In this document: positions 1-64,000 of the stretch, in pieces
How positions within the stretch are numbered: the stretch's first letter is position 1
Layout of the letters: the number at the start of each line of letters is the position of its first letter
Notes under the pieces: model-generated
Database searches by the model: none
What the model saw: only the letters and a program-made list of their open reading frames with translations
What the model was told of the DNA's origin: nothing
Position numbers and translations under genes: made by a program
Sequence record: OR670491.1
DNA: 64,000 bases
Direction: 5' to 3' (one strand)

Positions 1-111
1 ATTTTGTGTCGTGATACACTTTTTTATTCTTGTGTGTACTAGTGTAGTATATAAGTTAGTTCCGTTCTTTAAAGATTTGCACAGTAAAATCCGTGCTAAG
101 AAGAGAGGTGA

Positions 112-468
112 GTGATGTTATCATTTGCGGGTCAGATTATCGTCATGGGTATTACATTATTATTCACGGTGAATAGTATTATTTTACTCGGTAAGTACTT
201 TAATATTCGTCCAATGAATAAGTTGTACGATAAATTAAAAGAAGATAATCCATTCTATGTATTTTTATCTGTAGCAATTGGCATAGGTTTCGTTTTAGAA
301 GTTATTGGTTTAATTGCATCTGCACCAGTTGTGATTGTTTTTGGAATCTTTTCTGCTACATGTGGGTTATTATTATTTTCTTTAGGTTTAATACTCGACC
401 TATCGATTAACATTGGTATTAAACTTAAGAAGTTTCATGAAAAGCAACTTCAGAGGGACGTAAAATGA
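112..468 (+). CDS. hypothetical membrane protein
   Basis: ORF with about three hydrophobic segments; GAGG RBS upstream. Confidence 0.75.
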   Translation: MMLSFAGQIIVMGITLLFTVNSIILLGKYFNIRPMNKLYDKLKEDNPFYVFLSVAIGIGFVLEVIGLIASAPVVIVFGIFSATCGLLLFSLGLILDLSINIGIKLKKFHEKQLQRDVK

Positions 469-836
469 CATACCGTGAGTACTTCCTAATTGTTCATATC
501 TTATTTTTTACCGTATTTTCTGTTGTAGGGTTGATGTATTATTTTTGTATTCAACCAGTGTACAATTACTTCCAGAAGACTACTGACACAAAGGTTGTTG
601 GTACAATTGCTGCAATCCTATTATATATGTTGAGTATCCTTCTTATAATTGGTGAAGTATTTTTTGATGGTATGCCAAATTCAGACGGTTTGCTTATTCA
701 TGAGTTTATAACTGGTTTATATTGTTTAGTTGGGTTTATTGCATTTGTGATTTTTACAGTGTACAGGATCTATAAATTTTTCATGTATCTTGGTGGACTA
801 CACGATTCTATTCGTCAGAAACGTATGGGGGAATAA
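465..836 (+). CDS. hypothetical membrane protein
   Basis: ATGA overlap with previous ORF; about three hydrophobic segments. Confidence 0.75.
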   Translation: MTYREYFLIVHILFFTVFSVVGLMYYFCIQPVYNYFQKTTDTKVVGTIAAILLYMLSILLIIGEVFFDGMPNSDGLLIHEFITGLYCLVGFIAFVIFTVYRIYKFFMYLGGLHDSIRQKRMGE

Positions 837-874
837 AAAAATACCCAGTACTGAAATATTGTACTGGGTATTTT
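837..874. terminator. intrinsic terminator (possibly bidirectional)
   Basis: AAAATACCCAGTAC-9 nt-GTACTGGGTATTTT inverted repeat. Confidence 0.8.
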
Positions 875-882
875 AATATATT

Positions 883-1236
883 ATGAGATTCATTAAAGCG
901 AGCTTGCAATCACAAAAGAAATGTCAAATTATAATTGAACACGATGGTTTGAAGATATCAGCATTTGATTTTGGAAGTACTAAACATTCTATTTGCTTTA
1001 ATGATCCTGACAACGCAGTGTATTGTCTTATGATTAAAGTAAACTACTTACATAAACTTATAACAGAACCTGAATATTTTGTTCGTTTCAAAAACTTTAG
1101 TACAGAGAAACTACATGAGATATATAGAATTTCAATGATTGCATATACATTTTTGGGAATACCTGATGATGAACTTGATGTGACATTCCCTGGTGAAGCT
1201 AAAATACCTAAAGAATCATTTTGGAAGGATTTATGA
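883..1236 (+). CDS. hypothetical protein
   Basis: 117 aa ORF in + strand run. Confidence 0.7.
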   Translation: MRFIKASLQSQKKCQIIIEHDGLKISAFDFGSTKHSICFNDPDNAVYCLMIKVNYLHKLITEPEYFVRFKNFSTEKLHEIYRISMIAYTFLGIPDDELDVTFPGEAKIPKESFWKDL

Positions 1237-1874
1237 AACACAGACTTAATAAGTTTTACACTGACTATTTCAAAGATGTAAATGCATTCTTTAAAAAATA
1301 CAAGATGCATACTAAAAATGCACAGAACAGACGAAACCCAGCATTTGCCAGACCAAGTAGAAATATTACTTCATGTACACCTACGTGCTCAACGAAAAAG
1401 ATGTTAAGTGCCAAAGGTATAAAGATAGCTTATATTGAAGCATATAAAGATAATGCACGTTTGAATAGTACTGATGATATTAAATTCAGTTCTGTTAAAA
1501 TGAAAATTGGTGATATTCAGTGTGAAATGGCTGTTGATTTGGAATACAATCTGGAAATCAGAATGTATGTAGCTCACGATAGTTCACGAAAAGTGGAATT
1601 AATGGGAATAACATCTTATATTTGTAAAGATACAGATGGATTTGCATTGAAAACTTCAACGTTCAACGTTGATTCGGTAGATGATCTCGATGGTGCATTA
1701 AATCATCTGATGAGTTCTGAATGTACAGACGAACTAATGTTCCAGTACTCACTGTTGTATAAAGATATTGACCAGTACATTGAAATGTGCAAAGTACTAC
1801 AACGTGTATATGATATGTACATGAAGACTGGAAAACTAACTGCATTTATTTTATATAACGCAGTAGAGGTATGA
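1233..1874 (+). CDS. family C (FQxS motif) protein
   Basis: ELMFQYSLLY motif; ATG at 1233 overlaps previous stop. Confidence 0.75.
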   Translation: MKHRLNKFYTDYFKDVNAFFKKYKMHTKNAQNRRNPAFARPSRNITSCTPTCSTKKMLSAKGIKIAYIEAYKDNARLNSTDDIKFSSVKMKIGDIQCEMAVDLEYNLEIRMYVAHDSSRKVELMGITSYICKDTDGFALKTSTFNVDSVDDLDGALNHLMSSECTDELMFQYSLLYKDIDQYIEMCKVLQRVYDMYMKTGKLTAFILYNAVEV

Positions 1875-1875
1875 T

Positions 1876-2085
1876 ATGGAAAAGTTTTATAGTTCACTAC
1901 TTCTATCTACTGAACTTGTATCATTTATGGTGTGCAAGACTAAGAAAGATTATTACATTAATAATCCAAATCCTTTAAATGATATAGAGCTATCACTTAA
2001 ATTTGTAAATTGTACTGAAAATATATTAAAGTACAACAATAAAGTTTATTTTAATGTATTGAAATTGATATTTGTATATAACTAA
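1876..2085 (+). CDS. family A-like microprotein
   Basis: C-terminus YFNVLKLIFVYN resembles family A at 13.7-17.4 kb. Confidence 0.6.
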   Translation: MEKFYSSLLLSTELVSFMVCKTKKDYYINNPNPLNDIELSLKFVNCTENILKYNNKVYFNVLKLIFVYN

Positions 2086-2112
2086 AAAGCCAGTACAAAG
2101 TACTGGCTTTAT
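2085..2112. terminator. bidirectional terminator between convergent genes
   Basis: AAAGCCAGTAC-AAA-GTACTGGCTTT. Confidence 0.85.
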
Positions 2113-2113
2113 T

Positions 2114-3319
2114 TTATATACCACGACTGGGTATTTGATATAATTGGAATTTAGTGTAGTAATCAGAAACTGTTGTCCCGGCTGCTTGTGGGATATAGCC
2201 ACTCAAATACACATCCCCTTGATTATCCATATACACTGTTGTACATTCACTTGAACAGAATAACTCGGTGTTAGATACTTTAGGAGCATCAACTGGTGTT
2301 ACAAATGTAGTACTTGATGTTGTATTACCGCGACCGAGCTTACCATACGTGTTTATACCACACATATAAAGTGAATCGGCAGTTTTAACCGTAAGCCCAC
2401 CATATGTTAATGAATTTGATTTCATTTCCATATCATCTGATATTGGTAGAGTGGAGATAGTGGATAATACTGTCCAAGAATTAGCGGATGAACCATTACC
2501 CAAGTTACCATCGGACTGAATCCCACTTGCACGAACTGTATATGTATTATTCGTGTTGTGTTTATATACAACCCATGATGCACTCCCACCGAGTTCATAA
2601 TGTATAACAGTATTGTTGGCGAATGCACCCATTTGTGTCCATACTCTAATGTTAGTTGCATTATTACTTATACCAAGCGAACCCCATGTGTTTTGACCAG
2701 TGACCCAAAGTGTTTTATCAATTTTCTGCACAATCACTGCACTTGAACCTGTTTTAACACTATCAACATTCGTATTAATTGACGTAAAAGTTGATAATCT
2801 AGTGGTTGTGTTATTACCAAAATATCCCTGTGTATTCGTCCCCATTCCATATAGCGTACCATTTTCAAGTAAAACAAAAATACCCTCACCTACAAGTTGA
2901 ATGTCCTTAATTTGGGACAATTGTGTAGCATTGAATACTGATGTAAAATATGAAGTACAATCAGTATAAGTACTGGCAGTACTTAAACCTGCACCAATAG
3001 CTTTACCAACCCCACTGTAATAAAATTTATTATCTTCAGTTTGGATTAAATTAAAAGTACCTTGGGCTGTTCTGAAACGTTTTACATTTTGGTATATTAA
3101 AGTCCATTCTTTTACTTTCGCATTATGTACACCATTCCCGAATCCATAGTTTTGTGAAGTAGTTCCACCTATACCCATTAAGTCTCCATTTTTATATAAT
3201 AGTAAGAGTGCTGTTGCTGGAATTACTGACGCACTATAACCATTGTACATAAAGATTTCTTTCACTTCAGGAACTTTCATTTTATTAGCGTATTTAACCA
3301 TTCTTGCAAAAGGTAACAT
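2114..3319 (-). CDS. RCC1/BLIP-II-like beta-propeller protein, paralog 1
   Basis: GxNxxGxLG repeats (GTNTQGYFG, GQNTWGSLG, GINTYGKLG); starts MLPFARMVKY; GGAG RBS. Confidence 0.85.
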   Translation of the reverse strand: MLPFARMVKYANKMKVPEVKEIFMYNGYSASVIPATALLLLYKNGDLMGIGGTTSQNYGFGNGVHNAKVKEWTLIYQNVKRFRTAQGTFNLIQTEDNKFYYSGVGKAIGAGLSTASTYTDCTSYFTSVFNATQLSQIKDIQLVGEGIFVLLENGTLYGMGTNTQGYFGNNTTTRLSTFTSINTNVDSVKTGSSAVIVQKIDKTLWVTGQNTWGSLGISNNATNIRVWTQMGAFANNTVIHYELGGSASWVVYKHNTNNTYTVRASGIQSDGNLGNGSSANSWTVLSTISTLPISDDMEMKSNSLTYGGLTVKTADSLYMCGINTYGKLGRGNTTSSTTFVTPVDAPKVSNTELFCSSECTTVYMDNQGDVYLSGYIPQAAGTTVSDYYTKFQLYQIPSRGI

Positions 3320-3362
3320 AAAATCCTCCTTTATTCATTATACTATATTTAGCCAAAAAGGA

Positions 3363-3390
3363 AAAGCCAGTACTTGAGTACTGGCATTAT
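3363..3390 (-). terminator. intrinsic terminator
   Basis: GCCAGTAC-TTGA-GTACTGGC with A-tract on + strand left side. Confidence 0.8.
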
Positions 3391-3396
3391 AAAGAA

Positions 3397-4572
3397 TCAA
3401 ATTGTAGGAAGTAGGAATTCTTTCATAACAGATGAACTACTCGCACTGACATTATCTGGTGATTTCCCTGCGTAGTATAATTTATTATTAATGAACATAT
3501 ATAATGTTGCATCATTCCCTGCAACAAGAGAAACCTCTTTATTAAAAACAACACCACTAGGTAAAATTGCTTCAACGAATGAACCTGATTCGCGTGTGGT
3601 ATTATTTGCTAATTGACCATTGTTATTATAACCAGTACTATAAATTTTACCTGAACTATAATACACAAGCCCACGTGTACTAGTGTTTTCTATACGAAGG
3701 AATTCACTATCATCTGGAACTGAAGTTGATAAAGTTGCATTTAACTTATAAGCGGATGTTGTATTATTATTACCCAACTGACCATAACCTTGATATCCTA
3801 GTGTATACATAGGACATGATTCTGGTGTACCTTTAGTTATAACACCAAAATAATTCGAACTACAAAAAGCGTCTATAACTTCTGTAACAGGTGTACCCTT
3901 ATATTGAACCCAAGGGAATACATATGATTGTTGTTTGCCATTCCCTAAAGTACCAGAGCTTGTTGTTCCGGTACGCCATATTGTATCATCAAGTTTAATA
4001 ATCCAGTTAGCAGATGTTATAGATGAACAGAATTTTTTAACATTATCAATTAAGTATGTAAATTTATTATAATATGATGCAGTGTTTAGCCCAAACTTAG
4101 CACCAGTATTATCACCTAACAAATATAAACTATTATCAGTACCTAAAATGACAGCATAATCATAACCTACATATATCTCTTTTATTTTTGAAATACCAAA
4201 TTGTGTAAAATAGCTTGTACATTCAGTGAATGTTGTTACTGTATTTGTTGTATTATTACCTAACCATTTATCAAAACCACTAAAAAAGAATCTATCATCA
4301 TTTGTGCGTATTAGACAAAAAGCGTTCCCTGTACTACACCAGAAATCTTTAACATTGCTATATATTTTTGTCCATTCCTGTACCTGTGTCGTATTACCTA
4401 GACCAAAAATACCACCATTTTGAAGACCGATGGCCCATACTGAACCATTTTTATCAAGTAGCATTGTAGTTGTAAATGAGTATCCAGATGATGGTGTAAC
4501 CAATTTAACAAAATTTGGGATATATGGCACGACCTTATTTCCGTACTTAGCCATCCTTGCAAAAGGTAACAT
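3397..4572 (-). CDS. RCC1/BLIP-II-like protein, paralog 2
   Basis: GYQGYGQLG, GYNNNGQLA repeats; starts MLPFARMAKY. Confidence 0.85.
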   Translation of the reverse strand: MLPFARMAKYGNKVVPYIPNFVKLVTPSSGYSFTTTMLLDKNGSVWAIGLQNGGIFGLGNTTQVQEWTKIYSNVKDFWCSTGNAFCLIRTNDDRFFFSGFDKWLGNNTTNTVTTFTECTSYFTQFGISKIKEIYVGYDYAVILGTDNSLYLLGDNTGAKFGLNTASYYNKFTYLIDNVKKFCSSITSANWIIKLDDTIWRTGTTSSGTLGNGKQQSYVFPWVQYKGTPVTEVIDAFCSSNYFGVITKGTPESCPMYTLGYQGYGQLGNNNTTSAYKLNATLSTSVPDDSEFLRIENTSTRGLVYYSSGKIYSTGYNNNGQLANNTTRESGSFVEAILPSGVVFNKEVSLVAGNDATLYMFINNKLYYAGKSPDNVSASSSSVMKEFLLPTI

Positions 4573-4617
4573 AATTTCTCTCCTTTATTCATTATAATGT
4601 ATTTACCCAAAAAAAGA

Positions 4618-4645
4618 AATGCCAGTACTGGAGTACTGGCATTAT
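4618..4645 (-). terminator. intrinsic terminator
   Basis: ATGCCAGTAC-TGGA-GTACTGGCAT. Confidence 0.75.
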
Positions 4646-4646
4646 A

Positions 4647-5990
4647 TTATTGTAAAGGTATTTCAGTTAAGGTGCTATATTGTGTTCCGTTATATATACC
4701 CCTCCAGTATAATTTACCTTCAGTACTAATAACTAATAAACCATATGTTGTAAACCCTAGAGTTCCTCCGACATACATAGCATCTTTTATTCTAATACCA
4801 ATGTCTTCATATGTAAACTCTGATACTTCACCAGCATTCCACGCTGGACTGTAATAATAATCAGTATAAACACCATGTGCTTTATATAGGGACGTCAATC
4901 CAGGTTCAAAAATTACAGTTCCGCAGTAGTTCATTCTTATTTTAGTACTGGATGAAGTTGGTATATTACCAAAAATATTATCTTTTAACCCAGTAGTTAG
5001 AACGTTGAAACCACCACCAATGGAGTTAACGTTATTCACGCCACTTAGACTCATACCAACGTTGTATCCCATGCAATACACACTACTGCTACCATTCCAG
5101 TAAGAAAAACCGCCGCCACGACCACAACGATATAATTGTGAATTTGAACAGTACATCATACCTTCGTTTGATGCGTCATAGTCGTCTGCTGTTCCAATTG
5201 TAGCTACAGTAGTCCAAGTTTTAATTACTTGGTTTGCACTAGCTGGTGTTTGTATGCCATATCTGATATTATATCCCTTACCGACTATGGTCCCATCTAA
5301 TAATTTGGCATACAGTACTGGTCTAGCCCCATTATAATAAACGTTATTATGTGACATATCAATTGTACTTCGTAATGAAACTGCTTTTTGTGTCAATTGG
5401 TTATCTTTAGTAAAAGATGAAAAGTAGTAATCTGCTGTGGAGTTGTTTATTAAACCCTGAAAGGACTGACCCATATACCAGACTTCTCCGTTTGAGTTCA
5501 ATGCTGCCAAAATACAACTATATTTGGATGTGTACCCAGTATTAGTGCCTGGACCTTTATCATACCCACCACTGAATACCATATCAACGACATCACCAAC
5601 GCTAGTGAAATATGACGAAACATCGATGAATCCAGATGTTAAAAATGGTGCAGTCGTCATCCCTGTATTTGTGAATATTCCATTTGCATATACACCACAA
5701 AAATTATACGAACCATCAATATCCTGTACTATGATACCATTAGAAAGTAACCAAAAGTTTTTTACATTTTTACGAACCAATTCAACACCTGCACCATTAT
5801 TAGGAGTTATTCCAAATGTAATTGCTTTAGTTGTGCCCATGCCATATAAATTCCCATTGGTTGCTAATATTGCACCAAGCCAGTTTCCACCTCCATTACT
5901 ATTACGACCCATACCAATGGAATCGAATTTCTTTACAGTTGGAGCTTCTACTGTATTCCCATAATCAAATAATCTAACAAAAGGTAACAT
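4647..5990 (-). CDS. RCC1/BLIP-II-like protein, paralog 3 (divergent)
   Basis: starts MLPFVRLFDYGN; NGNLYGMG, NGEVWYMG blade motifs. Confidence 0.8.
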   Translation of the reverse strand: MLPFVRLFDYGNTVEAPTVKKFDSIGMGRNSNGGGNWLGAILATNGNLYGMGTTKAITFGITPNNGAGVELVRKNVKNFWLLSNGIIVQDIDGSYNFCGVYANGIFTNTGMTTAPFLTSGFIDVSSYFTSVGDVVDMVFSGGYDKGPGTNTGYTSKYSCILAALNSNGEVWYMGQSFQGLINNSTADYYFSSFTKDNQLTQKAVSLRSTIDMSHNNVYYNGARPVLYAKLLDGTIVGKGYNIRYGIQTPASANQVIKTWTTVATIGTADDYDASNEGMMYCSNSQLYRCGRGGGFSYWNGSSSVYCMGYNVGMSLSGVNNVNSIGGGFNVLTTGLKDNIFGNIPTSSSTKIRMNYCGTVIFEPGLTSLYKAHGVYTDYYYSPAWNAGEVSEFTYEDIGIRIKDAMYVGGTLGFTTYGLLVISTEGKLYWRGIYNGTQYSTLTEIPLQ

Positions 5991-6032
5991 ATATTCCTCC
6001 TTTATTCATTATACTATATTTAGCCAAAAAGG

Positions 6033-6060
6033 AAAAGCCAGTACTTGAGTACTGGCTTTA
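6033..6060 (-). terminator. intrinsic terminator
   Basis: AAAGCCAGTAC-TTGA-GTACTGGCTTT. Confidence 0.8.
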
Positions 6061-6062
6061 TG

Positions 6063-7214
6063 TCAATAAACATCCCAAGGTAATGGTGTCTTTCTAAACC
6101 CATACCTAGTTGCGTTCTGCCCATCTCCGGCTATGTATCTACCAGTACCACACTGATATAATTCAGTACTGCTACATATCGCACCACCAATAGTACCACT
6201 ACCCCACTGAGTTATATTGGAATATAATATTGGCAAATCACTACATTTAGTATATAATGCAACAGTAGCAGCACCACTCGCACCACCAAAAACACTTCGG
6301 TTCGAACCCGTGTAATATATACCATCTGGACTCATAAATGCGGAAGTATAAGTTGTACTACAATCCACTGGACTTCTTATATTATTAAGATCACTTGGGT
6401 ATACCCTAGCACCATATGTGTATACATTACCTGTAGTAGTAATACCATTACCTAACTGACCATTATTTTGTCCACCACATGTAACTAACGATCCACTACC
6501 AGAAACAATGGCAGTAGCATTATAAGAAGTACCTATAACAATAGAAGCTCCCGCCAATAGGTATGGGGCAGGAACTCCGGCTGCATTCCCCTGACCTAAT
6601 TCACCATTGACATTTCTTCCCCATCCGTATACAGAAGTGGTATCCAATTGGCATAGTACTGAACCATAACTAAACGTATATCGTATATCCTTCACTGCCG
6701 ATGGTAAACCACTAACTTTAGTTGCAACACTAATAACGCCAGAAACGCCTGTTACTCCAGCGTTCGCGTTCAGATTACGTCCATATGCATATAAAGAGCC
6801 ATCAGCAGTTTTAATATGCATCATGCCATCTGTGCAATATAATGTATCTATACTACCCACTGCAACCTCTCCCATACTGGACGTTATATCGTTCCACCCA
6901 AGCGTTGTAGTACTAGAAATTAAGTTATTTCCGGCGTAAAGTATTCTATTATCATTAGTAACTACTACTGTATAATTGGCAGTAACGCCAATTAATCTAA
7001 CTTTCTCGTATATCTTAGACCACATTCCTATTGAATTTGTGTTAGTATCCAGAAACCCCAACTGACCAGCGGTATTATATCCAATACCCCACACATCACC
7101 TTCACTATCCAATAACACTTCATGGGAAAAACCAATCTTAAAATCTTTTATCGTTGGTGTTTCTGGAACAGGTTTAATATTTCCGTACTTAACCATTCTA
7201 GCAAAAGGTAACAT
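6063..7214 (-). CDS. RCC1/BLIP-II-like protein, paralog 4
   Basis: GYNTAGQLG, GRNVNGELGQG, GQNNGQLGNG. Confidence 0.88.
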   Translation of the reverse strand: MLPFARMVKYGNIKPVPETPTIKDFKIGFSHEVLLDSEGDVWGIGYNTAGQLGFLDTNTNSIGMWSKIYEKVRLIGVTANYTVVVTNDNRILYAGNNLISSTTTLGWNDITSSMGEVAVGSIDTLYCTDGMMHIKTADGSLYAYGRNLNANAGVTGVSGVISVATKVSGLPSAVKDIRYTFSYGSVLCQLDTTSVYGWGRNVNGELGQGNAAGVPAPYLLAGASIVIGTSYNATAIVSGSGSLVTCGGQNNGQLGNGITTTGNVYTYGARVYPSDLNNIRSPVDCSTTYTSAFMSPDGIYYTGSNRSVFGGASGAATVALYTKCSDLPILYSNITQWGSGTIGGAICSSTELYQCGTGRYIAGDGQNATRYGFRKTPLPWDVY

Positions 7215-7256
7215 AATTCCTCCTTTTATTTGTTATACTATATTTAATAAAAAAGA

Positions 7257-7281
7257 AAAGCCAGTATCAAGTACTGGCATT
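7257..7281 (-). terminator. intrinsic terminator
   Basis: GCCAGTA-TCAAG-TACTGGC. Confidence 0.7.
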
Positions 7282-7285
7282 ATTA

Positions 7286-8476
7286 TTACAATTGTCTAGG
7301 TGTATCCAGAACATATCTATTTGTACTAGGACCACCATCATCATCAGTTCCGGTTGAATATATATTTTTCATATCAGCAGTTAGAAAAGTACGATACGAA
7401 CCGCGATATATTTTTATTTTATCATACATAGAATATGTTATTTCTGACGGCAATGGACATGCAGTAAATTTACCAATGGTAACATCAGAACCAACACCCA
7501 ATGTGCCAGCATAACTACTCGCATTTAAACCAGTTGCATATACACCTGCACTCGTAACTAGTATACTAGATTGTGTTGGGTATCCAGTATGAATTGAATA
7601 CAAAGTACCGGGTGGTAAGGTTGTACTATTGTTTCCTAAAACTCCATTAACAGTGCTAGATGTAGTTTTATTTCCCCATGCTCCATTATTAGCTAATCCA
7701 CCAACTAGAAACTGACGTGCTCCTGTATTTGGATTCTCCACTAAAGCACTGACTGAACCCATTGAGCATACAGTGTATTGTAACGTTTTTGTGTATGTTG
7801 TACTTGGCTGATATAAAGTATATTCATTATATAAAGTCCATGTAGTGCTGGAACTTATACCGGATGTACCACCACCAATATATAAATTATTTTGTGTATC
7901 AAAAAACATTGCACAGCTATTTGTTGACATTATTTGTGCAATATCAACATCTGGTGTTACAGCTTTAACAAATGAACCATCGGTTATTTGTTGAGTTTTT
8001 CCAGTACCATCAGCGAATTGTTTAGCCCCACTCCAACCAGTACTCCATATTGTATTATTATCCATTAAGAAAGTAAACCACGTAGTACCTGCATACATCT
8101 GTTTAATTGAAGTACTTGAACTTTGTGTGAACAAATTTTCAATATATTGGTTATAACTTAAAAATGATGTAGTACTAGTTTCTAAACCAATATAACCACC
8201 ATAGCCACAATAAAAATAATTTAAGTCATTATCTTGTACTAACAAAGTTCCTTCTGACATCCAACAATCGTTAACGTTTTCTCTAATTAATGTCCATGTT
8301 CTTAATGCAGTGTTGTTTCCTCTCCCAAACTTCCCAAAACTATTATTGCCTCGTGCGTATAGTTGACCATCAGTATAAAGTACAACAACATCACTATTGA
8401 TTGGTATTATTTTCTTAATTTGAAGAGGCTCAGGTGTAATATTTCCATAATCAAACATTCTAACAAAAGGTAACAT
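7286..8476 (-). CDS. RCC1/BLIP-II-like protein, paralog 5
   Basis: GQLYARGNNSFGKFG; starts MLPFVRMFDYGN. Confidence 0.85.
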   Translation of the reverse strand: MLPFVRMFDYGNITPEPLQIKKIIPINSDVVVLYTDGQLYARGNNSFGKFGRGNNTALRTWTLIRENVNDCWMSEGTLLVQDNDLNYFYCGYGGYIGLETSTTSFLSYNQYIENLFTQSSSTSIKQMYAGTTWFTFLMDNNTIWSTGWSGAKQFADGTGKTQQITDGSFVKAVTPDVDIAQIMSTNSCAMFFDTQNNLYIGGGTSGISSSTTWTLYNEYTLYQPSTTYTKTLQYTVCSMGSVSALVENPNTGARQFLVGGLANNGAWGNKTTSSTVNGVLGNNSTTLPPGTLYSIHTGYPTQSSILVTSAGVYATGLNASSYAGTLGVGSDVTIGKFTACPLPSEITYSMYDKIKIYRGSYRTFLTADMKNIYSTGTDDDGGPSTNRYVLDTPRQL

Positions 8477-8520
8477 AACTAATTCTCCAAATTCAAATAA
8501 TTATAATGTATTTACAAAAA

Positions 8521-8553
8521 AAATACCAGCACATATTTCAGTACTGGTATCAT
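8521..8553 (-). terminator. intrinsic terminator
   Basis: ATACCAG...CTGGTAT with A-tract. Confidence 0.6.
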
Positions 8554-9735
8554 TTATGGTAAAATGATAGATTGTAACGAACTCATACCCAATGCTGGAA
8601 CACTAGCCTGTGGTGCTGGAGAATTCAATTTTGGTGATGAAACCGCATATGACATTCCTGAACCCAAATCTGGATCAAAAACTACAGCACAATAATTCCC
8701 ACTATATATAAGTCCATTCTTGTATCCTTGTGCACTTTGAATGCATTTCGTGAACGTACCAATATCTGTAGTGGCATTTATTAAGTTCCTCCCACGATAA
8801 CCGCAGGTGTATATGAAATTATCATCGCCTATGTACATACTAGAATCCCCAGAAGAACTACATAGATAAGACATATAAGCACGCATGTTTTTAGGAGCAA
8901 CTGACAATGTACCTGCATAGAATTTATTATTCGAACCCGTAATATCACCATCACCCAATGCACCAAAACTTCCCCAGCCAGTACCATAATATCTCTTATC
9001 ACTCAAGAATATAATACAGTTGTTATTACACATCTTGACTTGATATATCAATGAAGGATCAACCCCAGGGAATGATTCAGTGTATGTTAGAACAGCCAGA
9101 TCAGTACTAGCATTACATTGATGATATGTATTAGTACCAGCGGACAAGATTGTTCCATTAGCTAACAGAATTCTCGCAGTACCAGTACCAGCAGTACAAG
9201 CAACTGCACTTCCTGCACTTCCGGTGTATATTTGTCTGAAAGTAAAGAAACCAACAGTTTTACTTCCCTGCCCACTCCAACCAGTATTATCAACTCCACA
9301 CGCCCATACTGAACCATCTTCCATGATCATCATTACACCAAAGCGTTCTATTGAAATATAAACAATCTTTTTAGTATCAACTGCACGAAATCTAGAAGTT
9401 ATATCAGTCCATACCTTAACACTTACCGCCGTCGCACTGGAAGTAGGATCTTCACCAGCTATCATTATCCTCCCATTGTTAGTAAGATACATTGTCTGAC
9501 TATAACCAGTACTACAAAACTTAACACTATCAGTCTCTGGAACTTTTAACCACTCGTTGTAACGTGTTACGTTAGTGTTATTACCTAACTGATAATAGTT
9601 ATTCATCCCAGATACATATAACACACCATCCTTTATTAAACTATAAGTCGCACTATAGTCACTACAGGTATAACGTGTACCCACAGGTGGCTCAACGACG
9701 TTCCCATAATCAAACATTCTAACAAAAGGTAACAT
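8554..9735 (-). CDS. RCC1/BLIP-II-like protein, paralog 6
   Basis: GMNNYYQLG, GTNTYHQC, GWGSFGALG. Confidence 0.85.
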   Translation of the reverse strand: MLPFVRMFDYGNVVEPPVGTRYTCSDYSATYSLIKDGVLYVSGMNNYYQLGNNTNVTRYNEWLKVPETDSVKFCSTGYSQTMYLTNNGRIMIAGEDPTSSATAVSVKVWTDITSRFRAVDTKKIVYISIERFGVMMIMEDGSVWACGVDNTGWSGQGSKTVGFFTFRQIYTGSAGSAVACTAGTGTARILLANGTILSAGTNTYHQCNASTDLAVLTYTESFPGVDPSLIYQVKMCNNNCIIFLSDKRYYGTGWGSFGALGDGDITGSNNKFYAGTLSVAPKNMRAYMSYLCSSSGDSSMYIGDDNFIYTCGYRGRNLINATTDIGTFTKCIQSAQGYKNGLIYSGNYCAVVFDPDLGSGMSYAVSSPKLNSPAPQASVPALGMSSLQSIILP

Positions 9736-9780
9736 AATTCCCTCCTTTATTCATTATACTATATTTAATCAAAAAAAAAG

Positions 9781-9808
9781 AAATGTCAGTACTCAAGTAC
9801 TGGCATTG
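9781..9808 (-). terminator. intrinsic terminator
   Basis: ATGTCAGTAC-TCAA-GTACTGGCAT. Confidence 0.7.
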
Positions 9809-9811
9809 TGT

Positions 9812-10991
9812 TTATCTAAAAGGAACGCACTTTTTGAATTTATATATATATCCAGTCTCACCTTGTTCAGTAAAATACCCAGGGTTTCCAGTCCAGTATA
9901 AATCCTCACCTATACTAACTACCGATACTGAACCATTACCAATCGTACCAAACCACTCAACATGTGATAAGTCAACACTATCATCAAAGAATTCTATTGG
10001 TAATATTGAACCATAATTCCCAGAGACTGCGTTGCGGCCTAAACCAGCACCATTAGAATTATATCCCTTACCATTCGTATTAATAATGTTAGTACTGGAT
10101 TTTATTGCATTAACATAGGATACTGGTGAAAGTTTATCGAATGAATTTGCTGTTATATCGGTATAGGGATTGGTAGTAAATGATGACCTTATTATACCAG
10201 TATTTTCAGAACCACCTATAGTCAACTGTGTGTTCCAACCAGCCGCCATTAAAGACAAAGCAGATGTACTACTTTGAACAATCAAACGTGTTACCCATCG
10301 TGTAGCTTGTACTGCAATTACATGAGAACTACCAAGATTCAATGCAGTAAAACTAGTAATAGGCTTATTATCACCGGTTCCTAATTGATAAAAAGTATTC
10401 TCACCACAACGATAGTATATACCATCTTTTATATAGTGAAAGTTTCTGCTCATTTCACTAGATGCAATTGCAGATACACTAGTGTCAATTAAGAGTGGAG
10501 ATGTAATTGGTGCAGTTGCTGTACCCAATTCACTTGCACCATTCATGCCTATACCATATAACTGACTGTCACTTGTGAGTATTAGCATAGAATTGTTAGT
10601 ACTGGTTGTTGATGTTATTTTTATATCTTTTATAGAACTTGCAGAGATAGATCCAAAATATGATTCACAACGAGTCCACGTTGAAACAGAAGATGATATA
10701 CCAAACACCGAGTTTGTCCCGCTATAGTACAATTCCCCTTGTTTTGTTCTAATTATAGTACAATATAAAGAACTCCAGAAATCATCAACACTATAAGGAC
10801 ATAAAACCCATCTATCCAAAAAAGATGAACCAGTAACTCCCATTTTTGCTGATTGGTTTCCGTCCACGCATATATAATGACCCATCACTGTATAATACGC
10901 TTATTGAATTTTCATCACTATTAATTTTAACAACAGTATCTTTGACAGGGGCAATATTCCCATAATCAAATAATCTAACAAAAGGTAACAT
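9812..10991 (-). pseudogene. RCC1/BLIP-II-like protein, paralog 7, split by a +1 frameshift (real or sequencing error)
   Basis: MLPFVRLFDYGN start at 10991 with RBS runs into a stop; span 1180 nt = 3n+1; removing one T at 10857-10859 restores LYMRGRNQSAKMG. Confidence 0.8.
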
Positions 10992-11033
10992 ATATTCCTC
11001 CTTTATTCATTATACTATATTTAATAAAAAAGA

Positions 11034-11058
11034 AAAGCCAGTACTGAGTACTGGCATT
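11034..11058 (-). terminator. intrinsic terminator
   Basis: GCCAGTAC-TGA-GTACTGGC. Confidence 0.75.
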
Positions 11059-11061
11059 ATG

Positions 11062-12171
11062 TTATTTTGGTAAATCAATTTTAGTAAAGACTGCAACATC
11101 TGCACTTGCACCTGGAATGGCGTAATACGATCCAGTACTATATACATCCCCGTCTTTGGTTAATAATGATGTTAATCCGTCACTAAAAGCAACATCACTA
11201 ATCTCACTAACTTCTACAGGTAATTGTAAATTAGCAGCACTATAGATAGCACCCGTTTGAGAATTGTTTAATCCCAAACCACGGTTTCCCCCAATACCTT
11301 TCTGATATGCACTAGTTAATATAATTTGCGTAGCCGTGCTTGTTGCCTCTGAATTTGTCATAAACAAAGGTGAATTATTAGGTAAAGTACTTACAGGAAC
11401 TGCTTTGAATGTAGTTGAATCTGAACTAAGAAAGTTTGGAGTTGTACCACATGTGAAATATGATGTACCATTATAGTAATTGAGTGTATGACCACCAATA
11501 GCTGCATCTATTACACCAGAACTACGCAGTCCCCAAATGTTAACTTGTGTTCTGTTCCCTGTGCCATGTAATCCACGGTCATTCCACCCTGAACTATATA
11601 ACTTATTATCTATGCTAATATACATACTATCATTAGGAGTAGACATAACTTTACGCACATTAGAAGCACATAGTGTTAATGTATATATTGATGAAGAACC
11701 AATCCCCAATACACCACGGTATCCATTAGCCCCAGCACCATAGAGTACTGAACTTGAACTGAGTACAAATATTACACCACCATTGCATACAATATTAGCA
11801 ATTTGATTCACAGGAATTGTATTTGTAAACCACTCCGTTCTATCAACTAATGTAGTACTGTAAGAAGTTGTTGATGATGATGTGAACCAATATGTTTCAC
11901 CGGATGTCCATATCGTATTGTCATTTTTAATAATAACAAGTGTTCGTCCTCCAGTGAAAAAATTAGAAACATCTGCACTTACTAATGTCCAAGAAGATAC
12001 CGTGTTTTTATTACCATTTCCAGATTCACCACCTTGATTTCTGCCTATGTAATATAATTCATGTGAATCAGTCAATACGAATTGACCTTGTGTAGAAGCA
12101 CCAACTTTTATTATATTTTTAGGACCAGGTGTAATATTCCCATAATCAAACAGTCTTACAAAAGGTAACAT
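11062..12171 (-). CDS. RCC1/BLIP-II-like protein, paralog 8
   Basis: true start at MLPFVRLFDYGN (12171) behind GGAGGG RBS; GRNQGGESG, GWNDRGLHG. Confidence 0.85.
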   Translation of the reverse strand: MLPFVRLFDYGNITPGPKNIIKVGASTQGQFVLTDSHELYYIGRNQGGESGNGNKNTVSSWTLVSADVSNFFTGGRTLVIIKNDNTIWTSGETYWFTSSSTTSYSTTLVDRTEWFTNTIPVNQIANIVCNGGVIFVLSSSSVLYGAGANGYRGVLGIGSSSIYTLTLCASNVRKVMSTPNDSMYISIDNKLYSSGWNDRGLHGTGNRTQVNIWGLRSSGVIDAAIGGHTLNYYNGTSYFTCGTTPNFLSSDSTTFKAVPVSTLPNNSPLFMTNSEATSTATQIILTSAYQKGIGGNRGLGLNNSQTGAIYSAANLQLPVEVSEISDVAFSDGLTSLLTKDGDVYSTGSYYAIPGASADVAVFTKIDLPK

Positions 12172-12179
12172 ATTCCCTC

Positions 12180-13382
12180 CTATTGTTGCCATAACTGCGT
12201 TGGCATTAATGTTAGTGTAGTAATACTATAAGTGCCATCAGGCAATCTACCACCATTACCATTCCAGCCACCACATGCATATAATTTATAATCTTTAGTA
12301 ATTATTATGGTTCTGCTCCAATCTTTAGATGCCATAAGAACATTGTCATAACCACCACTTATTGCATTAAGATTAAAAATATTCCAAGTTCTAACTAATG
12401 TATTAGTTCCATTACCTTCTTGACCATATGAGTTAGCACCACTACTTCTAACATATGGTGCGTATTGTGCCATAGGTGCACCAATTGATGCATTTCCCAT
12501 ATTACTTGGACAAATAAAAGTACTGTACTTACTTACATCAACCGTGACCGATGTGTTCCTAATTGGTGTTAGCTGATTTACAGATGTAGTCGTACCATTA
12601 CCAGCTTGTCCAGTACTGTTAACCCCGCTATAATATACAGACCCACCAGTAATAAACCACCAAGTAACATCGTATGTAGTACTAATATGTTCTACATTAC
12701 TAATCACGAATTTGTTCAAATATACAACAGAACTACCACCACATCCACTTTCACCAAAGTTATCCTTACCACAAAACCATGCATCTTTATTTGATTTGAT
12801 ATAGTGCGTTCCTTGTAATGAACATGCCATATGTGTAACTTCACCCATATTAGTCATAACTGTTAGTGTAGGTATGGAATTTTTATTACCAGACCCACAT
12901 TCACCATTGGTATTTCTTCCACACGCAATTACTCTACCATCGGTTAATAATATTCTAGTACTTTCACCTATATATACACTCTTGATCATATTAGCCATAA
13001 CACCAATTTTATTAAATGAAGCAGTAACATCAGTCCATGTTCTCAAATAACCATTAACAGGTGTTGCATCTCCATAATCAGAAAATGCACCAACCGACCC
13101 AGTGTAGTATATTTTATTATCCAAATCAATCATCAATGAACCTTGAACACCAAGCCAAAAGGCTGCACATCGCGTTGCAAGTACTGTAAATGACGCAACT
13201 GCTGCTGAATTCCCAAGACCAAATTGATAAAAGTTATTACTACCATAACCATATAAAGTATTAGTTGGGCTATGTAGATACATACAGTTTGTATAATGTT
13301 GTTGTAAAACATTTGAGAACTCTATTGGTTCTGGCCCTGGTGCAATATTCGCGTACTTAACCATTCTAGCAAAAGGTAACAT
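12180..13382 (-). CDS. RCC1/BLIP-II-like protein, paralog 9
   Basis: GSNNFYQFG, GRNTNGECG, GVNSTGQAG, GANSYGQEG. Confidence 0.88.
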   Translation of the reverse strand: MLPFARMVKYANIAPGPEPIEFSNVLQQHYTNCMYLHSPTNTLYGYGSNNFYQFGLGNSAAVASFTVLATRCAAFWLGVQGSLMIDLDNKIYYTGSVGAFSDYGDATPVNGYLRTWTDVTASFNKIGVMANMIKSVYIGESTRILLTDGRVIACGRNTNGECGSGNKNSIPTLTVMTNMGEVTHMACSLQGTHYIKSNKDAWFCGKDNFGESGCGGSSVVYLNKFVISNVEHISTTYDVTWWFITGGSVYYSGVNSTGQAGNGTTTSVNQLTPIRNTSVTVDVSKYSTFICPSNMGNASIGAPMAQYAPYVRSSGANSYGQEGNGTNTLVRTWNIFNLNAISGGYDNVLMASKDWSRTIIITKDYKLYACGGWNGNGGRLPDGTYSITTLTLMPTQLWQQ

Positions 13383-13431
13383 ATTTTCCTCCTTTATTTG
13401 TTATATCATATTTACCCCAAAACAAAAACCC

Positions 13432-13460
13432 TTGACAACCTTTCTGGACTGATGTACAAT
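13432..13460 (+). promoter_or_regulatory. sigma70-type promoter
   Basis: TTGACA-17-TACAAT, divergent from RCC1 cluster. Confidence 0.8.
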
Positions 13461-13483
13461 AGAAAGAAATTAAGGAGAAATGT

Positions 13484-13729
13484 ATGAACAATTCAACAGA
13501 TCACTACCAAGAACTTAGTCAAAGTACTAAGAACTATATGAGCTACATGAACGCAGAAGATTTCGCAGTCTTCCTCGGAAAATTCTGTGCAATCAATACC
13601 CTCAAAAAAAGTACCAGTACTACAAGTGTACTTATGTTGAATTGCTTTATAGAGAACATCCTTGAGGAACTTCAAAGCCCTGACGAAAGTAAACGATTCA
13701 TGAACCTTTTGTTACTGGCCTCTATATGA
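13484..13729 (+). CDS. hypothetical protein
   Basis: AAGGAG RBS; follows promoter. Confidence 0.75.
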   Translation: MNNSTDHYQELSQSTKNYMSYMNAEDFAVFLGKFCAINTLKKSTSTTSVLMLNCFIENILEELQSPDESKRFMNLLLLASI

Positions 13730-13935
13730 CTCAAGAACAAATTATGCAGTACTACCTATGTGCTATATCAAAAGAACATCTGAATAGCATAGGGCATCAA
13801 CAAATTATACTTGCAAATGCGAAACGTTCGGCACTTCTGCTTAACTCCATCAGAAATAACCTCATAAGGAATTTTCTGGAAGGTAACGAATCTATGCAGT
13901 ACTATTTCATCTTAACACTACTAATCGAGTACTAA
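13726..13935 (+). CDS. family A microprotein
   Basis: QYY near N-term; YYFILTLLIEY C-term. Confidence 0.7.
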   Translation: MTQEQIMQYYLCAISKEHLNSIGHQQIILANAKRSALLLNSIRNNLIRNFLEGNESMQYYFILTLLIEY

Positions 13936-14139
13936 ATGAATAAAGAACAATTATTTCAGTACTATAAAAGTACTCTGTCCAAAGGTCTACAGGAAAGTAT
14001 AGCAGTTGAGTCTGCAATACTACAGAACCTTAATGCAGTAGAATTCACAAACAGAATCACCAGGCACGCACAAAATGCTTTACAAGGACATGAAACCTTG
14101 AGATACTATCACATCATCGTGCTTTGTATGGAGGTATAA
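13936..14139 (+). CDS. family A microprotein
   Basis: QYYK; YYHIIVL C-term. Confidence 0.7.
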   Translation: MNKEQLFQYYKSTLSKGLQESIAVESAILQNLNAVEFTNRITRHAQNALQGHETLRYYHIIVLCMEV

Positions 14140-14147
14140 CAGAACAA

Positions 14148-14339
14148 ATGAATCCAGAACATCTAGAGTACTACAAGACATTCATGAACCACAAGGATCA
14201 GTACAGTTACAATACTGCTATGGGGCATTTTCGATACCATACCAAAAAAATGCAAAAGCACACACTAACACTATGGACTGTACAAGCACAACGAGACGAA
14301 CTAAGATTGTGTGCTATAATTAAAATCCTGAACATCTAA
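14148..14339 (+). CDS. family A microprotein
   Basis: EHLEYYK; ATG 14148 behind GGAGG. Confidence 0.7.
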   Translation: MNPEHLEYYKTFMNHKDQYSYNTAMGHFRYHTKKMQKHTLTLWTVQAQRDELRLCAIIKILNI

Positions 14340-14347
14340 GGAATACT

Positions 14348-14539
14348 ATGTACGAGCACAAAGAACAGTACTTAAACACTCTACCTAAAGATATACAAAG
14401 AGCATTCCCTTGTGCTCCGTGGGATTTAAACAGTAAATGGGGTTTTATTGAGTTCTATAACGATGTATGTATTGTACTGGAAAGTAAGTCCCTCTCAATG
14501 CAGTACTGTTCAATCTTGAACCTAATTTTTAAGTACTAA
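14348..14539 (+). CDS. family A microprotein
   Basis: EHKEQY; YCSILNLIFKY. Confidence 0.75.
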   Translation: MYEHKEQYLNTLPKDIQRAFPCAPWDLNSKWGFIEFYNDVCIVLESKSLSMQYCSILNLIFKY

Positions 14540-14543
14540 AACT

Positions 14544-14723
14544 ATGCAAACATTCTATACAGATAGACTAAGCCTTAGAGATACTTTTATGTACGAAACC
14601 TTTGTTAAGTACTATAACTTAGGTACTCCAATTACAAAGAATATTAATCTACAGCACTGCACACACTCAGCAGTACATGACCACGATCCGTACAGATACA
14701 TCTTAGCCCTTTTAAGTATATAA
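14544..14723 (+). CDS. family A-like microprotein (59 aa, absent from ORF track)
   Basis: MQTFYTDRL...YRYILALLSI translated by hand. Confidence 0.55.
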   Translation: MQTFYTDRLSLRDTFMYETFVKYYNLGTPITKNINLQHCTHSAVHDHDPYRYILALLSI

Positions 14724-14732
14724 GGAACACTA

Positions 14733-15407
14733 ATGAAACTCAATAATTACAGTAAACAATACCTAAAGCATTTTAAGTACCTCAAAAGCATTAAGGCTGA
14801 ATCTATCACCAGCAGCTACGTTTACAGCCCTAATGTACTAAAACAATTAAAGTACAAGAAAGAAAAAGTATCAAAGAACCTCAAAAAGTTTCTTAAGCAC
14901 AAAGACGCAAAGATTCAGTACTTGAACATTAAAAACGATCATCCAGTACTAAGCCTCAATACAAGTCTAAAGAATCTGGATAACTCTTCATTTATGCTTG
15001 AGTTCAATATAAATGAAAATACTCCAGCGGTTTTTACAATTGCGTATAATAAAGCACAAATCTTTTTAGGTGCAAAAACCGCACTTAAACTCAGTAAAGC
15101 ACAATTCTGTTTAGGTGACCAGTACTACGTAGGTAGTGTACATATTGAACTCGAAAAAGATATGTACTTCGGTAGTACCCACGATAATCCAGAACATAAA
15201 GATACTATTGACTTCTTCAGGAATCTCCCTAAAGAGTATTCAGAAGATGAAATGTTCCAGTGGAGTACTATTATTAAAGACCCACATCTTTGCTACGAAG
15301 TGTATAAGAAAGTACAAGGGATTAAACAAATGATTAAAGAAAATAAAAAAATGTACCAACTCTTGCAGTTCTTAACCGGAGAAAATCTAATTGTTCAAAG
15401 ACCATAA
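14733..15407 (+). CDS. family C (FQxS motif) protein
   Basis: EDEMFQWSTII. Confidence 0.75.
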   Translation: MKLNNYSKQYLKHFKYLKSIKAESITSSYVYSPNVLKQLKYKKEKVSKNLKKFLKHKDAKIQYLNIKNDHPVLSLNTSLKNLDNSSFMLEFNINENTPAVFTIAYNKAQIFLGAKTALKLSKAQFCLGDQYYVGSVHIELEKDMYFGSTHDNPEHKDTIDFFRNLPKEYSEDEMFQWSTIIKDPHLCYEVYKKVQGIKQMIKENKKMYQLLQFLTGENLIVQRP

Positions 15408-15585
15408 AGAGTACTACAGAAATCAACTCCCAAAGGAATGGCAAATAACATTAGAAACTAACCTAGCACAGATATATACCCAGAAGTTTCTTGCTATGAC
15501 ATGGGAGCACTGCATTGAGTCAGTACTGAATTCTTCAAATGAATCACAATATCTCAATACTCTTTTACTTGTATATAAATTCTAA
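15391..15585 (+). CDS. family A microprotein
   Basis: TTG start behind GGAG; DHKEYY; YLNTLLLVYKF. Confidence 0.7.
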   Translation: MFKDHKEYYRNQLPKEWQITLETNLAQIYTQKFLAMTWEHCIESVLNSSNESQYLNTLLLVYKF

Positions 15586-15598
15586 AAAGGAATAACAA

Positions 15599-15805
15599 AT
15601 GCAATTCCATGAACATATGGAGTACTACAGAAAACAACTACCAGAACCTTTATCGATGATAATCGGTTCCAGAAGTTTAATAAGTAATCCCAATTTTCAT
15701 ATGCGTAGTCACTATAAATGTACTGCTTCAATTTGTAATGGAACTGCTCACAATGAACCGCACCAGCATCTATACCAAATCCTTAAACTAATATATCAGT
15801 ACTAA
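15599..15805 (+). CDS. family A microprotein
   Basis: EHMEYY; LYQILKLIYQY. Confidence 0.75.
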   Translation: MQFHEHMEYYRKQLPEPLSMIIGSRSLISNPNFHMRSHYKCTASICNGTAHNEPHQHLYQILKLIYQY

Positions 15806-15808
15806 ATT

Positions 15809-16000
15809 ATGCACGAATATAAAGAGTACTACAAAGATAAAATCCCAAAGTTTCTACAATACCAAATACCAGATGCTGCACTAGGAATAAATGATGTGCA
15901 CACCTGTACAAGATTCTATCAATGCACTGAAAGTTTTCTGGTAGATGATTATGACCAATGCAAGGTGTACTATGTTATTTCACTAATATATAGGTACTAA
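15809..16000 (+). CDS. family A microprotein
   Basis: EYKEYY; YYVISLIYRY. Confidence 0.75.
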   Translation: MHEYKEYYKDKIPKFLQYQIPDAALGINDVHTCTRFYQCTESFLVDDYDQCKVYYVISLIYRY

Positions 16001-16003
16001 ATC

Positions 16004-16183
16004 ATGCACAACGATTTCTATATACAAAAACTTATCGACGCTGGCCTGGAAAGCTTCCCGATAAATCCTGTACAAACAAAAGGATTGCACTGGTACTTCA
16101 TCCCCTGTACTAAAGCATGTATAAACCCCAGCAATTACAAGGATCTATACCACAATATATTAATACTCGCATTGAGGTACTAA
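16004..16183 (+). CDS. family A microprotein (59 aa, absent from ORF track)
   Basis: MHNDFYIQKL...LYHNILILALRY translated by hand. Confidence 0.65.
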   Translation: MHNDFYIQKLIDAGLESFPINPVQTKGLHWYFIPCTKACINPSNYKDLYHNILILALRY

Positions 16184-16186
16184 ATT

Positions 16187-16369
16187 ATGCAAGAACACTT
16201 GGAGTACTACAGAAGCCATCTCCCAAAGAAGGCACAAAGAAACTTCGACCAACAATATATAAACCAAAAGAATCAGTTCTATAATGCATTCTATTCGTCT
16301 ATGAAAACTATTGCTATACAAGGCAAAGACCCGTACTATAGCATCCTGAACATCATCTTCAAGTACTAA
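16187..16369 (+). CDS. family A microprotein
   Basis: EHLEYY; YYSILNIIFKY. Confidence 0.75.
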   Translation: MQEHLEYYRSHLPKKAQRNFDQQYINQKNQFYNAFYSSMKTIAIQGKDPYYSILNIIFKY

Positions 16370-16372
16370 AGC

Positions 16373-16558
16373 ATGTACAGAGACTTCTATATAAGTAAAC
16401 TTAATCCTGTACTACAAACTCGTATTCCTCCAGCGAAATTTATCCTCAAAACAAAAGCACAAAGGTATGAGTTCAAAAAGTGTACAAAAGAAATACTCAG
16501 TACTAAAAGTAATAAGAACATATACTATCAAGTACTCGTCCTTATATTCAAGTACTAA
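16373..16558 (+). CDS. family A microprotein
   Basis: YYQVLVLIFKY. Confidence 0.75.
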   Translation: MYRDFYISKLNPVLQTRIPPAKFILKTKAQRYEFKKCTKEILSTKSNKNIYYQVLVLIFKY

Positions 16559-16578
16559 AGTACTAAAGGAATAAACAT

Positions 16579-16773
16579 ATGCAACACCAGCACAAATTGT
16601 ACTACACGCAATTTCTTAATCAGCAACTACAACAATTTATACCTAATGAACCATTACCATATGATCATCCCCTGGGTGCACGCGTTTTCAAAAGAACTAT
16701 TAATGAACTATTGAGTACTACCGACGACGATTCCCTGTACTACTGCTTAATTAAACTTATATATAGGCACTAA
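16579..16773 (+). CDS. family A microprotein
   Basis: QHKLYY; YYCLIKLIYRH. Confidence 0.75.
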   Translation: MQHQHKLYYTQFLNQQLQQFIPNEPLPYDHPLGARVFKRTINELLSTTDDDSLYYCLIKLIYRH

Positions 16774-16774
16774 T

Positions 16775-16969
16775 ATGCAACTCCTGCACAGAGAATACTA
16801 CACACAATTCCTTAAAGAGAACTACAGAGATTCAGTCCCCGTAACTCCTTTTGACCCAAATAACCCAAGTTCAATCTTCCTCTTTAACGACGCAACACGT
16901 ACTGCACTCTGTACTACCAATAAACATTGGCACTACGCATTTGTACTTATACTTATATACAGACACTAA
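16775..16969 (+). CDS. family A microprotein
   Basis: LHREYY; VLILIYRH. Confidence 0.75.
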   Translation: MQLLHREYYTQFLKENYRDSVPVTPFDPNNPSSIFLFNDATRTALCTTNKHWHYAFVLILIYRH

Positions 16970-16978
16970 GGCACTAAC

Positions 16979-17164
16979 ATGAATGAGCACAGAGAGTACT
17001 ACATAAAGAGACTTCACCCCGACCTACGAGATACTATACCATTCGTTCCACATAATATACATGAACCCGTAGTGCAGTACTACTTTAATATAACAGTACA
17101 AGCCGCATTAAGTGAATATAGACTTGAGTACTTCACTGTACTAAAACTTATATATAAGTACTAA
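16979..17164 (+). CDS. family A microprotein
   Basis: EHREYY; YFTVLKLIYKY. Confidence 0.75.
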   Translation: MNEHREYYIKRLHPDLRDTIPFVPHNIHEPVVQYYFNITVQAALSEYRLEYFTVLKLIYKY

Positions 17165-17168
17165 CCCC

Positions 17169-17196
17169 TTGACATATACTCCAAGAATGATATACT
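17169..17196 (+). promoter_or_regulatory. sigma70-type promoter
   Basis: TTGACA-16-TATACT. Confidence 0.65.
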
Positions 17197-17229
17197 ACTT
17201 TCTATATAGAAACAATACAGAGATAACAT

Positions 17230-17439
17230 ATGCACGAACATAAAGATTTCTATGTAAGCCAACTCCCCGTAATAGACCAATTCTGGTTAGCTGATGCAGC
17301 ACCGTGTAATACAGATACTAAGTACGGACAATTGTGCTTTGTTGAATCTATAAAGAAAGTACTACAACAAGATAAAACTAAGTACCGTAAAGAAAAAGAC
17401 TTGTACTTTAATATAGTAGAACTTACCTTTATGTTCTAG
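17230..17439 (+). CDS. family A microprotein
   Basis: EHKDFY; YFNIVELTFMF. Confidence 0.7.
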   Translation: MHEHKDFYVSQLPVIDQFWLADAAPCNTDTKYGQLCFVESIKKVLQQDKTKYRKEKDLYFNIVELTFMF

Positions 17440-18580
17440 TATAGAGAATAGTACAGGATACTAAGGTCTAGATGTGTTCCTAGGGAAGCATTATAACAGG
17501 CTTTAACATCTCGTAAAGATGTTAAAATTCAGCCTGCTCGACGTCTGAATTGTTAAAATTCAGCCTGGACAAATGCGATCACTAGGATTCTATCTAGGCT
17601 GAATCCCGTAATCACAAGTACGCATATGTAATCATATATAAACATTTCCGTGAGAAGTTTTGAGTACTGTATAGTATTAAGAATCACCGTAGGAGCACAG
17701 AATGATTAAGAATGCACGGGAATGATTCAGAATGATTCAGTACTGATATGTCACTAAGTAGGCAGAGGAAGTCTGCCGTACTTTTTAGTTTCCAAGCTCC
17801 TTTTCCATTTTTCAAATTACATCAAATGCAATCAAAAGTAATCACGCAATGATTAGTACTGAATTATTACTTTCACCTTAATTTCAAATACCCGTTGACC
17901 CTTCGGGGTAAAATTCCATTACCCCTTGAGGCTCCAGCAAAAAGTTGGTTAGTACTCCATCCTAAATCTCGATCCTAAAAATTTTGGAGTACCTATGAAA
18001 TAAAAGTTGGATCTTCGAAAGTTGAAATTTACGTTGGGATGATTAGGATTTGTGAACTATAATGTAGTTCAAGTTGGAGTACAGAGTGAGAACAATCTAG
18101 AGTACTGAAAGATGAAATAACATCTTGACAATACAATTCAGTACTGTATAATGTTGTACATAGGGTGAGGGAACGGCGGCAACTGTTCCTTAATCTCAGT
18201 ATCATGTCGTGAGACATTACGCAAGTTATATCCTCCTGTGCATAGTGCTGGTGGTTATCTCTTGAACCTCATTTTTTCTCGTGAACTAAACAGTACTGAT
18301 ATTAACAGAATGGTAGCAGTACTGATATTAATCTAATGCATTATGCCACCAGCTTGTGCTGGTGGATTCCCTCTAACAGTATTCAGTACTACATGATGGT
18401 CTTCATCCTCCTGGGGTAACATAGTGAAGGTTATGATGGCAGTACTGAATACTCCAAACTCAAGATGGATTAAGGGTGTAGTACTGACGGATTTTGGGTG
18501 TAGTTACCCTGGATGGATTTTGGACGTAGATATGTCTAGCCCTCCAGAAGTCTGGAAGTAAAGATGGCTATCCATCTAGA

Positions 18581-18652
18581 CGGCTAAACGGCTAGATTTC
18601 TGGATGGCTGGACGTTTGGACGGCTAAACGGCTAAACGGCTAAACGGCTAAA
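18581..18652. repeat. CGGCTAAA 8-bp tandem repeat
   Basis: four perfect copies 18621-18652, a further copy at 18581. Confidence 0.95.
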
Positions 18653-18849
18653 CGTCTGGATGTATGGATGGCTAAATCAAAATTTTATTTTGTTTTTTCC
18701 AATAGTTCCCCTACCGCGTGGGGATAGTTTCCCCGCAGTATCTGGTGTTAGATTTTTCTGAATCTGGAATCATTATCTTATAAACTGGGGGCAATGTCAA
18801 CGGCCTGGACGGATATTTTTAAAAATTTTTTCAGTACTGAATTTTGGGC

Positions 18850-18925
18850 GTAACTATGCACCCGGTGGGCTTGAGTCTTTCTCGACTTGATGGAACTATT
18901 ATACAGTACTGAAAAAATAAAGCAA
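18850..18925 (-). promoter_or_regulatory. leftward promoter followed by CCCA-GGGTGC element
   Basis: minus strand TTGCTT-16-TATAAT then AAGCCCACCGGGTGCATAGTTAC. Confidence 0.65.
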
Positions 18926-19300
18926 TACCCTGGAAGCAAAAAAGTTTTAATTAATTTGCTTGCTATCCTGGGCCGGACTATGGTACTATATTTCAGTACT
19001 GAGAAAGTGCGTTTACCTGCTAGGGTGCGGGAGTGTATCCTTTTTTTATATCTTGAATTTTGGACGGATCTTCCCACCCCCTGGGGTATCCGCTTTCTCG
19101 CGTCTATGTAGTAATTATACGCTTTTTCAGGATCAAGTCAATACCTAAAAACAAAATAATTGAAAATAATTTAACGCGTTTAAACGGCCCGTAACGCCCT
19201 GGAATGATTAGAATGGTGCAAATGTATAGCTTAGGTGTATTAATGCGTTAGAATGCGTCTGAGGCCGTTTTATGGGGTGTAGTAGTGATTTGGTTGATTC

Positions 19301-19465
19301 AGTACTGAATAATAGTACTCCTATATAGAAAGATAGTTCCCCTGGATTGATTCAGTACTGAATGATAGTACTGAATAATAGTACTCCTATATAGAAAGAT
19401 AGTTCCCCTGGATTGATTCAGTACTGAATGATAGTACTGAATAATAGTTCCCCTATATAGAAAGA
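19301..19465. repeat. 66-bp tandem repeat, about 2.5 copies
   Basis: units start at 19301, 19367, 19433; first two units carry three AGTACT each. Confidence 0.9.
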
Positions 19466-19579
19466 AAACTATTTTAAAAGTATTTGTAGAAAGTACTTGC
19501 ACAGTACTGATAAAAGCGTATAATGTTTTACATCGAGAGCGGGAACTCTTCCCGCTACACTTTAAGAGAGATTAATACG

Positions 19580-19942
19580 ATGGCGACTCAAATCACTAAA
19601 ATCATTGCTAACCTGGTTAACTTCCGCGACGATATGAAAGATCTTCCGGCGGCAACGGTTAAAACTCACATTGACGCATACCGCGAACTGATTAAAATGC
19701 TGCCGCTTAAGCGTGAACAATACGCCGCCACCGTGATGCTTGATGCGATGATCCATAAGATGATCGCCAGTGATTTAACGATGGCTTATCAGTATATGGG
19801 TGAATTGTTCGCGGTGTATAGTAAACCAGTACCAGGAATGGAAAGTACAGAAGTATTACACGGTTTAAATTTAAAACAAGATGCATGGGATAATATGCCT
19901 CGTTTCCTGGTATGGGCTGACAGTGGCAAAATTTACGAATAA
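19580..19942 (+). CDS. hypothetical protein
   Basis: ATG 19580 behind promoter/stem-loop cassette. Confidence 0.75.
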   Translation: MATQITKIIANLVNFRDDMKDLPAATVKTHIDAYRELIKMLPLKREQYAATVMLDAMIHKMIASDLTMAYQYMGELFAVYSKPVPGMESTEVLHGLNLKQDAWDNMPRFLVWADSGKIYE

Positions 19943-20034
19943 GTTAAAAATTAGTTTGACAGTACTGAATAAAAGCGTATAATGTTTTACATCAGGTGGG
20001 GAATAGTTCCCCACTATATAAGAGGATTAAAAAA

Positions 20035-20274
20035 ATGGCTAAATCAAAAATGTTCTTAGGTCACAAAAATAAAACTCATTGGAATGTAAGCCTTTGGATT
20101 AATAACGATGAGGGATTGTATCGGTTGGCCCAGGACTTTATTAACGATAGCACTAATCGCAATGATGCGGCCCGTCATATGATGTTATTTTTAGAACAGA
20201 CTGGACAAGATAAAACACCGGACGGATTCAAATATAGCACTACTGCGATCCGTGCGGCAATGGTAGGAATGTAA
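20035..20274 (+). CDS. hypothetical protein, paralog of 22076..22315
   Basis: GHKNKTHWNVSLWINN ... TPDGFKYSTTAIRAAMVGM shared. Confidence 0.8.
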   Translation: MAKSKMFLGHKNKTHWNVSLWINNDEGLYRLAQDFINDSTNRNDAARHMMLFLEQTGQDKTPDGFKYSTTAIRAAMVGM

Positions 20275-20360
20275 TAGAATATATTTAAAGTACTATCATT
20301 TTTTTGCGATAGTACTTTATAATAGTGTTTTATTCATACACCAACGATAAGGGCAACAGC

Positions 20361-20627
20361 ATGAATATTAAGTATTTTGCGACGCGTGAACAAGCTCGGA
20401 TCGCCGCTCGCCAGGACGGGGCAACGTTTAAAGATATGGGCGTACAATCGGAACGTGGTAAACGTTGGGCCATTGTAAAGCGTAGTACCGCCAGATCATT
20501 ACAGTACTGGTTAGCGGCCTTAAAAAGTCCCGATAGTGTATCGCGTCGAGTGGTAGAAATAAAGCTCGACCGAAAGGGCAACCGCGTGACCGTGTACCGT
20601 ACTAAAAAGATAGCAGTACTTGAATAA
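20361..20627 (+). CDS. hypothetical protein, paralog of 32821..33225
   Basis: FATREQAR...FKDMG...GKRWA...DRKGNRVTVY shared. Confidence 0.8.
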   Translation: MNIKYFATREQARIAARQDGATFKDMGVQSERGKRWAIVKRSTARSLQYWLAALKSPDSVSRRVVEIKLDRKGNRVTVYRTKKIAVLE

Positions 20628-20714
20628 AAAGTACTTGCAAACTATGTTTAATGGCGTATAATGTTTTACATCGAGAGCGGGAACTCTTCCCGCCTATAAC
20701 CTGGAGTAATAAAA

Positions 20715-20945
20715 ATGACTAATATGTATATGACTGAAGTTAAAACCGTAAAAGATACTACCACGAATAAAACTACTTACTTACAGCGGATCTGCGGTGT
20801 ATGGCAACGTATCAGCAAATCAAAGTACTTTAAATTAACATCATATGCAAATCGTTCGGATTCATTCAGTACTGAAATAAAAGGTAATAAAGTACACCAA
20901 TACGGCACTTATTATTATTACAGCCTGGACGCGATTGCAGTATAA
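20715..20945 (+). CDS. hypothetical protein
   Basis: own promoter cassette, GGAG RBS. Confidence 0.7.
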   Translation: MTNMYMTEVKTVKDTTTNKTTYLQRICGVWQRISKSKYFKLTSYANRSDSFSTEIKGNKVHQYGTYYYYSLDAIAV

Positions 20946-20975
20946 GCAGTTTACAAATCTTTACAATTGCCGGTA

Positions 20976-21056
20976 TTGACTTATTTTGTCAGTACTGGCA
21001 TAATGTATTCATTGGCAGATAAGCCGTAGCCCATAGGGTGCGGGAGTGTATCTATA
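20976..21056 (+). ncRNA. orphan promoter + CCCA-GGGTGC element (candidate short ncRNA or operator)
   Basis: TTGACT-17-CATAAT then TAGCCCATAGGGTGCGGGAGTGTATCTAT; no ORF. Confidence 0.4.
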
Positions 21057-21071
21057 GAAAAATTAGTTTAG

Positions 21072-21148
21072 TATAGTTACAATTGTGCACCCGGTGGGTT
21101 AGCTGTTGTCATGGGGTATATTATGCCAGTACTTGATAATTCTGTCAA
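21072..21148 (-). ncRNA. orphan leftward promoter + CCCA-GGGTGC element
   Basis: minus strand TTGACA-17-CATAAT then CTAACCCACCGGGTGCACAATTGTAACTAT; converges on previous unit. Confidence 0.4.
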
Positions 21149-21230
21149 TACTTTTTTTTTACTATTCAGTACTGAAAACTATTTTTAAAAAGTACTTGCA
21201 AACTATGTTTAAAGGCGTATAATGTTTTAC

Positions 21231-21305
21231 ATCAGGACGGGGAACGAAATAAGTAACTTCCCGTTAAGTAGCCCAGGAGTAAGGCACACGAAAAACTCCC
21301 CTGAT
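21231..21305 (+). ncRNA. candidate structured small RNA / leader, copy 1
   Basis: follows TTGCAA-16-TATAAT; ATCAGG/CCTGAT closing stem, ACGGG/CCCGT stem, GGAGT/ACTCC stem with 14-nt loop. Confidence 0.55.
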
Positions 21306-21373
21306 AAAATAGTTTGACAAATGTTTTTAAAAGCGTATAATACTTACATCAACTACTGAATGAGGGTTACAAA

Positions 21374-21985
21374 ATGAAAACTATCACTACTACTACTTTC
21401 GTTATGGATTTTTCTGAATTGAACGCAGAACAACAAACGTCAGCTATCGAACTGGTTCGGGATCGTGAGCGTTCATGTGAGGATAATTTCTTTGCTGAGG
21501 GCGTTATCGAGTACTATAAAGAAACAGTACTACCAGAATACGGCATAGATGAAGCTGAATTGCAATACAGTGGTTTTTGGTCGCAAGGTGACGGTGCATC
21601 AATCAGTACTGACAGCGTGGACGCAGTGAAGTTTTTACGCAAGATTAAAGCGTTAACGAAATATCGTTCTATCCGTCACTTGTTGAATGAAGATGATTTG
21701 GCAATGAGTGTAGAACGTTCACACTCTCGCTACGCACACGAAAACACGGTAAGCGGGTACATTGAATCGGCTTACACTGATTTAACCGCAAAACAAGAAA
21801 CGTTAGTTAATGAGCTTGAGGAACTACTCACTGATACTATTCGTGAATTGTCCCGCAAGTTGTACCGTGATTTAGAGAATGCATATGAGGATCAATTCAC
21901 TACTGAAAACATTACGGCACTGATTGAGGGTAACGAATATCAATTCAATGTTATTGATGGCGTAGTGGAATCAATCGAATATTAA
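21374..21985 (+). CDS. conserved hypothetical protein (YSGFWSQGDGAS motif)
   Basis: 203 aa acidic ORF, own promoter and GAGG RBS. Confidence 0.8.
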   Translation: MKTITTTTFVMDFSELNAEQQTSAIELVRDRERSCEDNFFAEGVIEYYKETVLPEYGIDEAELQYSGFWSQGDGASISTDSVDAVKFLRKIKALTKYRSIRHLLNEDDLAMSVERSHSRYAHENTVSGYIESAYTDLTAKQETLVNELEELLTDTIRELSRKLYRDLENAYEDQFTTENITALIEGNEYQFNVIDGVVESIEY

Positions 21986-22075
21986 TTTAAAAAGTACTTG
22001 CAAACTAAGTTTAAAAGCGTATAATACTTTATATCGAGGCGGGGAGTGGTTCCCCGCTCAAACGAGGATTTAAAA

Positions 22076-22315
22076 ATGGCTAGTACTAAAACTTACAACG
22101 GACACAAAAACAAAACTCATTGGAATGTAAGCCTTTGGATTAATAACGGTGAGTCATTGTATCGGCTTGCTCAAAGTTGCATCGCACAAAGTAGAACTAA
22201 AGATATTGCTGCGGAATGTATGTACCGCAGATTAAAAGCCAACGGTACTACTACAACGCCGGACGGCTTTAAGTATAGCACTACTGCGATCCGTGCTGCA
22301 ATGGTTGGAATGTAA
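22076..22315 (+). CDS. hypothetical protein, paralog of 20035..20274
   Basis: shared N- and C-terminal blocks. Confidence 0.8.
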   Translation: MASTKTYNGHKNKTHWNVSLWINNGESLYRLAQSCIAQSRTKDIAAECMYRRLKANGTTTTPDGFKYSTTAIRAAMVGM

Positions 22316-22372
22316 TATTCAGTACTGAGATAATGGCGGGTAATAGTTCCCGCCTTTACTGAGGGTTATCTA

Positions 22373-22633
22373 ATGAGTAAAGTAATTAGCTATACAGCAC
22401 TAAGCAAGACATTATCTATTAGCCAGTGCACCGATGGTTATTGGCTATTTGATGAAACGCGTGGCATGAATTTAGCGATGCGTGCAAAAACTGCTGAGGC
22501 GGCGTATATTCAAGCACTGGAATACTACCAGGAACGTTTAAAGGAAGTAGAAGAAGATTATAAAAGCCTCAAAGCGAAAGTAGATCATTTCGTCGGTCAA
22601 TTCAACGAGGAAGACGACGACAAACAATATTGA
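22373..22633 (+). CDS. hypothetical protein
   Basis: stem-loop + GAGG RBS; C-terminal coiled coil. Confidence 0.75.
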   Translation: MSKVISYTALSKTLSISQCTDGYWLFDETRGMNLAMRAKTAEAAYIQALEYYQERLKEVEEDYKSLKAKVDHFVGQFNEEDDDKQY

Positions 22634-22719
22634 AAAAGTACTTGCAATTAGTTTTCAGTACTGTATAATGGTTTACATCAAAGGGAGAAATGGTTCTCCC
22701 TGGTAATGAGGAAAATAAA

Positions 22720-22941
22720 ATGGCTAATATCACTACTCTTTCCCAACTGGAAGCACTGGTGAAATCTATGCGGGAACATGCCGACAAAATCGGCGTACAA
22801 GATCCAGCCGTTTGCTTCTGCGACGAATTGAATGATGATACCCTGGTAATAGCAGAAGTCCAGGACGTTTCTAACTATTCCTCGCGTTACACTGGCGGCG
22901 TAGCAAATAAAGGCGACTTCTGTTTATACCTTACAAAATAA
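22720..22941 (+). CDS. hypothetical protein
   Basis: ATG 22720 behind cassette. Confidence 0.7.
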   Translation: MANITTLSQLEALVKSMREHADKIGVQDPAVCFCDELNDDTLVIAEVQDVSNYSSRYTGGVANKGDFCLYLTK

Positions 22942-22994
22942 CAACGCGGGGAGATAATAACTCCCCGTTACTTTTTCAGTACTGAATCATTTAA

Positions 22995-23076
22995 TAGACG
23001 GATCTCGGCACCCGGTGGGTTAGTGACTGTTTCGTCTTGATGTAGTAATTATGCCAGTACTGGATGCACTTGTCAA
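22995..23076 (-). ncRNA. orphan leftward promoter + CCCA-GGGTGC element
   Basis: minus strand TTGACA-17-CATAAT...CTAACCCACCGGGTGCC. Confidence 0.4.
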
Positions 23077-23184
23077 CAACTATTTTTCAAATACTTTTTA
23101 TTAAAATACTTGCAATTAGTTTTTAAACGCGTATAATGTTTTGCATAGGGGGAGCGGTTCCCCTGGTAACTAAGGAATAATAAA

Positions 23185-23421
23185 ATGCTTGAACAAATCA
23201 AATCAACGTCTGCGAATGTAACGGGAACGGTATCACACTTTACTAGTGATGAATCGCGTGGTGTTCCTTATTGTGCTGTACATGTAAACACTGATGGCAA
23301 CTACTGGTTTACGGTTTACGGATCATATTCATTTGGACGGCCAGGGCATCAAAAAATTCTGGATAAAGTACAACCAACGGGTAAAAATATCACTGCCGAA
23401 ATGTTTTATAAAAAATCATAA
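23185..23421 (+). CDS. hypothetical protein
   Basis: own cassette, AAGGA RBS. Confidence 0.75.
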   Translation: MLEQIKSTSANVTGTVSHFTSDESRGVPYCAVHVNTDGNYWFTVYGSYSFGRPGHQKILDKVQPTGKNITAEMFYKKS

Positions 23422-23505
23422 AGTACTTGCAATTAGTTTTTAGTACTGTATAATATTTTACATCGCAAGGGGAAACGGTTTCCCCTGGTAACTAAGGATA
23501 ATCAA

Positions 23506-23805
23506 ATGAAAGTTGCAATCATCGCCCTGGCTTTATCTGTATCGTCTTTCGCTGTTAACGCTTCCGTTGATGTACCGCGTGAAAAATTCATTCAGTGCAC
23601 TGTTGCAATGACTAACGAGGAAACGGCTGAGATTGTTACCAAATCCCTGGAACTGGCCCCTGCAATGTTTGCTAATGGCCCGTACCATGAAGAAGATGAT
23701 CAGGGTAGCACGACCATCTATTACGATGCAAAAAGTAAACGCGGTTCAGTTACTGTAATGGATACTGAGAAAGTTACATTCACGGGAGTAATTAATTGTT
23801 TTTAA
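23506..23805 (+). CDS. putative exported protein
   Basis: Sec-type signal peptide MKVAIIALALSVSSFAVNA. Confidence 0.75.
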   Translation: MKVAIIALALSVSSFAVNASVDVPREKFIQCTVAMTNEETAEIVTKSLELAPAMFANGPYHEEDDQGSTTIYYDAKSKRGSVTVMDTEKVTFTGVINCF

Positions 23806-23821
23806 TGAAGTACTGAATCAT

Positions 23822-23851
23822 AAGCCCACTATAAGAAGTGGGCTTTTTTTA
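23822..23851 (+). terminator. intrinsic terminator
   Basis: AAGCCCACT-6-AGTGGGCTT + T tract. Confidence 0.85.
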
Positions 23852-23927
23852 TTGTAGTACTGAATACTTTAAAAATAGTTTTGAAATAGTAGTTGACATT
23901 ACCAGGGAAAGGCGTAGAATGTATTAC

Positions 23928-23990
23928 ATCAGGACGGGGAACACTAAGTAGACCGCCAGTAAGTCGAACGAAAAACTGGACACGACCTGG
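23928..23990 (+). ncRNA. candidate structured RNA / leader, copy 3 (divergent)
   Basis: ATCAGGACGGGGAAC start; CCAGT/ACTGG stem with the same 14-nt AAG-N4-ACGAAAA loop. Confidence 0.5.
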
Positions 23991-24035
23991 AAACTTTGAT
24001 AAACTAACTTACACTTTAATTGAGGAATTAAAAAA

Positions 24036-24515
24036 ATGGCAAATGTAAAATCATTCTTTAAAGCACTGGTATCTTCTGACGTATCTATCGCCGCTGAATT
24101 GCTGGCTGACCTGGATAATGATACCATGAAAGCAGTACGCAATAATTTTAATATGGCGTACAGTGCAGCAAAAGAACTGCAAGCCAAAAAGGTAGCAGAA
24201 CTGGAAGCGGCAAAGGCAGAACGTGAAGCAGAACTGCAAGCAACAATCGAAAGCATCCAGGCGGCGGTAAGTGGATTGGATATCGAGATCGTAACCGATA
24301 TGGCACATAAAGCCCTAGCTGCAAAATACGGTGAAGTAAAAGCGGTTAAAGAAAAGAAATGGATTCAGGACCGCGTTAACGTAGTACTTGACAACGGGGA
24401 AGAATATCTTATTCCTGTACGCGGTAACTGCATTGCCGTAGTACTGGACGCGATTAACTCCAGTGGTATGACACGCGAGGAATGGATCGAAGCTCATCGC
24501 AAAGTTGAAGCATAA
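24036..24515 (+). CDS. H-NS-like protein with degenerate DNA-binding motif
   Basis: central coiled coil; C-term NGEEYLIPVRGNCIAVVLDAINSSGMTREEWI aligns without gaps to the H-NS DNA-binding domain as I recall it. Confidence 0.55.
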   Translation: MANVKSFFKALVSSDVSIAAELLADLDNDTMKAVRNNFNMAYSAAKELQAKKVAELEAAKAEREAELQATIESIQAAVSGLDIEIVTDMAHKALAAKYGEVKAVKEKKWIQDRVNVVLDNGEEYLIPVRGNCIAVVLDAINSSGMTREEWIEAHRKVEA

Positions 24516-24536
24516 CAATAAAAGTACTGAATCACT

Positions 24537-24563
24537 AGCCCACCTTAAACGGTGGGCTTTTTT
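24537..24563 (+). terminator. intrinsic terminator
   Basis: AGCCCACC-6-GGTGGGCT + T tract. Confidence 0.85.
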
Positions 24564-24790
24564 GTGTTTATCGTTTACCAGGCCACCAGCACCGCCTAGA
24601 AACGATTCTAACGCATTAAACTGATTATCTGATGCATTGCCCTAGCTGGTGGCGTTAAGGCTGTAAGAACGCGATTGAGAGCGTTTAAAGTATTTTGCAA
24701 AAAGTAATAAAAAGTACTTGCACGATTAAGAGATTAGCGTATAATTAATTACATCAAGGCAAGACACCTTAACTAACTGAGGATATAAAG

Positions 24791-24943
24791 ATGAATACTT
24801 ATGACCTGGATTGTTTTACTTTACAAGTAATGTCAGTATGCAGTAAGAAAGATTGGTCATCAAAGGAATTTAAAGCAGTTATCGCGTGTGCAAAACACGG
24901 CAAGACTATCAATGAAACGGCATCAATCATTGATAAACTTTAA
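24791..24943 (+). CDS. hypothetical protein (50 aa)
   Basis: own promoter, GAGG RBS; C-term resembles 28686..28829. Confidence 0.55.
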   Translation: MNTYDLDCFTLQVMSVCSKKDWSSKEFKAVIACAKHGKTINETASIIDKL

Positions 24944-25012
24944 AAAATAGTTTGACAATAGTTTTAAGTACTGGCATAATACATACATCAACTACTGAAT
25001 AGGAATTAAAAA

Positions 25013-25240
25013 ATGGCTATTATCATTACTCGCGTATCTGGTACTACTGGCAACGAACAAGTAGTTGCAGTCATTACCAACAAGGAAGGTGCGGAATTGC
25101 AAAATGCAATGAATACCTGGGCCGTTAATGAGTTCGGTCAGTGGGCAAGTGTAGCATACATTGAAACCTATCAAGTGCCGTCGATTAGTTTAACTGATTT
25201 GGGCGTTGAGCGTATCCTTTGCCTGGATGAATTAAATTAA
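25013..25240 (+). CDS. hypothetical protein
   Basis: own promoter and RBS. Confidence 0.75.
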   Translation: MAIIITRVSGTTGNEQVVAVITNKEGAELQNAMNTWAVNEFGQWASVAYIETYQVPSISLTDLGVERILCLDELN

Positions 25241-25325
25241 AAAAGTACTTGCAAAGTAAATCGAATAAAGTATAATACATTACATCAAGGGGAGAAATGG
25301 TTCTCCCCACTACAAGGAAACTAAA

Positions 25326-25469
25326 ATGAAAACTTGTCAATGTGGTCATAAATCTATTACGGGTTTTAAGCGGGGCGTTGCTCTTTGCCAGTACCATTAT
25401 AATTTACAAGTATGGGGTAAAGAATGGGCCGACCAGGTGGAAGCAGCAAAGAAAGCAAAAAGTAAGTAA
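25326..25469 (+). CDS. small Cys/His-rich protein (47 aa)
   Basis: MKTCQCG...LCQYH; behind cassette. Confidence 0.6.
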   Translation: MKTCQCGHKSITGFKRGVALCQYHYNLQVWGKEWADQVEAAKKAKSK

Positions 25470-25557
25470 AATATTATCACAGTACTATTGACATAGTTTG
25501 ATAGTACTGGCATAATAGATTTTATCAAGACAACATATTAATTTAAGGAATACAAAA

Positions 25558-25881
25558 ATGGCTAAAACTATCATTAACACCGTTTCCCTGGCTGCAATCC
25601 GTGCAATCAATGTTGACGGTAAACGTTGGACTGATACATATGGCAATACTTATCATTCTTGTCATGTAAGCGTTGAACTGGATAACGGTTTGAATGATCT
25701 GGCGGTTGAATCATTTACTTATGGCTATGAAGATGCATATCAACAAACGGCGTTAGATCTATTAAAGGAATCAGTAGACGGGCTTAATACTGATGAAACC
25801 TCCCTTACTCGTTTGTGCAATGATCTTAATATCCCGTTGCATTGTACTGTACAGAATGTTAAACGCAAAAAAGATCTTTAA
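25558..25881 (+). CDS. hypothetical protein, paralog of 32407..32730
   Basis: RWTDxxGNTYHSC...TYGY...VKRKKD shared. Confidence 0.8.
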   Translation: MAKTIINTVSLAAIRAINVDGKRWTDTYGNTYHSCHVSVELDNGLNDLAVESFTYGYEDAYQQTALDLLKESVDGLNTDETSLTRLCNDLNIPLHCTVQNVKRKKDL

Positions 25882-25961
25882 TTAGCTTTACTTTATGCAG
25901 ATACTTTGATATAGTGTCTGCATAGGGGAAAGAAATTAAATTAACTTAAGAGGATCGTATA

Positions 25962-26231
25962 ATGAAAAATATCAGTACTTTAATCGATACAGGTACTCAT
26001 GTTCGTCGGTCTATGGTTGCAACCAGTACTACAAAACAAGTACCAAGCGGTTATCTTGTATTTGTGCACGATGGTAAACTCCTGGAACGTTCAATCAATT
26101 TTGATGTTAAAAACAATTGCCGTTTTATTATCTTTAAGCGTGAGCAATATAAAATTGATTTACCAGCAAAGCCCATAAGCGGGGCGTACAACGTGCAATC
26201 ATTGTTTGAACGTCAACCATACACCTATTAA
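25962..26231 (+). CDS. hypothetical protein
   Basis: GAGG RBS. Confidence 0.7.
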   Translation: MKNISTLIDTGTHVRRSMVATSTTKQVPSGYLVFVHDGKLLERSINFDVKNNCRFIIFKREQYKIDLPAKPISGAYNVQSLFERQPYTY

Positions 26232-26282
26232 TCAAAACATCGTTAGCGGTCGATTTAGGCCGCGTATATTGGGGATTATACC

Positions 26283-26555
26283 ATGAACGTTAATCAAGTA
26301 CTGAATGAGATCGAAAGCATCATTAAACCAATGAAACGCATTGATGCTATGTTAACACCGGAAGAATGCCGCCTTTATGAGCGTTACAGCGTCGAACAAG
26401 TCCAGGCAATGGCTATGGCTACCCCAGCCGTTAAACCGCCTGAGAATGCGTTACAGGACGTTACAGGGGATTATATCATCAATCCAGTACTAGGGAAGAT
26501 GGCTGCAATCACCGAAGATCAACAAGATTACTTAAGTCAGTACTTAAAAGGTTAA
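26283..26555 (+). CDS. hypothetical protein
   Basis: ORF in + strand run. Confidence 0.65.
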   Translation: MNVNQVLNEIESIIKPMKRIDAMLTPEECRLYERYSVEQVQAMAMATPAVKPPENALQDVTGDYIINPVLGKMAAITEDQQDYLSQYLKG

Positions 26556-26560
26556 TTAAT

Positions 26561-26770
26561 ATGCTTACTGTACAGGATAAGATCGACATCTTAAAGGTTA
26601 ATATGTATGTGATTGATGCAGTACCTGGTAAAGTATTTGCATACGATGACAGTACTGTAAGCGATTTCTACTATAGCCAGGACGTGGGGGATCTTTCTGT
26701 ACAGTCGGTTATTGAAAACGTAGTTAATGCAGCGTATGAGCATTTACTTTCAAATAGTACTTGCAATTAG
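26561..26770 (+). CDS. hypothetical protein
   Basis: ORF in + strand run. Confidence 0.65.
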   Translation: MLTVQDKIDILKVNMYVIDAVPGKVFAYDDSTVSDFYYSQDVGDLSVQSVIENVVNAAYEHLLSNSTCN

Positions 26771-26839
26771 TTTTTAAACGCGTATAATGTTTTACATGAA
26801 GGGGAGAAATGATTCTCCCCACTAATTAAGGAATATGAA

Positions 26840-26986
26840 ATGAAAGCATCAAAAAAGAGTAATACTAAGAAAGCACGTTCAACCTTAGATGGGGTATTCC
26901 CTTTACGTTTCGTTGATGAAGTGGTGTCCTACCCGCCGGGCCTTACTCCTGAGATGGTAGAAAGTTTGCGTAAATCTAAAAAATAG
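26840..26986 (+). CDS. small basic protein (48 aa)
   Basis: behind cassette; translated by hand. Confidence 0.5.
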   Translation: MKASKKSNTKKARSTLDGVFPLRFVDEVVSYPPGLTPEMVESLRKSKK

Positions 26987-27067
26987 TACTTGCAATTAGT
27001 TTTTAGTACTGTATAATAGTTTACATGAAGGGGAGAAATGATTCTCCCCAATAACAGGAGAATCAAA

Positions 27068-27220
27068 ATGAAACAATACAACGCTCGGTTTGATGTTACT
27101 ATCGGTAACGGCAAAGGTCAATTCTCTTTCAGTACTCGCAAAAGTTATACAGAAAACTTCCTGCGTAATTGTGCACTGACCGCCGCTCAAATTAAACATT
27201 ACTTTCAGGCTAAAAAATGA
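27068..27220 (+). CDS. hypothetical protein (50 aa)
   Basis: ATG 27068 behind cassette with GGAG. Confidence 0.6.
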   Translation: MKQYNARFDVTIGNGKGQFSFSTRKSYTENFLRNCALTAAQIKHYFQAKK

Positions 27221-27306
27221 AAACATTAGCTTACTATAGTTCGGCCCTGGTCGGTGCATTGATCGCGGCGTTGTTAGTAACCTATCTATTCTTTATGGTG
27301 ATTTAA

Positions 27307-27450
27307 ATGAATCCAACAGGTTTAAACTATAAAAGTTGTTCGGCGTTTACGAAAGCAAATAAAGCGAATGCACGTAAAGCGAAAGTACAAGAATACATCA
27401 AGCAAGGCATGACGCGAAAGGCGGCGATTCTAAAAGCTAAAAATAAATGA
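27307..27450 (+). CDS. small Lys/Ala-rich basic protein (47 aa)
   Basis: translated by hand; follows a 29-aa hydrophobic ORF at 27217..27306. Confidence 0.45.
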   Translation: MNPTGLNYKSCSAFTKANKANARKAKVQEYIKQGMTRKAAILKAKNK

Positions 27451-27451
27451 A

Positions 27452-27541
27452 AAAAGTGGTTGACTCCGGTCAGCCATTTTGCTATTATATATTCATTGAG
27501 AGATAGCTCACTAGCCCACAGGGTGCATAAGTGTATCTATT
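27452..27541 (+). ncRNA. hairpin-embedded orphan promoter + CCCA-GGGTGC element
   Basis: TTGACT-17-TATTAT inside hairpin; CTAGCCCACAGGGTGCATAAGTGTATCTAT. Confidence 0.4.
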
Positions 27542-27671
27542 ATATGAGTATTGAGTACTGAAAACTATTTTAAAAGTATTTGTAGAAAGTACTTGCAAAC
27601 TATCTCAATAAGCGTATAATGTTTTACATCGAAAGGGGAAACGGTTTCCCCTGATAATAAGGAAACAAATC

Positions 27672-28013
27672 ATGACTATCTCAATTGCTCAATCTAACTT
27701 TGAAAACGAAATCATCGCCCAGGCACTGCGTTTAAATGATGGTCGGGCCGAAATTAATTACGGTTTCAATTCAGGCGGTTGTGAAAAATATCAGTACTTT
27801 GTAACGGCTGATGGCGGTGTCCTGGGTATCAATACAGTTATTGTAAACATCCAAAAAATTAATTTCAATGATCCAGACGATAGCCAGTTTTACATCACTG
27901 GCGTAGACGTGAACTATGAGGATGACTCACTAACTGATGATCACACTGGTGAGAAGTTAGAGAGTGCATACGGTGAAGATGATTATCAGTCAGTACCGGA
28001 AGATTTTGAATAA
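27672..28013 (+). CDS. acidic hypothetical protein
   Basis: own cassette; YFVTADGG and ESAYGE motifs. Confidence 0.8.
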   Translation: MTISIAQSNFENEIIAQALRLNDGRAEINYGFNSGGCEKYQYFVTADGGVLGINTVIVNIQKINFNDPDDSQFYITGVDVNYEDDSLTDDHTGEKLESAYGEDDYQSVPEDFE

Positions 28014-28110
28014 TATTAAAAAAATAGTTTGACAATAGATTATAGTACTGTATAATAGTTTACATCAAGGGGAGAAAAACTTCTCCCCACTAACAGAGAG
28101 AGAAAACAAA

Positions 28111-28323
28111 ATGGCTAATATCTGCACTGTACTGAAAAATGCAAAACAAGTTTTATTTTCTGATCACGATCATTTAAACAAGGATATTACTGGCGTTCGG
28201 AATATCAAAGATGTAAAAAGTGTTATGGGTATCTATTGCAATATGAAACGTGTTGGAACGTTCGGCGACAAAGTACTATACCAGGCAGGGGATTACAATT
28301 TTACACTGACTATCATTAACTAA
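28111..28323 (+). CDS. hypothetical protein
   Basis: own cassette. Confidence 0.7.
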   Translation: MANICTVLKNAKQVLFSDHDHLNKDITGVRNIKDVKSVMGIYCNMKRVGTFGDKVLYQAGDYNFTLTIIN

Positions 28324-28415
28324 AAATATATTACCAGTACTATTAAATCTATTGACAACGTTTGATAGTACTGACATAATAACTTTTATCAACTACACTA
28401 CTAAGGAATTAAAAA

Positions 28416-28595
28416 ATGGCTATCATCGCAAAAACTGAAATCGTTGGTCTGGATTCTATCATCATGACGTTTGAAGATCAAAAAGGTATGTATGTAGTTT
28501 CATATGGTGATTATGTTCGGGAGTATGAAACGGTAGACGAAGCCTTTGAAAGTTATATTCGCCAGGTGAATAAAGCATACGACGACTACCGCTAA
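28416..28595 (+). CDS. hypothetical protein (59 aa)
   Basis: own promoter, AAGGA RBS; translated by hand. Confidence 0.6.
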   Translation: MAIIAKTEIVGLDSIIMTFEDQKGMYVVSYGDYVREYETVDEAFESYIRQVNKAYDDYR

Positions 28596-28685
28596 AATAT
28601 ATTACCAGTGCTATTGACAAAGTTTGATAGTACTGTATAATAAGTTTTATAAACAGTAGTTAACTTAACCTAAGAGAGAAATAAA

Positions 28686-28829
28686 ATGATCGCACTGGAT
28701 TCATTCATCGACGCAGTACTGGCAAAAACTGGCGAGGATCTGACCGCAGAACAATACGCGATGATCGAGCAATGTCAGCAAAACGGTAAATCGGTGAAAG
28801 ATACTGTTAAGATTATCCGCAAGATGTAA
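28686..28829 (+). CDS. hypothetical protein (47 aa)
   Basis: own promoter; translated by hand. Confidence 0.55.
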   Translation: MIALDSFIDAVLAKTGEDLTAEQYAMIEQCQQNGKSVKDTVKIIRKM

Positions 28830-28835
28830 GATTAT

Positions 28836-28863
28836 AGCCCACTGGTTAACGCTGGTGGGCTTT
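28836..28863 (+). terminator. intrinsic terminator
   Basis: AGCCCAC...GTGGGCTTT. Confidence 0.6.
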
Positions 28864-28928
28864 AATCCTTTACCCTATACAATGCCAGTACTCAACCGTT
28901 TATCTCGTTAGAATGCGTTACAGGACGT

Positions 28929-29132
28929 TTGACAATGATTAGCATGAAATCAGTACAAAAACAAATAGAAACATTATCAAAAATTAAACGTAAACAGTAC
29001 TCGTTAGAATATACAATCAATGGTAACTATCATCTAATGAAAGAGAATAATTTTATCGTCATTGATGAATCATTGCAAGTTATTAGTATAGTACTGAAAG
29101 CATTAATCAATGACAGAAAAAAATTAAAATAA
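28929..29132 (+). CDS. hypothetical protein
   Basis: 67 aa ORF, weak RBS. Confidence 0.4.
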   Translation: MTMISMKSVQKQIETLSKIKRKQYSLEYTINGNYHLMKENNFIVIDESLQVISIVLKALINDRKKLK

Positions 29133-29136
29133 TCTA

Positions 29137-29220
29137 TTGACAATATCCTCCAGTACTGGCATAATACTTACATCAAGACGAGAACGTCGCTAACCCATAG
29201 GGTGCACAAATGTAACTATA
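29137..29220 (+). ncRNA. orphan promoter + CCCA-GGGTGC element
   Basis: TTGACA-17-CATAAT...CTAACCCATAGGGTGCACAAATGTAACTAT. Confidence 0.4.
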
Positions 29221-29227
29221 TAATATC

Positions 29228-29300
29228 GATCAATAAATGATCAAAAAAGTACTGGATCAATTTAGCATAAGGCGTATAATTCTGATCAATTCTTGATCAA
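29228..29300 (+). promoter_or_regulatory. GATC cluster around a TATAAT box
   Basis: GATCAA at 29228, 29239, 29255, 29284, 29295; TATAAT 29275-29280. Confidence 0.6.
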
Positions 29301-29461
29301 AGGCAATATACGCAGTTGAATTTATATAGACAGTACAAAGGCGTTACTATCCGTGGTAATGCTGGTGGATATGTAGTATCATATGGTTTGAATAAGATAA
29401 ACACTAGTAGTATTATTGTAGCATTACAGTACTATAGTATTTTTATAATGAGGTTAAAATA

Positions 29462-29719
29462 ATGGCAGTAGGATACGCGAAAGACGGGGCCGAACAAGAC
29501 GAGATTCACGCAGTGATTCAGGCCGCCGTTAACCACGCTAGAAAGCAAATTAACGCACAAAGAGAATCACTGGTACATTGCCTCGACTGCGGCGATAAAA
29601 TCCCTGAGAATCGACGCCAGGCCGTTATAGGGTGCATGTATTGTATTACTTGCCAGGAGGATCATGATAGTACTTTTAAAAGAGATCCGCGTAATTGTTG
29701 GCATAGATCTATGAGATAA
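29462..29719 (+). CDS. DksA/TraR family C4 zinc-finger protein (YbiI-like)
   Basis: CLDCGDKIPENRRQAVIGCMYCITCQ; N-term G-Y-A-x-D like YbiI. Confidence 0.9.
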   Translation: MAVGYAKDGAEQDEIHAVIQAAVNHARKQINAQRESLVHCLDCGDKIPENRRQAVIGCMYCITCQEDHDSTFKRDPRNCWHRSMR

Positions 29720-29782
29720 AAAGTATTGACAGTACTGAAAGATAGTGTATAATGTTTTATATCTTAACTGAGGATAGTAATC

Positions 29783-30139
29783 ATGGGAATACAACATATC
29801 ACGCGTACTACTGACAATGGCGAGATCACTGGTTATCAGGTACAGGGCAAAGTAGCACAATTGCAGTACTGGTTTGTTAAACGTGGAATCATTGCACCGG
29901 ATCTTGATTATGACCGTGTAGCGTTTATTGATTCTCTTTATGTTGATCCTGATAGTCGGGGCAATGGTGAAGGTAACGAATTAATGAATGCCTTTATTGA
30001 TGCCGCCGATGATTCAGATTGTATCATCTTAGAATGCGATACGGGAGAAGATAACGCCTTTAATCTTAAAGAATGGTACGAAGGTTTCGGATTCGAGGTA
30101 CTGATCGATAGTGAATATCCTATCATGATTTTATCATAG
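29783..30139 (+). CDS. GNAT family N-acetyltransferase
   Basis: motif A LYVDPDSRGNGEGNELM and C-terminal WYEGFGF. Confidence 0.8.
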   Translation: MGIQHITRTTDNGEITGYQVQGKVAQLQYWFVKRGIIAPDLDYDRVAFIDSLYVDPDSRGNGEGNELMNAFIDAADDSDCIILECDTGEDNAFNLKEWYEGFGFEVLIDSEYPIMILS

Positions 30140-30217
30140 TACTTGCATTTAGTTTTCAGTACTGTTATAGTACTTGCATCAAGGGGAAACATCTTCCCCT
30201 ACTAAGAGGAAATAAAA

Positions 30218-30406
30218 ATGGAAAACTTATCAAGTATTTTAGTACAAGATGATTTCGGTAATCCTGGAAGTGCTATCATTGTTCGGGGCAATAAAGCAAC
30301 GTTTGTTATTGCTGGTGGACCCGTACAGCGTAGCATTAAAAATAATGCTGTTACCATTAATAATGTACGCTATCGCTTAGATAAAGAATTAATTCATAAA
30401 CTGTAA
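30218..30406 (+). CDS. hypothetical protein
   Basis: own cassette. Confidence 0.7.
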   Translation: MENLSSILVQDDFGNPGSAIIVRGNKATFVIAGGPVQRSIKNNAVTINNVRYRLDKELIHKL

Positions 30407-30433
30407 TATTAATTTAATAGAGGATAACAATAA

Positions 30434-30757
30434 ATGTACATTCATACTACTATCACAAAGGAAGTCCGTTGCCAGTTCGAAAGTATTCCGGGCGTATGTT
30501 TCATCACTGGTACGTTTTCCCCTGGTGATCGTGATAATCCAGTACTGTTACAATTACGCCATCCATCATGGGATAAAGCATTTGATCTACCGTTGAATGA
30601 ATTCGCAACTACTGCTGAAAAGTACATTAAAAATATTCGCGAGAATGATCGACTATTCATTAATGCTTTTAGTGATGCCGCGTTAAGTGAGATCCATGCT
30701 GTATTGGTTGCAATCATGGAATCAATGGAGAAAACTATATTCAAACAAGGTGAATAA
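30434..30757 (+). CDS. hypothetical protein
   Basis: GAGG RBS. Confidence 0.75.
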   Translation: MYIHTTITKEVRCQFESIPGVCFITGTFSPGDRDNPVLLQLRHPSWDKAFDLPLNEFATTAEKYIKNIRENDRLFINAFSDAALSEIHAVLVAIMESMEKTIFKQGE

Positions 30758-30840
30758 AAACTATTGACAATGCAATCCAGTACTGTATAATAGTTTACAT
30801 GAAGGAGAGAAATGATTCTCCCCACTAAGAGGAAAGAAAA

Positions 30841-31053
30841 ATGCAAGGTCAACTAATCGTTCGTAAATGGTCTGATACTAACGAAAAACCGTGGGATGTA
30901 CAATACATCGCCCCAAATGGTGAATCCAGATATCAACCAGGTGTAACGCATAGTACTGAGCAATTCGCCGCCGCTCATCGCGAACGTCTGTTACAATCAA
31001 TGCAGCAAGGTTCCGGTGAAAAATTCATTCAGGATCATTGGCTGAAAGATTAA
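30841..31053 (+). CDS. hypothetical protein
   Basis: own cassette. Confidence 0.75.
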   Translation: MQGQLIVRKWSDTNEKPWDVQYIAPNGESRYQPGVTHSTEQFAAAHRERLLQSMQQGSGEKFIQDHWLKD

Positions 31054-31139
31054 AAAGTACTTGCACAGTACTGAATAAAGTGTATAATGTTTTATATCGG
31101 AAGGGGAATAGTTCCCCTCCGAACAAAGAGGAAAGTATA

Positions 31140-31313
31140 ATGGTCCAGGTAGAATTAACAGTACTGAAAGATCTGTTTTATCGGATTGGTACTACTGGCG
31201 AATATCCGAAGGGTGATAATGCAAAACTTTACGTATCACTCGACTTATGGCAACGCGAACAATTAGCAACGGCCTGGCGTAAAGGCAAAGCAGATAGCGA
31301 GGTGAAAGCATGA
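31140..31313 (+). CDS. hypothetical protein
   Basis: ATG 31140 behind cassette. Confidence 0.65.
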   Translation: MVQVELTVLKDLFYRIGTTGEYPKGDNAKLYVSLDLWQREQLATAWRKGKADSEVKA

Positions 31314-31459
31314 AAGAATTCTTATTTGAAGTAGTGTTTCAAGGTGTCGGTAATAACCAACTGATTCGATCAAGTGGTTATAATGTTAACCAGGCATGGA
31401 ATAACATTAAACAAATGTACCCGAACGCTATCACATATCGCAACCCGAAAGAAGTTTAA
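31310..31459 (+). CDS. hypothetical protein (49 aa)
   Basis: ATGA overlap, GAGG RBS; translated by hand. Confidence 0.55.
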   Translation: MKEFLFEVVFQGVGNNQLIRSSGYNVNQAWNNIKQMYPNAITYRNPKEV

Positions 31460-31470
31460 AAATAATTGAA

Positions 31471-31554
31471 AAAGGGATTGACTCCGGTCAGTCCCTTTGT
31501 TATTATATACGCATAGAAACAAATTAGCCCACCGGGTGCATAAATGTATCTATT
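31471..31554 (+). ncRNA. hairpin-embedded orphan promoter + CCCA-GGGTGC element
   Basis: TTGACT-17-TATTAT; TTAGCCCACCGGGTGCATAAATGTATCTAT. Confidence 0.4.
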
Positions 31555-31631
31555 GTTTGCTGGTGGCTAGTACTGAAAACTATTTTTAAAAAGTACTTGC
31601 ATTGTACTTAGAATCAAGTATAATGTTTTAC

Positions 31632-31704
31632 ATCAGGACGGGGAACGAAATAAGTAACCCCGTTAAGTAGTCCAGGAGTAAGACATACGAAAAACTCCCC
31701 TGAT
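31632..31704 (+). ncRNA. candidate structured small RNA / leader, copy 2
   Basis: closely similar to 21231-21305 with all three stems retained. Confidence 0.55.
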
Positions 31705-31773
31705 AAAATAGTTTGACAATAGAAAGTAAACGAGTATAATACTTACATCAACCACTGATAAGGAAACATAAAA

Positions 31774-32049
31774 ATGCGGATTCTACTGACAGCTAACGAA
31801 ATCGAACAAGTACTGACTACTAATCTGGAACAATGGAAACGTGAAGCAGATATCCAGGCGGTTCAATGCCTTAACGATAAGTTAACGCCAGATGACTTAA
31901 GCACGATTGTTGATCCACAATTTTATGAAGATATTCACGACACGTCTTTAAGCGTCGAGGATGTACTTGATAAGCACTACATTGATACTGATTTACATGT
32001 TTACGGTCGTAAAAACTTTATCACTATTCACGACATTTACAATACTTAA
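31774..32049 (+). CDS. acidic hypothetical protein
   Basis: own promoter and RBS. Confidence 0.75.
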   Translation: MRILLTANEIEQVLTTNLEQWKREADIQAVQCLNDKLTPDDLSTIVDPQFYEDIHDTSLSVEDVLDKHYIDTDLHVYGRKNFITIHDIYNT

Positions 32050-32135
32050 GTATTGACAAAGTATCTTAGTACTGTATAATAGTTTACATCAAGGGGGGGA
32101 ATGGTTCCCCTCCTAACTAAAAGAGAGAAATAAAA

Positions 32136-32318
32136 ATGGCTAAGTGCACTATCTGTAATAAAGAAATAGTATTAGTTCCAAGTGCCCGTGAACGTGCCGC
32201 TCGGTTCGGTGGCAAAGCGTCAGACTATACAAAAATGTTTACTACCCATACAGCTTGCCAGGTAGCAAAACGTTCACAAGAAAGCGTAGAATTAATGCGT
32301 AAACTTTCCAAAAAATAA
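32136..32318 (+). CDS. small putative metal-binding protein
   Basis: CxxC ... HxxC. Confidence 0.7.
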   Translation: MAKCTICNKEIVLVPSARERAARFGGKASDYTKMFTTHTACQVAKRSQESVELMRKLSKK

Positions 32319-32406
32319 GTATTGACAAAGTATCTTAGTACTGTATAATAGTTTACATCAAGGGGGGGGGAATGGTTCCCCTCCTAACAAAGAGAGAGAA
32401 ATAAAA

Positions 32407-32730
32407 ATGGCTATGATCCTTACCCAGAAAGTAGAACTGAAAATTGTAACCTCCTTTGACATTAAAGTTAATCGGTGGACTGATAGCCACGGCAATACTT
32501 ACCACTCCTGCTACGTGTCCGCATTGATTGGTGATCGCTGGGAAGACCTGGGACACGAAACCTTTACATACGGTTACGGCACACAAGGCGAGTACACGGG
32601 TTTAGAAATCATTAAGGAAACTGTAATAGGTTTCAACCCGAAAGAGAAAGTACTACACAGAATTGAGAAAGAGATCAACAAAGAAATTACAGTTCGCTAC
32701 TACGATGTAAAACGTAAGAAAGACATGTAA
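32407..32730 (+). CDS. hypothetical protein, paralog of 25558..25881
   Basis: shared motifs; upstream cassette almost identical to that of 32136. Confidence 0.8.
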   Translation: MAMILTQKVELKIVTSFDIKVNRWTDSHGNTYHSCYVSALIGDRWEDLGHETFTYGYGTQGEYTGLEIIKETVIGFNPKEKVLHRIEKEINKEITVRYYDVKRKKDM

Positions 32731-32820
32731 TAGAATCCATTTAAAGTACTATTTGACATTGCCCAGATAGTACTTTATAATAGACTCTAACTTGTAGTAC
32801 TAATTAACTTAACTAATAGG

Positions 32821-33225
32821 ATGTACACCATGATTACTAAATTCTTCGCTACCCGTGAACAAGCTCGCATCGTTGCCCGTGAGGAAGGTGAAACATTTAA
32901 AGACATGGGTAAAGATTCTCCTACTGGTAAACGCTGGGCGGTACAGTTCAAAGAGATCTCTGATATTGTGAATTCACCTGAGCCTGTACTTACAGCAGCA
33001 GAACTAAAGCAAGCTCAAGAACTGGCTGAAGTACTGAACGCTCAAGATGACTTCTTGAAAGGTTCTGATATTGAAGTTACAGTTAACGCAAATGCATGGA
33101 CTCACGCGGATCACCTGGCAAACCTTAAGCGTCCAAGTGAACTGATTCGTAACCAGAAAGAGATCCGTCATGACCGTAAAGGAAACCGTGTTACCGTATA
33201 CAGTAAACGCCGCCAGGTTATCTAA
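32821..33225 (+). CDS. hypothetical protein, paralog of 20361..20627
   Basis: shared motifs with a longer central insert. Confidence 0.8.
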   Translation: MYTMITKFFATREQARIVAREEGETFKDMGKDSPTGKRWAVQFKEISDIVNSPEPVLTAAELKQAQELAEVLNAQDDFLKGSDIEVTVNANAWTHADHLANLKRPSELIRNQKEIRHDRKGNRVTVYSKRRQVI

Positions 33226-33289
33226 TACCTTGCAGTACTAACCAACACGGCGGGAAGACAGTTCCCGCCTTTTTTATAGGACAAACAAA

Positions 33290-33544
33290 ATGATTAAGGT
33301 TCAACTATATAAAGATAACATCTTACGGGTACACTATAAAGCACCTCAGAGAATCATCACAAAGGCCGTACAGCTTGCTAATGAGTTTATTAATGGTAAC
33401 CTATTACCTAGGAAGTTAAGCAACGGGAAACTGCGTGTAATCGACGTGGACACTAACAACAGGATAGTAATCGAGAACACAGGAAAGATAAACCTTTATG
33501 AGCATCAACAATACAATAAGAAAATAAAACTAATATCACGTTGA
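33290..33544 (+). CDS. hypothetical protein, possibly ParE/RelE-like fold
   Basis: RKL...VIDV...RIV...EHQQYN pattern; weak. Confidence 0.55.
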   Translation: MIKVQLYKDNILRVHYKAPQRIITKAVQLANEFINGNLLPRKLSNGKLRVIDVDTNNRIVIENTGKINLYEHQQYNKKIKLISR

Positions 33545-33597
33545 CAGTACTCAATTGTTTTAGTACTATGTACACATACCAACACGGGAGAAACAAA

Positions 33598-33816
33598 ATG
33601 AAATTATCTAAAATCGAAAAGAAAACTATTGATGAAGCAGTTAAGCACGGTTATACCTTTCGTAATGATTCACATTTTACCAATTTTCAACAAGGGTATC
33701 GTACTATTAAAAAACTAATTGACAAAGGTTTATTAGTTGAAGTCAATAACGGTAACGGTATCGAGTATCAACCAACACAGGACGCATTTTATTTTAAGAA
33801 ATATAATATTATCTAA
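33598..33816 (+). CDS. hypothetical protein, possible winged helix
   Basis: TIKKLIDKGLLVEV; own promoter. Confidence 0.6.
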   Translation: MKLSKIEKKTIDEAVKHGYTFRNDSHFTNFQQGYRTIKKLIDKGLLVEVNNGNGIEYQPTQDAFYFKKYNII

Positions 33817-33874
33817 TTGACAGTACTCAAATGTTTTAGTACTATATGTACATACCAACACGGGGGGAAACAAA

Positions 33875-34117
33875 ATGATTACTTTAGAAAAACGTATCAA
33901 AGAAACTACATCGCTGGTGGAACTGTTAACAGTACTCAAATGTAAAACAGCACCATTCAGCACGCCGGACTTTATTAATATGGTTGATGTTAATGGTCGC
34001 TATCGTATCACGGTCGAACAAGGAGCGGCGAAAGTATTCAGTACTAAAAACACGAAGGAAGTGATCCACGCCGTTAATGTTAAAAAAGTAGTTGCCATTG
34101 ATAGTAAAGTACTGTAA
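33875..34117 (+). CDS. hypothetical protein
   Basis: promoter cassette duplicated from 33541. Confidence 0.7.
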   Translation: MITLEKRIKETTSLVELLTVLKCKTAPFSTPDFINMVDVNGRYRITVEQGAAKVFSTKNTKEVIHAVNVKKVVAIDSKVL

Positions 34118-34148
34118 TATAGTTTCATTAACTCAAGGAGATCATGCA

Positions 34149-34733
34149 ATGCGTAATTATACAAAATTCATCCGTACACTGTCAGAAATGGAAACCAACA
34201 AAGAGATCCTTTCAGCTTGTCGGTTAGCTGACCTGGAGATCATCGGTGCTGGTTCTTCCCGTATAGTTTTCGCTTTAAATGATCGGTTAGTGATTAAGGT
34301 CGCGAATTGTGATGCGGGTGTAGAACAAAATGAAACTGAATGTAAGGTATGGAATTTTTTAGACTATGACCGCCCTCAGTTGAAACAGTACTTTGCAAAG
34401 GTGCATATGCATTTATGCGATCCTGATAATATGTTTATCGTTATGGATCGGTTGAGTACTGCAAGCAAAGGCAGTGTGAAGCACGTAAACGCGTGCAATG
34501 AATTAAAGTACAATATTAAACGTAATGCAATCGAACGCCAGCACCGCTTTGCTGATGCACTACAACACGTTGATGATACATTATCAACACTAACGATAAG
34601 AGATATCAGAAAACAGAATATCGGCCAGGATCGTAATGGACTTATTAAAGTACTTGATTACGGTTTAACCAGCAATATCTGGAATCAGTACTATAAAAAG
34701 CGTGATGTGGCAGCAAGTAAGGTAACACGATAA
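34149..34733 (+). CDS. protein kinase-like (Ser/Thr kinase fold) protein
   Basis: Gly loop IGAGSSRIV, VIK lysine, QNETE helix C, catalytic RDIRKQNIG, LDYG; AAGGAG RBS before ATG 34149. Confidence 0.85.
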   Translation: MRNYTKFIRTLSEMETNKEILSACRLADLEIIGAGSSRIVFALNDRLVIKVANCDAGVEQNETECKVWNFLDYDRPQLKQYFAKVHMHLCDPDNMFIVMDRLSTASKGSVKHVNACNELKYNIKRNAIERQHRFADALQHVDDTLSTLTIRDIRKQNIGQDRNGLIKVLDYGLTSNIWNQYYKKRDVAASKVTR

Positions 34734-34745
34734 AAAAGATTAAAA

Positions 34746-34834
34746 AAAGGGATTGACTCCGGTCAGTCCCTTTGCTATTATATATCCATTGAGAGATAAC
34801 TCACTGACCCATAGGGTGCGGAAGTGTATCTATT
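34746..34834 (+). ncRNA. hairpin-embedded orphan promoter + CCCA-GGGTGC element
   Basis: TTGACT-17-TATTAT; CTGACCCATAGGGTGCGGAAGTGTATCTAT. Confidence 0.4.
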
Positions 34835-34955
34835 ATATAAGTATTCAGTACTGAAAACTATTTTTAAAAAAGTACTTGCATTGTACTTAGAATCAAGTAT
34901 AATGTTTTATATCGAGAGGGGGAAATGGTTCTCCCTGGCAATAAGGAATAAAATC

Positions 34956-35177
34956 ATGACTACAATGACTTGCATTTACGCTTCCAATCGTCTGAATGAT
35001 GCGGCCTTTAATGTTGATTCAGAATATCAATGTTATCGGGATGAAAATAAAAAAGTTTTTGTAGTTGATAATAATGGTTTCCATATTGAATTACAATCCG
35101 GCTTCACTGGTGTTGATGGTAAATCAGTATGGGGCGTACAGGATGATAAAGGCACATATCATTTTAAACGTAATTAA
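34956..35177 (+). CDS. hypothetical protein
   Basis: ATG 34956 behind cassette. Confidence 0.7.
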   Translation: MTTMTCIYASNRLNDAAFNVDSEYQCYRDENKKVFVVDNNGFHIELQSGFTGVDGKSVWGVQDDKGTYHFKRN

Positions 35178-35260
35178 GTATTGACAAAGTATATCAGTAC
35201 TGTATAATAGTTTACATCAAGGGGAGAATAGTTCTCCCCGATACTAAAAGGAATAAAATC

Positions 35261-35665
35261 ATGACTACTACTAATCTTGCTCGGAATATCGCCAACGATA
35301 AAAATCATGCTGCAATGGTTGTTGGTTACATTGAAGCTATGCAATTCAGTACTGTACACAATGAGAACGGCGATTACCTGGAAGATTATGAATTATCAGA
35401 GCAAGCCCATCAAGCGGCAGTGATTGCATGTTCTCGCTTCATTGAGAAACACGGTAATGATCTGGAAGTAGTTCGCGGTATGTTTATTGATTACGGTTAT
35501 GAGCAAGCTGGTCATGATCTGTTCCTTACCCGCGAAGGTCACGGAACTGGTTTTTGGGATCGTGGTTTAGGTCACTATGGCGATGTATTCACGAAGTACT
35601 GCGAAGAAATCAACGTTTGCGATCCCTATGTAGGCGATGATAATCTAATCTATATGGGCGAATAA
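35261..35665 (+). CDS. conserved hypothetical phage protein (GHDxxLTRxGHGxGFWDR)
   Basis: own cassette; His/Gly-rich motif. Confidence 0.8.
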   Translation: MTTTNLARNIANDKNHAAMVVGYIEAMQFSTVHNENGDYLEDYELSEQAHQAAVIACSRFIEKHGNDLEVVRGMFIDYGYEQAGHDLFLTREGHGTGFWDRGLGHYGDVFTKYCEEINVCDPYVGDDNLIYMGE

Positions 35666-35752
35666 AAGTATTTGACAAAGTATATCAGTACTGTATAATA
35701 GTTTACATCAAGGGGAGAATAGTTCTCCCCGATACTAAAAGGAAACAAAATT

Positions 35753-36025
35753 ATGTCCAGCTACTCCGCTACTATGATCATTAAAGATATGAACGGTAAT
35801 CCTACTTCTGCTGGTGGATCATTTGGAAACATTAATTTAGATGGTCGGTTATCCATGCAATCAGCAATCGATGCAGCGAAAGAAGTTTTTAAGAATGAAT
35901 GTACTGTTAGTAAGCTGGATTATATGGGATTTGCTATCGAAAAAACTAATCGTTTTGTGGACTACAAAAAACCACTGATGATTGATACTAACCTGAAAGC
36001 AAACGAAGTGGAGTACTTATTATGA
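35753..36025 (+). CDS. hypothetical protein
   Basis: cassette almost identical to that of 35261. Confidence 0.75.
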   Translation: MSSYSATMIIKDMNGNPTSAGGSFGNINLDGRLSMQSAIDAAKEVFKNECTVSKLDYMGFAIEKTNRFVDYKKPLMIDTNLKANEVEYLL

Positions 36026-36213
36026 CAGTTGAAGAAGTTAAAAAAGTACTGGCAGTACTACGCTATCATAATCATTGTAAGGTGAAGAATGATCCTGATT
36101 ATCTTGATTCATCCCTGGAAGAGGATACACTACAAGCAATAAGCCATATGCAAACATTAGCAAAGCGTATGACCGAAAAGAATAGACCGGACTATATCGG
36201 AAATAAAATTTAA
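36022..36213 (+). CDS. hypothetical protein
   Basis: overlapping start, GGAG RBS. Confidence 0.6.
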   Translation: MTVEEVKKVLAVLRYHNHCKVKNDPDYLDSSLEEDTLQAISHMQTLAKRMTEKNRPDYIGNKI

Positions 36214-36299
36214 AAAGTACTTGCATTGTAGTTAGATTAACGTATAATGTTTTACATAGAGCGGGGGAATAGTTCTCCCGCCAGTCCAGGAGATACACC

Positions 36300-36563
36300 A
36301 TGAACACTATCGAAATCACTATCAATGCACACGTATACGACAACGTAATCATGCAAACTACTATGACCGCTAATGATACCAGTACTTTGCGGAATACTGT
36401 TATTAGTGCTGTATGTGCCGCTATCGGTGATGTCGCCCTGGAAAATGCAAAACACGTAAACGATGGTTTCACTATGTGCAAACGTGATAACGCAAAACAT
36501 ATCATCGTGGAAGGTTACGGCGGTGTAGAATTTAATGTTTATATGAAAAAAGTACTTGCATAA
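36300..36563 (+). CDS. hypothetical protein
   Basis: own cassette. Confidence 0.75.
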   Translation: MNTIEITINAHVYDNVIMQTTMTANDTSTLRNTVISAVCAAIGDVALENAKHVNDGFTMCKRDNAKHIIVEGYGGVEFNVYMKKVLA

Positions 36564-36630
36564 TAACTAAAACAAAGTATAATGTTTTGCATAGGGGGAG
36601 ATATCCTCCCCCACTAAAAGGAGTAATAAA

Positions 36631-36855
36631 ATGGCTAACTTTGATGAACTGATGCGGGAAGTAGCTAACCTGGCAGAAGAGAAGAAATCATTCGATTCTA
36701 TCTATAACACCGCTCACCGTGATTCAGTACTGGCATGTAACCAGGATCAAAAAGATGAACTAATCGCCACCTATCATGAAGCATGGAAGTACTACCGACA
36801 ATGGGAGAAAGAAGAAAGTGAGTCTACCATTGACGGCCTCAATAATCTAATCTAA
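36631..36855 (+). CDS. acidic helical hypothetical protein
   Basis: own cassette. Confidence 0.75.
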   Translation: MANFDELMREVANLAEEKKSFDSIYNTAHRDSVLACNQDQKDELIATYHEAWKYYRQWEKEESESTIDGLNNLI

Positions 36856-36931
36856 AAGTTTTATTTCAGTACTATTGACATAGCTTGATAGTACTGATGT
36901 AATAACTTTACTAACTACAAGGGGAAACATA

Positions 36932-37189
36932 ATGGATCAGTTCACACAATATCGGGTAAATCATCAAGCTATGGCCTACGTAGAAGACCATAAAACGTTA
37001 CCAGTACTGCAACCAGTTAAAGGCCATATCTATCGTGCAATGTCGTGGTGTACGGCCCAGGATGGCTATAAAACCGTAGCCGTTGGTATGTATTGCGGTA
37101 ATGGTGAATGGTTTGATCCAAATAATCCGGTAGCCATTGACAGTACTGAAAAAATGAAATGGGCCGACTACATCGAAGATATTTCATAA
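36932..37189 (+). CDS. hypothetical protein
   Basis: own promoter. Confidence 0.7.
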   Translation: MDQFTQYRVNHQAMAYVEDHKTLPVLQPVKGHIYRAMSWCTAQDGYKTVAVGMYCGNGEWFDPNNPVAIDSTEKMKWADYIEDIS

Positions 37190-37278
37190 AAACTATTTGA
37201 CAGTACTAACCAGTAATGTATAATGTTTTACATAGAGCGGGGAATAGTTCTCCCGCCAATAGTTTGGAGTAAAACATT

Positions 37279-37479
37279 ATGTCTATCGCTATCGCCCTGG
37301 TTGAAGTACTGAAAGAAGCTAAAGCCAACCAGATCGACGTAAAGATCCAGGAACTACAAAACGGCTTAATCGGCTGTACTTGTACCGCTGGTGGAGCGGC
37401 AGACTATCGAGAACACGAATCACTCGAATCACTGGTTCGGTATCTTACCATGATCGTTGATGATTGGAGAATCATCTAA
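37279..37479 (+). CDS. hypothetical protein
   Basis: own cassette. Confidence 0.7.
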   Translation: MSIAIALVEVLKEAKANQIDVKIQELQNGLIGCTCTAGGAADYREHESLESLVRYLTMIVDDWRII

Positions 37480-37495
37480 CAAAAAAAGAATAAAA

Positions 37496-37576
37496 AAAGG
37501 GATTGACTCCGGTCAGTCCCTTTGCTATTATATACGCATAGACAAAAACTAGCCCACAGGGTGCATAGGTGTATCC
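37496..37576 (+). ncRNA. hairpin-embedded orphan promoter + CCCA-GGGTGC element
   Basis: TTGACT-17-TATTAT; CTAGCCCACAGGGTGCATAGGTGTATCC. Confidence 0.4.
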
Positions 37577-37725
37577 AAAATATATAGTTAATAACGGTGA
37601 GTAACTATCTGCTGGTGGAACTAAAACTATTAATAAAAAAGTATTGACAAAGTATATCAGTACTGCAATAATGTATCTCGTAGGGCGGCAATGGTGCGAC
37701 GGCCCACAAAGTTAGGAGATTCAAA

Positions 37726-38058
37726 ATGACTACTTCAATCGCTATCGTTAAAGCTTTCATCCGTACTAATGTTTCCTCTGTATTCATCGACGGCCTCGAC
37801 CGTAACGTAGAATACTCAATCATTATCGCACAAACGGCAAACGGTTCTCGGTACATCCTGAATGATAGTGAAGCAAATCACTACTACTTCACTAAAGCCA
37901 CTGGCTTTAAACGCATCGATGCTGATGTAGTATACGCTAAGATGAATAAGCTGGTAGACAAGATTAACGCTAAAGGTACTATAGATTTACAGTACTGGAC
38001 CGAAACCGATCCAGAATATGGATCTCACCGCTACCTGAATCCAGGTATCAAAATGTAA
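37726..38058 (+). CDS. hypothetical protein
   Basis: own promoter, AGGAG RBS. Confidence 0.75.
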   Translation: MTTSIAIVKAFIRTNVSSVFIDGLDRNVEYSIIIAQTANGSRYILNDSEANHYYFTKATGFKRIDADVVYAKMNKLVDKINAKGTIDLQYWTETDPEYGSHRYLNPGIKM

Positions 38059-38147
38059 AAAGTACTTGCATAGTACTTAGATTCATGTATAATGTTTTAC
38101 ATAGAGAGGGGGAAATGGTTCTCCCTCCTAAATTAAGGAGTATTGTC

Positions 38148-38549
38148 ATGACTTTTTCTATCAATTCTTATGCTGACGTTTTAGTACTGGCTCGGACTTT
38201 TGGTAAAGATGCACTGGAGTACGCTGTAAGTAATGGCACTATCCAACCGGAACAGTGCCGCATCATTGGAAACTGCAAACGTTGGGCGGTTTCCAATACT
38301 ATTGCACTGGAAAACTTCCACGATGGCAACAATGAATATTCTGTTGATGTAGTATTCGAAGCCGTTGATCTCGGCGGTATCTATAATACTAACCTGAATG
38401 ATGTGCGTATCGTTCGCACTGGGTTCGGTGCTTATGATGTATCTATTCGTGAAGCTATGAACACCGGATACATTAGCAAGGACTTACTTGCTCACATCAT
38501 GCAGCTGTGTACGGAACGTAACGAAGCACGCACTATCTTAGGACTGTAA
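38148..38549 (+). CDS. hypothetical protein
   Basis: ATG 38148 behind cassette. Confidence 0.75.
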   Translation: MTFSINSYADVLVLARTFGKDALEYAVSNGTIQPEQCRIIGNCKRWAVSNTIALENFHDGNNEYSVDVVFEAVDLGGIYNTNLNDVRIVRTGFGAYDVSIREAMNTGYISKDLLAHIMQLCTERNEARTILGL

Positions 38550-38573
38550 GCGTTACACATCACCAAACATCAT

Positions 38574-38595
38574 AGGCCGCCTTGTAGCGGCCTTA
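38574..38595 (+). terminator. possible terminator
   Basis: AGGCCGC-6-GCGGCCT, short T tract. Confidence 0.5.
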
Positions 38596-38617
38596 ACTAT
38601 ATCAGGAGTACATACAC

Positions 38618-38827
38618 ATGATCTATACAGTATACAGCGTTCTAGGCACTATTGCAGGCGTACATGATAACGTCGATAGTGCTATGCGTACAGTACTGCA
38701 ACAGGTTCCACTAAAGCCTAAGACCATTAAGCAGATGACAGCACGACTAACCAGGGCGACGGCTGGCGTGGAAGTATGGCAGGACTATGGGGATACACAG
38801 ATAATCGTAAGCGTAACGAAGGATTAA
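38618..38827 (+). CDS. hypothetical protein
   Basis: AGGAG RBS. Confidence 0.65.
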   Translation: MIYTVYSVLGTIAGVHDNVDSAMRTVLQQVPLKPKTIKQMTARLTRATAGVEVWQDYGDTQIIVSVTKD

Positions 38828-39002
38828 TGCGTAAAAGGATTTAGTACTGATGCATTTTAAATTTTAGTCATTTTTTAAAAACTACGCAAAAAAACTAAAC
38901 CAATACCTTAGCGTAATAGTTTAGGGATTGGACTATGTTTTTATGCGTGGGGGGGCTAGTATGGGGTAACCTTAGCTCGATCGTGAAGTAGCCCATAGGG
39001 TA

Positions 39003-39030
39003 TTGACTTTTTATATGGAACGTGTAAAAT
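39003..39030 (+). promoter_or_regulatory. sigma70-type promoter for family B cluster
   Basis: TTGACT-16-TAAAAT. Confidence 0.6.
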
Positions 39031-39060
39031 CTGAATGATATAAATTATCAAGGAGTCCCC

Positions 39061-39291
39061 GTGAAAAACTTAAGTAAAGATGAATACGATGAGTTACTTA
39101 TACGAACTGTTAATAAAGCCTTTGGAGCCGCTACACCGTTGATACGTTTGGATTACTTCCTTTCGGCTACTCTAGGAACTAACTATCAGGATTTTTGGAT
39201 AGATAAGTATATTGCACAACTAAAAGAAGATATAACTTACAAGGTAGTCAATTACACTATACAAAACGCTATTACTAAAGGTAACAAATGA
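39061..39291 (+). CDS. family B (GTxxQ) protein
   Basis: LGTNYQD; GTG start behind AAGGAG. Confidence 0.75.
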   Translation: MKNLSKDEYDELLIRTVNKAFGAATPLIRLDYFLSATLGTNYQDFWIDKYIAQLKEDITYKVVNYTIQNAITKGNK

Positions 39292-39515
39292 AAGTCATAA
39301 CACAAACACAAGCGTATTCACTTATGCTGCTTTACATGGATGACTTAACCAGTATCTCCCGTGACCTCAATCCTTTGATTAGGGGTCATCTGCAATGTGA
39401 GATTCGCATGTTGGCTGTACTGGGGACCAACTTTCAACTGGAGTACGTTGAAGAATATCTTTACGCACTGAAGAGGTATATTGCACATGAAGCACATCTC
39501 GCCGGACGAACATGA
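39288..39515 (+). CDS. family B protein
   Basis: LGTNFQL. Confidence 0.75.
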   Translation: MKVITQTQAYSLMLLYMDDLTSISRDLNPLIRGHLQCEIRMLAVLGTNFQLEYVEEYLYALKRYIAHEAHLAGRT

Positions 39516-39705
39516 AGAAATCATTAGAAAACTCACACAGCAAGCATTAAATCTGTATAACGATCCATCTAAAACATGGTATGAAAATAGAATCGCAGTG
39601 AGTGACTTATGGGTTCTGCACTTTATCGGGACACAGTATCAAGAAAGGTATCTGGATCACTTGATTGGACATTTACTGCAAGGAATTATAATTAAATGCG
39701 AATGA
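39487..39705 (+). CDS. family B protein
   Basis: IGTQYQE. Confidence 0.75.
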   Translation: MKHISPDEHEEIIRKLTQQALNLYNDPSKTWYENRIAVSDLWVLHFIGTQYQERYLDHLIGHLLQGIIIKCE

Positions 39706-39944
39706 AAATCCTAAGCGAAGTAGAATTTTCTGAAAGAATGAAACTAGGAAGAAACGCCAGATTAAAAGTCTACGATGAAGTGGAGTTAACTAACACACAA
39801 AGAGCCGTAAAGCGTATGGAAATAACATTACCTTACTTCCTTGGGACGAACTATCAGGAAACGATGATAATGAACTATATAAATGAACTTAAAATTCATA
39901 TCCATGAAACATATCAAGGTGTACTGAATGAAAAAACTAAGTAA
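39702..39944 (+). CDS. family B protein
   Basis: LGTNYQE. Confidence 0.75.
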   Translation: MKILSEVEFSERMKLGRNARLKVYDEVELTNTQRAVKRMEITLPYFLGTNYQETMIMNYINELKIHIHETYQGVLNEKTK

Positions 39945-40170
39945 TTACGATTACTTCAAACTATTGGACGGCATCAAAGGTGACATACGTTTAATTCATC
40001 AAACTGAATACATTCCAAGGGACGATAGGATTATTATTGTATCAGAAATGAAACTCAAACTCCTTGTGGGAACCGATAGACAGAATATCGCGGTGGACTT
40101 ACTTATATCATCCTTACGCAATAAGATATGGAACCAATATAATGAAGACAATCGACATAAAGGAATTTAA
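39928..40170 (+). CDS. family B protein
   Basis: VGTDRQN. Confidence 0.75.
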   Translation: MKKLSNYDYFKLLDGIKGDIRLIHQTEYIPRDDRIIIVSEMKLKLLVGTDRQNIAVDLLISSLRNKIWNQYNEDNRHKGI

Positions 40171-40369
40171 CATTAGACTGGCTCGAACTCGTGCACTAAG
40201 ACAACAGATTTTCTACGATACAAACACACCACAAACCAAAAAGGATGTTGCAATATCAGAGATTAACATGTATAGTACCTTGGGAACGCAATACCAAGAG
40301 ATGTACGTCCAAGAGCATGTACTGAACTTAAAAAAGGAAATCCAACATGAAATACATCGATGCCGCTGA
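40142..40369 (+). CDS. family B protein
   Basis: LGTQYQE. Confidence 0.75.
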   Translation: MKTIDIKEFNIRLARTRALRQQIFYDTNTPQTKKDVAISEINMYSTLGTQYQEMYVQEHVLNLKKEIQHEIHRCR

Positions 40370-40586
40370 AAAACAACGTAGATTAATGGAATCGCTTAAA
40401 GCATGTAAAAAGATTTTCAATGACTATACGATTACACATGAAGAACGAATGGTGCTAATCGCTGAAACCCGCGTTCTGGTTATGCTGGGAACATCTGAAC
40501 AGGAAGGTGCAGTTGAAATCTTACTTAAGGAAATGCAATTCCACTTAAAACGAAGAGGCAAAGATGAAACACTTGACAAGCGATGA
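40347..40586 (+). CDS. family B protein
   Basis: LGTSEQE. Confidence 0.75.
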   Translation: MKYIDAAEKQRRLMESLKACKKIFNDYTITHEERMVLIAETRVLVMLGTSEQEGAVEILLKEMQFHLKRRGKDETLDKR

Positions 40587-40851
40587 ATTGAATGCTAAAT
40601 TAAACCATGCGTTCACAGTAAGAACCAGAATTATGATGAACAAGAATTACAGCATAAACGAAAAACGTATCCTCTGTGTAGAAGCTACGATGGGTGTACT
40701 GTTGGGAACCACTAAGCAAGAGCATCACGTTAATCTTGTTATCTCGGAGTTACTCCAGGAAATCAAAGGTAAAATCTATATTCAAAATATGAGTAAAGCT
40801 ATCCACAGAAAGGATATTGACTCTATCGTATCTTTAAACAGAGAAATTTAA
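40564..40851 (+). CDS. family B protein
   Basis: LGTTKQE. Confidence 0.75.
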   Translation: MKHLTSDELNAKLNHAFTVRTRIMMNKNYSINEKRILCVEATMGVLLGTTKQEHHVNLVISELLQEIKGKIYIQNMSKAIHRKDIDSIVSLNREI

Positions 40852-41105
40852 TGCAAAATGAAATGATATACTTAACGAACGATGAACTAAAAGTAAGGCT
40901 CGTTAAATCCAGAAGAGATACCAATAACATCCCAAAAGACCCTATGCAATCACCCGCAGAAAGGAGTGCTGAAGTATTATATGCACAACTCTTGTACTTT
41001 CTAGGAACTGATAGACAAGAACATTACGTTCAATCCTGGCTTAGATACACTAAAATTACTATTCAAGAAAAGCTACATGAACAAGAATTTCCTAAGTCGG
41101 AGTAA
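40851..41105 (+). CDS. family B protein
   Basis: LGTDRQE. Confidence 0.75.
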   Translation: MQNEMIYLTNDELKVRLVKSRRDTNNIPKDPMQSPAERSAEVLYAQLLYFLGTDRQEHYVQSWLRYTKITIQEKLHEQEFPKSE

Positions 41106-41109
41106 TAGA

Positions 41110-41334
41110 ATGCAAAAACCTAAACCACTAGGAACAGCAGAATACATTGAACTAATGGCAGTGAACTTCTCTGCATTTAAGAAACTGCTACAAGAATCAA
41201 AGAATGATTTAGAGTATAAGATTAAGGGTTCTGATTTAAGATTGTTACTTACTCTAGGAACAGACATTCAGGATAAATCTGTTCAAGAGCATATCAGAGC
41301 ACTTACACATAGCATCTGTCATAAACATTCCTAA
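41110..41334 (+). CDS. family B protein
   Basis: LGTDIQD; ATG 41110 behind GGAG. Confidence 0.7.
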   Translation: MQKPKPLGTAEYIELMAVNFSAFKKLLQESKNDLEYKIKGSDLRLLLTLGTDIQDKSVQEHIRALTHSICHKHS

Positions 41335-41348
41335 ATCGGAGAAATACA

Positions 41349-41576
41349 ATGCAAGCCCAAATCAAAACTCTAACATCTAAAATGTATCACGATGGTTTAA
41401 TGAAGAGATCACCACAGCTACTGGAAATTTCCTCAAGCGATAAAAGTGATGAAGAGATTGAAATGCTCATGCAGGAAGTCAGACTAGATATCACGATAGG
41501 CACTGATGCACAATCAGAATACATTGGTTATTATATTGATTGTACTAAAGATTACATCAAGAGCCTATGCCAATGA
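41349..41576 (+). CDS. family B protein
   Basis: IGTDAQS. Confidence 0.75.
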   Translation: MQAQIKTLTSKMYHDGLMKRSPQLLEISSSDKSDEEIEMLMQEVRLDITIGTDAQSEYIGYYIDCTKDYIKSLCQ

Positions 41577-41624
41577 CATATTAGTACTGAATACTTAGTA
41601 CTAAATTTTAATTAGGAAAATAAA

Positions 41625-41978
41625 ATGAAAAACATTTGGGGAATTGAAAGTACTAGTACTAAACAAAATGATTTAGCACTTTCAGCGATTGGAGTGGAGT
41701 TTATTAATCTACAAGGAAAGACATTCTTTTTATCGTGTTCTTCTGATGATGACATTAATATGTGTTTTGAATTAGATAAACATAACATTTCTTTATCGTA
41801 CATTAAAAGTGAAGGATTATTATTATATAGAGTGTATGACACTTGTAGTACTATCAGTACTGTTTATTACATCCAGAATAATACTGGAATGATATTAGAT
41901 CAAAATGGAAATGAACACAATCTATTTGGTTTATCTTATAGGGATAGTTCTTATTTAATTTCAAAGATTATGGAGTAA
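41625..41978 (+). CDS. hypothetical protein (not family B)
   Basis: AGGA RBS; interrupts the family B run. Confidence 0.7.
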   Translation: MKNIWGIESTSTKQNDLALSAIGVEFINLQGKTFFLSCSSDDDINMCFELDKHNISLSYIKSEGLLLYRVYDTCSTISTVYYIQNNTGMILDQNGNEHNLFGLSYRDSSYLISKIME

Positions 41979-41981
41979 TTA

Positions 41982-42206
41982 ATGCACACAATAACACCAA
42001 AAGAACTATGGCGTAGGCTAGGACTAACTGCTACTAACTCTAGTCCAATCAGGACTGACCCAAATCTGACTGTCCTAGAGAAGCGTGTTTTAATGCATGA
42101 ATTACAATTGCACAAAACCATAGGAACAAACTACCAGGAACAGTTCGTTGGAATTTACCTTAAGAGTTTACAAGATTTAATTAAACAGAATAAAAGGACA
42201 TTATGA
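41982..42206 (+). CDS. family B protein
   Basis: IGTNYQEQF; close duplicate of next gene. Confidence 0.8.
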   Translation: MHTITPKELWRRLGLTATNSSPIRTDPNLTVLEKRVLMHELQLHKTIGTNYQEQFVGIYLKSLQDLIKQNKRTL

Positions 42207-42442
42207 GCATCATCTCAATAACCCAAGATGAACTATTACGTAGGATAGGACTAACAACTGCCAGTGCTATTGCAATTCGTAATAATCCAAACTTTACAGT
42301 ACTAGAAAAGTACGCTCTAATGTACGAAGTAAAATTGAATGCTATTTTAGGAACAAACTACCAAGAACAGTTCATTGAAAGTTACGTAAATGCCTTAAAA
42401 GATTTAATTGAACATAATAAAAAGGAATATACCAGAATATGA
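42203..42442 (+). CDS. family B protein
   Basis: LGTNYQEQF. Confidence 0.8.
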   Translation: MSIISITQDELLRRIGLTTASAIAIRNNPNFTVLEKYALMYEVKLNAILGTNYQEQFIESYVNALKDLIEHNKKEYTRI

Positions 42443-42684
42443 GAATCATTACATCTCAACAGTACAGAAACATTATGCTCAATACTATCCCTGATTGCAG
42501 GGCAATAGATAAACTAACCTTAAGACCTGATGAGCGAAAGTGCAAGTACTATGAACTTATGTACTTTAACTTACTGGGTACTAACTATCAAGAGCATCAT
42601 ATTAAAGCGTACTTAAATGTTTTAAAGGAGAGCACTGAATACCTTATTGAACAATCTAAGAAAGCTAAAAAGAGACAGAAATGA
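42439..42684 (+). CDS. family B protein
   Basis: LGTNYQE. Confidence 0.75.
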   Translation: MRIITSQQYRNIMLNTIPDCRAIDKLTLRPDERKCKYYELMYFNLLGTNYQEHHIKAYLNVLKESTEYLIEQSKKAKKRQK

Positions 42685-42941
42685 CAGCAATGAAAGAATT
42701 AAGACACGAAGATTACTTTACTTTTATTTCAAAGCACAACCAACAGTACAAAGAATTTAAAGAGCAGAGTACTTCCCATTATGAGTACTGTGTATTAAGT
42801 ACTGATTATACTTTAGGTTTTACAGTAGGAACTACATTACAGGAATACTCTATTGGTTTGCACTTAAATGCTTTAGAAAGATTAATTCAAAGTAAAGTCC
42901 TAGAACATGAACAAGAAAATAAAAATACTAACAAAAAGTGA
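42681..42941 (+). CDS. family B protein
   Basis: VGTTLQE. Confidence 0.75.
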   Translation: MTAMKELRHEDYFTFISKHNQQYKEFKEQSTSHYEYCVLSTDYTLGFTVGTTLQEYSIGLHLNALERLIQSKVLEHEQENKNTNKK

Positions 42942-43146
42942 ATACGCAGATATCATTTTCAATACTATGCACAAATACCAGTACTTAAAAGATAATTACG
43001 ATTCTATAGAGTTAGAAGTTAAAAAAGCAGACTTAGATGTATTAATAGCTTTAGGTACTAATTATCAAAAGTACAGTACTCCAAGATTAATAGAAGCATT
43101 ACTACAAGAGGTCCAAAGTAAATGCAATGACAATGACAATGAATAA
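42907..43146 (+). CDS. family B protein
   Basis: LGTNYQK. Confidence 0.75.
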   Translation: MNKKIKILTKSEYADIIFNTMHKYQYLKDNYDSIELEVKKADLDVLIALGTNYQKYSTPRLIEALLQEVQSKCNDNDNE

Positions 43147-43393
43147 GAACATAGTAGTAATACAGTACATGAGTTCTGTGCAGTACAAAAATGAAATTGC
43201 TAAAATGCAGAGCAATAGTACAGAAGACCGTTCTAAGTACTTGTGGTTAGTACAATCCAGAGAAATCGTTTTAAATAAATTTATAGGGACAGATGCACAA
43301 GAGTATTGCTTAGAGCAGTACATTGAAGCGTTGATGATGCACATCAGAGGTCTTAAGAAATTACGTTACAGTATTGACAGTACCAGAAAGTAG
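43127..43393 (+). CDS. family B protein
   Basis: IGTDAQE. Confidence 0.7.
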   Translation: MTMTMNKNIVVIQYMSSVQYKNEIAKMQSNSTEDRSKYLWLVQSREIVLNKFIGTDAQEYCLEQYIEALMMHIRGLKKLRYSIDSTRK

Positions 43394-43402
43394 TGCTATA
43401 GT
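43374..43402 (+). promoter_or_regulatory. sigma70-type promoter
   Basis: TTGACA-17-TATAGT. Confidence 0.7.
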
Positions 43403-43442
43403 ACCTGTACATTCAAGGTACGTTCAATAAAGGGTAGAGGTT

Positions 43443-43679
43443 ATGATTAAATTAGCATTCGGTATTGTAGTACTGGCACTTGCAATCAGCTTAGGTCTAG
43501 CTGCACTGGAAGTTAATGAATTAGAAGAGATGCATTGCACAAAGACAGGACAGAGTAGAGTTGAAACGGTTTTGATTCCCGTAACGGTTATTGTGAATAA
43601 TATGCCCATCACGAATCTGATTCCTACCCTAACGACAACGTATCAGTACACTTGCGATGACGGAGAGCGATGGAGATAA
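43443..43679 (+). CDS. small membrane-anchored protein
   Basis: N-terminal TM helix; two Cys in the soluble part. Confidence 0.75.
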   Translation: MIKLAFGIVVLALAISLGLAALEVNELEEMHCTKTGQSRVETVLIPVTVIVNNMPITNLIPTLTTTYQYTCDDGERWR

Positions 43680-43921
43680 TGCATTACAAACATCTTCCAG
43701 AAATGGAATTCAGACGCATGTCCAAGTCAATCAGACAAAAATACATTGCAACACAAAGGTACAACCTAAAGTACAAGCACAATATTCATGACGAACGATT
43801 GCTGTACGTAGTAGGGACAGAGTATCAGGATAGGGTTGTTAATTCATATTTGTACGCCCTAAAAGAGTACATCCTATATCTTTGTAATAACAACAATAAC
43901 AGTACAAAGGACATAAAATGA
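43670..43921 (+). CDS. family B protein
   Basis: VGTEYQD. Confidence 0.75.
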   Translation: MEIMHYKHLPEMEFRRMSKSIRQKYIATQRYNLKYKHNIHDERLLYVVGTEYQDRVVNSYLYALKEYILYLCNNNNNSTKDIK

Positions 43922-44238
43922 AATTTAATATCCTAAGAGTATCAAAAAGAGCGATTTATGCATATGAGTTTAATTATGATCAATTTGATGTAGATATCAT
44001 TTTGTACAAGAACAGCCAAGGTGAAATGCTTTTTAAGTACCAAAATAGTGAAGCAGATAATATTCCTTTACCGGATTTAACCAAAATGCAAGAGGATGAA
44101 TTCTTTCAGCAGAGCTTAGTATATGATATTGATTTTTATAGTATAGATATTCTTTTAGCTTTACAGAAAAAGATGCACGAAATCTTTAATGATTTAGTCC
44201 AGGGTGATGATAGCACAAGGTTCGTATTCTATGTTTAG
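43918..44238 (+). CDS. family C (FQxS) protein, short type
   Basis: EDEFFQQSLVYD. Confidence 0.8.
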   Translation: MKFNILRVSKRAIYAYEFNYDQFDVDIILYKNSQGEMLFKYQNSEADNIPLPDLTKMQEDEFFQQSLVYDIDFYSIDILLALQKKMHEIFNDLVQGDDSTRFVFYV

Positions 44239-44434
44239 AAACATAGATCCCAATCAGTACGCAACAATGTACAGAGATTATTGGATGCAAAGTTCCAGTA
44301 CCAAGTCCCTTGCGGAATTTCGTATGATATATTTTCTTGGTACAGAGAATCAAGAAGAAACGATGCTGGACTATATTGAAGTACTAAAGGTTGAAGTACA
44401 AGATGAATACATATTAGGGGTTATGGAGCAGTGA
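44231..44434 (+). CDS. family B protein
   Basis: LGTENQE. Confidence 0.7.
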   Translation: MFRNIDPNQYATMYRDYWMQSSSTKSLAEFRMIYFLGTENQEETMLDYIEVLKVEVQDEYILGVMEQ

Positions 44435-44925
44435 AATCGAGATTCGTTTCAGAGTTCAGTACAGACACGGTGTACGCTAAGGATTTAGTACAGTTATTAA
44501 TTTCATTGCTCAAGGCTAAGGATAATTCAGAAGTTCAAGATTTGTGTAGTTCTTGTATCCGATATGCAGGTGGTAATTTGTATATTAATATAGATGGATT
44601 AGATCGTCCTATATATAAACAATCAAAATTCATCCAAAGTTGGACATACATTGATTTTGATAGTACATATTCGGCGTACACAAAAAGAAGTACAAAAACC
44701 TTTTTTACAATCCAGGGTAAAACGTATAATTTATTAAAAGAGCCATTAACAGAAGAAATGTATTTCCAGATGCAATGCTTAGGATTAAGTACAGAAGCGT
44801 TAAATGCTTATGTGCTTATTGATGCTATGGATTATTTAGATTTAGATAAGTACGTTCCAGACGGATGGAGAATGTCTTTACCTTCGTTATTTGCAGTGTA
44901 CAATACAATACATGGGGAACCTTAA
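44431..44925 (+). CDS. family C protein
   Basis: EEMYFQMQCL. Confidence 0.7.
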   Translation: MKSRFVSEFSTDTVYAKDLVQLLISLLKAKDNSEVQDLCSSCIRYAGGNLYINIDGLDRPIYKQSKFIQSWTYIDFDSTYSAYTKRSTKTFFTIQGKTYNLLKEPLTEEMYFQMQCLGLSTEALNAYVLIDAMDYLDLDKYVPDGWRMSLPSLFAVYNTIHGEP

Positions 44926-45436
44926 AGTGAATTTTAATGTAATTGATGTTCCTGAATTAGCAAAGAAGATTCAAACAATCCTGTACATAGGTAGTTCAAT
45001 ACGAAGTACAGGTGATTTCATCAGGACAGATAAAGTAAGAATGCAAGGTATGCGTTCATCATATGATGTTAAAGGTATGTGTACATTTGATATGGTCTAT
45101 ACAAAATACGGAAAGGAAAAGAATGCAGTATGTTTATTATCGTTTCCACCGAACCCTATAGCACCGAGAAATCCTAACAATACATTATGGTACGAGCAAG
45201 GTGCAGATACAGTAGAGTTCAAGGGTGTATTTTATGATGTAGAAGATATTCCAGCAACAGAAGAAGGAGCATTCCAGTACAGCTTATTATATCCAGATGA
45301 TGTAATATTTTATAAGAAGTTATTTTGGGAGTTAAACAATTTACCTCATTACACCCCTAATTTTTCAATAGATCTGGAGTGCATTGATACCGTATACGAA
45401 AGTTTAATGGAGTTCATTAGTTATGAAGTACAGTAA
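44912..45436 (+). CDS. family C protein
   Basis: EEGAFQYSLLY. Confidence 0.75.
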   Translation: MGNLKVNFNVIDVPELAKKIQTILYIGSSIRSTGDFIRTDKVRMQGMRSSYDVKGMCTFDMVYTKYGKEKNAVCLLSFPPNPIAPRNPNNTLWYEQGADTVEFKGVFYDVEDIPATEEGAFQYSLLYPDDVIFYKKLFWELNNLPHYTPNFSIDLECIDTVYESLMEFISYEVQ

Positions 45437-46004
45437 CCCAGAAGAGACAGTATTTGAGTACACATATGAAAATGCTGTAGAGCTTTGTACAAAATTAAAA
45501 GAAGTCCTTCAAATTTACAATTCCATTGTAAATGACCCAAAGAATAAAGATAAAAATGTAATCCAATTAAATGCATTTTGTTCCATAAACATAGCAAAAG
45601 ACCATTCAGAATTACAGGTCCGTAAAACACAAGATAACGAGGACAAATTCAGATTCATCAGGAATTATCCAATATCAGATGTATTATCATATCTTAGTTT
45701 TCCACCTGGTCCTTGTTTGAGTAAAGAAGATACGGATTCATTTTGGTATAATAGTACATTCCAGTACATGGGTATTAATAACAAGGGTTCAGATGCAACG
45801 GACAGGATTGAAGTGAATCAAAGTCCTAAAAGTGCAGAGGAATTCTTTCAGTACAGTACCCTTATGCATCCAAGAACAATTTTTTATTCATGCGTTTTAG
45901 ATGCTTTGAAGAGTTCAGGTTTAGATTTACCGCATTTACGTTTCAACCCACAGAGCATTCCTAGTGTGTGGGAAATGTTAAAGAACGAGCCGCCTGTGTC
46001 GTAA
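45423..46004 (+). CDS. family C protein
   Basis: EEFFQYSTLM. Confidence 0.8.
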   Translation: MKYSNPEETVFEYTYENAVELCTKLKEVLQIYNSIVNDPKNKDKNVIQLNAFCSINIAKDHSELQVRKTQDNEDKFRFIRNYPISDVLSYLSFPPGPCLSKEDTDSFWYNSTFQYMGINNKGSDATDRIEVNQSPKSAEEFFQYSTLMHPRTIFYSCVLDALKSSGLDLPHLRFNPQSIPSVWEMLKNEPPVS

Positions 46005-46020
46005 GATACGGGCTTTTTTT
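45992..46020 (+). terminator. intrinsic terminator
   Basis: GCCTGTGTC-GTAA-GATACGGGC + T7. Confidence 0.8.
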
Positions 46021-46023
46021 GTA

Positions 46024-46052
46024 TTGACAAAAGCAAAAGTACCAAGTACAAT
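46024..46052 (+). promoter_or_regulatory. sigma70-type promoter
   Basis: TTGACA-17-TACAAT. Confidence 0.8.
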
Positions 46053-46080
46053 ACAGATATATTAATAAAAGGAACATACC

Positions 46081-46647
46081 ATGCAACCAGTACAACCAGT
46101 ACAACCAGTACCTAAAGTGCCTAAAGTGCATCTAGTAGCCGATTTCGAAGTACCACAAACGTTCGAAGAGTGCAATGCGTACATCGACAAGGTGCTTTGT
46201 ATTTTCAAGGCATTCATTGAAGATGACATTCCATCCTTTGATTACGAACATCCCAGCCAAGGGTACGCAAACATGTACACAAGGAATAACATGAGTGGTA
46301 TTATTCCTCACATCACGAGTACAACGTTTTGGTACACAGATAGTTCAAAGAAATCAAAAGATTTCCTTGTACGCGATTTGAATTTAAACGAACCTTCATC
46401 AGTACCTATGCTGTTTGAGCCTATTCAATCCAAAGAAGAGTATTTTCAGTACAGCACCTTGTATACAGCATTTGAGTTATTTTGTATTCAGATGTACGCA
46501 AGAACAAATGCTTATATTAAAGATAATCCAATCAATTTCAAAAGTGCCAAGATTGTCCATCCTGTATTTGCTGATTTATATGATTCAGTGTATTCAGGTA
46601 AAAAGCCAAAGTACACCACAACAGCGTATAGAGCGTTTCGTCCTTAA
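46081..46647 (+). CDS. family C protein
   Basis: EEYFQYSTLY; N-terminal QPV/PKV micro-repeats. Confidence 0.8.
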   Translation: MQPVQPVQPVPKVPKVHLVADFEVPQTFEECNAYIDKVLCIFKAFIEDDIPSFDYEHPSQGYANMYTRNNMSGIIPHITSTTFWYTDSSKKSKDFLVRDLNLNEPSSVPMLFEPIQSKEEYFQYSTLYTAFELFCIQMYARTNAYIKDNPINFKSAKIVHPVFADLYDSVYSGKKPKYTTTAYRAFRP

Positions 46648-46656
46648 GGAGCTATA

Positions 46657-47268
46657 ATGAGTTACATGAGTTCGCACAGATTATTAGATGTGTTAAAGGA
46701 GCATCTTGTTTTCCTTCAGGACAAGTTACGTTCCTTTTCAGAGACATTCCCGGAGGGTAGTAAGTTGGTAGTTCCTTTTCGTGCACCCAATGTGAATGAC
46801 CAGTTCATAGTACACATCAGTACAGATAATATTTCGTTGCGTATTATCAATTCAGATTTAGATTTATTCGGTGTAAGATTCAATACAAAACAAACGGTAT
46901 CGAGTTCGTCCCTGAACAAATGGGATTTTTGTATTGCTCACCCTAATAAAGCTGAAGAGATTTGGATACAAATCAGTGCAGATGGTCATGAGAGATCGCA
47001 TTTTGCGTATTATCCTAAAACAGATAAGTTCCCAGAATCAGTGTATTACAAGAGAACAGATTATGAAACATTGGATTCATTTTTGTTCCAGCAGCAGATG
47101 TTTGAAGGCGTAAGAAATCAAGATGAAATCCAGAAGGACATTGATACAATCCTTGATATCCAAAGTTATCTTGATGAAGACATGTACGTATATCATGGTA
47201 ATTCAGTTATTTTTGAAAATGTATTACCGTCCTTTATCAATGCATTACAAGATATTAAGGTGTTTTAA
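46657..47268 (+). CDS. family C-like protein
   Basis: DSFLFQQQMF. Confidence 0.7.
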   Translation: MSYMSSHRLLDVLKEHLVFLQDKLRSFSETFPEGSKLVVPFRAPNVNDQFIVHISTDNISLRIINSDLDLFGVRFNTKQTVSSSSLNKWDFCIAHPNKAEEIWIQISADGHERSHFAYYPKTDKFPESVYYKRTDYETLDSFLFQQQMFEGVRNQDEIQKDIDTILDIQSYLDEDMYVYHGNSVIFENVLPSFINALQDIKVF

Positions 47269-47501
47269 TGATTTTATTCAATACAGGTCCGTGTTCCTTA
47301 GAAGTGATGTTTTCAAGAAATCGTTTATGGAATCAAAAATTCAGGGACGATACGTTGTTTCACAGGATGGTACAAACCTTCGAAAACGAGAAAGAAGAAG
47401 AATACATACACAGAATCATGTACATAGCAGTCCTCAGTACACCTGAATATTACGAGCGTTTGAGAGCGTTCAATTCCACAATACCAAAGGAGCCTAAGTG
47501 A
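47268..47501 (+). CDS. hypothetical protein
   Basis: TAATG overlap. Confidence 0.55.
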   Translation: MILFNTGPCSLEVMFSRNRLWNQKFRDDTLFHRMVQTFENEKEEEYIHRIMYIAVLSTPEYYERLRAFNSTIPKEPK

Positions 47502-47899
47502 CAACCATGAAACCAGTACCGTTAAGATATCAATTTTGTGCTTACGCAGTGCAAATGTACAGTTCAGAAGGTATATGTCAATACGAGTTTGATATTGAGT
47601 CACAGGAGACGAATGAAGAGGTGTACACGGTACGTTACCTTTACGGGAAGTACACCTTCGCTATCAAAGACAAGCACAGAAACATATCCCCTGTTCCTAA
47701 TTTTGTACACGAACCGGAGTTGGAGTTCCAGTACAGCACCTTAAGAGATGACATTCCTGTGCACAAGAAGATGCAGGATGTGCTGATAAAGTTCGTAGAA
47801 TGTGTTATGGCGGTTGACAATTACCCGAATATCCTGTACATTACCTTTGATAGTTACGAAATCTTAGAAGATATGTTCGAGGGATGGGAATTATGTTAA
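47498..47899 (+). CDS. family C protein, short type
   Basis: ELEFQYSTLRD. Confidence 0.75.
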   Translation: MTTMKPVPLRYQFCAYAVQMYSSEGICQYEFDIESQETNEEVYTVRYLYGKYTFAIKDKHRNISPVPNFVHEPELEFQYSTLRDDIPVHKKMQDVLIKFVECVMAVDNYPNILYITFDSYEILEDMFEGWELC

Positions 47900-48087
47900 G
47901 TGAAAATCAGACCAAAATAATTGACAGGATGGTATCCCTGCATATCAGTCAGTACCTTTATGATTCCAGAAGAGGTATTGATACATGGGACATTACAATG
48001 CAATGCATCAGGCTTTTTTATTCGGATTTTAATAATGGATTAAAATGGCTCCAAGAGAGAAAAGATGAGAAAGTACACCAGACATGA
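47884..48087 (+). CDS. hypothetical protein
   Basis: ORF in + strand run. Confidence 0.55.
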   Translation: MGIMLSENQTKIIDRMVSLHISQYLYDSRRGIDTWDITMQCIRLFYSDFNNGLKWLQERKDEKVHQT

Positions 48088-48265
48088 GTTTATAGTAGAA
48101 ATTCAGGAAGTATTTCAGAGGTGGAAAGCCTTGGGTTTAGAGAATTTTCCGTATCAGGATTTTAAATTATTACATTTTTGGGGTAGTAATATGCAGGACG
48201 CTGTATTAAAAGAGTACCTAAAAGAGATGCAGTACAAGATACAGTACAAGAAGGAACAACAATGA
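48065..48265 (+). CDS. family B-like protein
   Basis: WGSNMQD followed by EYLKEM helix. Confidence 0.65.
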   Translation: MRKYTRHEFIVEIQEVFQRWKALGLENFPYQDFKLLHFWGSNMQDAVLKEYLKEMQYKIQYKKEQQ

Positions 48266-48486
48266 GTCCAAATCCAAGTCATGAAGTTGCATTTGATTCG
48301 AGTATAGTACATTTAGTTGTAGAAATGGTTAATGAAGATTTCAAACATGAAATTAACAAAGACCGATGGGAAATGCTTTTGGAGTTCATATTACAAAACA
48401 TCAGGTCGTATTGGACGGAGGCAGTACGAGAAGAGATGTTTTGGAGGGGTGAAATTCAAATGATAAATAACGGCATTTTGGAATAA
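48262..48486 (+). CDS. hypothetical protein
   Basis: ATGA overlap, AAGGA RBS. Confidence 0.6.
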   Translation: MSPNPSHEVAFDSSIVHLVVEMVNEDFKHEINKDRWEMLLEFILQNIRSYWTEAVREEMFWRGEIQMINNGILE

Positions 48487-48690
48487 CATGAGGGGGCGGT
48501 TTTACAGGCCGATGTTTTAGGGGTCAAAAAAATTTCCGCTTTAACAAGGTGGAGATTATCTTTTATATATCCTGTTAGAATTGTGCATAAGCGTAGAAGG
48601 AATTTTCGAAAAAGAAAAAAAGACGCGACGCAGGCACGATTCGGGCTGGGAATATATTTCTTTATCTTGTATTTTAATTTGGAGTTCATT

Positions 48691-49035
48691 ATGGATTTTG
48701 ATTATTCGATTTACAGTATAAAGTACCATGATTCTTTTGAATTGTATTGTAATCTTGTAAAGGGTGATAGCAAGCACGATTGTGAGCAATTCCTGCGATA
48801 CGATGGGAAACAATTTCATTTCTATGATTACTGTACTGGAGATAAAGAAGAAGTACCAGATTATACGGGGCTGGATGATGCAGAACTATTTCAGGCTAGA
48901 CTTGTATTTGATTCGAGATTAGTTTGCAGTATTGAAGAGATGATTCCTTTACAACAGGAATTAAAAGAACATTCCGAAAAGAAAGTCCAGTACGGATATG
49001 ATCATCGTTATTACTTTAATCTAGAGGATAAGTAA
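48691..49035 (+). CDS. family C protein, short type
   Basis: ELFQARLVFD; ATG 48691 behind GGAG. Confidence 0.75.
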   Translation: MDFDYSIYSIKYHDSFELYCNLVKGDSKHDCEQFLRYDGKQFHFYDYCTGDKEEVPDYTGLDDAELFQARLVFDSRLVCSIEEMIPLQQELKEHSEKKVQYGYDHRYYFNLEDK

Positions 49036-49511
49036 TGAGTTTAGAAAGTGCACTGGAATTAGGTCGAAGGATAGTTCCTATTATTAATTTCTACCAAAAG
49101 AATTTATATAAGCTAGGATACTTCAATGATGAAATCCTGACTCCAGAAGAACTGGAGTTGGGATACATGTGTATGTTAGCCTTTGGTCAGTATCATACTA
49201 GTGGTGATTGTGATATGAACCTTAGTGGTGGATATCTTGATTTCGAAAGGAATAGTGCACTCCAATTCGTAGACAGAAATGGTTCAGTACAACGTATTGA
49301 ACCGGAAGAGTTTAAAGAATTTAGTACTATGACAGAGGATATGTATTTCCAGTTAAGTACTCTTTACAGTTCAGAAGCACTTGATGCAATGATACTTTTT
49401 GATTACTTATATGGCAGTGATGTTCCTAACTTCGTGTATCTAAGTCTTACTCGCTTGGATATTCTGGAAGAATTATATGAACAGGATTTATTAAAACAGG
49501 TACATATGTAA
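49035..49511 (+). CDS. family C protein, long type
   Basis: EDMYFQLSTLYS. Confidence 0.8.
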   Translation: MSLESALELGRRIVPIINFYQKNLYKLGYFNDEILTPEELELGYMCMLAFGQYHTSGDCDMNLSGGYLDFERNSALQFVDRNGSVQRIEPEEFKEFSTMTEDMYFQLSTLYSSEALDAMILFDYLYGSDVPNFVYLSLTRLDILEELYEQDLLKQVHM

Positions 49512-49864
49512 TGGAATTTGAATTTGTAATATCGACACATAGTTTCAAGTTACAGCGTCAGTACTTTTGTAATTTAAACAAAGGTGATATGATACACGCA
49601 GGGAATGAATATCTTCATTACAGTAGTGGTAAATTTACATTTGTTAATTACGATAATTATCTTAATCCACATGAAGAGATGCTGGATTATACAGTACTAC
49701 CAGATGGTGAACTATTTCAGCAGTCCCTGGTATTTGATAAGAAGTACATTTGTTCTTTTGAGGATGTTTGTGCTTTGCAGAAGATCATAAAAGAATACGA
49801 CAAGAGTATTTCTGGGCGTGATATAATAATTAAGGAATATAAGTTCAACCTAGAGGATATGTAA
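49511..49864 (+). CDS. family C protein, short type
   Basis: GELFQQSLVFD. Confidence 0.8.
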   Translation: MEFEFVISTHSFKLQRQYFCNLNKGDMIHAGNEYLHYSSGKFTFVNYDNYLNPHEEMLDYTVLPDGELFQQSLVFDKKYICSFEDVCALQKIIKEYDKSISGRDIIIKEYKFNLEDM

Positions 49865-50301
49865 TGAGTTTAGAAAGAGCATTAGAAATTGCTGAGTTGA
49901 TTGATTTGTGCAGAACTAAAATCAAAACTGACTGCCTCAATGGATATCTATACCAGGAAGGCAATTCATATTTCCGAAGTTTATTTGATGAAAGTTCTGA
50001 TAGTATTGAAATGTATGATGATAAGTTAGATACCAGATATACTGTTGAATGCGATGTTAGTTTAGAAGATAATTACATATTCTTTTGTAAGAACTCTAGT
50101 ATTGCATTAAGTTATAATGAGCTTCTCCCTTATTCAGTACTTGAAGGTAATTGGGGTAGTCCAGAATATTACTTCCAGCAAAGTACTATCTACAGTGAAG
50201 AAGTTCTTGATAAACTAGTCATTTTGTGGTACTTTAATAACACTAGTCCCAATAACTTCTACATGGACTTGGACATATTAGATGTAATGAAAGGGGGATA
50301 A
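49864..50301 (+). CDS. family C protein, long type
   Basis: EYYFQQSTIYS; FYMDLD. Confidence 0.8.
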   Translation: MSLERALEIAELIDLCRTKIKTDCLNGYLYQEGNSYFRSLFDESSDSIEMYDDKLDTRYTVECDVSLEDNYIFFCKNSSIALSYNELLPYSVLEGNWGSPEYYFQQSTIYSEEVLDKLVILWYFNNTSPNNFYMDLDILDVMKGG

Positions 50302-50303
50302 AC

Positions 50304-50783
50304 GTGTCATTTGAAAGTGCCTTTATGGAAGCCCAACGAATCCATGAGTACATGATTCGTATTATTAATGATGATAATCCAAATATAACAAAGTACTGTG
50401 ATGCATCATGGACTGAGTACTACCTATGTACACCAGCACAAAAAAATTACATGTTGGATTCAAATACTCGTATTCTACATTTATGCCCTGGTAGTAATCA
50501 CTTCTACTGTTGTCGTACAGCAGAGCACAGTACTATGGAGTTCAGTAGGAGTAGTCCTATTATTTTTTATAACTGGAATGTAGAGGGTTCTAACTATACT
50601 GACTGTACACACCAGATAGATGCAGAAGTACTGGATGAGCCGTGGGATTCTTCTGATTATTATTTTCAGATGAGCACTGTGTACGAAGAAGATGTACTTG
50701 ACACTTTAGTACTGATGTGGTACTTTAAGCACAGAACAGATTATCCAGATTTCTATCTGGAGTACTTCCACGACATAGGCTAA
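50304..50783 (+). CDS. family C protein, long type
   Basis: DYYFQMSTVYE. Confidence 0.8.
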   Translation: MSFESAFMEAQRIHEYMIRIINDDNPNITKYCDASWTEYYLCTPAQKNYMLDSNTRILHLCPGSNHFYCCRTAEHSTMEFSRSSPIIFYNWNVEGSNYTDCTHQIDAEVLDEPWDSSDYYFQMSTVYEEDVLDTLVLMWYFKHRTDYPDFYLEYFHDIG

Positions 50784-50792
50784 GAGGATTAT

Positions 50793-51341
50793 ATGGATTA
50801 CACATTTAATGGTTTAGAGTACAGGCACTGTATTGCAATGGCTAAAGTACTGGAGTACGTTGTTACCAGATTGCAATGCAATGAATTTCTTAAGCGAAAT
50901 ATCTTATATCTAAATTCCGATGGTTACTTGTGCCATATTAATGATTTTGTTGACTTTGGTTGGGGCGTTCGTATTGACAAAGATACCATATCAAGAGCCG
51001 GATGCAGGGGTGCAGTTCTTACGCACTGTATTTGTTTTTCTCCTGATAGTAGATCTGTTATTATCAATCACGACAGTCAAAAATATTTTCTGGGTCTGGA
51101 CAATGGAGATTTGGAAGCGTGGTTCTTCCAGAACATTTTAGTACTTGAACCTATGAAAGTACTATATATGGTAGTGTTTAATTATTTGTACAACATTAAA
51201 TGCATAGATTCATTTGATATAGAAATGAGTCTTATGCGTATTATCAATCAAATACCTGAACTCCAGCGTATTACAGAAGAACCGTACTTCAACGATTTCA
51301 CAGAATTATATCGTATGCACAGCTTTGAAGGAGATGAATAA
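50793..51341 (+). CDS. family C-like protein
   Basis: AWFFQNILVL. Confidence 0.7.
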   Translation: MDYTFNGLEYRHCIAMAKVLEYVVTRLQCNEFLKRNILYLNSDGYLCHINDFVDFGWGVRIDKDTISRAGCRGAVLTHCICFSPDSRSVIINHDSQKYFLGLDNGDLEAWFFQNILVLEPMKVLYMVVFNYLYNIKCIDSFDIEMSLMRIINQIPELQRITEEPYFNDFTELYRMHSFEGDE

Positions 51342-51823
51342 TGTCATTTAAAGGAGCACTTGAAAAAGCTAATACTATTTTCGAGTACTATAAACTATTT
51401 CGTAATGGTGACTTGGATGATCTTTTTCAATGCAGCGATTTTTCTAATTCATACTTTCATACCAATAGTGATGGTAAGACATGGATAGTATACAGTACTA
51501 GTGGATCACGTGAAACTATTGAGTACTGCTGCAATCCAGACAGGGATTATATCTCGTACTGTCATAATTCTGAATATATTAATCTTGAGTTATGGACACA
51601 TGATGACAGTACTTACATGAAGACAACTGTTGATGGTGATGAGTTAAATGCCATGTACCAAGATTGGTTATCAGAAGATTATTACTTCCAGCAAAGTACT
51701 TTGCACAAGGAAATGTATCTTGATGCTATGGTAGTTCTTTCTTATCTTCGTTCTAAGAATTTAAGTCCTTTTTATTTGAATTTAGGTTATCTTGAAGAAA
51801 TCAAGAAGTCAATGCAAGGGTAA
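51341..51823 (+). CDS. family C protein, long type
   Basis: EDYYFQQSTLH. Confidence 0.8.
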   Translation: MSFKGALEKANTIFEYYKLFRNGDLDDLFQCSDFSNSYFHTNSDGKTWIVYSTSGSRETIEYCCNPDRDYISYCHNSEYINLELWTHDDSTYMKTTVDGDELNAMYQDWLSEDYYFQQSTLHKEMYLDAMVVLSYLRSKNLSPFYLNLGYLEEIKKSMQG

Positions 51824-51826
51824 TCA

Positions 51827-52174
51827 ATGAAAACTGAAATAGATGTAACTAACTTTTCGTACCACGGTACACTGTATTGTATTTTTAAACTCAAGAACAA
51901 AGATGTATCAATTCGTGCTCTTTATAATATTTGTACTACCGAAACTGAATACGATTTGTACATAGTTAAAGATGAACGTGGTGAGCGTGGTAGGATTCCT
52001 AATTACGCTGAATGTTCATACAGGGATGAATATGAAGCTTTTATGTTCCAGGAATCATTAGTATGGGAGAAGGATGTTGATTTCTTCTTAGTAAAAGAAA
52101 TCCAAGAGTACTTCCAACGTAATCACGAAAAGTTTATAAATGATGATTCCAAATTTACTTTAACACTAGGATAA
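51827..52174 (+). CDS. family C protein, short type
   Basis: FMFQESLVWE. Confidence 0.8.
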   Translation: MKTEIDVTNFSYHGTLYCIFKLKNKDVSIRALYNICTTETEYDLYIVKDERGERGRIPNYAECSYRDEYEAFMFQESLVWEKDVDFFLVKEIQEYFQRNHEKFINDDSKFTLTLG

Positions 52175-52177
52175 TTT

Positions 52178-52570
52178 ATGACATTCGAAGATTCACAAAG
52201 AATTGTAAGTAAATGTATGGAATTAATAAAAGAATTAAAAGAAGTAACAGAATATGATCTATCATTTGCTGAACAAAATGAATTCAAGATTGATGGTTCT
52301 TTTTACTACAATCCCCTTTGGGATAAAAAAATCACATTCTTCTCAAAAGAGGGTTATAAAACAGATTATCCCCTAGAGCCAGAGCACGATCCTAGTACTG
52401 AAGAAGGTTTCTTTCAGTTGAGTTTACTTTACAATGATGATATAGTTCTAATGTACGCGATGTTCGATGCGTTCAAAAAGAGCGATTACGAAGAAATTTT
52501 CTTCCCTAATTATCGTTACCGTGTTGAACTAACTGGGATGGTGAAATGCAAAGTCAAAGTGGAGGAATAG
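52178..52570 (+). CDS. family C protein
   Basis: EEGFFQLSLLY. Confidence 0.8.
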   Translation: MTFEDSQRIVSKCMELIKELKEVTEYDLSFAEQNEFKIDGSFYYNPLWDKKITFFSKEGYKTDYPLEPEHDPSTEEGFFQLSLLYNDDIVLMYAMFDAFKKSDYEEIFFPNYRYRVELTGMVKCKVKVEE

Positions 52571-52571
52571 T

Positions 52572-52883
52572 GTGACACACGATGAATATAAAAGAGTCAT
52601 TACTGTGCAGAGTTCACTCCTTGATATAACTAAGGAGGATGCTGCATATGCACTTGTTTGTAAGAATATTCTTTCTGATTACCAAGATTTCTTTACGAAG
52701 AAATACACTGCTCGTTCTGTTTTGTTCACGGTGTACTTGGTAGGGGAAGAACAAATCCAAGAAATGAAAATAAACGAGTACTGTATAAATTTACACGCGA
52801 TATTCTTCAGAGTAGGTAAAAACGGTTCTAACTCATACGCTGCCAGATGTTTCAGTACTGGATACGTTGAATTACTCCCATAG
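52572..52883 (+). CDS. hypothetical protein
   Basis: GTG start behind GGAGG. Confidence 0.65.
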   Translation: MTHDEYKRVITVQSSLLDITKEDAAYALVCKNILSDYQDFFTKKYTARSVLFTVYLVGEEQIQEMKINEYCINLHAIFFRVGKNGSNSYAARCFSTGYVELLP

Positions 52884-52885
52884 GA

Positions 52886-52913
52886 TTGACACTTGGGAGT
52901 TTTGTGCTATAAT
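52886..52913 (+). promoter_or_regulatory. sigma70-type promoter
   Basis: TTGACA-16-TATAAT. Confidence 0.75.
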
Positions 52914-52929
52914 ATTTTTAGAGGTACTT

Positions 52930-53241
52930 ATGACAACATATACAGTTGAGGTTAGCAGTTACGGGACGTACACGTACAGGGCAGGTGTAGTAGGTAAATT
53001 AGATCAGATCCTTGCATACGATGCATTTGAAGATTTCTGGTACATTCCATATCCTAATGAACGCAAATACGCTGATATCAGTGAAATCTTTAAGATGAAT
53101 GAAGAAGAGTTGTTTCAATTCTCATTAGTATGGGAACATAAAATCCCAATGGAAGTCGTTCTTGCACTGAATCCTATCATCATGAATTTAGTACTGAATT
53201 GTGAAACGCCCCGCAACATGAAGATTACATTTGAGGTGTAA
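52930..53241 (+). CDS. family C protein, short type
   Basis: EELFQFSLVWE; ATG 52930 behind GAGG. Confidence 0.8.
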   Translation: MTTYTVEVSSYGTYTYRAGVVGKLDQILAYDAFEDFWYIPYPNERKYADISEIFKMNEEELFQFSLVWEHKIPMEVVLALNPIIMNLVLNCETPRNMKITFEV

Positions 53242-53712
53242 ATGATTAATTTAGAGAATAGCAGGACTTTAGCGAATAAGGTTATTACAATTGTTCAGTA
53301 CTACCATACAAACAGGCATCTTCTTACTGAGAATGTTCTGGTAGTTAGTAGGAGTGAAGATTTCGATGTAGATGCCTTAAAGGTATGTGAATGTATTTCT
53401 GAAGATAATTTAACAGAATACAGTGCTCGTTATCAGTACATGTGCTACAATAAGATGAGACGCTTGCACATTTCGAGTGACATGTACCCAACTAAAGATG
53501 AATTCGAAGAATTTGATATCACCAAAGATGAGTGCATGTATGCCTGTACTGAAGAAGGTTTCTTTCAATTAGAGACAATGTATTACCCTGAAGTTGTTGA
53601 AATTATTGCAGCTTTTGGTTTCATTTATAATAGCGATATTAACGTTGACTTCTATCTGGACTTAGATTATCTGGATTATCTTTATGCTGAGGCTACTAAA
53701 AATGAACATTAA
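53242..53712 (+). CDS. family C protein, long type
   Basis: EEGFFQLETMY; FYLDLD. Confidence 0.8.
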   Translation: MINLENSRTLANKVITIVQYYHTNRHLLTENVLVVSRSEDFDVDALKVCECISEDNLTEYSARYQYMCYNKMRRLHISSDMYPTKDEFEEFDITKDECMYACTEEGFFQLETMYYPEVVEIIAAFGFIYNSDINVDFYLDLDYLDYLYAEATKNEH

Positions 53713-54238
53713 TATTAACAATCCAGAATCACTTGAGTACTTTTATTCTTTTATTACTAAAGCAGTTCCTTTGATCAAACAATCATTTCTCGAAGGTACT
53801 GAAGATAAACTTCTGAATTCTAAGTACACTATTGATGGCACAGTCCAAGAAAAATCTTCAGCGTTTCAGTCATGTGAAGTGCGTAATGTATTTTGTAAAA
53901 GCGAAGTGCCTGTTATCATTGGGACAAGTGTGTCTAATTCTTTTATGACAGTAGATGATGATGGTAAAATTCTACGTTTCGAGTACACAAGAAAAAGTAA
54001 TGTCTTTGAGTTATTCACTAATACAAAATACAAGTTCAGTTCTTCGTGTAACGCATTTCTTATTCCTGAATATAATTACACAGAATTTGAAGAACAATGT
54101 TTCCAGTTGCGTTGTACCGATGAGAACTGTGAACTAATGATTTTCTTAATGAAACTAAGAATGGTTATGAATAATACATTTGCAATGTACTTACCGTTCT
54201 TAAAAGTAAATGAAGTATTCAATGAAGGTGTACTGTGA
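53702..54238 (+). CDS. family C protein
   Basis: EEQCFQLRC. Confidence 0.7.
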   Translation: MNININNPESLEYFYSFITKAVPLIKQSFLEGTEDKLLNSKYTIDGTVQEKSSAFQSCEVRNVFCKSEVPVIIGTSVSNSFMTVDDDGKILRFEYTRKSNVFELFTNTKYKFSSSCNAFLIPEYNYTEFEEQCFQLRCTDENCELMIFLMKLRMVMNNTFAMYLPFLKVNEVFNEGVL

Positions 54239-54444
54239 GTAAAATAAAGTACATCAATGATGATTACATTATGAAGAACGCTATTAAGTACTTCAGTAAT
54301 TCTGCCAATCAGGGTGACAATCTTAAGATGGTGGAGATTCGTGTACTCATATACTTAGGAACACAACACCAGGAAAAATTGATTGCAGAATATCTTGATT
54401 CACTAAAACGACATGTAGAGAAAATTTATTATGGAATACAATGA
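54235..54444 (+). CDS. family B protein (outlier)
   Basis: LGTQHQE. Confidence 0.7.
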   Translation: MSKIKYINDDYIMKNAIKYFSNSANQGDNLKMVEIRVLIYLGTQHQEKLIAEYLDSLKRHVEKIYYGIQ

Positions 54445-54931
54445 AGTTTTGAAGTTATACGAAGATATTTGTACTGCAATTAAAGTTGTGGAACTTGATA
54501 CAAAGAATCCAAATCCCAAGTTACATACACAGATAGTTAGTCCAGTAGCTTCCTTCCGTAAGATATTAATAAAATCAGACTACGAGATGGAACACTTAAT
54601 GTTTGTACATGATGAGAAGTTGACTAATATTGTACCGAACTCTCATTTCGAACAAGCAATGCATACGTTCATGTCATTCCACAAGGACAGTACTAAAATC
54701 ATGTTACACAGTGATATATACACTGAGTATGATATTGTTCCTGTGGAGTTGAATGCTGACAGTTATTTTCAGTACAGTTTTGTGTACGACGAGACGCTAC
54801 TGATGATGCAGTTTCTTTCTAATCTATACATGCAGAACGATGACCTTCCGAACTTCATTAAGATTAATATTTCATATCTCAAGATGCCACAGTACTTAAA
54901 GATTAAGGAATACTACAGTGATTTACTCTGA
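54431..54931 (+). CDS. family C protein
   Basis: DSYFQYSFVYD. Confidence 0.8.
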   Translation: MEYNEVLKLYEDICTAIKVVELDTKNPNPKLHTQIVSPVASFRKILIKSDYEMEHLMFVHDEKLTNIVPNSHFEQAMHTFMSFHKDSTKIMLHSDIYTEYDIVPVELNADSYFQYSFVYDETLLMMQFLSNLYMQNDDLPNFIKINISYLKMPQYLKIKEYYSDLL

Positions 54932-55460
54932 ATACAATTCGTTAATTGAAACTATTGAAAAGTCCAGACGTGCTCATACGTTAATGGTTAAGTACGATAT
55001 TAATAAGTATAAGAAATTTAGTATTCAAGAACTTGAACTCGGTGAAAATACAAGGAAATTTCTTTCTTATAGTGGTAGAATGTTTATCTCTCTTAATTTC
55101 TTTGAGAATCCAGATTTGGAATTGATGCGTTCTATGGTTACATCAATGGACGATAAAATACAAAGTATCTATTTCCGTAATGGCAAGAAGATGGAAATCC
55201 ATGTGTACTATCAGTGTGATGACCGTTTATCATATGATATTACAAACTATCCACAATTCAGTACTTCAGACGATGCAGCTTTATTCCAGTACAGTACTCT
55301 GTACAGTAATTTTGATTTCATGTGCTTGTACATAATCAATGCCCTACGAGAACTGGACTATAACAATTACAACATCAACTGCTCTGTAATGCAGGACGAT
55401 GGTTTCGATGAAGGTATTGATGAGTTACTTACATATCTAAATGAGTACATTAATGAATAA
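54918..55460 (+). CDS. family C protein
   Basis: ALFQYSTLYS. Confidence 0.8.
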   Translation: MIYSEYNSLIETIEKSRRAHTLMVKYDINKYKKFSIQELELGENTRKFLSYSGRMFISLNFFENPDLELMRSMVTSMDDKIQSIYFRNGKKMEIHVYYQCDDRLSYDITNYPQFSTSDDAALFQYSTLYSNFDFMCLYIINALRELDYNNYNINCSVMQDDGFDEGIDELLTYLNEYINE

Positions 55461-55513
55461 AATAGAAATAAAATCTTTTTGTAATAGTTTTATAAAAGAT
55501 CTGGAGTACTAAT

Positions 55514-55882
55514 ATGAAACAGGTATTTCGTTATACGTATTACACTACAAAAAAGCAATTGGTTTCTTTATTTGGTTTCAAGACTTTGAAGACAAATGCA
55601 TATCAAAGGGTATTCATTGGCATTGATGATAATGGTTTCTTTCAATTACTGTCCAATGAAAGTGATAAGTCCTATACTATCCCTGACACTACTGTACTGG
55701 GAGAAGGTGAATTATTCCAGTTGAGTACTGTATGGGATGATTCAGAATATGCATGTAATTTTGAGAATTTTGTTCAGTACCAGAAAATATTACGAACTGA
55801 TTTTGAGAACTACCCAGTGAAAGTATTAAGTACTGGAAACGAACAATACAGACAAAAAGTGGTTGAACTTGATGCGTATTGA
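55514..55882 (+). CDS. family C protein, short type
   Basis: GELFQLSTVWD. Confidence 0.8.
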   Translation: MKQVFRYTYYTTKKQLVSLFGFKTLKTNAYQRVFIGIDDNGFFQLLSNESDKSYTIPDTTVLGEGELFQLSTVWDDSEYACNFENFVQYQKILRTDFENYPVKVLSTGNEQYRQKVVELDAY

Positions 55883-56405
55883 AACAATAAGAACACACAG
55901 TGCAGAAACATTCTTTGATATTTGGCTTGTCCAGGAGCTAATGACTATTGGTTCTATTCCTACGAAATTATTAAATTACACACATAACAATAGTAATTCT
56001 GTACCACACCAATCAATTACCGATAGTAGTGGTGTGGTGTACATGCGTAGTAGTACTAATATTAATAATATAAAAAGTGCATACAATAATTCATGTGGCT
56101 TCTTTACTTATAAATCCGATACTCACCCATCATTCAGTACTATATTACAGGGGAATGTAATTTATCTTGACATGTTGAAACCACAAGAGTATACTGACGA
56201 TGTAATTAATGAAATTAGTACTGCAACAGATCCGAATCTGGTAATTGCTTCTATGGTATTCTCTTACATGAGATACAGTGCTATGCCGTGTACGTGGGCT
56301 TCAGCACCTGATCTCAGGAGATATTTAAATTCACTCCTAGGCACAAACTTCAGAGAACATTTAAATGCACGACGATTTATACAAAATAAACTACAGATTG
56401 AGTAG
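55872..56405 (+). CDS. hypothetical protein
   Basis: long ORF in run; family C motif degenerate or absent. Confidence 0.65.
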   Translation: MRIETIRTHSAETFFDIWLVQELMTIGSIPTKLLNYTHNNSNSVPHQSITDSSGVVYMRSSTNINNIKSAYNNSCGFFTYKSDTHPSFSTILQGNVIYLDMLKPQEYTDDVINEISTATDPNLVIASMVFSYMRYSAMPCTWASAPDLRRYLNSLLGTNFREHLNARRFIQNKLQIE

Positions 56406-56718
56406 AAAAGAACTTATACTCAGGATTGGTTATGATGCACGTAAAAAATGTCACAATAATATCATGTACAACAGTACTGAACGTTTTCTTTTTTGTGTTG
56501 GATTTACAAGGTACTTCATTGATGACTTTACGGAGTTAGGTGAAGGGGAACTATTCCAGAACATGTGTGTTCTTCCTGATTACATTAATGTAGATATATA
56601 TGACTTAGTAAAGTATCAGAAAGCATTAAAGTACTTATACAATAACTATCCATGTACACCAGATCCTAAAACTATAGGTTATGAGGTTTATCACTTACCA
56701 GGAAATCTAATATGTTAG
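56365..56718 (+). CDS. family C protein, short type
   Basis: GELFQNMCVL. Confidence 0.7.
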   Translation: MHDDLYKINYRLSRKELILRIGYDARKKCHNNIMYNSTERFLFCVGFTRYFIDDFTELGEGELFQNMCVLPDYINVDIYDLVKYQKALKYLYNNYPCTPDPKTIGYEVYHLPGNLIC

Positions 56719-57296
56719 ATAAAGATAAAAAACTACTGTCCCCAAGAAATAATCATTTAAAATTAGATACATTAGAAGAAGCTATCCAATGCGGTAAACA
56801 GTTAGTTGAACTAATCAATGCAATTGAAAATGATGAAATACCACAGATTCAACGCTGTGAAGAAGAATTTGAGGGTGATGGCGATCCTTACTATTACAAT
56901 TTTAGAAAGGAAGATGCTAGAACATCTGAATACGAAAGTGCACTATATACAGTACAAGGTGATTACGACACAAGTGAATACGATCCATGTTTTCAGGGTG
57001 GATTCCTCAGTACTAGTTTAAAATCAGATATAATTGTAGTTGACTGGTATGTACACAGAGATGGTAGTTTAGAGGATAATAATGAACTTCGTCTCGATGC
57101 ATCAGGTATTGAATTTACTGAAGAGTCATTCTTCATGCACAGTACATTGTACTCTCAGTACTGCACTGGTGTTATGGTACTGGCGAAGTACTTAAACCAA
57201 GAACTCAAAAAACCTATCTATCTGGACTTAGATATGCTAGAACAAGCATACAAGTACCACCTTCAAGCCAAATCAAAAAAGGCATCTAAAAAATAG
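56712..57296 (+). CDS. family C protein, long type
   Basis: EESFFMHSTLYS; IYLDLD. Confidence 0.8.
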   Translation: MLDKDKKLLSPRNNHLKLDTLEEAIQCGKQLVELINAIENDEIPQIQRCEEEFEGDGDPYYYNFRKEDARTSEYESALYTVQGDYDTSEYDPCFQGGFLSTSLKSDIIVVDWYVHRDGSLEDNNELRLDASGIEFTEESFFMHSTLYSQYCTGVMVLAKYLNQELKKPIYLDLDMLEQAYKYHLQAKSKKASKK

Positions 57297-57326
57297 TTGA
57301 CCTTCCTCCTTCTCTTGTGATATAAT
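57297..57326 (+). promoter_or_regulatory. sigma70-type promoter
   Basis: TTGACC-18-TATAAT. Confidence 0.55.
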
Positions 57327-57360
57327 TCTTTTAATATCTTTTTAATGGAGTTATATCACA

Positions 57361-57834
57361 ATGAGCACTCATTTTCTTTGCACTTATCAATCAGCATTTG
57401 CTTTAGCTCAAAAAATCGAATTCCTTTACCATACATTCATTTCCTTCGAGGATGATGAACACATCCAAGTAGGTTCAGAAAGACTTGATTTCAAGGAAAG
57501 TCATAACCAAATTATATATAAAAAATGTTTGTTATTCAGTGTAAATGAAAATTCAGTGAATATCAGGACAAATATAGACCCTTATGTTTGTTATTCCCCA
57601 ACAATAAAGAGATATAAATTATCTACTGCAAGGGGTTATTCAAATGATTATGAAGCTGTTGACATTTTCAGTGAAGAAGATTACTTCATGAATTTGTGTT
57701 TGTTCCCTGAACTGGACGTATATAATCTTACTATCATTTCATACTTCAAGTTAAAGGGCATGGGTTCATTCTATATGGATCTGGATTGCGTTAATGAATT
57801 GTATGAGCATTTTTCTGGAGTACATAATGTATAA
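57361..57834 (+). CDS. family C protein, long type
   Basis: EEDYFMNLCLF; FYMDLD. Confidence 0.75.
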   Translation: MSTHFLCTYQSAFALAQKIEFLYHTFISFEDDEHIQVGSERLDFKESHNQIIYKKCLLFSVNENSVNIRTNIDPYVCYSPTIKRYKLSTARGYSNDYEAVDIFSEEDYFMNLCLFPELDVYNLTIISYFKLKGMGSFYMDLDCVNELYEHFSGVHNV

Positions 57835-58315
57835 GAATGTAATGATGACCGACTACGATTCAGTACTGAAATTTGCAGAAATCGTAACCAAAATACACTT
57901 TGAAGCTTACACTGATAATCCATTCGGTGGTTTATTTTATAAGAAATTCGACTCATACGAACGACCAATCCTCGCTGATCTAAATTATGTAAATGATGAG
58001 AATGCAATGGAACGATATTGTGAGTACTTCAAAGATAGTGATTTCAGTTTAAAAAGTGCATATATGTCATACGCACCTGGAACTGATATATCCATTAATG
58101 ATGGCTATGATAAAGTCCTATACAAATCTGAAGATTTACCAAAGGATTATAGTGAGGATTCATATTTTCAGTACTTATGTATACATGATATCAATACTGT
58201 GAATGTATTATTCTTCTATACTATTCTTCGTAAGAAATATCAGTTGACTAAATGTTTCTTTTTGGATTTTGAATTAATGTCCGATGCAGTACTGGAGTAT
58301 CTCAATGCCGATTGA
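57827..58315 (+). CDS. family C protein, long type
   Basis: EDSYFQYLCIHD. Confidence 0.75.
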   Translation: MYKNVMMTDYDSVLKFAEIVTKIHFEAYTDNPFGGLFYKKFDSYERPILADLNYVNDENAMERYCEYFKDSDFSLKSAYMSYAPGTDISINDGYDKVLYKSEDLPKDYSEDSYFQYLCIHDINTVNVLFFYTILRKKYQLTKCFFLDFELMSDAVLEYLNAD

Positions 58316-58646
58316 AATCGAGTTCATGGTTGATTCGGATTATGATTGTTTTATTATCCAGACTAAGTACAAAGATGACTTGTACTTAGTTTATATTCAC
58401 GATAATTCACAGTTCTATATGCATAGAAAAGTATCCAAAACATACACACAAGAAAAGAAAATCAAAAACTATACCAAACTAAGTACAGAAGAACTATTCC
58501 AAATGAGTTGTTCTGACGACTATGATGTGCATTTGATAAAAGAATTACAATTACCGCTTCTTAAATTCCAAAAAGAATGTAATCCTGTATTTGCAAAGCA
58601 CTTTGGTATCCCGTGGGATTATACAACATTTATGTACGAAGGATAA
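58305..58646 (+). CDS. family C protein, short type
   Basis: EELFQMSCSDD. Confidence 0.75.
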   Translation: MPIEIEFMVDSDYDCFIIQTKYKDDLYLVYIHDNSQFYMHRKVSKTYTQEKKIKNYTKLSTEELFQMSCSDDYDVHLIKELQLPLLKFQKECNPVFAKHFGIPWDYTTFMYEG

Positions 58647-58649
58647 GAT

Positions 58650-59045
58650 ATGAAAACAATGCATGTAATTTTACGTGTTGAAACTGCTTTACGTGTTGAT
58701 ACTTCTCTTAAATATGCCAATAATTCATATGATTCAGTAGTATATGAACGTTGGGTTAAGCTTGACAAGACGAACACTTTACGCTATATTTCTAATACAA
58801 ATAAATTCGATGTGAACTCCGAGAACGTTCCTAGGCTCGCTCACATGAGTTCTGAAGAGGTATTTCAGTACTCCTTAGTGCACAAGCATAGTGCTGATTT
58901 GAAGGTTCTGAAGGCCGTTCAGGAGGCTCTATTGGAGAATAACAGGACTCGTTACGTTACAATTGAGGTGGATGCACCGGATTATATGTTAGATGATGAC
59001 GAATTCTATGAGAAACATTTCCCTAAGAAACAATGGAGGGATTAA
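58650..59045 (+). CDS. family C protein, short type
   Basis: EEVFQYSLVH. Confidence 0.8.
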   Translation: MKTMHVILRVETALRVDTSLKYANNSYDSVVYERWVKLDKTNTLRYISNTNKFDVNSENVPRLAHMSSEEVFQYSLVHKHSADLKVLKAVQEALLENNRTRYVTIEVDAPDYMLDDDEFYEKHFPKKQWRD

Positions 59046-59513
59046 ATGCGAAAGTACAATGATGCTATGCGTTTCGCACGTGATAGTCTAAATGCACTCA
59101 CGTACCTTGTACTGAACGAAGATAAACTACCAAAAGAGTTTGACGTTCGTTATCCAGCCCGTAACGTTATGGTTACATGGCACGGTGCTTATAGTGTTAG
59201 TGTTTCGTCGGCAGGAGATCCATCACCTTATGTAGCTTCCATATTTGAAAAAGCCAGAACAAACTATGTGTACTTCGCTAAGAACACTAATACTGTTAAT
59301 TTCATCGCTAAAGACCGTAACTTGTGCAAGATGCAAGTACTGACAGAATTAAGTCCAGAGAATTTCTTTCAACAGAGTCTTCTTTATCCAGAAGATGCAG
59401 TACTTGCATTGTTTATGATTTCGTACTATAATTTGAACAGTACTATCGGTTCGTTCTCCTACGAGGTTGCTGACATGAAGCACTTCATTAAAACACTGAA
59501 GGGATTAAAATGA
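59046..59513 (+). CDS. family C protein
   Basis: ENFFQQSLLY. Confidence 0.8.
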   Translation: MRKYNDAMRFARDSLNALTYLVLNEDKLPKEFDVRYPARNVMVTWHGAYSVSVSSAGDPSPYVASIFEKARTNYVYFAKNTNTVNFIAKDRNLCKMQVLTELSPENFFQQSLLYPEDAVLALFMISYYNLNSTIGSFSYEVADMKHFIKTLKGLK

Positions 59514-60055
59514 ATATTGAAGGTATAGATAAAATTGTCCAAATGTACAAGTTCTTATTATATGCTCGTAAGAATATGGAAGCACATAAAATTTGGTTTG
59601 ATGCACCTGATGATGAATATATGTTGATTAGAAATATCGCTGCGGGTACTGATTTTTATGGAAAGGGTGATGGACTAATATTTACAATTCGCCCTGAAGT
59701 TCAGGGTGATCATAACCGACGAAACCCCAATAGTGCTTCACATTACAAGCACATACTACGCGATGATAATTTCTTCATTAGCTCAAGTGAAAGTGATTTA
59801 TGTGATGATATTTTCATTAGTTATTTGGATGAACCTGTTATAATCAAAATGCCAAGTACTGAAGAAGAGGAATTTCAGTTCTCATTAATTCATGATGACA
59901 AGACTATGTTTATATATTATCTACAGAAAGCATTGAAAGGTATTATACCAAATGATGTATGGGTTGGTGGTTATTATGATAGAATCATAAACTACGATTT
60001 CAGTACTGTACTAAGTCTCATTAACACTGATAAGATGAAATATGGAAAATATTAA
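59510..60055 (+). CDS. family C protein
   Basis: EEEFQFSLIHD. Confidence 0.8.
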   Translation: MNIEGIDKIVQMYKFLLYARKNMEAHKIWFDAPDDEYMLIRNIAAGTDFYGKGDGLIFTIRPEVQGDHNRRNPNSASHYKHILRDDNFFISSSESDLCDDIFISYLDEPVIIKMPSTEEEEFQFSLIHDDKTMFIYYLQKALKGIIPNDVWVGGYYDRIINYDFSTVLSLINTDKMKYGKY

Positions 60056-60560
60056 AACACCTAAGCATATTATTAAAGTACTTGAATTCATGTTAACTAA
60101 AGTACAAAAAACAATAGAGAATGGTATTAAAAAATCTATATACGTTAATGGAAAAGATTCTCTACTTATTATCCATCCTGATGGTCAATGCACTTTGCAG
60201 TACAATACTGACCGTAAAATCACTATGTTAAATGAAAACCTTCAGTACGTAAGTGATAGTGTTTCAAGGATTATCATCAGGGGTGATACATTCTTCCTAT
60301 CTTCACCGAACTCAATGAAGTTGTATCCAGTCAACGATGTTATTGAATATGAGGATGCAGAAAAATATGATTTGACTGGTTTCAAGACCGAAGAAGGTCG
60401 CTTCATGTTAAGTACACTTCTTGATCAAGATGCAATGAACATCCTGGAAATTGATGCTGCTATCGGTCACTTAATCCCAGCTAATCAATACATTAGCTTA
60501 AGAACCAATGCCATGTACAGCGAAGCAATGCGTGCTATAAGACGTGATTTCAACATATAA
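60042..60560 (+). CDS. family C protein
   Basis: EEGRFMLSTLLD. Confidence 0.75.
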   Translation: MENIKTPKHIIKVLEFMLTKVQKTIENGIKKSIYVNGKDSLLIIHPDGQCTLQYNTDRKITMLNENLQYVSDSVSRIIIRGDTFFLSSPNSMKLYPVNDVIEYEDAEKYDLTGFKTEEGRFMLSTLLDQDAMNILEIDAAIGHLIPANQYISLRTNAMYSEAMRAIRRDFNI

Positions 60561-60579
60561 GACCCTTATGGGTCTTTTT
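60559..60579 (+). terminator. intrinsic terminator
   Basis: AAGACCC-TTAT-GGGTCTT + T tract. Confidence 0.75.
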
Positions 60580-60590
60580 GTGTTTAGGGC

Positions 60591-60619
60591 TTTACAGAGC
60601 GTTCTAGACGTGTTATAAT
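60591..60619 (+). promoter_or_regulatory. sigma70-type promoter
   Basis: TTTACA-17-TATAAT. Confidence 0.65.
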
Positions 60620-60649
60620 GCGTATATATTAATTGTTTAAGAGGCTATA

Positions 60650-61189
60650 ATGGAAAAAATACTCATAGTTCATGACATTATAAAAGAGATGGCAACATTA
60701 CATGAAAGCGATAAAGTTGTTTCTAATCCCACTTCAATAACAAACTGCTTTTTAATGAGAAAGATGCACTACGGTGTGAACTTACTACTCAAGGCAGAAT
60801 CGGCAACGTACTTCACCTTTTCAGTGTATAGTAGTTCATTCCAAATAGATGATAGTACTGAGACAAAAATCCTGATAGATGGCTCTAACAAATGGGTGTT
60901 TATTGAAAGTGCTGAAAACTGTATCCCGTGCTTAGAGGCTGACTACGCAGATATTAAACTTGATCTAATTGAAAGTACTGACATTGAGAGTACATACTTT
61001 CAGATGTGTACTTTACATGATACTTCTATTGTAGATGCATTAGTACTTGAATTCTTACTTCGTGATTGGATTAAGAATAGTTCACTAGGAAGATTCTACG
61101 TTGGTTATGTCAATAAAATGCGTGATTTAACTGTTCAAGAGTTGAAAGAACTTCTGGACGCATTAAGGAAATTAAATGCTGAATCGTGA
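60650..61189 (+). CDS. family C protein
   Basis: ESTYFQMCTLHD. Confidence 0.8.
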   Translation: MEKILIVHDIIKEMATLHESDKVVSNPTSITNCFLMRKMHYGVNLLLKAESATYFTFSVYSSSFQIDDSTETKILIDGSNKWVFIESAENCIPCLEADYADIKLDLIESTDIESTYFQMCTLHDTSIVDALVLEFLLRDWIKNSSLGRFYVGYVNKMRDLTVQELKELLDALRKLNAES

Positions 61190-61745
61190 TATACTCTGTA
61201 AAATTAGTTCTGCACTTCATAAAGTTGGTACTAAGTACGATATCCCTGGTGAGAAAGATAAGTGGATTGATATTGAGGATGTGTACCGTATCGTAATCAG
61301 TCCTAGTACTGAATACACGTATAACATCTGTAGTATCAATACCATTAACTACAACCCAAGAATGGGTCTTCAACACATCATCATTGCATCCTATGTAGGT
61401 ACTAGCAGAGTTTATACTGATAACATTGGATACTATAGTCCGCATATGTTTTCTATACGTTGTGCAAGGGACAACCAAATAGCAGCGGTTGAATTGTATA
61501 ATGAGACTGAGTACGCGAATGAAGTGATGGATATCCCAGTTGATCTTCAAAACTTAAAAGAGCGAGAATCTTCATGGTTCCAGTACTCTTTACTTGACAA
61601 CTACAAGATTTATGATACTATGTGCTTAATGTACGATGTGAACAAGATTTTACCTAAAGGGGAAATCTTAATGTACGAGGCATTTGTTAATCTCAAAGAT
61701 GAAGAACTCCAAAAAATTTACGAGGAATTAATCAAACATGTCTAA
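61176..61745 (+). CDS. family C protein
   Basis: ESSWFQYSLLD. Confidence 0.8.
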   Translation: MLNRDILCKISSALHKVGTKYDIPGEKDKWIDIEDVYRIVISPSTEYTYNICSINTINYNPRMGLQHIIIASYVGTSRVYTDNIGYYSPHMFSIRCARDNQIAAVELYNETEYANEVMDIPVDLQNLKERESSWFQYSLLDNYKIYDTMCLMYDVNKILPKGEILMYEAFVNLKDEELQKIYEELIKHV

Positions 61746-62316
61746 CATCATTGATGCTATTCAAAATCCAAATCACAAAATTCTGTGCAATATCATTGCT
61801 GATATGAAGCAGCATTTGATTAAAATGAAAAACACAGATACACCTGTGAACTTCAACAAACAATTACAGCACGGGTTGAACTTGAGCTTAAAGTTGAAGC
61901 AGAAGATGACATATGATAATTACATCTTGAACGCAGGTGGTCCGCGTGCTATTGTATTTGTCAATAACGGTTTCAGTACTGATGCGGTGCATGATATCAA
62001 TGTTGACCATTACATCAATAATAGAAATTTCGTTGTTATTGATGCACCATGTGATAAAGTTGTACTTACTACGGATACAGGATACCGTAAAGTTAAAATT
62101 CTTCGCAGTACGGATGACGTACAAGGTAAAGTCTTTCAGATGATTACCGTTGAAGATACCGACAGTATTGATGCATTATTACTGGTATCAGCTTTACACG
62201 AACTAATTATTGGTAGTGCAATGAAATTGATTATTGATATTGATACCGTCAATAAATTATCAATTGACTCTCTACAGAAAGTACACGAAACTGTACAGGG
62301 ATTACTTAATGAATAA
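61738..62316 (+). CDS. family C protein
   Basis: KVFQMITVED. Confidence 0.7.
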   Translation: MSNIIDAIQNPNHKILCNIIADMKQHLIKMKNTDTPVNFNKQLQHGLNLSLKLKQKMTYDNYILNAGGPRAIVFVNNGFSTDAVHDINVDHYINNRNFVVIDAPCDKVVLTTDTGYRKVKILRSTDDVQGKVFQMITVEDTDSIDALLLVSALHELIIGSAMKLIIDIDTVNKLSIDSLQKVHETVQGLLNE

Positions 62317-62857
62317 TTTTCAAAATATGTACGACATGTGTAAGATTATGTCAAATTTCAGTACTAAGATTAAATCGGCTCCAGTAGCGGAAGTTCACAT
62401 GTCCGAACGCTACTACACGTTCCGAGTATCCAGTACTGGTGACAGTATTCGACTGTTCTTAAATGACCGACAGCAATTGTTTGATGTAGTCATTGTAGAC
62501 CATACTACAAAGGGAAAATATGCATACAATATGTATGCAAAAAATCGTTGGTTAGTAATTCGTAATACAATGCAACGATTACGTGCAGCTACAGATATAA
62601 ACAGTACTGGTGATGATTACGATATTACTAACATTTTAGATGAATCTGTTTTTAATTTTGAAATAGATTTATCTGTTGATGATCCATTCCTGCGTGACCT
62701 TTACAAATTACACGGGTGCGTTGTTCGTGGTACACAAGATATCAAAGCTGTGTCAATTGAGGTATCCAGAATTCATGAACACAATGTGAACCTGGAATCA
62801 TTGATTGATAAGATGAATACCAATTTCTTCTTTTGGAAGTGTAAGGATGAACTATGA
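62309..62857 (+). CDS. hypothetical protein (possibly degenerate family C)
   Basis: ATG 62309 overlaps previous stop. Confidence 0.7.
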   Translation: MNNFQNMYDMCKIMSNFSTKIKSAPVAEVHMSERYYTFRVSSTGDSIRLFLNDRQQLFDVVIVDHTTKGKYAYNMYAKNRWLVIRNTMQRLRAATDINSTGDDYDITNILDESVFNFEIDLSVDDPFLRDLYKLHGCVVRGTQDIKAVSIEVSRIHEHNVNLESLIDKMNTNFFFWKCKDEL

Positions 62858-63306
62858 CACGCGATGAGTGTATCCTATTATGTAAAGTTGTAGAGAAGAT
62901 CTTAAGTGATCCTTCTCTTGAAAATAGTAAAGTACTGAAAAATAAAACACGCAGGTCGTGGACTGATATTGCACTTGTAAGTGATGATATCAATGTTGGA
63001 ACTTTGTGGCCTTCGAGAACATATACACTAACAAGTGCAATACACGAAGAAAGTGTAGATTATGTAGGTGAGAAAACTTTCATCTACGGTAGTACTACAC
63101 CAGTAATGCATATCATTGATTTAGTTGATATGGATGACTTTGATTCGTTATATCTTCAGTACTCTTCGACATATAATACTGAATTAATTTATCAATTGGT
63201 TCTTATTTCGAGGATTAGTTATTTGATTAAAAATAACAATGATTATTCTTCGCTTTCACTTACGTTCGAATTACTACCTTATGCAGAGGAATTCTTAAAT
63301 GAGTAA
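62854..63306 (+). CDS. family C-like protein
   Basis: DSLYLQYSSTY. Confidence 0.75.
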   Translation: MTRDECILLCKVVEKILSDPSLENSKVLKNKTRRSWTDIALVSDDINVGTLWPSRTYTLTSAIHEESVDYVGEKTFIYGSTTPVMHIIDLVDMDDFDSLYLQYSSTYNTELIYQLVLISRISYLIKNNNDYSSLSLTFELLPYAEEFLNE

Positions 63307-63784
63307 TATCAGTGCACAAGATTACGTTAAGATTTACAATTTCATGAATAGCTTCTTTGGTCCTGAAACTAAAGAAGTACAACTAACTAAGAACTTACAG
63401 TTAGGTGTATACAGTAATACTTATGTAGGTATTAAGAATACATCAAGTACCACTGAATTTAATACAGATATGTTTCGTATTATCCGTAATACACATAATC
63501 GTGAAATTAGTACATTAACACCTAATACAATGATAGCTGAACCTCCGACGAAAAATATCAATGTTATCACATTCAATTCAGATAATGTCGTTGAGATTCC
63601 AGAATTTACTTCATTTGATGAATTACAGTTTCAGTTGAGTACTCTATATAAAAATGAAAGTATCCTGACATTCTTATCATATCTTAATAGTATTAATAAT
63701 AATTATGTGGTTTATTTTGGTTCAATCCAGTCTATTAGTATTACACAGGAATTAATTGATTACATTGATAGTCTGGAGGAATAA
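63299..63784 (+). CDS. family C protein
   Basis: ELQFQLSTLY. Confidence 0.8.
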   Translation: MSNISAQDYVKIYNFMNSFFGPETKEVQLTKNLQLGVYSNTYVGIKNTSSTTEFNTDMFRIIRNTHNREISTLTPNTMIAEPPTKNINVITFNSDNVVEIPEFTSFDELQFQLSTLYKNESILTFLSYLNSINNNYVVYFGSIQSISITQELIDYIDSLEE

Positions 63785-64000
63785 TGGAACTCAATTTCAG
63801 TACTTTACTAAAGTTCATCCATCCAGTACTTTGGGTACTAAAGAATAGAAAATCAGAACATGATACTGTTCAGTACAGTAATGATTACTACAGTATATTG
63901 TGCGGGGTTTATGCTGATGGTGGTTCCATTATTATGGAGTACAAAGAAGCTAGTGCAAGGGGAACCAATCTAAGAATCGAATTACGTCTACCACTGTACG
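63784..64000 (+). CDS. hypothetical protein, partial (runs off window)
   Basis: ATG 63784 behind GGAGG; open to window end. Confidence 0.6.
   Translation, partial: MELNFSTLLKFIHPVLWVLKNRKSEHDTVQYSNDYYSILCGVYADGGSIIMEYKEASARGTNLRIELRLPLY

Follow-up and report, generated by a model that had tools for sequence, protein, structure and literature searches.

The window analysed here, a stretch of 64,000 nucleotides, corresponds at 100% identity to the last 64 kb of the genome of Escherichia phage vB_EcoM_JNE01 (JNE01), a member of the genus Asteriusvirus, and the block of small genes in its middle is probably best explained as the 21.2-kb direct terminal repeat (DTR) of this jumbo coliphage, collapsed into a single copy and serving at the same time as an immediate-early host-takeover module. 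The terminal-repeat part of this reading is strongly supported, and early host-takeover expression of the block is a plausible inference. In the deposited JNE01 record of 355,583 bp the repeat is present in one copy only, lies internally and carries no repeat annotation. Its extent and boundary elements, in window coordinates, are as follows:

17,757-38,972, no strand assigned: direct terminal repeat, one assembled copy, 21,216 bp (309,340-330,555 in the JNE01 record)
17,757-17,890, + strand: conserved left-terminal segment, with 58 of the first 60 nt matching the fEgEco12 and vB_Ec-M-J records
17,757-19,490, no strand assigned: gene-free, repeat-dense leader of the repeat
38,852-38,972, + strand: right-terminal segment, in which short conserved islands extend as far as the terminus (38,972)
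39,003-39,030, + strand: conserved promoter 31 nt beyond the right terminus, kept in fEgEco12, G17 and vB_Ec-M-J despite divergent surroundings

A sequence-only reading of this DNA had proposed a terminal repeat of about 20 kb, and this proposal holds, as the block is homologous from end to end to the DTRs mapped in three close relatives and has an approximately 2.1-fold contig depth. In particular, the DTR termini of all three phages, fEgEco12, G17 and vB_Ec-M-J, align to positions 17,757 and 38,972. The right edge as given by that reading agrees with the latter position, and both edges are indeed non-coding; the left edge, placed at 19,490, has to be moved, since the repeat unit begins 1.7 kb further left at 17,757 and takes in the gene-free stretch. 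The terminal sequences form conserved islands within otherwise divergent DNA: in an alignment of three phages conservation increases sharply at about 17,740, and at the right end high-identity homology to most relatives ceases at 38,850-38,854. A 6-bp GC-rich hairpin (17,761-17,777) directly follows the first base of the repeat, and the leader further contains a perfect promoter which faces inward at a distance of 368 bp from the left end (18,125-18,152), together with an 8-nt tandem array (about 18,580-18,660), a 66-nt tandem repeat (19,301-19,465) and many copies of CAGTACTGA. Beyond the right terminus, the promoter at 39,003-39,030 heads a tightly packed operon of small genes which in the virion genome comes after the left repeat copy.

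With respect to sequencing depth, the four exact-match contigs inside the block have depths of 5174, 5382, 5086 and 5400 (mean 5261) and those outside a depth of 2515, giving a ratio of 2.09, where depth denotes per-contig k-mer means from Logan contigs, which come with a caution against such use, of a single run (X1, probably the source run), the boundary covered being the right one. The contig spanning this boundary has a depth of 3279, against an expected 3148 if the step is placed at 38,972. The doubling of read depth that had been suggested as a check is thus seen, at this resolution. In two wastewater RNA libraries, repeat-side contigs reached depths of 11-42 vs 2-7 for other contigs and of 2.6-16 vs 4.6-6.5, respectively, but these values are given no weight because the contigs could derive from DNA or from relatives.

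DTRs have already been published for Asteriusvirus, and the assignment for JNE01 is therefore correct but largely known and of low novelty. The DTR of fEgEco12 (20,993 bp) was determined by PhageTerm and restriction digests, that of G17 by coverage and that of Sharanji by PhageTerm, and the repeat copies at both record ends are 100% identical in vB_Ec-M-J (21,525 bp) and in G17/Sharanji (20,668 bp). The mapped repeats in the table of relatives in the fEgEco12 paper are about 20 kb in size, except for the 8.3 kb of UE-S1, which the authors of that paper judged to be mis-assigned. JNE01 shares with fEgEco12, G17/Sharanji and vB_Ec-M-J the termini to the nucleotide, the gene order, the + polarity and the TraR/DksA, GNAT and kinase-like genes; identity to fEgEco12 is 91-97% over nearly the whole JNE01 repeat, and the cassette content is mosaic between strains. 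A word search for promoters in the fEgEco12 and Sharanji papers gave 0 matches, so that the promoter array and the cassettes outlined below are not described in these two papers.

The distinctness of the block from its flanks, as noted from the sequence alone, is evident in its G + C content (0.38-0.40 vs 0.33-0.36 in the flanks), its promoters and its codon usage. Perfect 12/12 matches to TTGACA-N16/17-TATAAT on the + strand number 13 between 19,001 and 39,000 compared with one in each of the two 19-20 kb flanks; base composition alone would predict about 0.013 per strand. In the entire genome there are 41 such sites on the + strand and 1 on the - strand (0 for a reversed-pattern control), and 14 of these 42 reside in the 21.2-kb block, which makes up 6% of the length. 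Sites with at least 9 of 12 matches are likewise in excess in the block (101 vs 68.1 ± 6.7 in block shuffles) and depleted in the flanks (62 and 65 vs about 92). Altogether about 45 sigma-70-type promoters are distributed across the block, and those with at least 11 of 12 matches are predominantly co-oriented (20 on the + and 5 on the - strand of the repeat; 19:3 if the gene array is counted by itself). A promoter of its own can be recognised for 37 of the 54 genes, or about 70%, so that the earlier statement that nearly every gene has one was too high. Strong sigma-70 promoters are also found across a broad zone at 230-290 kb of the record; the repeat is therefore the densest part of the genome read by host RNA polymerase (RNAP) and not all of it.

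The enterobacterial appearance of the codons is confirmed, no other island of E. coli-like codons being present in the genome. CTG (27% in the block vs 9%), GGC (26% vs 7%) and CCG (30% vs 9%) are favoured and AGA + AGG (15% vs 55%, p = 7.5e-25) and ATA (9% vs 33%) avoided, and relative synonymous codon usage correlates with that of a sample of E. coli genes at +0.50 in the block but at -0.24 to -0.02 in the flanks. Among 10-kb bins covering the whole genome, the two lying entirely inside the block score 0.45 and 0.40 and all others at most 0.28. The shift spans the whole block, starting at the left repeat end and stopping at the right one. The phage tRNAs and a sigma-like gene are located outside the block, elsewhere in the genome. 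It is also conceivable that exchange of genes with other coliphages has contributed to the host-like codons.

The genes, promoter cassettes and short non-coding units of the block comprise:

19,497-38,827, + strand (54 of 54 genes): small-gene array, median 79 aa
24,036-24,515, + strand: 159-aa protein (phrog_27871), earlier labelled H-NS-like
29,462-29,719, + strand: TraR/DksA-type C4 zinc-finger protein, 85 aa (PF01258, 36.9 bits, cut-off 24.9; phrog_54)
29,783-30,139, + strand: GNAT acetyltransferase, 118 aa (PF00583, 37.2 bits, cut-off 20.7)
33,290-33,544, + strand: ParE-like toxin-domain protein, 84 aa (PF24732, 42.5 bits, cut-off 24.4)
34,149-34,733, + strand: minimal protein-kinase-like protein, 194 aa (Pkinase, 17 bits, cut-off 31.7)
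28,009-28,124, + strand: representative promoter/leader-hairpin/ribosome-binding-site cassette, from a set of 24 copies that could be aligned over 19,477-38,161
18,858-37,564, six on the + and three on the - strand: nine short non-coding units with a CCCAYMGGGTGC core, each with a promoter about 50 nt upstream

The TraR-like and GNAT calls made from the sequence alone both exceed their Pfam cut-offs, whereas the H-NS-like call is without sequence support. The kinase call is upheld in part: the Pkinase score lies below the cut-off, but all 14 weak PDB matches are to kinases, and the translation contains G-loop, VIK, D..N and DYG motifs. For 24 of the 30 block proteins scanned, no Pfam match above cut-off was found.

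The 24 cassettes consist of an A-rich upstream tract, a -35 box, a 16-nt spacer, TATAAT and a conserved ACAT start region, followed by an 8-10 bp G/C-rich hairpin, a Shine-Dalgarno sequence and the ATG. Their alignment has a mean column identity of 64%, with compensatory GC/AU changes in the stem, and the predicted folding energies of the leaders range from -11 to -17 kcal/mol. Since the hairpin lies 3' of the -10 box in the transcribed leader, and a T run after the stem-loop is absent in all 24 cassettes, it is to be regarded as a 5' mRNA hairpin and not as an upstream terminator. The CCCAYMGGGTGC core of the short non-coding units has 9 matches in the window (0.19 expected), all nine of which lie within the repeat, and the promoters of four + strand units (at 27,453, 31,471, 34,746 and 37,496) sit inside a 12-bp hairpin. 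The cassettes resemble the promoter-early stem-loop (PeSL) cassettes which have been shown to mediate ORFan shuffling in T4-like phages, in that both combine a strong sigma-70-like promoter, preceded by an AT-rich tract, with an adjacent G/C stem-loop (GGGG...CCCC in PeSL) and are repeated before ORFans, those of the T4-like phages in hyperplastic regions. In contrast to PeSL, however, the stem-loop is situated downstream of the -10 box, and the 24 cassettes lack the terminator/attenuator feature; a PeSL-like order is confined to the four hairpin-embedded promoters.

Taken together, the host-type consensus promoters, the host-like codons, the small ORFans, the TraR/DksA, GNAT, kinase-like and ParE-like genes and the precedent of Pseudomonas phage PA5oct lend indirect support to a plausible role of the repeat in host takeover. 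The packaged linear genome would be about 376.8 kb in length and would carry the 21.2-kb repeat at each end. By analogy to the DTR phages T7, T5 and SPO1, a concatemer would contain the repeat once at every junction, and terminase would cut at the two conserved terminal sequences with duplication of the repeat during packaging, the recognition and other cis-acting sites probably residing in the 1.7-kb gene-free, repeat-rich leader. As an immediate-early module, the repeat could be transcribed at once by unmodified host RNA polymerase from its approximately 45 near-consensus sigma-70 promoters with their A-rich upstream tracts, and leader hairpins combined with strong ribosome-binding sites would fit a high output. 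The E. coli-like codons with their avoidance of AGA, AGG and ATA may allow for translation ahead of the phage tRNAs and other phage factors, and two repeat copies per genome would double the template dose. The TraR/DksA finger, the GNAT, kinase-like and ParE-like proteins and the many ORFans might plausibly have host transcription, proteins and DNA as their targets.

Comparable arrangements exist in other phages. The first-step transfer of the terminal repeat is well established for T5, and the JNE01 repeat contains the small genes, strong host-RNAP promoters and ribosome-binding sites that in T5, SPO1 and PA5oct are found in a long terminal repeat. The host-takeover module of SPO1 lies inside its terminal redundancy. 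In PA5oct, a related jumbo phage, the DTR is about 39 kb in size with 105 genes, many of them highly transcribed early according to RNA-seq; dependence on host RNAP, non-coding RNAs in the DTR and almost exclusively one-strand transcription are further parallels, but host and sequence differ, and the timing was measured in PA5oct and is inferred in JNE01. Time-resolved expression data for any Asteriusvirus were not found in the literature searched. For the Rak2-like jumbo phage CBB of Pectobacterium, the repeat of about 22 kb named in the sequence-only reading is confirmed: its length of 22,456 bp was established from a doubling of read depth and from PFGE, and the CBB authors suggested the DTR to be a continuation of the early region. 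CBB likewise has RpoD-like promoters with UP-like elements; however, it belongs to another genus, of the 18 RpoD-like promoters predicted for it only 3 are located in the repeat, compared with about 45 in that of JNE01, and nucleotide homology was not found.

That JNE01 has no terminal repeat at all, the depth step being due to a mixed lysate or to intragenomic repeats and the likeness of the termini to shared ancestry, is highly improbable. Although the single-copy, unannotated record and a depth given as per-contig means of one run would be in line with it, the contig from 38,576 to 40,297 passes the boundary without mismatch or branch, loose contig ends in X1 are confined to repeated promoter modules, and the four inside contigs lie within 6% of each other. 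In addition, the terminal sequences are conserved amid divergent DNA, the termini of fEgEco12, G17 and vB_Ec-M-J fall on the same positions, and the mapped repeats tabulated in the fEgEco12 paper are about 20 kb in all but UE-S1. A more serious, if still rather unlikely, alternative regards the block chiefly as a hyperplastic accessory island, whose small ORFan cassettes move between large coliphages by recombination at the repeated promoter/hairpin modules and whose E. coli-like codons and higher G + C content would indicate a foreign, shuffled origin and not early timing. In line with this, matches to relatives are broken into many pieces and extend over only 28-97% of the block, several genes have 78-88% nucleotide identity to rV5-like, phi92-like and phAPEC8-like phages (130-150 kb), and the PeSL elements resembled by the cassettes mediate such shuffling. 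However, the codon shift is block-wide and bounded by both repeat ends, and near-consensus, co-oriented promoters point to selection on expression and not to drift. The island reading is compatible with the block being a DTR, and it and the best explanation are not mutually exclusive.

The sequence-only reading had further proposed that the repeat enters first and that its co-oriented promoters titrate host RNAP and/or draw in the remaining DNA by transcription in the manner of T7, which seems very unlikely. It is the geometry that favours transcription-driven entry, namely the perfect promoter that points inward 368 bp inside the left end and the strand bias of the promoters. The strong host promoters A1-A3 of T7 likewise face inward, within some hundred bp of the end that leads in that phage, but T7 is a podovirus whose genome has 40 kb and whose repeat has 160 bp. 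As the strong - strand promoter nearest to the right terminus is 4.8 kb away, only left-end-first entry would fit, and with two copies about 90 strong promoters per genome would be available for titration. On the other hand, contractile-tailed phages are not known to use this mode of entry, in T5 and SPO1 the presence of early genes in terminal repeats is not coupled to it, and with RNA chains growing at roughly 50 nt/s the import of about 377 kb would take about two hours.

For the JNE01 repeat as a DTR and early module, it is only a speculative and improbable extension that entry proceeds from the left end assisted or gated by host RNAP, that polymerase is soaked up, and that the shared leader hairpin defines one post-transcriptional regulon. 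If true, the repeat would be a starter device for the genome of about 377 kb, with a promoter at 368 bp followed by some 45 co-oriented promoters, and the shared leader hairpin would let a single phage or host factor shut off the whole array together.

With respect to its origin, the block matches Escherichia phage vB_EcoM_JNE01 (OR670491.1), a member of the genus Asteriusvirus within the 121Q/PBECO4 jumbo coliphage group, and the whole window is identical to positions 291,584-355,583, i.e., the last 64,000 bases, of this record as rebuilt from its loci. That the block is a terminal repeat is strongly supported. In the relative vB_Ec-M-J, for which a 'Direct Terminal Repeats' feature is annotated at 1-21,525, a stretch of 21,525 bp recurs with 100% identity at both record ends, as does one of 20,668 bp in phage G17. 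Direct terminal repeats (DTRs) have been reported for fEgEco12 (20,993 bp, determined with PhageTerm and corroborated by restriction digests; PMC13070987), for G17 (about 20 kb, from coverage; PMC6563267) and for Sharanji (20,668 bp by PhageTerm; PMC11895373). Junction alignments show that the repeats of fEgEco12, G17 and vB_Ec-M-J start at the base homologous to window position 17,757 and stop at 38,972, and the JNE01 repeat is therefore located at 17,757-38,972 (21,216 bp). Both termini lie in short conserved islands within otherwise divergent DNA; the fEgEco12 record agrees with the window at 58 of its first 60 nt, and in nearly all relatives the high-identity homology breaks off at 38,850-38,854. 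The sequence-only reading, which had proposed 19,490-38,950 as a candidate terminal repeat, was thus accurate to within 22 bp on the right, but the true start lies 1.7 kb further left and includes a gene-free stretch. Its statement that the more distant jumbo phage CBB has a long repeat was correct, this repeat measuring 22,456 bp as detected via doubled read depth and PFGE (PMC5259590).

At the right boundary, contigs of sequencing run X1, in which 98% of the sampled words are present and from which the JNE01 assembly may derive, were placed on window positions 36,000-41,999. Within the repeat, the k-mer depths of exactly matching contigs are 5174, 5382, 5086 and 5400, as compared to 2515 for the adjacent outside contig (inside/outside ratio 2.09), each depth being one mean value per contig obtained from assembled contigs rather than reads. 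The contig covering 38,576-40,297 spans the boundary without mismatch or branch at a depth of 3279, where a twofold step at 38,972 would give 3148. The doubling of read depth by which the sequence-only reading had proposed to check the repeat is seen in contig means at the right boundary, and the step is support for a DTR but not proof. Contigs from two wastewater metatranscriptome runs, X15 and X16, are deeper on the repeat side of the same interval (11-42 vs. 2-7 and 2.6-16 vs. 4.6-6.5, respectively); the difference may stem from expression, from carried-over DNA at 2x or from relatives being recruited better to the conserved side, and it was given no weight.

The JNE01 record is a collapsed, single-copy assembly opened at an arbitrary point, as are many other Asteriusvirus entries with lengths around 348-356 kb, and its true genome ends lie inside the record. 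For JNE01, the ends are now assigned to record positions 309,340 and 330,555, and the predicted size of the virion genome is about 376.8 kb; the corrected ends and genome size are the practical gain for this record. Cumulative GC skew tracks the coding strand and is uninformative on ends or origins. Long repeats bounded by the same two termini have previously been described in the genus, and the repeat itself is not new; the novelty lies in locating the ends within the JNE01 record and in describing the promoter/cassette array and the codon island. On the model of the DTR phages T7, T5 and SPO1, JNE01 should have one repeat copy per concatemer junction, the DNA being cut at both conserved ends and the repeat duplicated during packaging.

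The first 1.7 kb of the repeat (17,757-19,490) contains no credible gene and is repeat-dense, with many copies of CAGTACTGA and two tandem repeats:

near 18,600, an 8-nt tandem array in the gene-free leader
19,301-19,465, a 66-nt tandem repeat in the gene-free leader

The block carries 54 annotated genes with a median length of 79 aa, 54/54 on the + strand. A consensus scan yields 101 promoter-like sites in 19,001-39,000 (68.1 +/- 6.7 in shuffles), whereas the flanks are depleted of such sites (62 and 65 vs. about 92 in their shuffles). Perfect TTGACA-N16/17-TATAAT sites on the + strand number 13 in the same interval against 1 per flank, another being found at 18,125, 368 bp inside the left terminus; genome-wide (355.6 kb) there are 41 on the + and 1 on the - strand (0 in the reversed-pattern control), and the 21.2-kb block has 14 of these 42. 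Altogether, the block has about 45 near-consensus promoters. Counting the frequent TTGCAA/TTGCAY variant of the -35 element, 37 of the 54 annotated genes have their own promoter, about 70% rather than nearly every gene as in the sequence-only reading. Over the whole JNE01 genome, sigma-70-type sites scoring at least 11/12 are likewise found mostly on the + strand (119 vs. 7), which carries about 86% of the ORFs, and record 230-290 kb, a region preceding the right copy of the repeat, forms a second zone rich in strong host-type promoters. A promoter at 39,003-39,030, 31 nt outside the right terminus, is kept in fEgEco12, G17 and vB_Ec-M-J amid diverged DNA, and leads a long series of overlapping small genes without promoters of their own.

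Common to 24 genes is a cassette of about 116 nt (mean column identity 64%), consisting of an A-rich upstream tract, the -35 element, a 16-nt spacer, TATAAT, a conserved start region, a hairpin, a Shine-Dalgarno sequence and the ATG. The hairpin has 8-10 bp rich in G/C pairs with compensatory changes; RNAalifold on the MAFFT cassette alignment gives it only in part, and single-sequence folds are clearer. Because its loop often reads AATGG, some annotated starts fall inside the hairpin, ORF callers and the deposited annotation beginning genes at the in-hairpin ATG (22,690; 38,085). The true starts likely follow the Shine-Dalgarno sequence, e.g., at 22,716 instead of 22,690, a second such site being 38,085/38,115. 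Nine more promoters (6 on the +, 3 on the - strand) each precede a short non-coding unit between 18,858 and 37,564. These units share the 12-nt core CCCAYMGGGTGC (9 copies vs. 0.19 expected), which is confined to the repeat and absent from the remaining window; they may represent small RNAs, or else protein-binding sites located about 50 nt after a start site. Searches with Rfam (E up to 0.1) and ARAGORN were negative for known RNA families and tRNAs, both in 17,000-39,500 and in the rest of the window. Non-coding RNAs also occur in the DTR of PA5oct, a related jumbo phage.

The codon usage of the block is strongly shifted toward that of E. coli, as the sequence-only reading had noticed. Compared to the rest, CTG (27% vs. 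9%), GGC (26% vs. 7%) and CCG (30% vs. 9%) are increased, and AGA+AGG (15% vs. 55%, p = 7.5e-25) and ATA (9% vs. 33%) decreased. Among 10-kb bins, the two contained entirely in the block show correlations of 0.45 and 0.40 with codon preferences in a sample of E. coli genes, all other genome bins reaching 0.28 or less, and the bins flanking the block constitute the genome minimum (-0.13 to -0.21). The G + C content is 0.38-0.40 in the block as opposed to 0.33-0.36. In the repeat-flanking genes (window 1-17,400 and 39,000-47,500, i.e., record 290-310 kb and 330-340 kb), AGA+AGG make up 53-66% of Arg codons. A phage sigma-like gene and tRNA genes (Thr-UGU x2, Leu-UAA, Gly-UCC, Ser, Met) reside outside the block at record 246-266 kb; in three loci covering all nine Rfam tRNA hits ARAGORN called no tRNA-Arg, nor did it make a call for one weak Rfam hit at record 247,590-247,668.

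A Pfam scan of 30 block proteins left 24 without a family above its cut-off. Matches above cut-off comprise a TraR/DksA C4 finger and a GNAT domain, both in agreement with the sequence-only reading, a ParE-like toxin domain, two DUF7249 and one DUF7247. The kinase proposed by the same reading is a minimal kinase-like protein in which the kinase motifs are present but the profile match is weak, and the H-NS-like identity of 24,036-24,515 was dropped, as sequence searches of Pfam and PDB gave no support. The protein with the ParE-like domain (84 aa) is closely followed by a 72-aa ORF (window 33,290-33,816); the two may form a toxin-partner pair, or the former may be an early gyrase-directed factor.

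The block is also a mosaic, and gene exchange may account for part of the codon signal, given that its coverage by relatives is 28-97% and highly fragmented, that some of its genes are common to other coliphages and that its cassettes resemble the promoter-early stem-loop (PeSL) elements which mediate shuffling in T4-like phages (PMC2839356, PMC4122927). In particular, segments 19,956-20,170, 22,010-22,320, 28,090-28,320 and 36,020-36,215 have 78-88% nucleotide identity with unrelated 130-150 kb coliphages (rV5-like, phi92-like and phAPEC8-like). In JNE01 the hairpin is found inside the leader, however, whereas in PeSL elements it lies upstream, as a terminator. The same four small-gene segments also match nine 'Campylobacter phage' records of about 143-146 kb (A145, A135 and A147 included), the labels of which look doubtful. 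The sequence-only reading had further proposed that the promoters titrate host RNAP and drive DNA entry by transcription, for which only their geometry speaks and which we consider improbable.

An early host-takeover role of the block, the timing of which we infer, is plausible. The repeat would then contain an immediate-early module, whose near-consensus host promoters should work without a phage factor, whose genes avoid codons favoured by the rest of the genome and poorly read by E. coli, and whose dose would be doubled by the two copies per genome. The idea of early genes in such terminal repeats is already known: in PA5oct early transcription is high for many of the 105 DTR genes (PMC7318152), SPO1 has its host-takeover module within the terminal redundancy (PMC6873191), and the CBB authors proposed that their repeat extends the early region (PMC5259590). 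No Asteriusvirus transcriptome turned up in our literature search. Being strong and compact, the promoters and cassettes could also be used as parts for expression in E. coli. The host-like codons mark the block genes as expressed under conditions unlike those of the rest of the genome, and with its 54 small genes, about 45 promoters, leader hairpin and nine non-coding units the repeat represents a candidate host-takeover toolkit for a poorly understood group of jumbo phages.

Follow-up and report, generated by a model that had tools for sequence, protein, structure and literature searches.

A structured RNA with a pseudoknot core in the early transcripts of virulent phages, from a jumbo coliphage to T7

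In lambda-like phages, a nut site (boxA and boxB) sits in each early transcript, and the boxB loop has 5 nt. Small H-type pseudoknot aptamers run an A-rich strand across a short helix, and preQ1-type aptamers and the T4 gene 32 leader pseudoknot are small 5′-leader RNAs of two short helices with a one-nucleotide first loop. CsrB and CsrC display many GGA motifs in loops or single strands and come from free-standing sRNA genes with an intrinsic terminator, and ToxI-like antitoxins are tandem ~36-nt repeats beside an endoribonuclease toxin gene. The put RNA of phage HK022 suppresses pausing and termination in cis via the beta′ zinc-binding region. It is a structured RNA of ~65 nt that the host polymerase makes shortly after early promoters and that needs no phage protein (PMC8632103). 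Here, we analysed a window of 64,000 nt (record OR670491.1) from a 121Q/PBECO4-type jumbo coliphage, in which an RNA element resembles putL and putR in lying just downstream of early promoters, in being non-coding and in occurring more than once per genome; it lies in the early transcript as put does, at +1 in the window and at +40 to +100 in T7. Compared by description, the two differ in fold, the element being a pseudoknot that may carry an accessory hairpin and put a double hairpin, and in host, since put belongs to the temperate lambdoid phage HK022 and the element to virulent phages. Like nut, the element is promoter-proximal and combines a small hairpin with a conserved single-stranded box in front of it, but the apical region of this hairpin (H2) spans 14-17 nt instead of 5 and is engaged in the pseudoknot; to our knowledge, no N-like protein is known in the phages that bear it.

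An earlier note had placed three copies of the element in the window, each at the expected transcription start site of a promoter, and both observations were confirmed, as were the positions and letters it gave (Table 1). The 15-mer ATCAGGACGGGGAAC occurs three times (0.05 expected by chance), as does the loop motif AAG-N4-ACGAAAA (0.30 by chance), and a scan of both strands of the 64 kb with a covariance model of the 41-nt core (R1, trained on 34 sequences from many phages) returned exactly the same three sites at 52.7-55.3 bits, with all other sites at 7.5 bits or below. Each copy begins 7 nt past the −10 hexamer of a near-consensus sigma-70-type early promoter, which is the geometry of the annotated T7 promoter A1 start site, and the promoter of copy 1 is a member of the window's repeated early-promoter cassette family (D1). 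The copies are single units 2.7-7.7 kb apart, not a tandem array, and because all three sit in the terminal repeat, each genome holds six. Every copy has the features that define the family, namely the TAAGTAG linker, both core helices, the A-rich strand and an early promoter upstream. A second promoter had been reported directly after copies 1 and 2 and is present at both, with a full consensus match. Copy 3 probably extends to about 24000, beyond the previously given 23990, and the gene behind it, formerly described as H-NS-like, gave no H-NS match and only sub-threshold noise in Pfam, its family being phrog_27871.

Table 1. Coordinates of the three element copies and their flanking features in the window
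Feature	Position	Strand	Details
Promoter P1 of copy 1	21196..21223	+	TTGCAA, 16 nt, TATAAT
Element copy 1	21231..21305	+	R1 core 21263-21302, 52.7 bits
Copy 1 outer helix	21231-21236 with 21300-21305	+	
Copy 1 accessory hairpin; linker	21237-21264; 21265-21275	+	
Copy 1 hairpin H2	21276-21299	+	Arms 21276-21280 / 21295-21299
Copy 1 inner pseudoknot	21271-21273 with 21283-21285	+	
Second promoter P2 after copy 1	21314..21341	+	12/12 consensus; drives 203-aa gene
Gene downstream of copy 1	21374..21985	+	203 aa, phrog_5162, without functional annotation
Intrinsic-terminator-like hairpin upstream of copy 3 unit	23822..23845	+	
Promoter of copy 3	23893..23920	+	TTGACA, 16 nt, TAGAAT
Element copy 3	23928..24000	+	R1 core 23943-23982, 53.2 bits; without accessory hairpin
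Copy 3 linker; H2	23945-23955; 23956-23979	+	
Copy 3 inner pseudoknot	23951-23953 with 23963-23965	+	
Copy 3 outer pairing	23929-23933 with 23986-23990, and/or 23928-23933 with 23995-24000	+	
Gene led by copy 3	24036..24515	+	159 aa, phrog_27871, without functional annotation
Terminator-like hairpin after copy 3 gene	24537-24558		22 nt past stop codon, strong
Promoter P1 of copy 2	31597..31624	+	TTGCAT, 16 nt, TATAAT
Element copy 2	31632..31704	+	R1 core 31662-31701, 55.3 bits
Copy 2 outer helix	31632-31637 with 31699-31704	+	
Copy 2 accessory hairpin; linker	31638-31663; 31664-31674	+	
Copy 2 H2	31675-31698	+	
Copy 2 inner pseudoknot	31670-31672 with 31682-31684	+	
Second promoter P2 after copy 2	31713..31740	+	12/12 consensus; drives 91-aa gene
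Gene downstream of copy 2	31774..32049	+	91 aa, phrog_14947, without functional annotation

The 41-nt core is a compact H-type pseudoknot of a 3-bp helix and the 5-bp hairpin H2, since some bases of the 14-nt loop form pairs with the linker flanking TAAGTAG. The compensatory changes once proposed for H2, the third hairpin, were upheld by covariation, and many further homologs keep the pairing: 95.4% of cells are paired, four of the five pairs show double-sided changes, 0 of 500 shuffles match the signal, slid controls collapse, and RNAalifold gives the hairpin independently. The loop drawn in the earlier note does hold invariant unpaired bases, but it is not all loop, since its bases 3-5 (G-N′-C) pair with the G-N-C that spans the end of TAAGTAG and the bases after it. 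The middle pair of this inner helix, flanked by invariant G-C and C-G pairs, is A-U in 24, C-G in 3 and U-A in 3 of 30 distinct sequences and unpaired in none, and one G-C instance was additionally found. Purine-rich invariant strands run between the two helices, and conservation (16 of 41 columns invariant, 6 more at least 90% conserved) falls mostly on unpaired positions while the stems vary; all three window copies retain every pair of both helices. Around the core lies an outer helix whose sequence varies. In the window this helix joins the first transcribed bases to the 3′ flank (nucleotide +1 to +75), and its pairing rests on thermodynamics and analogy because in this type it shows no variation among relatives; in T7-like phages it is a pseudoknot between an upstream hairpin loop and the 3′ flank, with double-sided changes at 5/5 pairs; and among non-T7 types it is found in 13 of 14, with a mean of 5.6 bp (3.7 bp in shuffles) and formed by six different sequences. 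Copies 1 and 2 adopt the previously described three-way junction (z-scores −1.6 and −3.2); in copy 3 the second hairpin is missing and the third is kept with its arms swapped. Relatives do not conserve the ACGAAA noted earlier in the hairpin 2 loop, and both the accessory hairpin and the outer-helix topology vary between phage groups. Collectively, the view of a structured RNA on the sense strand that starts at an early promoter has been strengthened by the many additional homologs, and we are highly confident that the element represents a real structured RNA family.

Such a compact nested fold with one or two pseudoknots, an A-rich strand crossing the 3-bp helix, conservation centred on unpaired columns and no dependence on the downstream gene might suit a self-contained RNA that needs no protein and is made at time zero from the strongest promoters. 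It would be either an aptamer that detects or sequesters a small molecule (e.g. a nucleotide used by the host in alarm or immune signalling) or a self-cleaving ribozyme of a new class that trims the 5′ leader, and it would have spread horizontally among unrelated virulent phages including T7. The element also resembles preQ1-type aptamers and the T4 gene 32 pseudoknot in size, in its two short helices, in its 5′-leader position and in having a one-nucleotide first loop and an A-rich strand over a short helix, but differs from them in its extra enclosing helix, the lack of a constant gene and the lack of an expression platform. As no Rfam riboswitch or ribozyme model matched at E values up to 10, and as the accessory hairpin and outer topology are not shared by all groups, we consider an aptamer or ribozyme unlikely.

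The element had been presented as a novel three-copy RNA, a description that no longer holds, as its core is common to hundreds of phage genomes, T7 included. It was found in 45 records of jumbo phages, Justusliebigvirus and Vequintavirinae and, with the phiA1122 version as query, in 587 records that cover T7, 13a, T3-like phages, K1F, Drulisvirus and podoviruses of Aeromonas, Erwinia and Pantoea. Munch- and Hallingskeid-type jumbo phages are among its bearers, the Justusliebigvirus and Vequintavirinae members are coliphages, and T7-like podoviruses account for more than 500 records. Between phage groups, the core is 73% identical and the flanks 49-50%, the random level, and Justusliebigvirus muut carries the same module of element, P2 and 91-aa gene as copy 2. 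Searches of 185,579 bacterial species genomes did not find the core, one phage-like contig excepted, and neither did those of E. coli genomes and plasmids; the family is confined to virulent phages. The Rfam 15 search that had been suggested as a check gave nothing at gathering score over the whole window and, with E relaxed to 10, only noise (10-15 bits) near copies 1 and 3 and near the T7 copy, with no match to CsrB/CsrC, ToxI, riboswitch, ribozyme or known protein-binding RNA families. The family is widespread in virulent phages of Enterobacterales and apparently has no annotation so far.

Members always lie on the sense strand within ~100 nt of an early promoter. In T7 the element occupies +40 to +100 relative to the annotated host promoter A1 and precedes host promoter A2; T7-like phages have it as a single copy behind a separate 5′ hairpin, where it heads the long early operon. 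According to the T7 annotation, RNase III cleavage at R0.3 severs the leader with the element from the mRNA. The earlier view that the element is not linked to an open reading frame was borne out by the differing downstream genes, which are 0.3 in T7, 0.45 in 13a and members of unrelated PHROG families elsewhere. A second promoter follows the element in most members, no member has a terminator or other defined 3′ end, and in the window each copy is followed by a promoter or a gene, with no terminator-like site.

This promoter-proximal, sense-strand position, without a terminator and co-transcribed with the downstream genes, is what would be expected of an element that, like HK022 put or a nut site, modifies in cis the host RNA polymerase transcribing it. 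The nascent pseudoknot would stay on, or bring a host factor to, its own polymerase, so that, even before phage proteins are made, the first early transcripts resist pausing, Rho or terminators. The length of 65-100 nt and the several helices resemble put (PMC8632103), the lone copy of T7-like phages stands at the start of the long early operon, and an RNA-only mechanism would be sensible at time zero. However, the same operon is also driven by T7 A2 and A3, which have no element, window copies 1 and 2 are followed by a second promoter, and the copy 3 unit comprises one gene and then a strong terminator-like hairpin; no sequence similarity to HK022 was detected, with none of its records among the blastn hits, and the double hairpin of put is not a pseudoknot. 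We judge polymerase modification somewhat unlikely.

Nearly all other early promoters of the window, about 30 within 18-38 kb, carry a short plain GC hairpin at the start site (families D1-D5), of which the element could be an elaborate form that stabilises the 5′ end of the downstream mRNA or serves in its processing. The window copies open with the same letters as the plain-hairpin family in the same cassette and pair from +1, E. coli 5′ stabilising stem-loops likewise pair at or near +1, and an IMG/VR contig has the same 15-mer running into a plain hairpin. Neither the TAAGTAG linker nor H2 nor the invariant strands are present in the plain hairpins, however, and R1 scores none of these hairpins. 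The element of T7-like phages starts only near +40, behind the 5′ hairpin, in a leader that is split off at R0.3; the 22 near-invariant and mostly unpaired bases would not be needed for stabilisation; and copies 1 and 2 are each separated from the next gene by that gene's own promoter. A stabiliser appears quite improbable. A function at the DNA level, as an UP element or operator for the next promoter or as a promoter-shuffling recombination cassette, might be considered because in T7-like phages the 3′ half of H2, rich in A, directly borders the A2 −35 hexamer, the usual place of an UP element, and this hexamer also forms the 3′ strand of the outer pseudoknot; between-group homology stops within P2, as cassette exchange would predict. 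Yet the arms of three helices co-change with pairing kept, which is unexpected for an operator or UP element, the spacing to the following promoter ranges from 2 to ~45 nt with none present after copy 3, and the element is always on the transcribed strand, which makes such a function extremely unlikely.

The earlier note had also proposed titration of CsrA or mimicry of a type III antitoxin, neither of which is supported. Window copies do contain CAGGACG and CCAGGAG as well as an A-rich loop, and in the jumbo phage the element is non-coding and multi-copy in the manner of the abundant CsrB/RsmZ-type sponges. However, only 9 of the 34 cores contain GGA, in each case within stems and never in conserved columns, the 5′ CAGGACG is absent from T7-type members, and conserved GGA loops, a terminator and a model match are all lacking. 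As for an antitoxin, the single units lie kilobases apart with no adjacent toxin gene and no ToxI-type match. We regard both ideas as very improbable.

The reading that we favour, tentatively and short of even confidence, is that the functional product is the RNA as such, which would bind a host factor. Host RNA polymerase would make the element as the first transcript of infection from the strong sigma-70-type promoters directly upstream, yielding an immediate-early RNA that is discrete and nuclease-resistant and whose invariant unpaired bases may be recognised by a conserved host component, which would be titrated or redirected before any phage protein exists. We favour the RNA as product because the downstream genes differ, a second promoter is usual, +1 pairs with +75 and a genome holds six copies; the +1/+75 pairing would give a closed particle. 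Since there is no terminator or defined 3′ end, a discrete RNA would need processing, and the single T7-like copy at the operon head fits a cis-acting leader at least as well. No known protein-binding RNA in Rfam resembles the element, and the former description as a protein-binding sRNA or leader is fair but unproven.

Few phages have been studied as thoroughly as T7, whose A1-A2-A3 promoter region serves laboratories as a standard reagent; a conserved RNA with nested pseudoknots in its A1 leader, unannotated in the records examined, would point to immediate-early phage biology that has been missed. The same RNA occurs in 350-kb jumbo phages and in rV5- and phAPEC8-type phages amid unrelated surrounding sequence. 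The structural model and the search model can be used for annotating several hundred phage genomes. As the first RNA made by the host polymerase, the element is a candidate RNA-only device for host takeover or counter-defence, which would act before any protein could.

The three copies that the earlier note had placed in the window were borne out: the 15-mer at the copy start occurs 3 times in the window against 0.05 expected, AAG-N4-ACGAAAA 3 times against 0.30, and R1, a covariance model of the conserved 41-nt core (the TAAGTAG linker plus hairpin H2) that was used as a search profile only, returned exactly three copies from the window, with the next best match at 7.5 bits. All three copies start 7 nt downstream of a -10 hexamer, which matches the spacing at the annotated start of the T7 early host promoter A1 and agrees with the claim that the copies start at promoter transcription start sites. 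Copies 1 and 2 sit in a longer repeat of promoter P1, the 73-75-nt element and a perfect second promoter, P2, and the three-way junction proposed for them is indeed their minimum-energy fold; of the second hairpin of that fold, copy 3 has neither the loop nor the 3' arm. The downstream genes vary (0.3, ocr, in T7; 0.45 in 13a; three unrelated PHROG families without known function in the window), and the gene led by copy 3, which had been taken for H-NS-like, gave no Pfam H-NS match and falls into a PHROG family without known function. A pairing predicted between the copy 1 linker and the Shine-Dalgarno region of the downstream gene was dropped, not being conserved in copy 2.

Across window 21-25 kb, identity is 98% with Escherichia phage vB_EcoM_JNE01 and 87-95% with Asteriusvirus jumbo coliphages, among them 121Q, PBECO4 and phAPEC6. 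In the relative vB_Ec-M-J, the annotated direct terminal repeat spans 1-21525 and base 1 aligns to window position 17757, so that all three copies lie within the terminal repeat, twice per genome; each jumbo genome has six element copies. The distances to the left end are about 3.5 kb for copy 1, 6.2 kb for copy 3 and 13.9 kb for copy 2. Small early genes are arrayed on the + strand from ~18 kb to 38 kb, each with a near-consensus sigma-70-type promoter, and after nearly all of these promoters a short GC hairpin at the start site is followed by a ribosome-binding site. About 30 early-promoter cassettes (18100-38130, +) have one common layout, namely AAAAAGTACTTGCAA or TTGACA, 16-17 nt, TATAAT, 7 nt, the start site, a GC hairpin of the GGGGAGAA/TTCTCCCC type and a ribosome-binding site; this looks like a common promoter-plus-5'-hairpin design and is possibly a substrate for cassette shuffling. 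The first transcribed letters of the window's early promoters (ATCGAGAG... in the cassettes) and those of T7 A1 are similar. The palindrome AGTACT, a possible factor-binding or modification site, occurs 307 times in the whole 64 kb against 22 expected from shuffles (a ~14-fold excess, with no shuffle near), many of its sites lying just upstream of early promoters or within the promoter spacer. A 12-bp hairpin with TTGACT in its stem, then TATTAT, is found four times and looks like a promoter set within a terminator-like hairpin; one lies ~100 nt upstream of the copy 2 promoter, and a conserved GCCCA-N-GGGTGC hairpin box stands ~50 nt after each of the four. The tandem array at 18536-18687 has ~19 repeats of 8 nt (CTAAACGG/CTGGATGG type) and sits ~0.8 kb inward of the inferred left end at 17757; it is reminiscent of the short repeats close to the ends of T7-type genomes. 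At 17753-17779, a weak partial core-model match (6.7 bits, E about 4), which starts with ACTAAGTAG at the position aligned to vB_Ec-M-J base 1, is probably due to chance. Nine paralogous units at 3265-13450 (- strand, period ~1.25 kb), with gene starts, ribosome-binding sites, a promoter-like sequence and a GCCAGTACT...AGTACTGGC hairpin in common, are a tandem family of paralogous genes, and a 39-52-nt motif containing GAGTACTACAG, present seven times in 15384-17271 at spacings of 180-600 nt, probably marks repeated small genes or domains. A tRNA/tmRNA scan found none.

Positions in the window of the element copies, their inner helices and neighbouring hairpins
Feature	Copy	Position
Element	copy 1	21231-21305
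Element	copy 2	31632-31704
Element	copy 3	23928 to probably about 24000
Inner 3-bp helix	copy 1	21271-21273 with 21283-21285
Inner 3-bp helix	copy 2	31670-31672 with 31682-31684
Inner 3-bp helix	copy 3	23951-23953 with 23963-23965
Terminator-like hairpins on both sides	copy 3 unit	23822-23845, 24537-24558
12-bp hairpin with TTGACT		27453-27480, 31471-31498, 34746-34773, 37496-37523
GCCCA-N-GGGTGC hairpin box		21023, 27508, 29187, 31521, 34801, 37546

By blastn with copy 1, the element was found in 45 records at 87-100% identity, among them the unrelated 140-146-kb coliphages Justusliebigvirus outra, muut and EmilieFrey and the Vequintavirinae A73, W70, A7_1 and A5-4, and in every one of these relatives it lies between a promoter and a second promoter. 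The gene downstream of it in muut is a homolog of window 31774-32049; outra and A73 have different genes there. The copy 3 search matched the left end of T7-like Yersinia phages, and in phiA1122 this linker and hairpin are found between the A1 and A2 host promoters. With a 45-nt phiA1122 stretch as query, 587 phage records were matched (543 with coverage of at least 80%), including T7, 13a, phiYeO3-12, K1F and other Kayfunavirus, Drulisvirus KpV71, and podoviruses of Klebsiella, Salmonella, Enterobacter, Citrobacter, Cronobacter, Erwinia, Pantoea, Serratia, Kosakonia and Aeromonas. T7 has the element at about nt 537-597, A1 and A2 being annotated at 498 and 626; R1 gave exactly one copy per T7-like locus, and its search of these loci found no second, decayed copy after A2 or A3. 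The copy-3 type is present in the jumbo phages Munch and Hallingskeid and in Vequintavirinae phage UPEC06. Identity between phage groups is 73% in the 41-nt core and 49-50% in the 70-nt flanks, the latter equal to shuffled sequence. An exact-pattern scan of 185,579 bacterial and archaeal species (one genome each) gave one hit, on a 2.7-kb metagenome-assembled contig that is T3-like phage DNA, and no copies were found in E. coli complete genomes or in plasmids; at this stringency, then, no host sequence emerged as an original that the phages could mimic. Metagenome and IMG/VR scans yielded only more phage-type contexts of the same classes; the 61 IMG/VR loci matched by the 15-mer were nearly all chance matches inside unrelated genes, and a gapped pattern with variable spacers, mostly giving chance matches among the matches listed, was then tightened. 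Unrelated virulent phages of Enterobacterales share the element horizontally, and hosts, prophage-containing genomes and plasmids lack it.

The position of the element bears on its main rival explanation, a put-like cis-acting modifier of RNA polymerase, put being an RNA of HK022 that acts in this way (PMC8632103). A single copy heading the T7 early operon would suit such a modifier, as would an element without any terminator: no terminator-like site follows it in any copy. Behind copies 1 and 2 and most relatives' elements, another promoter lies at 2-45 nt. Less in keeping with a put-like role are the element-free promoters A2, A3 and P2, which drive the same genes, and the terminator directly behind the gene of copy 3, which heads a one-gene unit bounded by terminator-like hairpins. 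In our judgement a put-like role is rather unlikely.

The compensatory changes reported for the third hairpin, H2 (5 bp), were borne out. Across 39 sequences drawn from all phage groups, 95.4% of its cells are paired and double-sided changes affect 4 of the 5 pairs (31 cells), a covariation reached in 0 of 500 shuffles, while sliding the partners brought pairing to 21-45%. Its arms read GGAG/CTCC, CCAG/CTGG, CCTG/CAGG, CTTG/CAAG or CCTG/CGGG in different phages, and RNAalifold predicted H2 independently. Within the core, 16 of the 41 columns never vary and a further 6 reach at least 90% conservation; most of these columns are unpaired. CsrA titration, raised earlier as an alternative, finds no backing here, with GGA present in 9 of 34 cores and in stems only. 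The ACGAAA in the loop of the second hairpin is not conserved among relatives, that hairpin being an accessory upstream one that is dispensable in the copy-3 type.

The apical region of H2 had been described as a 14-nt loop, but the region is not all loop, as its fourth base always pairs with the base after TAAGTAG. Among 30 distinct sequences this pair is A-U in 24, C-G in 3 and U-A in 3, without exception, and one G-C case was seen in a metagenome contig. Both the C-G and the U-A version are found with two different H2 backgrounds, and the pair forms the middle of an inner 3-bp helix, between a G-C and a C-G that never change. Since the strands follow in the order helix-1 5', H2 5', helix-1 3', H2 3' (helix 1 being the inner helix), the core forms an H-type pseudoknot. 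On the 5' side the helices are one nucleotide apart, TAA (plus one base in T7) stands at the junction, and a 10-nt A-rich strand with ACGAAAA runs across the 3-bp helix.

In T7-like phages, covariation backs an upstream 4-bp hairpin, and the 5-6 nt behind H2 are complementary to the loop of this hairpin; the resulting outer pseudoknot has double-sided changes in 5 of 5 pairs and at least 7 different loop/tail combinations. Coordinated changes in three helices contradict readings in which the element acts at the level of DNA. In these phages, the A2 -35 hexamer is the 3' strand of the outer pseudoknot (496-501 in T7 sequence L072, 590-595 in phiA1122 sequence L065) and the A-rich 3' half of H2 occupies the would-be UP element position of A2; the same DNA may serve two purposes there. 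Outside the T7-like phages, 13 of 14 sequences pair the H2 3' flank with the 5' part of the transcript, through six different helix sequences and with a mean of 5.6 bp versus 3.7 bp in shuffles, the per-sequence shuffle tests being weak (p = 0.002-0.9). In copies 1 and 2 this outer helix is the closing helix of the earlier note, running from the first transcribed base; because it is invariant among close relatives, it rests there on thermodynamics and analogy. In the window-type fold, the first transcribed base is thereby paired with base 75. A 5' stabiliser would fit the window but does not fit T7, and we regard it as highly improbable.

A search of Rfam for a known family gave no match at gathering or permissive thresholds. 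This speaks against a protein-free aptamer or ribozyme, of which the nested pseudoknots and invariant unpaired bases are suggestive; that account seems very unlikely. The GenBank records examined do not annotate the element, listing the region as 'none' or as short hypothetical ORFs. No paper describing the motif was found in the full-text literature, searched with literal sequence strings included, where such strings appear only within tables of T7 promoter fragments; older subscription T7 literature lay outside this coverage, and a previous description there is possible.

Collectively, the element is a transcribed-strand, promoter-proximal, strongly structured RNA that is independent of any gene. 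Selection appears to act on the RNA itself. Its own strong promoter is placed before genes that already have one, and this, the window-type fold closed from +1 to 75 and the six copies per jumbo genome together favour a discrete immediate-early RNA. Our tentative reading, which we hold to be possible and somewhat short of probable, is that the RNA would accumulate as a discrete, nuclease-resistant immediate-early species, that its invariant unpaired bases would be recognised by a conserved host component, and that the RNA may titrate or redirect that component.

Follow-up and report, generated by a model that had tools for sequence, protein, structure and literature searches.

A gene of Rak2-like jumbo phages very probably encodes a deeply diverged member of the H-NS superfamily

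Introduction

H-NS coats AT-rich incoming DNA, and H-NS and MvaT are two families accepted as one superfamily. None of the E. coli phage countermeasures known to us (T7 gp5.5, T4 Arn and MotB) is homologous to H-NS, and the phage-borne silencer homologs that we know of are canonical. In H-NS, the helices form a site 1/site 2 oligomerisation domain that is followed by a linker, and proteins of the superfamily are asymmetric in charge, with an acidic N-terminal domain and a basic linker and C-terminal part (PMC6936261). MvaT of Pseudomonas (PDB 2mxf, PF22055) is without the Q/RGR minor-groove motif; in its loop, KGGNH, N100 superimposes on R114 of H-NS, R80 replaces Q112 and the DNA backbone is held by a group of lysines, and repression is lost in the N100A and R80A mutants (PMC4466236). 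Truncated or DNA-binding-defective relatives of H-NS are known dominant negatives, among them H-NST, a horizontally acquired protein of pathogenicity islands that acts through its oligomerisation domain, whereas Ler, the LEE-encoded counter-silencer (PDB 2lev), resembles H-NS in the C-domain only, has retained a minor-groove contact through Arg and binds DNA (PMC7074111).

Phages act on xenogeneic silencers of their hosts through early proteins such as T7 gp5.5, which according to a title cited in PMC6936261 inhibits H-NS via its central oligomerisation domain, T4 Arn and MotB (PMC6070864) and LUZ24 Mip; these are unrelated small proteins or DNA mimics. Phage-encoded silencer homologs include the H-NS of EPV1 and the actinophage and prophage homologs of Lsr2, such as CgpS (PMC3097231, PMC7074111), which are recent host-derived copies with intact DNA-binding motifs, that of EPV1 being 47% identical to the host protein. 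Here, we describe a small gene of an Escherichia jumbo phage and its family in related phages, which a first-pass annotation of the DNA had read as an H-NS-like protein lacking the minor-groove motif.

Results

The window analysed here is a 64,000-nucleotide stretch of sequence record OR670491.1, in which positions 23000-26000 are 100% identical to Escherichia phage vB_EcoM_JNE01, a 355.6-kb jumbo phage whose close relatives G17 and vB_Ec-M-J belong to Asteriusvirus (Rak2/121Q group); the phage genome is 355 kb long with 36% G+C. The open reading frame named in the first-pass annotation is present on the + strand at 24036..24515, stop codon included, and encodes a putative divergent H-NS-superfamily protein of 159 aa (PHROG 27871). 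A consensus scan places a predicted sigma-70-type promoter, TTGACA-16 nt-TAGAAT, with 11 of 12 consensus positions, at 23893..23920 (+), and the terminator-like hairpin of the upstream gene (23822-23845) lies just 5' of it. If transcription starts directly after the promoter, the leader (23927..24035, +) is about 109 nt long; it holds the ribosome-binding site GAGGA (24022-24026, +) and a small + strand hairpin of 5 bp, in which 23956-23960 pairs with 23975-23979 around a loop, 23961-23974, that reads AAG-N4-ACGAAAA. Folded as a whole, the leader RNA is no more stable than its shuffles (z = -0.32). Downstream of the stop codon, an intrinsic-terminator-like hairpin of 8 pairs (6 G-C) followed by a T run lies at 24537..24566 (+), and an equivalent terminator is annotated in phages G17 and Muenster. 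Since the gene has its own near-consensus promoter behind the upstream hairpin as well as its own terminator, it is apparently a single-gene unit, and these signals make it look like one read by host RNA polymerase.

The family is small and narrowly distributed. A word-indexed search of 5.8 billion proteins returned only 22 clusters at 66-100% identity, and when 1.84 billion representatives were searched exhaustively with an HMMER profile, 14 clusters of 151-225 aa came up, down to 27% identity. The family alignment offers no stretch conserved enough to serve as a query for related loci, and scans of viral contigs with the single protein found 0-1 loci each. By tblastn, the family occurs only in Rak2-like jumbo phages of Enterobacterales, roughly 310-385 kb in size, with hosts in Escherichia, Salmonella, Klebsiella, Erwinia, Yersinia, Pectobacterium, Cronobacter and Serratia. 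In phages with mapped genome ends, the ortholog sits inside the direct terminal repeat, near the left end and pointing inward: it is gene 13 of vB_Ec-M-J (6853-7335; 21.5-kb repeat), gene 11 of Klebsiella phage Muenster (20-kb repeat) and gp003 of Pectobacterium phage CBB (22.5-kb repeat), and it also lies inside the terminal repeat of fENko-Kae01, while the ortholog of Yersinia phage fHe-Yen9-04 is g001. The terminal repeat of CBB carries RpoD-like promoters and was suggested by its authors to be a possible continuation of the early region (PMC5259590). Because the gene lies only a few kb from the leading end, inside the terminal repeat, its product is likely to be one of the earliest proteins that the phage makes. 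[quoted passage not shown]

Direct sequence comparison with H-NS leads to the same alignment that the first-pass annotation had proposed, without being decisive. That annotation had set the C-terminus without gaps against an H-NS C-terminus that proves to be the real sequence of E. coli K-12 H-NS (NC_000913.3). BLASTP finds the same ungapped register, pairing phage residues 113-151 with H-NS 96-134 (9/39 identical); the 32-residue segment quoted earlier corresponds to residues 120-151, and all eight identities named then are among the nine. The E-value is only 0.043, from a single pairwise comparison, so that this match alone is not beyond chance. The reported replacements, QGR by RGN and TWT by LIP, are also borne out: R129-G130-N131 face Q112-G113-R114 of H-NS, and L125-I126-P127 face T108-W109-T110.

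Domain models and database searches did not reach H-NS from single sequences. Neither the 159-aa protein nor any of the 14 family members matches PF00816 (Histone_HNS) at E<=10 or PF22055 (MvaT), and none of the 14 reaches the curated cut-off of PF22470 (Histone_HNS_N; 24.5 bits), for which 2 of the 14 give sub-threshold matches, the best being relative P0028 with 21.5 bits. The Pfam model of the H-NS C-domain finds nothing in the whole G17 genome, and the same model recovers H-NS and StpA in E. coli. Across Pfam, NCBIfam and PHROGs scans the sole match was PHROG 27871 (function unknown). Sub-threshold matches to RNase H, Tox-PL-2, DUF3846 and others differ between family members and were set aside as noise. 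Sequence and profile searches of the PDB returned no H-NS and nothing significant (best ApeA, E 0.089), a tblastn search with H-NS against 50,697 phage records gave zero phage matches, and the ESM Atlas gave unnamed clusters only, at 0.76-0.77, under the lead threshold. HMMER profile-to-sequence comparisons in both directions scored barely above reversed controls and were not counted as evidence.

The comparison of profile with profile is where the relationship emerges. An H-NS profile was built from E. coli H-NS and 24 diverse H-NS proteins (25 in total, from a PF00816 sampling of 151 Pseudomonadota genomes) and compared by hhalign with the alignment of the 14-member phage family. The two match with a probability of 84% (P 7.7e-6, score 40.5) over 86 collinear columns, which pair phage residues 61-154 with H-NS 39-137. 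Decoys of the H-NS profile score 9.8+-2.4 when column-shuffled (max 18.9) and 13.1+-3.0 when block-shuffled (max 22.4). Reversing one partner reduces the score to 18.7-21.5, and reversing both keeps 34.8, which is the behaviour expected of a true collinear match. The central helix-turn region, similar to site 2, is the main source of the signal: the N-terminal parts alone score 25.3 against decoys of 9.9+-2.5 (max 15.7; z ~6), aligning residues 61-89 with H-NS 39-78, and the C-domains alone score 18.6 against decoys of 10.9+-2.1 (max 17.9). The site 1 region (alpha1, alpha2 and the start of alpha3) has no significant similarity to H-NS.

With a 16-member MvaT profile as a yardstick, the control comparison of H-NS with MvaT gives a score of 44.3 and a probability of 92%, so the match of the phage family to H-NS is about as deep as that of H-NS to MvaT (40.5 vs 44.3). 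Against the MvaT profile itself the phage family stays at noise level (18.8 vs a decoy maximum of 17.8), and it is closer to gammaproteobacterial, host-type H-NS (33.9) than to other H-NS (19.4). The distant phage members alone score 37.7 against H-NS, and the Asteriusvirus subfamily alone scores 20.8, through the C-domain only and in the same register. Since the signal comes from the diversity of the family, the link of the 24036-24515 protein to H-NS is transitive through its relatives.

A resemblance that arose by convergence is one alternative. The protein would then be unrelated to H-NS, its coiled coil being followed by a small beta-beta-alpha unit of a common kind, with some other early function, for instance as an anti-defence protein or an adaptor. 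The similarity, however, is collinear over both domains in a single register and survives the block-shuffled and reversed decoys, while the cross-domain controls, N-terminal part against C-domain, are low (10.6 and 14.9). In addition, others recorded for the Muenster homolog, in its GenBank note, an 'HHpred hit to NP_417155.1 97.2% probability'; this accession is that of StpA, the paralog of H-NS.

AlphaFold2, run with the 14-sequence alignment, models the full protein with a mean pLDDT of 82, as helices at residues 2-12, 16-23, 28-77 and 83-98, strands at 113-117 and 123-127, a loop, and helices at 134-143 and 147-154. The predicted N-terminal helical region (residues 2-98; 24039..24329, +) has its helices in the order of the H-NS oligomerisation domain; what had been noticed earlier as a long Ala/Glu/Lys coiled coil is one continuous predicted helix (28-77), and the invariant G80 lies in the turn G-L-D-I-E (nt 24273-24287, +). 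The flexible linker (residues 99-112; 24330..24371, +) is Lys-rich with a net charge of only +2 and no secondary structure, and the model is least confident here (mean pLDDT 59 for residues 101-110). The C-terminal beta-beta-alpha-alpha module (residues 113-154; 24372..24497, +; net about -4) is predicted to take the H-NS/MvaT/Ler-type DNA-binding fold, two strands followed by a helix and a short helix, with the loop R129-G130-N131 at 24420..24428 (+) placed by the alignments. In the model, helices and linker together reproduce the layout of the H-NS oligomerisation domain, with a helical half about 20 residues longer.

Because the long helix attracts generic coiled coils, fold searches with the whole model were uninformative and the C-terminal module was searched alone. 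Residues 106-159, aligned with eleven homologs and modelled alone, gave a pLDDT of 84, and the best structural matches of this isolated model are the DNA-binding domains of MvaT, Ler and H-NS, with low absolute scores. Among 350,542 PDB chains, Foldseek placed E. coli H-NS (1hnr), Salmonella H-NS (2l93) and Ler (2lev) at ranks 4-6, with the best TM-scores (0.41-0.47) and the lowest rmsd (3.2-4.4 A) of the full-domain alignments; ranks 1-3 were ubiquitin-like with an rmsd of 6.4-6.8 A, and every E-value was >1. With a second structural aligner, applied to 48,161 chains, H-NS-family domains again came first or close to it. A domain as small as this one, about 45 residues, can be expected to score weakly in absolute terms, and in these models the two aligners appear to single out the same small family, with residues paired as in the sequence alignment. 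The rankings of both aligners thus count against convergence as well, and we consider an origin apart from H-NS quite improbable. The label 'H-NS-like' of the first-pass annotation is supported by the profile match, by the predicted architecture and C-domain fold and by the independent StpA match of the Muenster homolog, and with good confidence we regard the 24036-24515 protein as a true relative within the H-NS superfamily.

The features by which H-NS reads DNA are changed in the whole family. Its invariant residues are only M1, G80, G130, N131 and the C-terminal A159, and L23, F38, E66, K97, R113, V116, G121, G144 and I151 are nearly invariant. The Q/RGR motif is absent, being R-G-N here and x-G-N across the family, and the position of TWT is hydrophobic-x-Pro. 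The earlier claim that the protein lacks the minor-groove motif thus stands for Q/RGR, but not as a loss of DNA reading: MvaT reads DNA without Q/RGR, so loss of QGR does not mean loss of reading, and hhalign of H-NS against MvaT pairs G113-R114 with G99-N100, the position at which the invariant G130-N131 sits. As G99-N100 contacts DNA in MvaT, the phage C-domain may bind DNA too.

That correspondence would also suit a different role, in which the protein is a DNA-binding nucleoid protein of the phage's own, or a counter-silencer like Ler, that coats or organises phage DNA and displaces H-NS by competition rather than through mixed filaments. Its contact with DNA would be MvaT-like, made by the invariant Gly-Asn loop, an arginine (R113 or R129) and the lysines of the linker. 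The AT-pincer of MvaT combines the Gly-Asn loop with an Arg ahead of beta1, and R113, nearly invariant in the phage family, is at most a candidate for the place of R80. Charge speaks against such a role: the N-region, linker and folded C-domain carry net charges of -4, +2 and -4 in the phage protein and of -7, +6 and -1 in H-NS, so that the charge asymmetry typical of H-NS is not found, and across the family the folded C-domain ranges from -5 to 0. The MvaT-type lysine network is mostly absent as well, with Leu137 at a helix position that most relatives fill with Lys, and the MvaT profile match stays, as noted, at noise. A nucleoid protein or competitor of this kind is conceivable, and we think it rather unlikely.

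The first-pass annotation had also put the protein forward as a candidate binder of AGTACT, a hexamer with 307 sites vs 22 expected in the window (about 14-fold over-represented). The hexamer is enriched 10-26-fold in nearly all loci with a family member (about 10-fold in 50 kb of RaK2), and PA5oct, a jumbo relative in which no homolog is detectable, has no enrichment (4 sites vs 13.9 expected in 50 kb), as would fit a sequence-specific reader. This co-occurrence follows phylogeny, however, since all carriers form one clade, and contig L119 has a family member but a single site vs 0.5 expected in 3.3 kb; a further contig (L122) has 2 vs 0.2 expected and, at 874 bases, is too short to judge. 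Many AGTACT sites, moreover, directly adjoin promoter-like sequences of the form TTGCAA-16-TATAAT, which points to a transcription signal recognised by another factor, and H-NS-type domains read the shape of the minor groove, not hexamers. With co-occurrence confounded by shared ancestry and one carrier unenriched, the proposal finds no specific support, and we hold it to be very improbable.

The hexamer nevertheless marks a pattern of its own, common to the enterobacterial Rak2-like phages and seen neither in PA5oct nor in L119, the only carrier contig without enrichment, which may derive from a lineage outside the known Rak2-like genera. At no fewer than nine places AGTACT ends exactly at the start of a TTGCAA-16-TATAAT promoter-like site (20630/20635, 21191/21196, 21993/21998, 22637/22642, 23422/23427, 25244/25249, 26756/26761, 26985/26990 and 27588/27593), and a second copy follows 20 nt later, inside the spacer, at 22657, 23442 and 27005. 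The combination resembles a promoter class that is specific to the phage and differs from the TTGACA class, to which the promoter of the H-NS-like gene belongs.

The surroundings of the gene are rich in other signals. Between 19000 and 29000 there are 58 sigma-70-like promoters vs 33+-6 expected, four of them perfect (12/12) TTGACA-16-TATAAT sites, interspersed with terminator-like hairpins and short + strand ORFs, and none of the ten neighbouring ORFs of this region has a Pfam family; this stretch has the appearance of a pre-early block for host takeover within the terminal repeat. The loop motif of the leader, AAG-N4-ACGAAAA, occurs in 3 copies vs 0.3 expected on the + strand of the window (21281-21294, 23961-23974 and 31680-31693) and may be a regulatory RNA or protein-binding element shared by a few early transcripts. 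The ORF directly upstream (23506-23805, +; 99 aa; without a Pfam family) begins with a signal-peptide-like hydrophobic stretch that ends in an Ala-x-Ala-type site, which suggests a small exported early protein. In the terminal repeat of Muenster (L146:1-458), a 612-bp gene annotated 'YeeU-like antitoxin' lies three genes upstream of the H-NS-like gene, and at a comparable place upstream in the window there is an ORF of equal length, likewise 612 bp (21374-21985, +; no Pfam match), the two being compared by length and place only.

Discussion

The gene at 24036-24515 is real and conserved, and the protein that it encodes very probably belongs to the H-NS superfamily, as a member that has diverged deeply. 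Of the readings considered, the one that we favour, at a probability of roughly 45%, is that this presumably early protein modulates xenogeneic silencing. Made early from the terminal repeat by way of the host sigma-70 promoter, it would join filaments of host H-NS/StpA through its site-2-like helix-turn-helix, where the resemblance to H-NS is greatest, and would then contribute to the filament a C-domain without the Q/RGR hook or basic charge; the filament would be weakened or re-targeted, and the silencing of the 36% G+C phage DNA modulated. The analysis shows the reading frame with its signals, its range among phages and its position, the profile similarity and a predicted fold; that the protein is expressed early, binds H-NS and affects silencing is our inference, and as to the manner of action our best guess, a tentative one, is an anti-silencing factor that enters the filaments as a hetero-oligomerising antagonist. 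The acidic C-domain (-4) and the weakly basic linker (+2 vs +6 in H-NS) fit the dominant-negative idea, and the strong conservation of the C-domain argues against a pure mimic of truncated H-NST.

Set beside the known systems, the protein is closest in plan to H-NS and StpA of Enterobacterales (PF22470 + PF00816), with which it shares, in its predicted structure, alpha1, alpha2, a long alpha3, a Gly turn, alpha4, the linker, a beta-hairpin, a loop, a helix and a short helix. It differs from them in being encoded by a lytic phage, in having no Pfam match and a helical half longer by about 20 residues, and in its x-G-N for Q/RGR, hydrophobic-x-Pro for TWT, linker of +2 instead of +6 and C-domain of -4. 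With MvaT it has in common the position of the Gly-Asn loop, but not a profile similarity above noise, the lysine network or the overall basic charge. Like H-NST, it would be an acquired H-NS relative working through oligomerisation, but H-NST is without any C-terminal domain and the phage protein keeps a conserved one. It resembles gp5.5, Arn, MotB and Mip as a putative early phage protein directed at the host silencer, and differs in that those are not H-NS homologs; it resembles the H-NS of EPV1 and the Lsr2 homologs as a silencer homolog of phage origin, and differs in being far diverged and restricted to lytic jumbo phages. The nearest previous description is that of CPT_Muenster_011 (QOE32183.1), a member of the same family (35% identity over 99% of the protein) in the terminal repeat of Klebsiella phage Muenster, which is labelled only 'putative DNA-binding protein' and on which the genome paper is silent. 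The H-NS likeness of the family was recorded earlier only in the GenBank note of that phage, the other homologs inspected being 'hypothetical protein' or in unannotated records, and our literature search found no paper linking Rak2-like phages with H-NS.

Extended to the clade, the favoured reading becomes a bolder proposal that we consider doubtful: all enterobacterial Rak2-like jumbo phages might carry a 'filament-poisoning' H-NS mimic at the leading end, in two copies per genome, with an acidic, hookless C-domain whose Gly-Asn loop is repurposed for phage DNA or for another protein. If true, this would be an anti-silencing mechanism distinct from those of H-NST, gp5.5, Arn and Ler.

For the annotation of these phages, about 60 database records could be changed from 'hypothetical protein' to 'H-NS-like protein'. 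The invariant Gly-Asn loop would give a natural comparison of H-NS-type and MvaT-type DNA-reading loops. A 355-kb phage of 36% G+C with host-like sigma-70 early promoters should be a prime target of H-NS, and a diverged H-NS paralog at the entering end of a whole jumbo-phage clade would give a testable handle on how the first genes of such phages are expressed.
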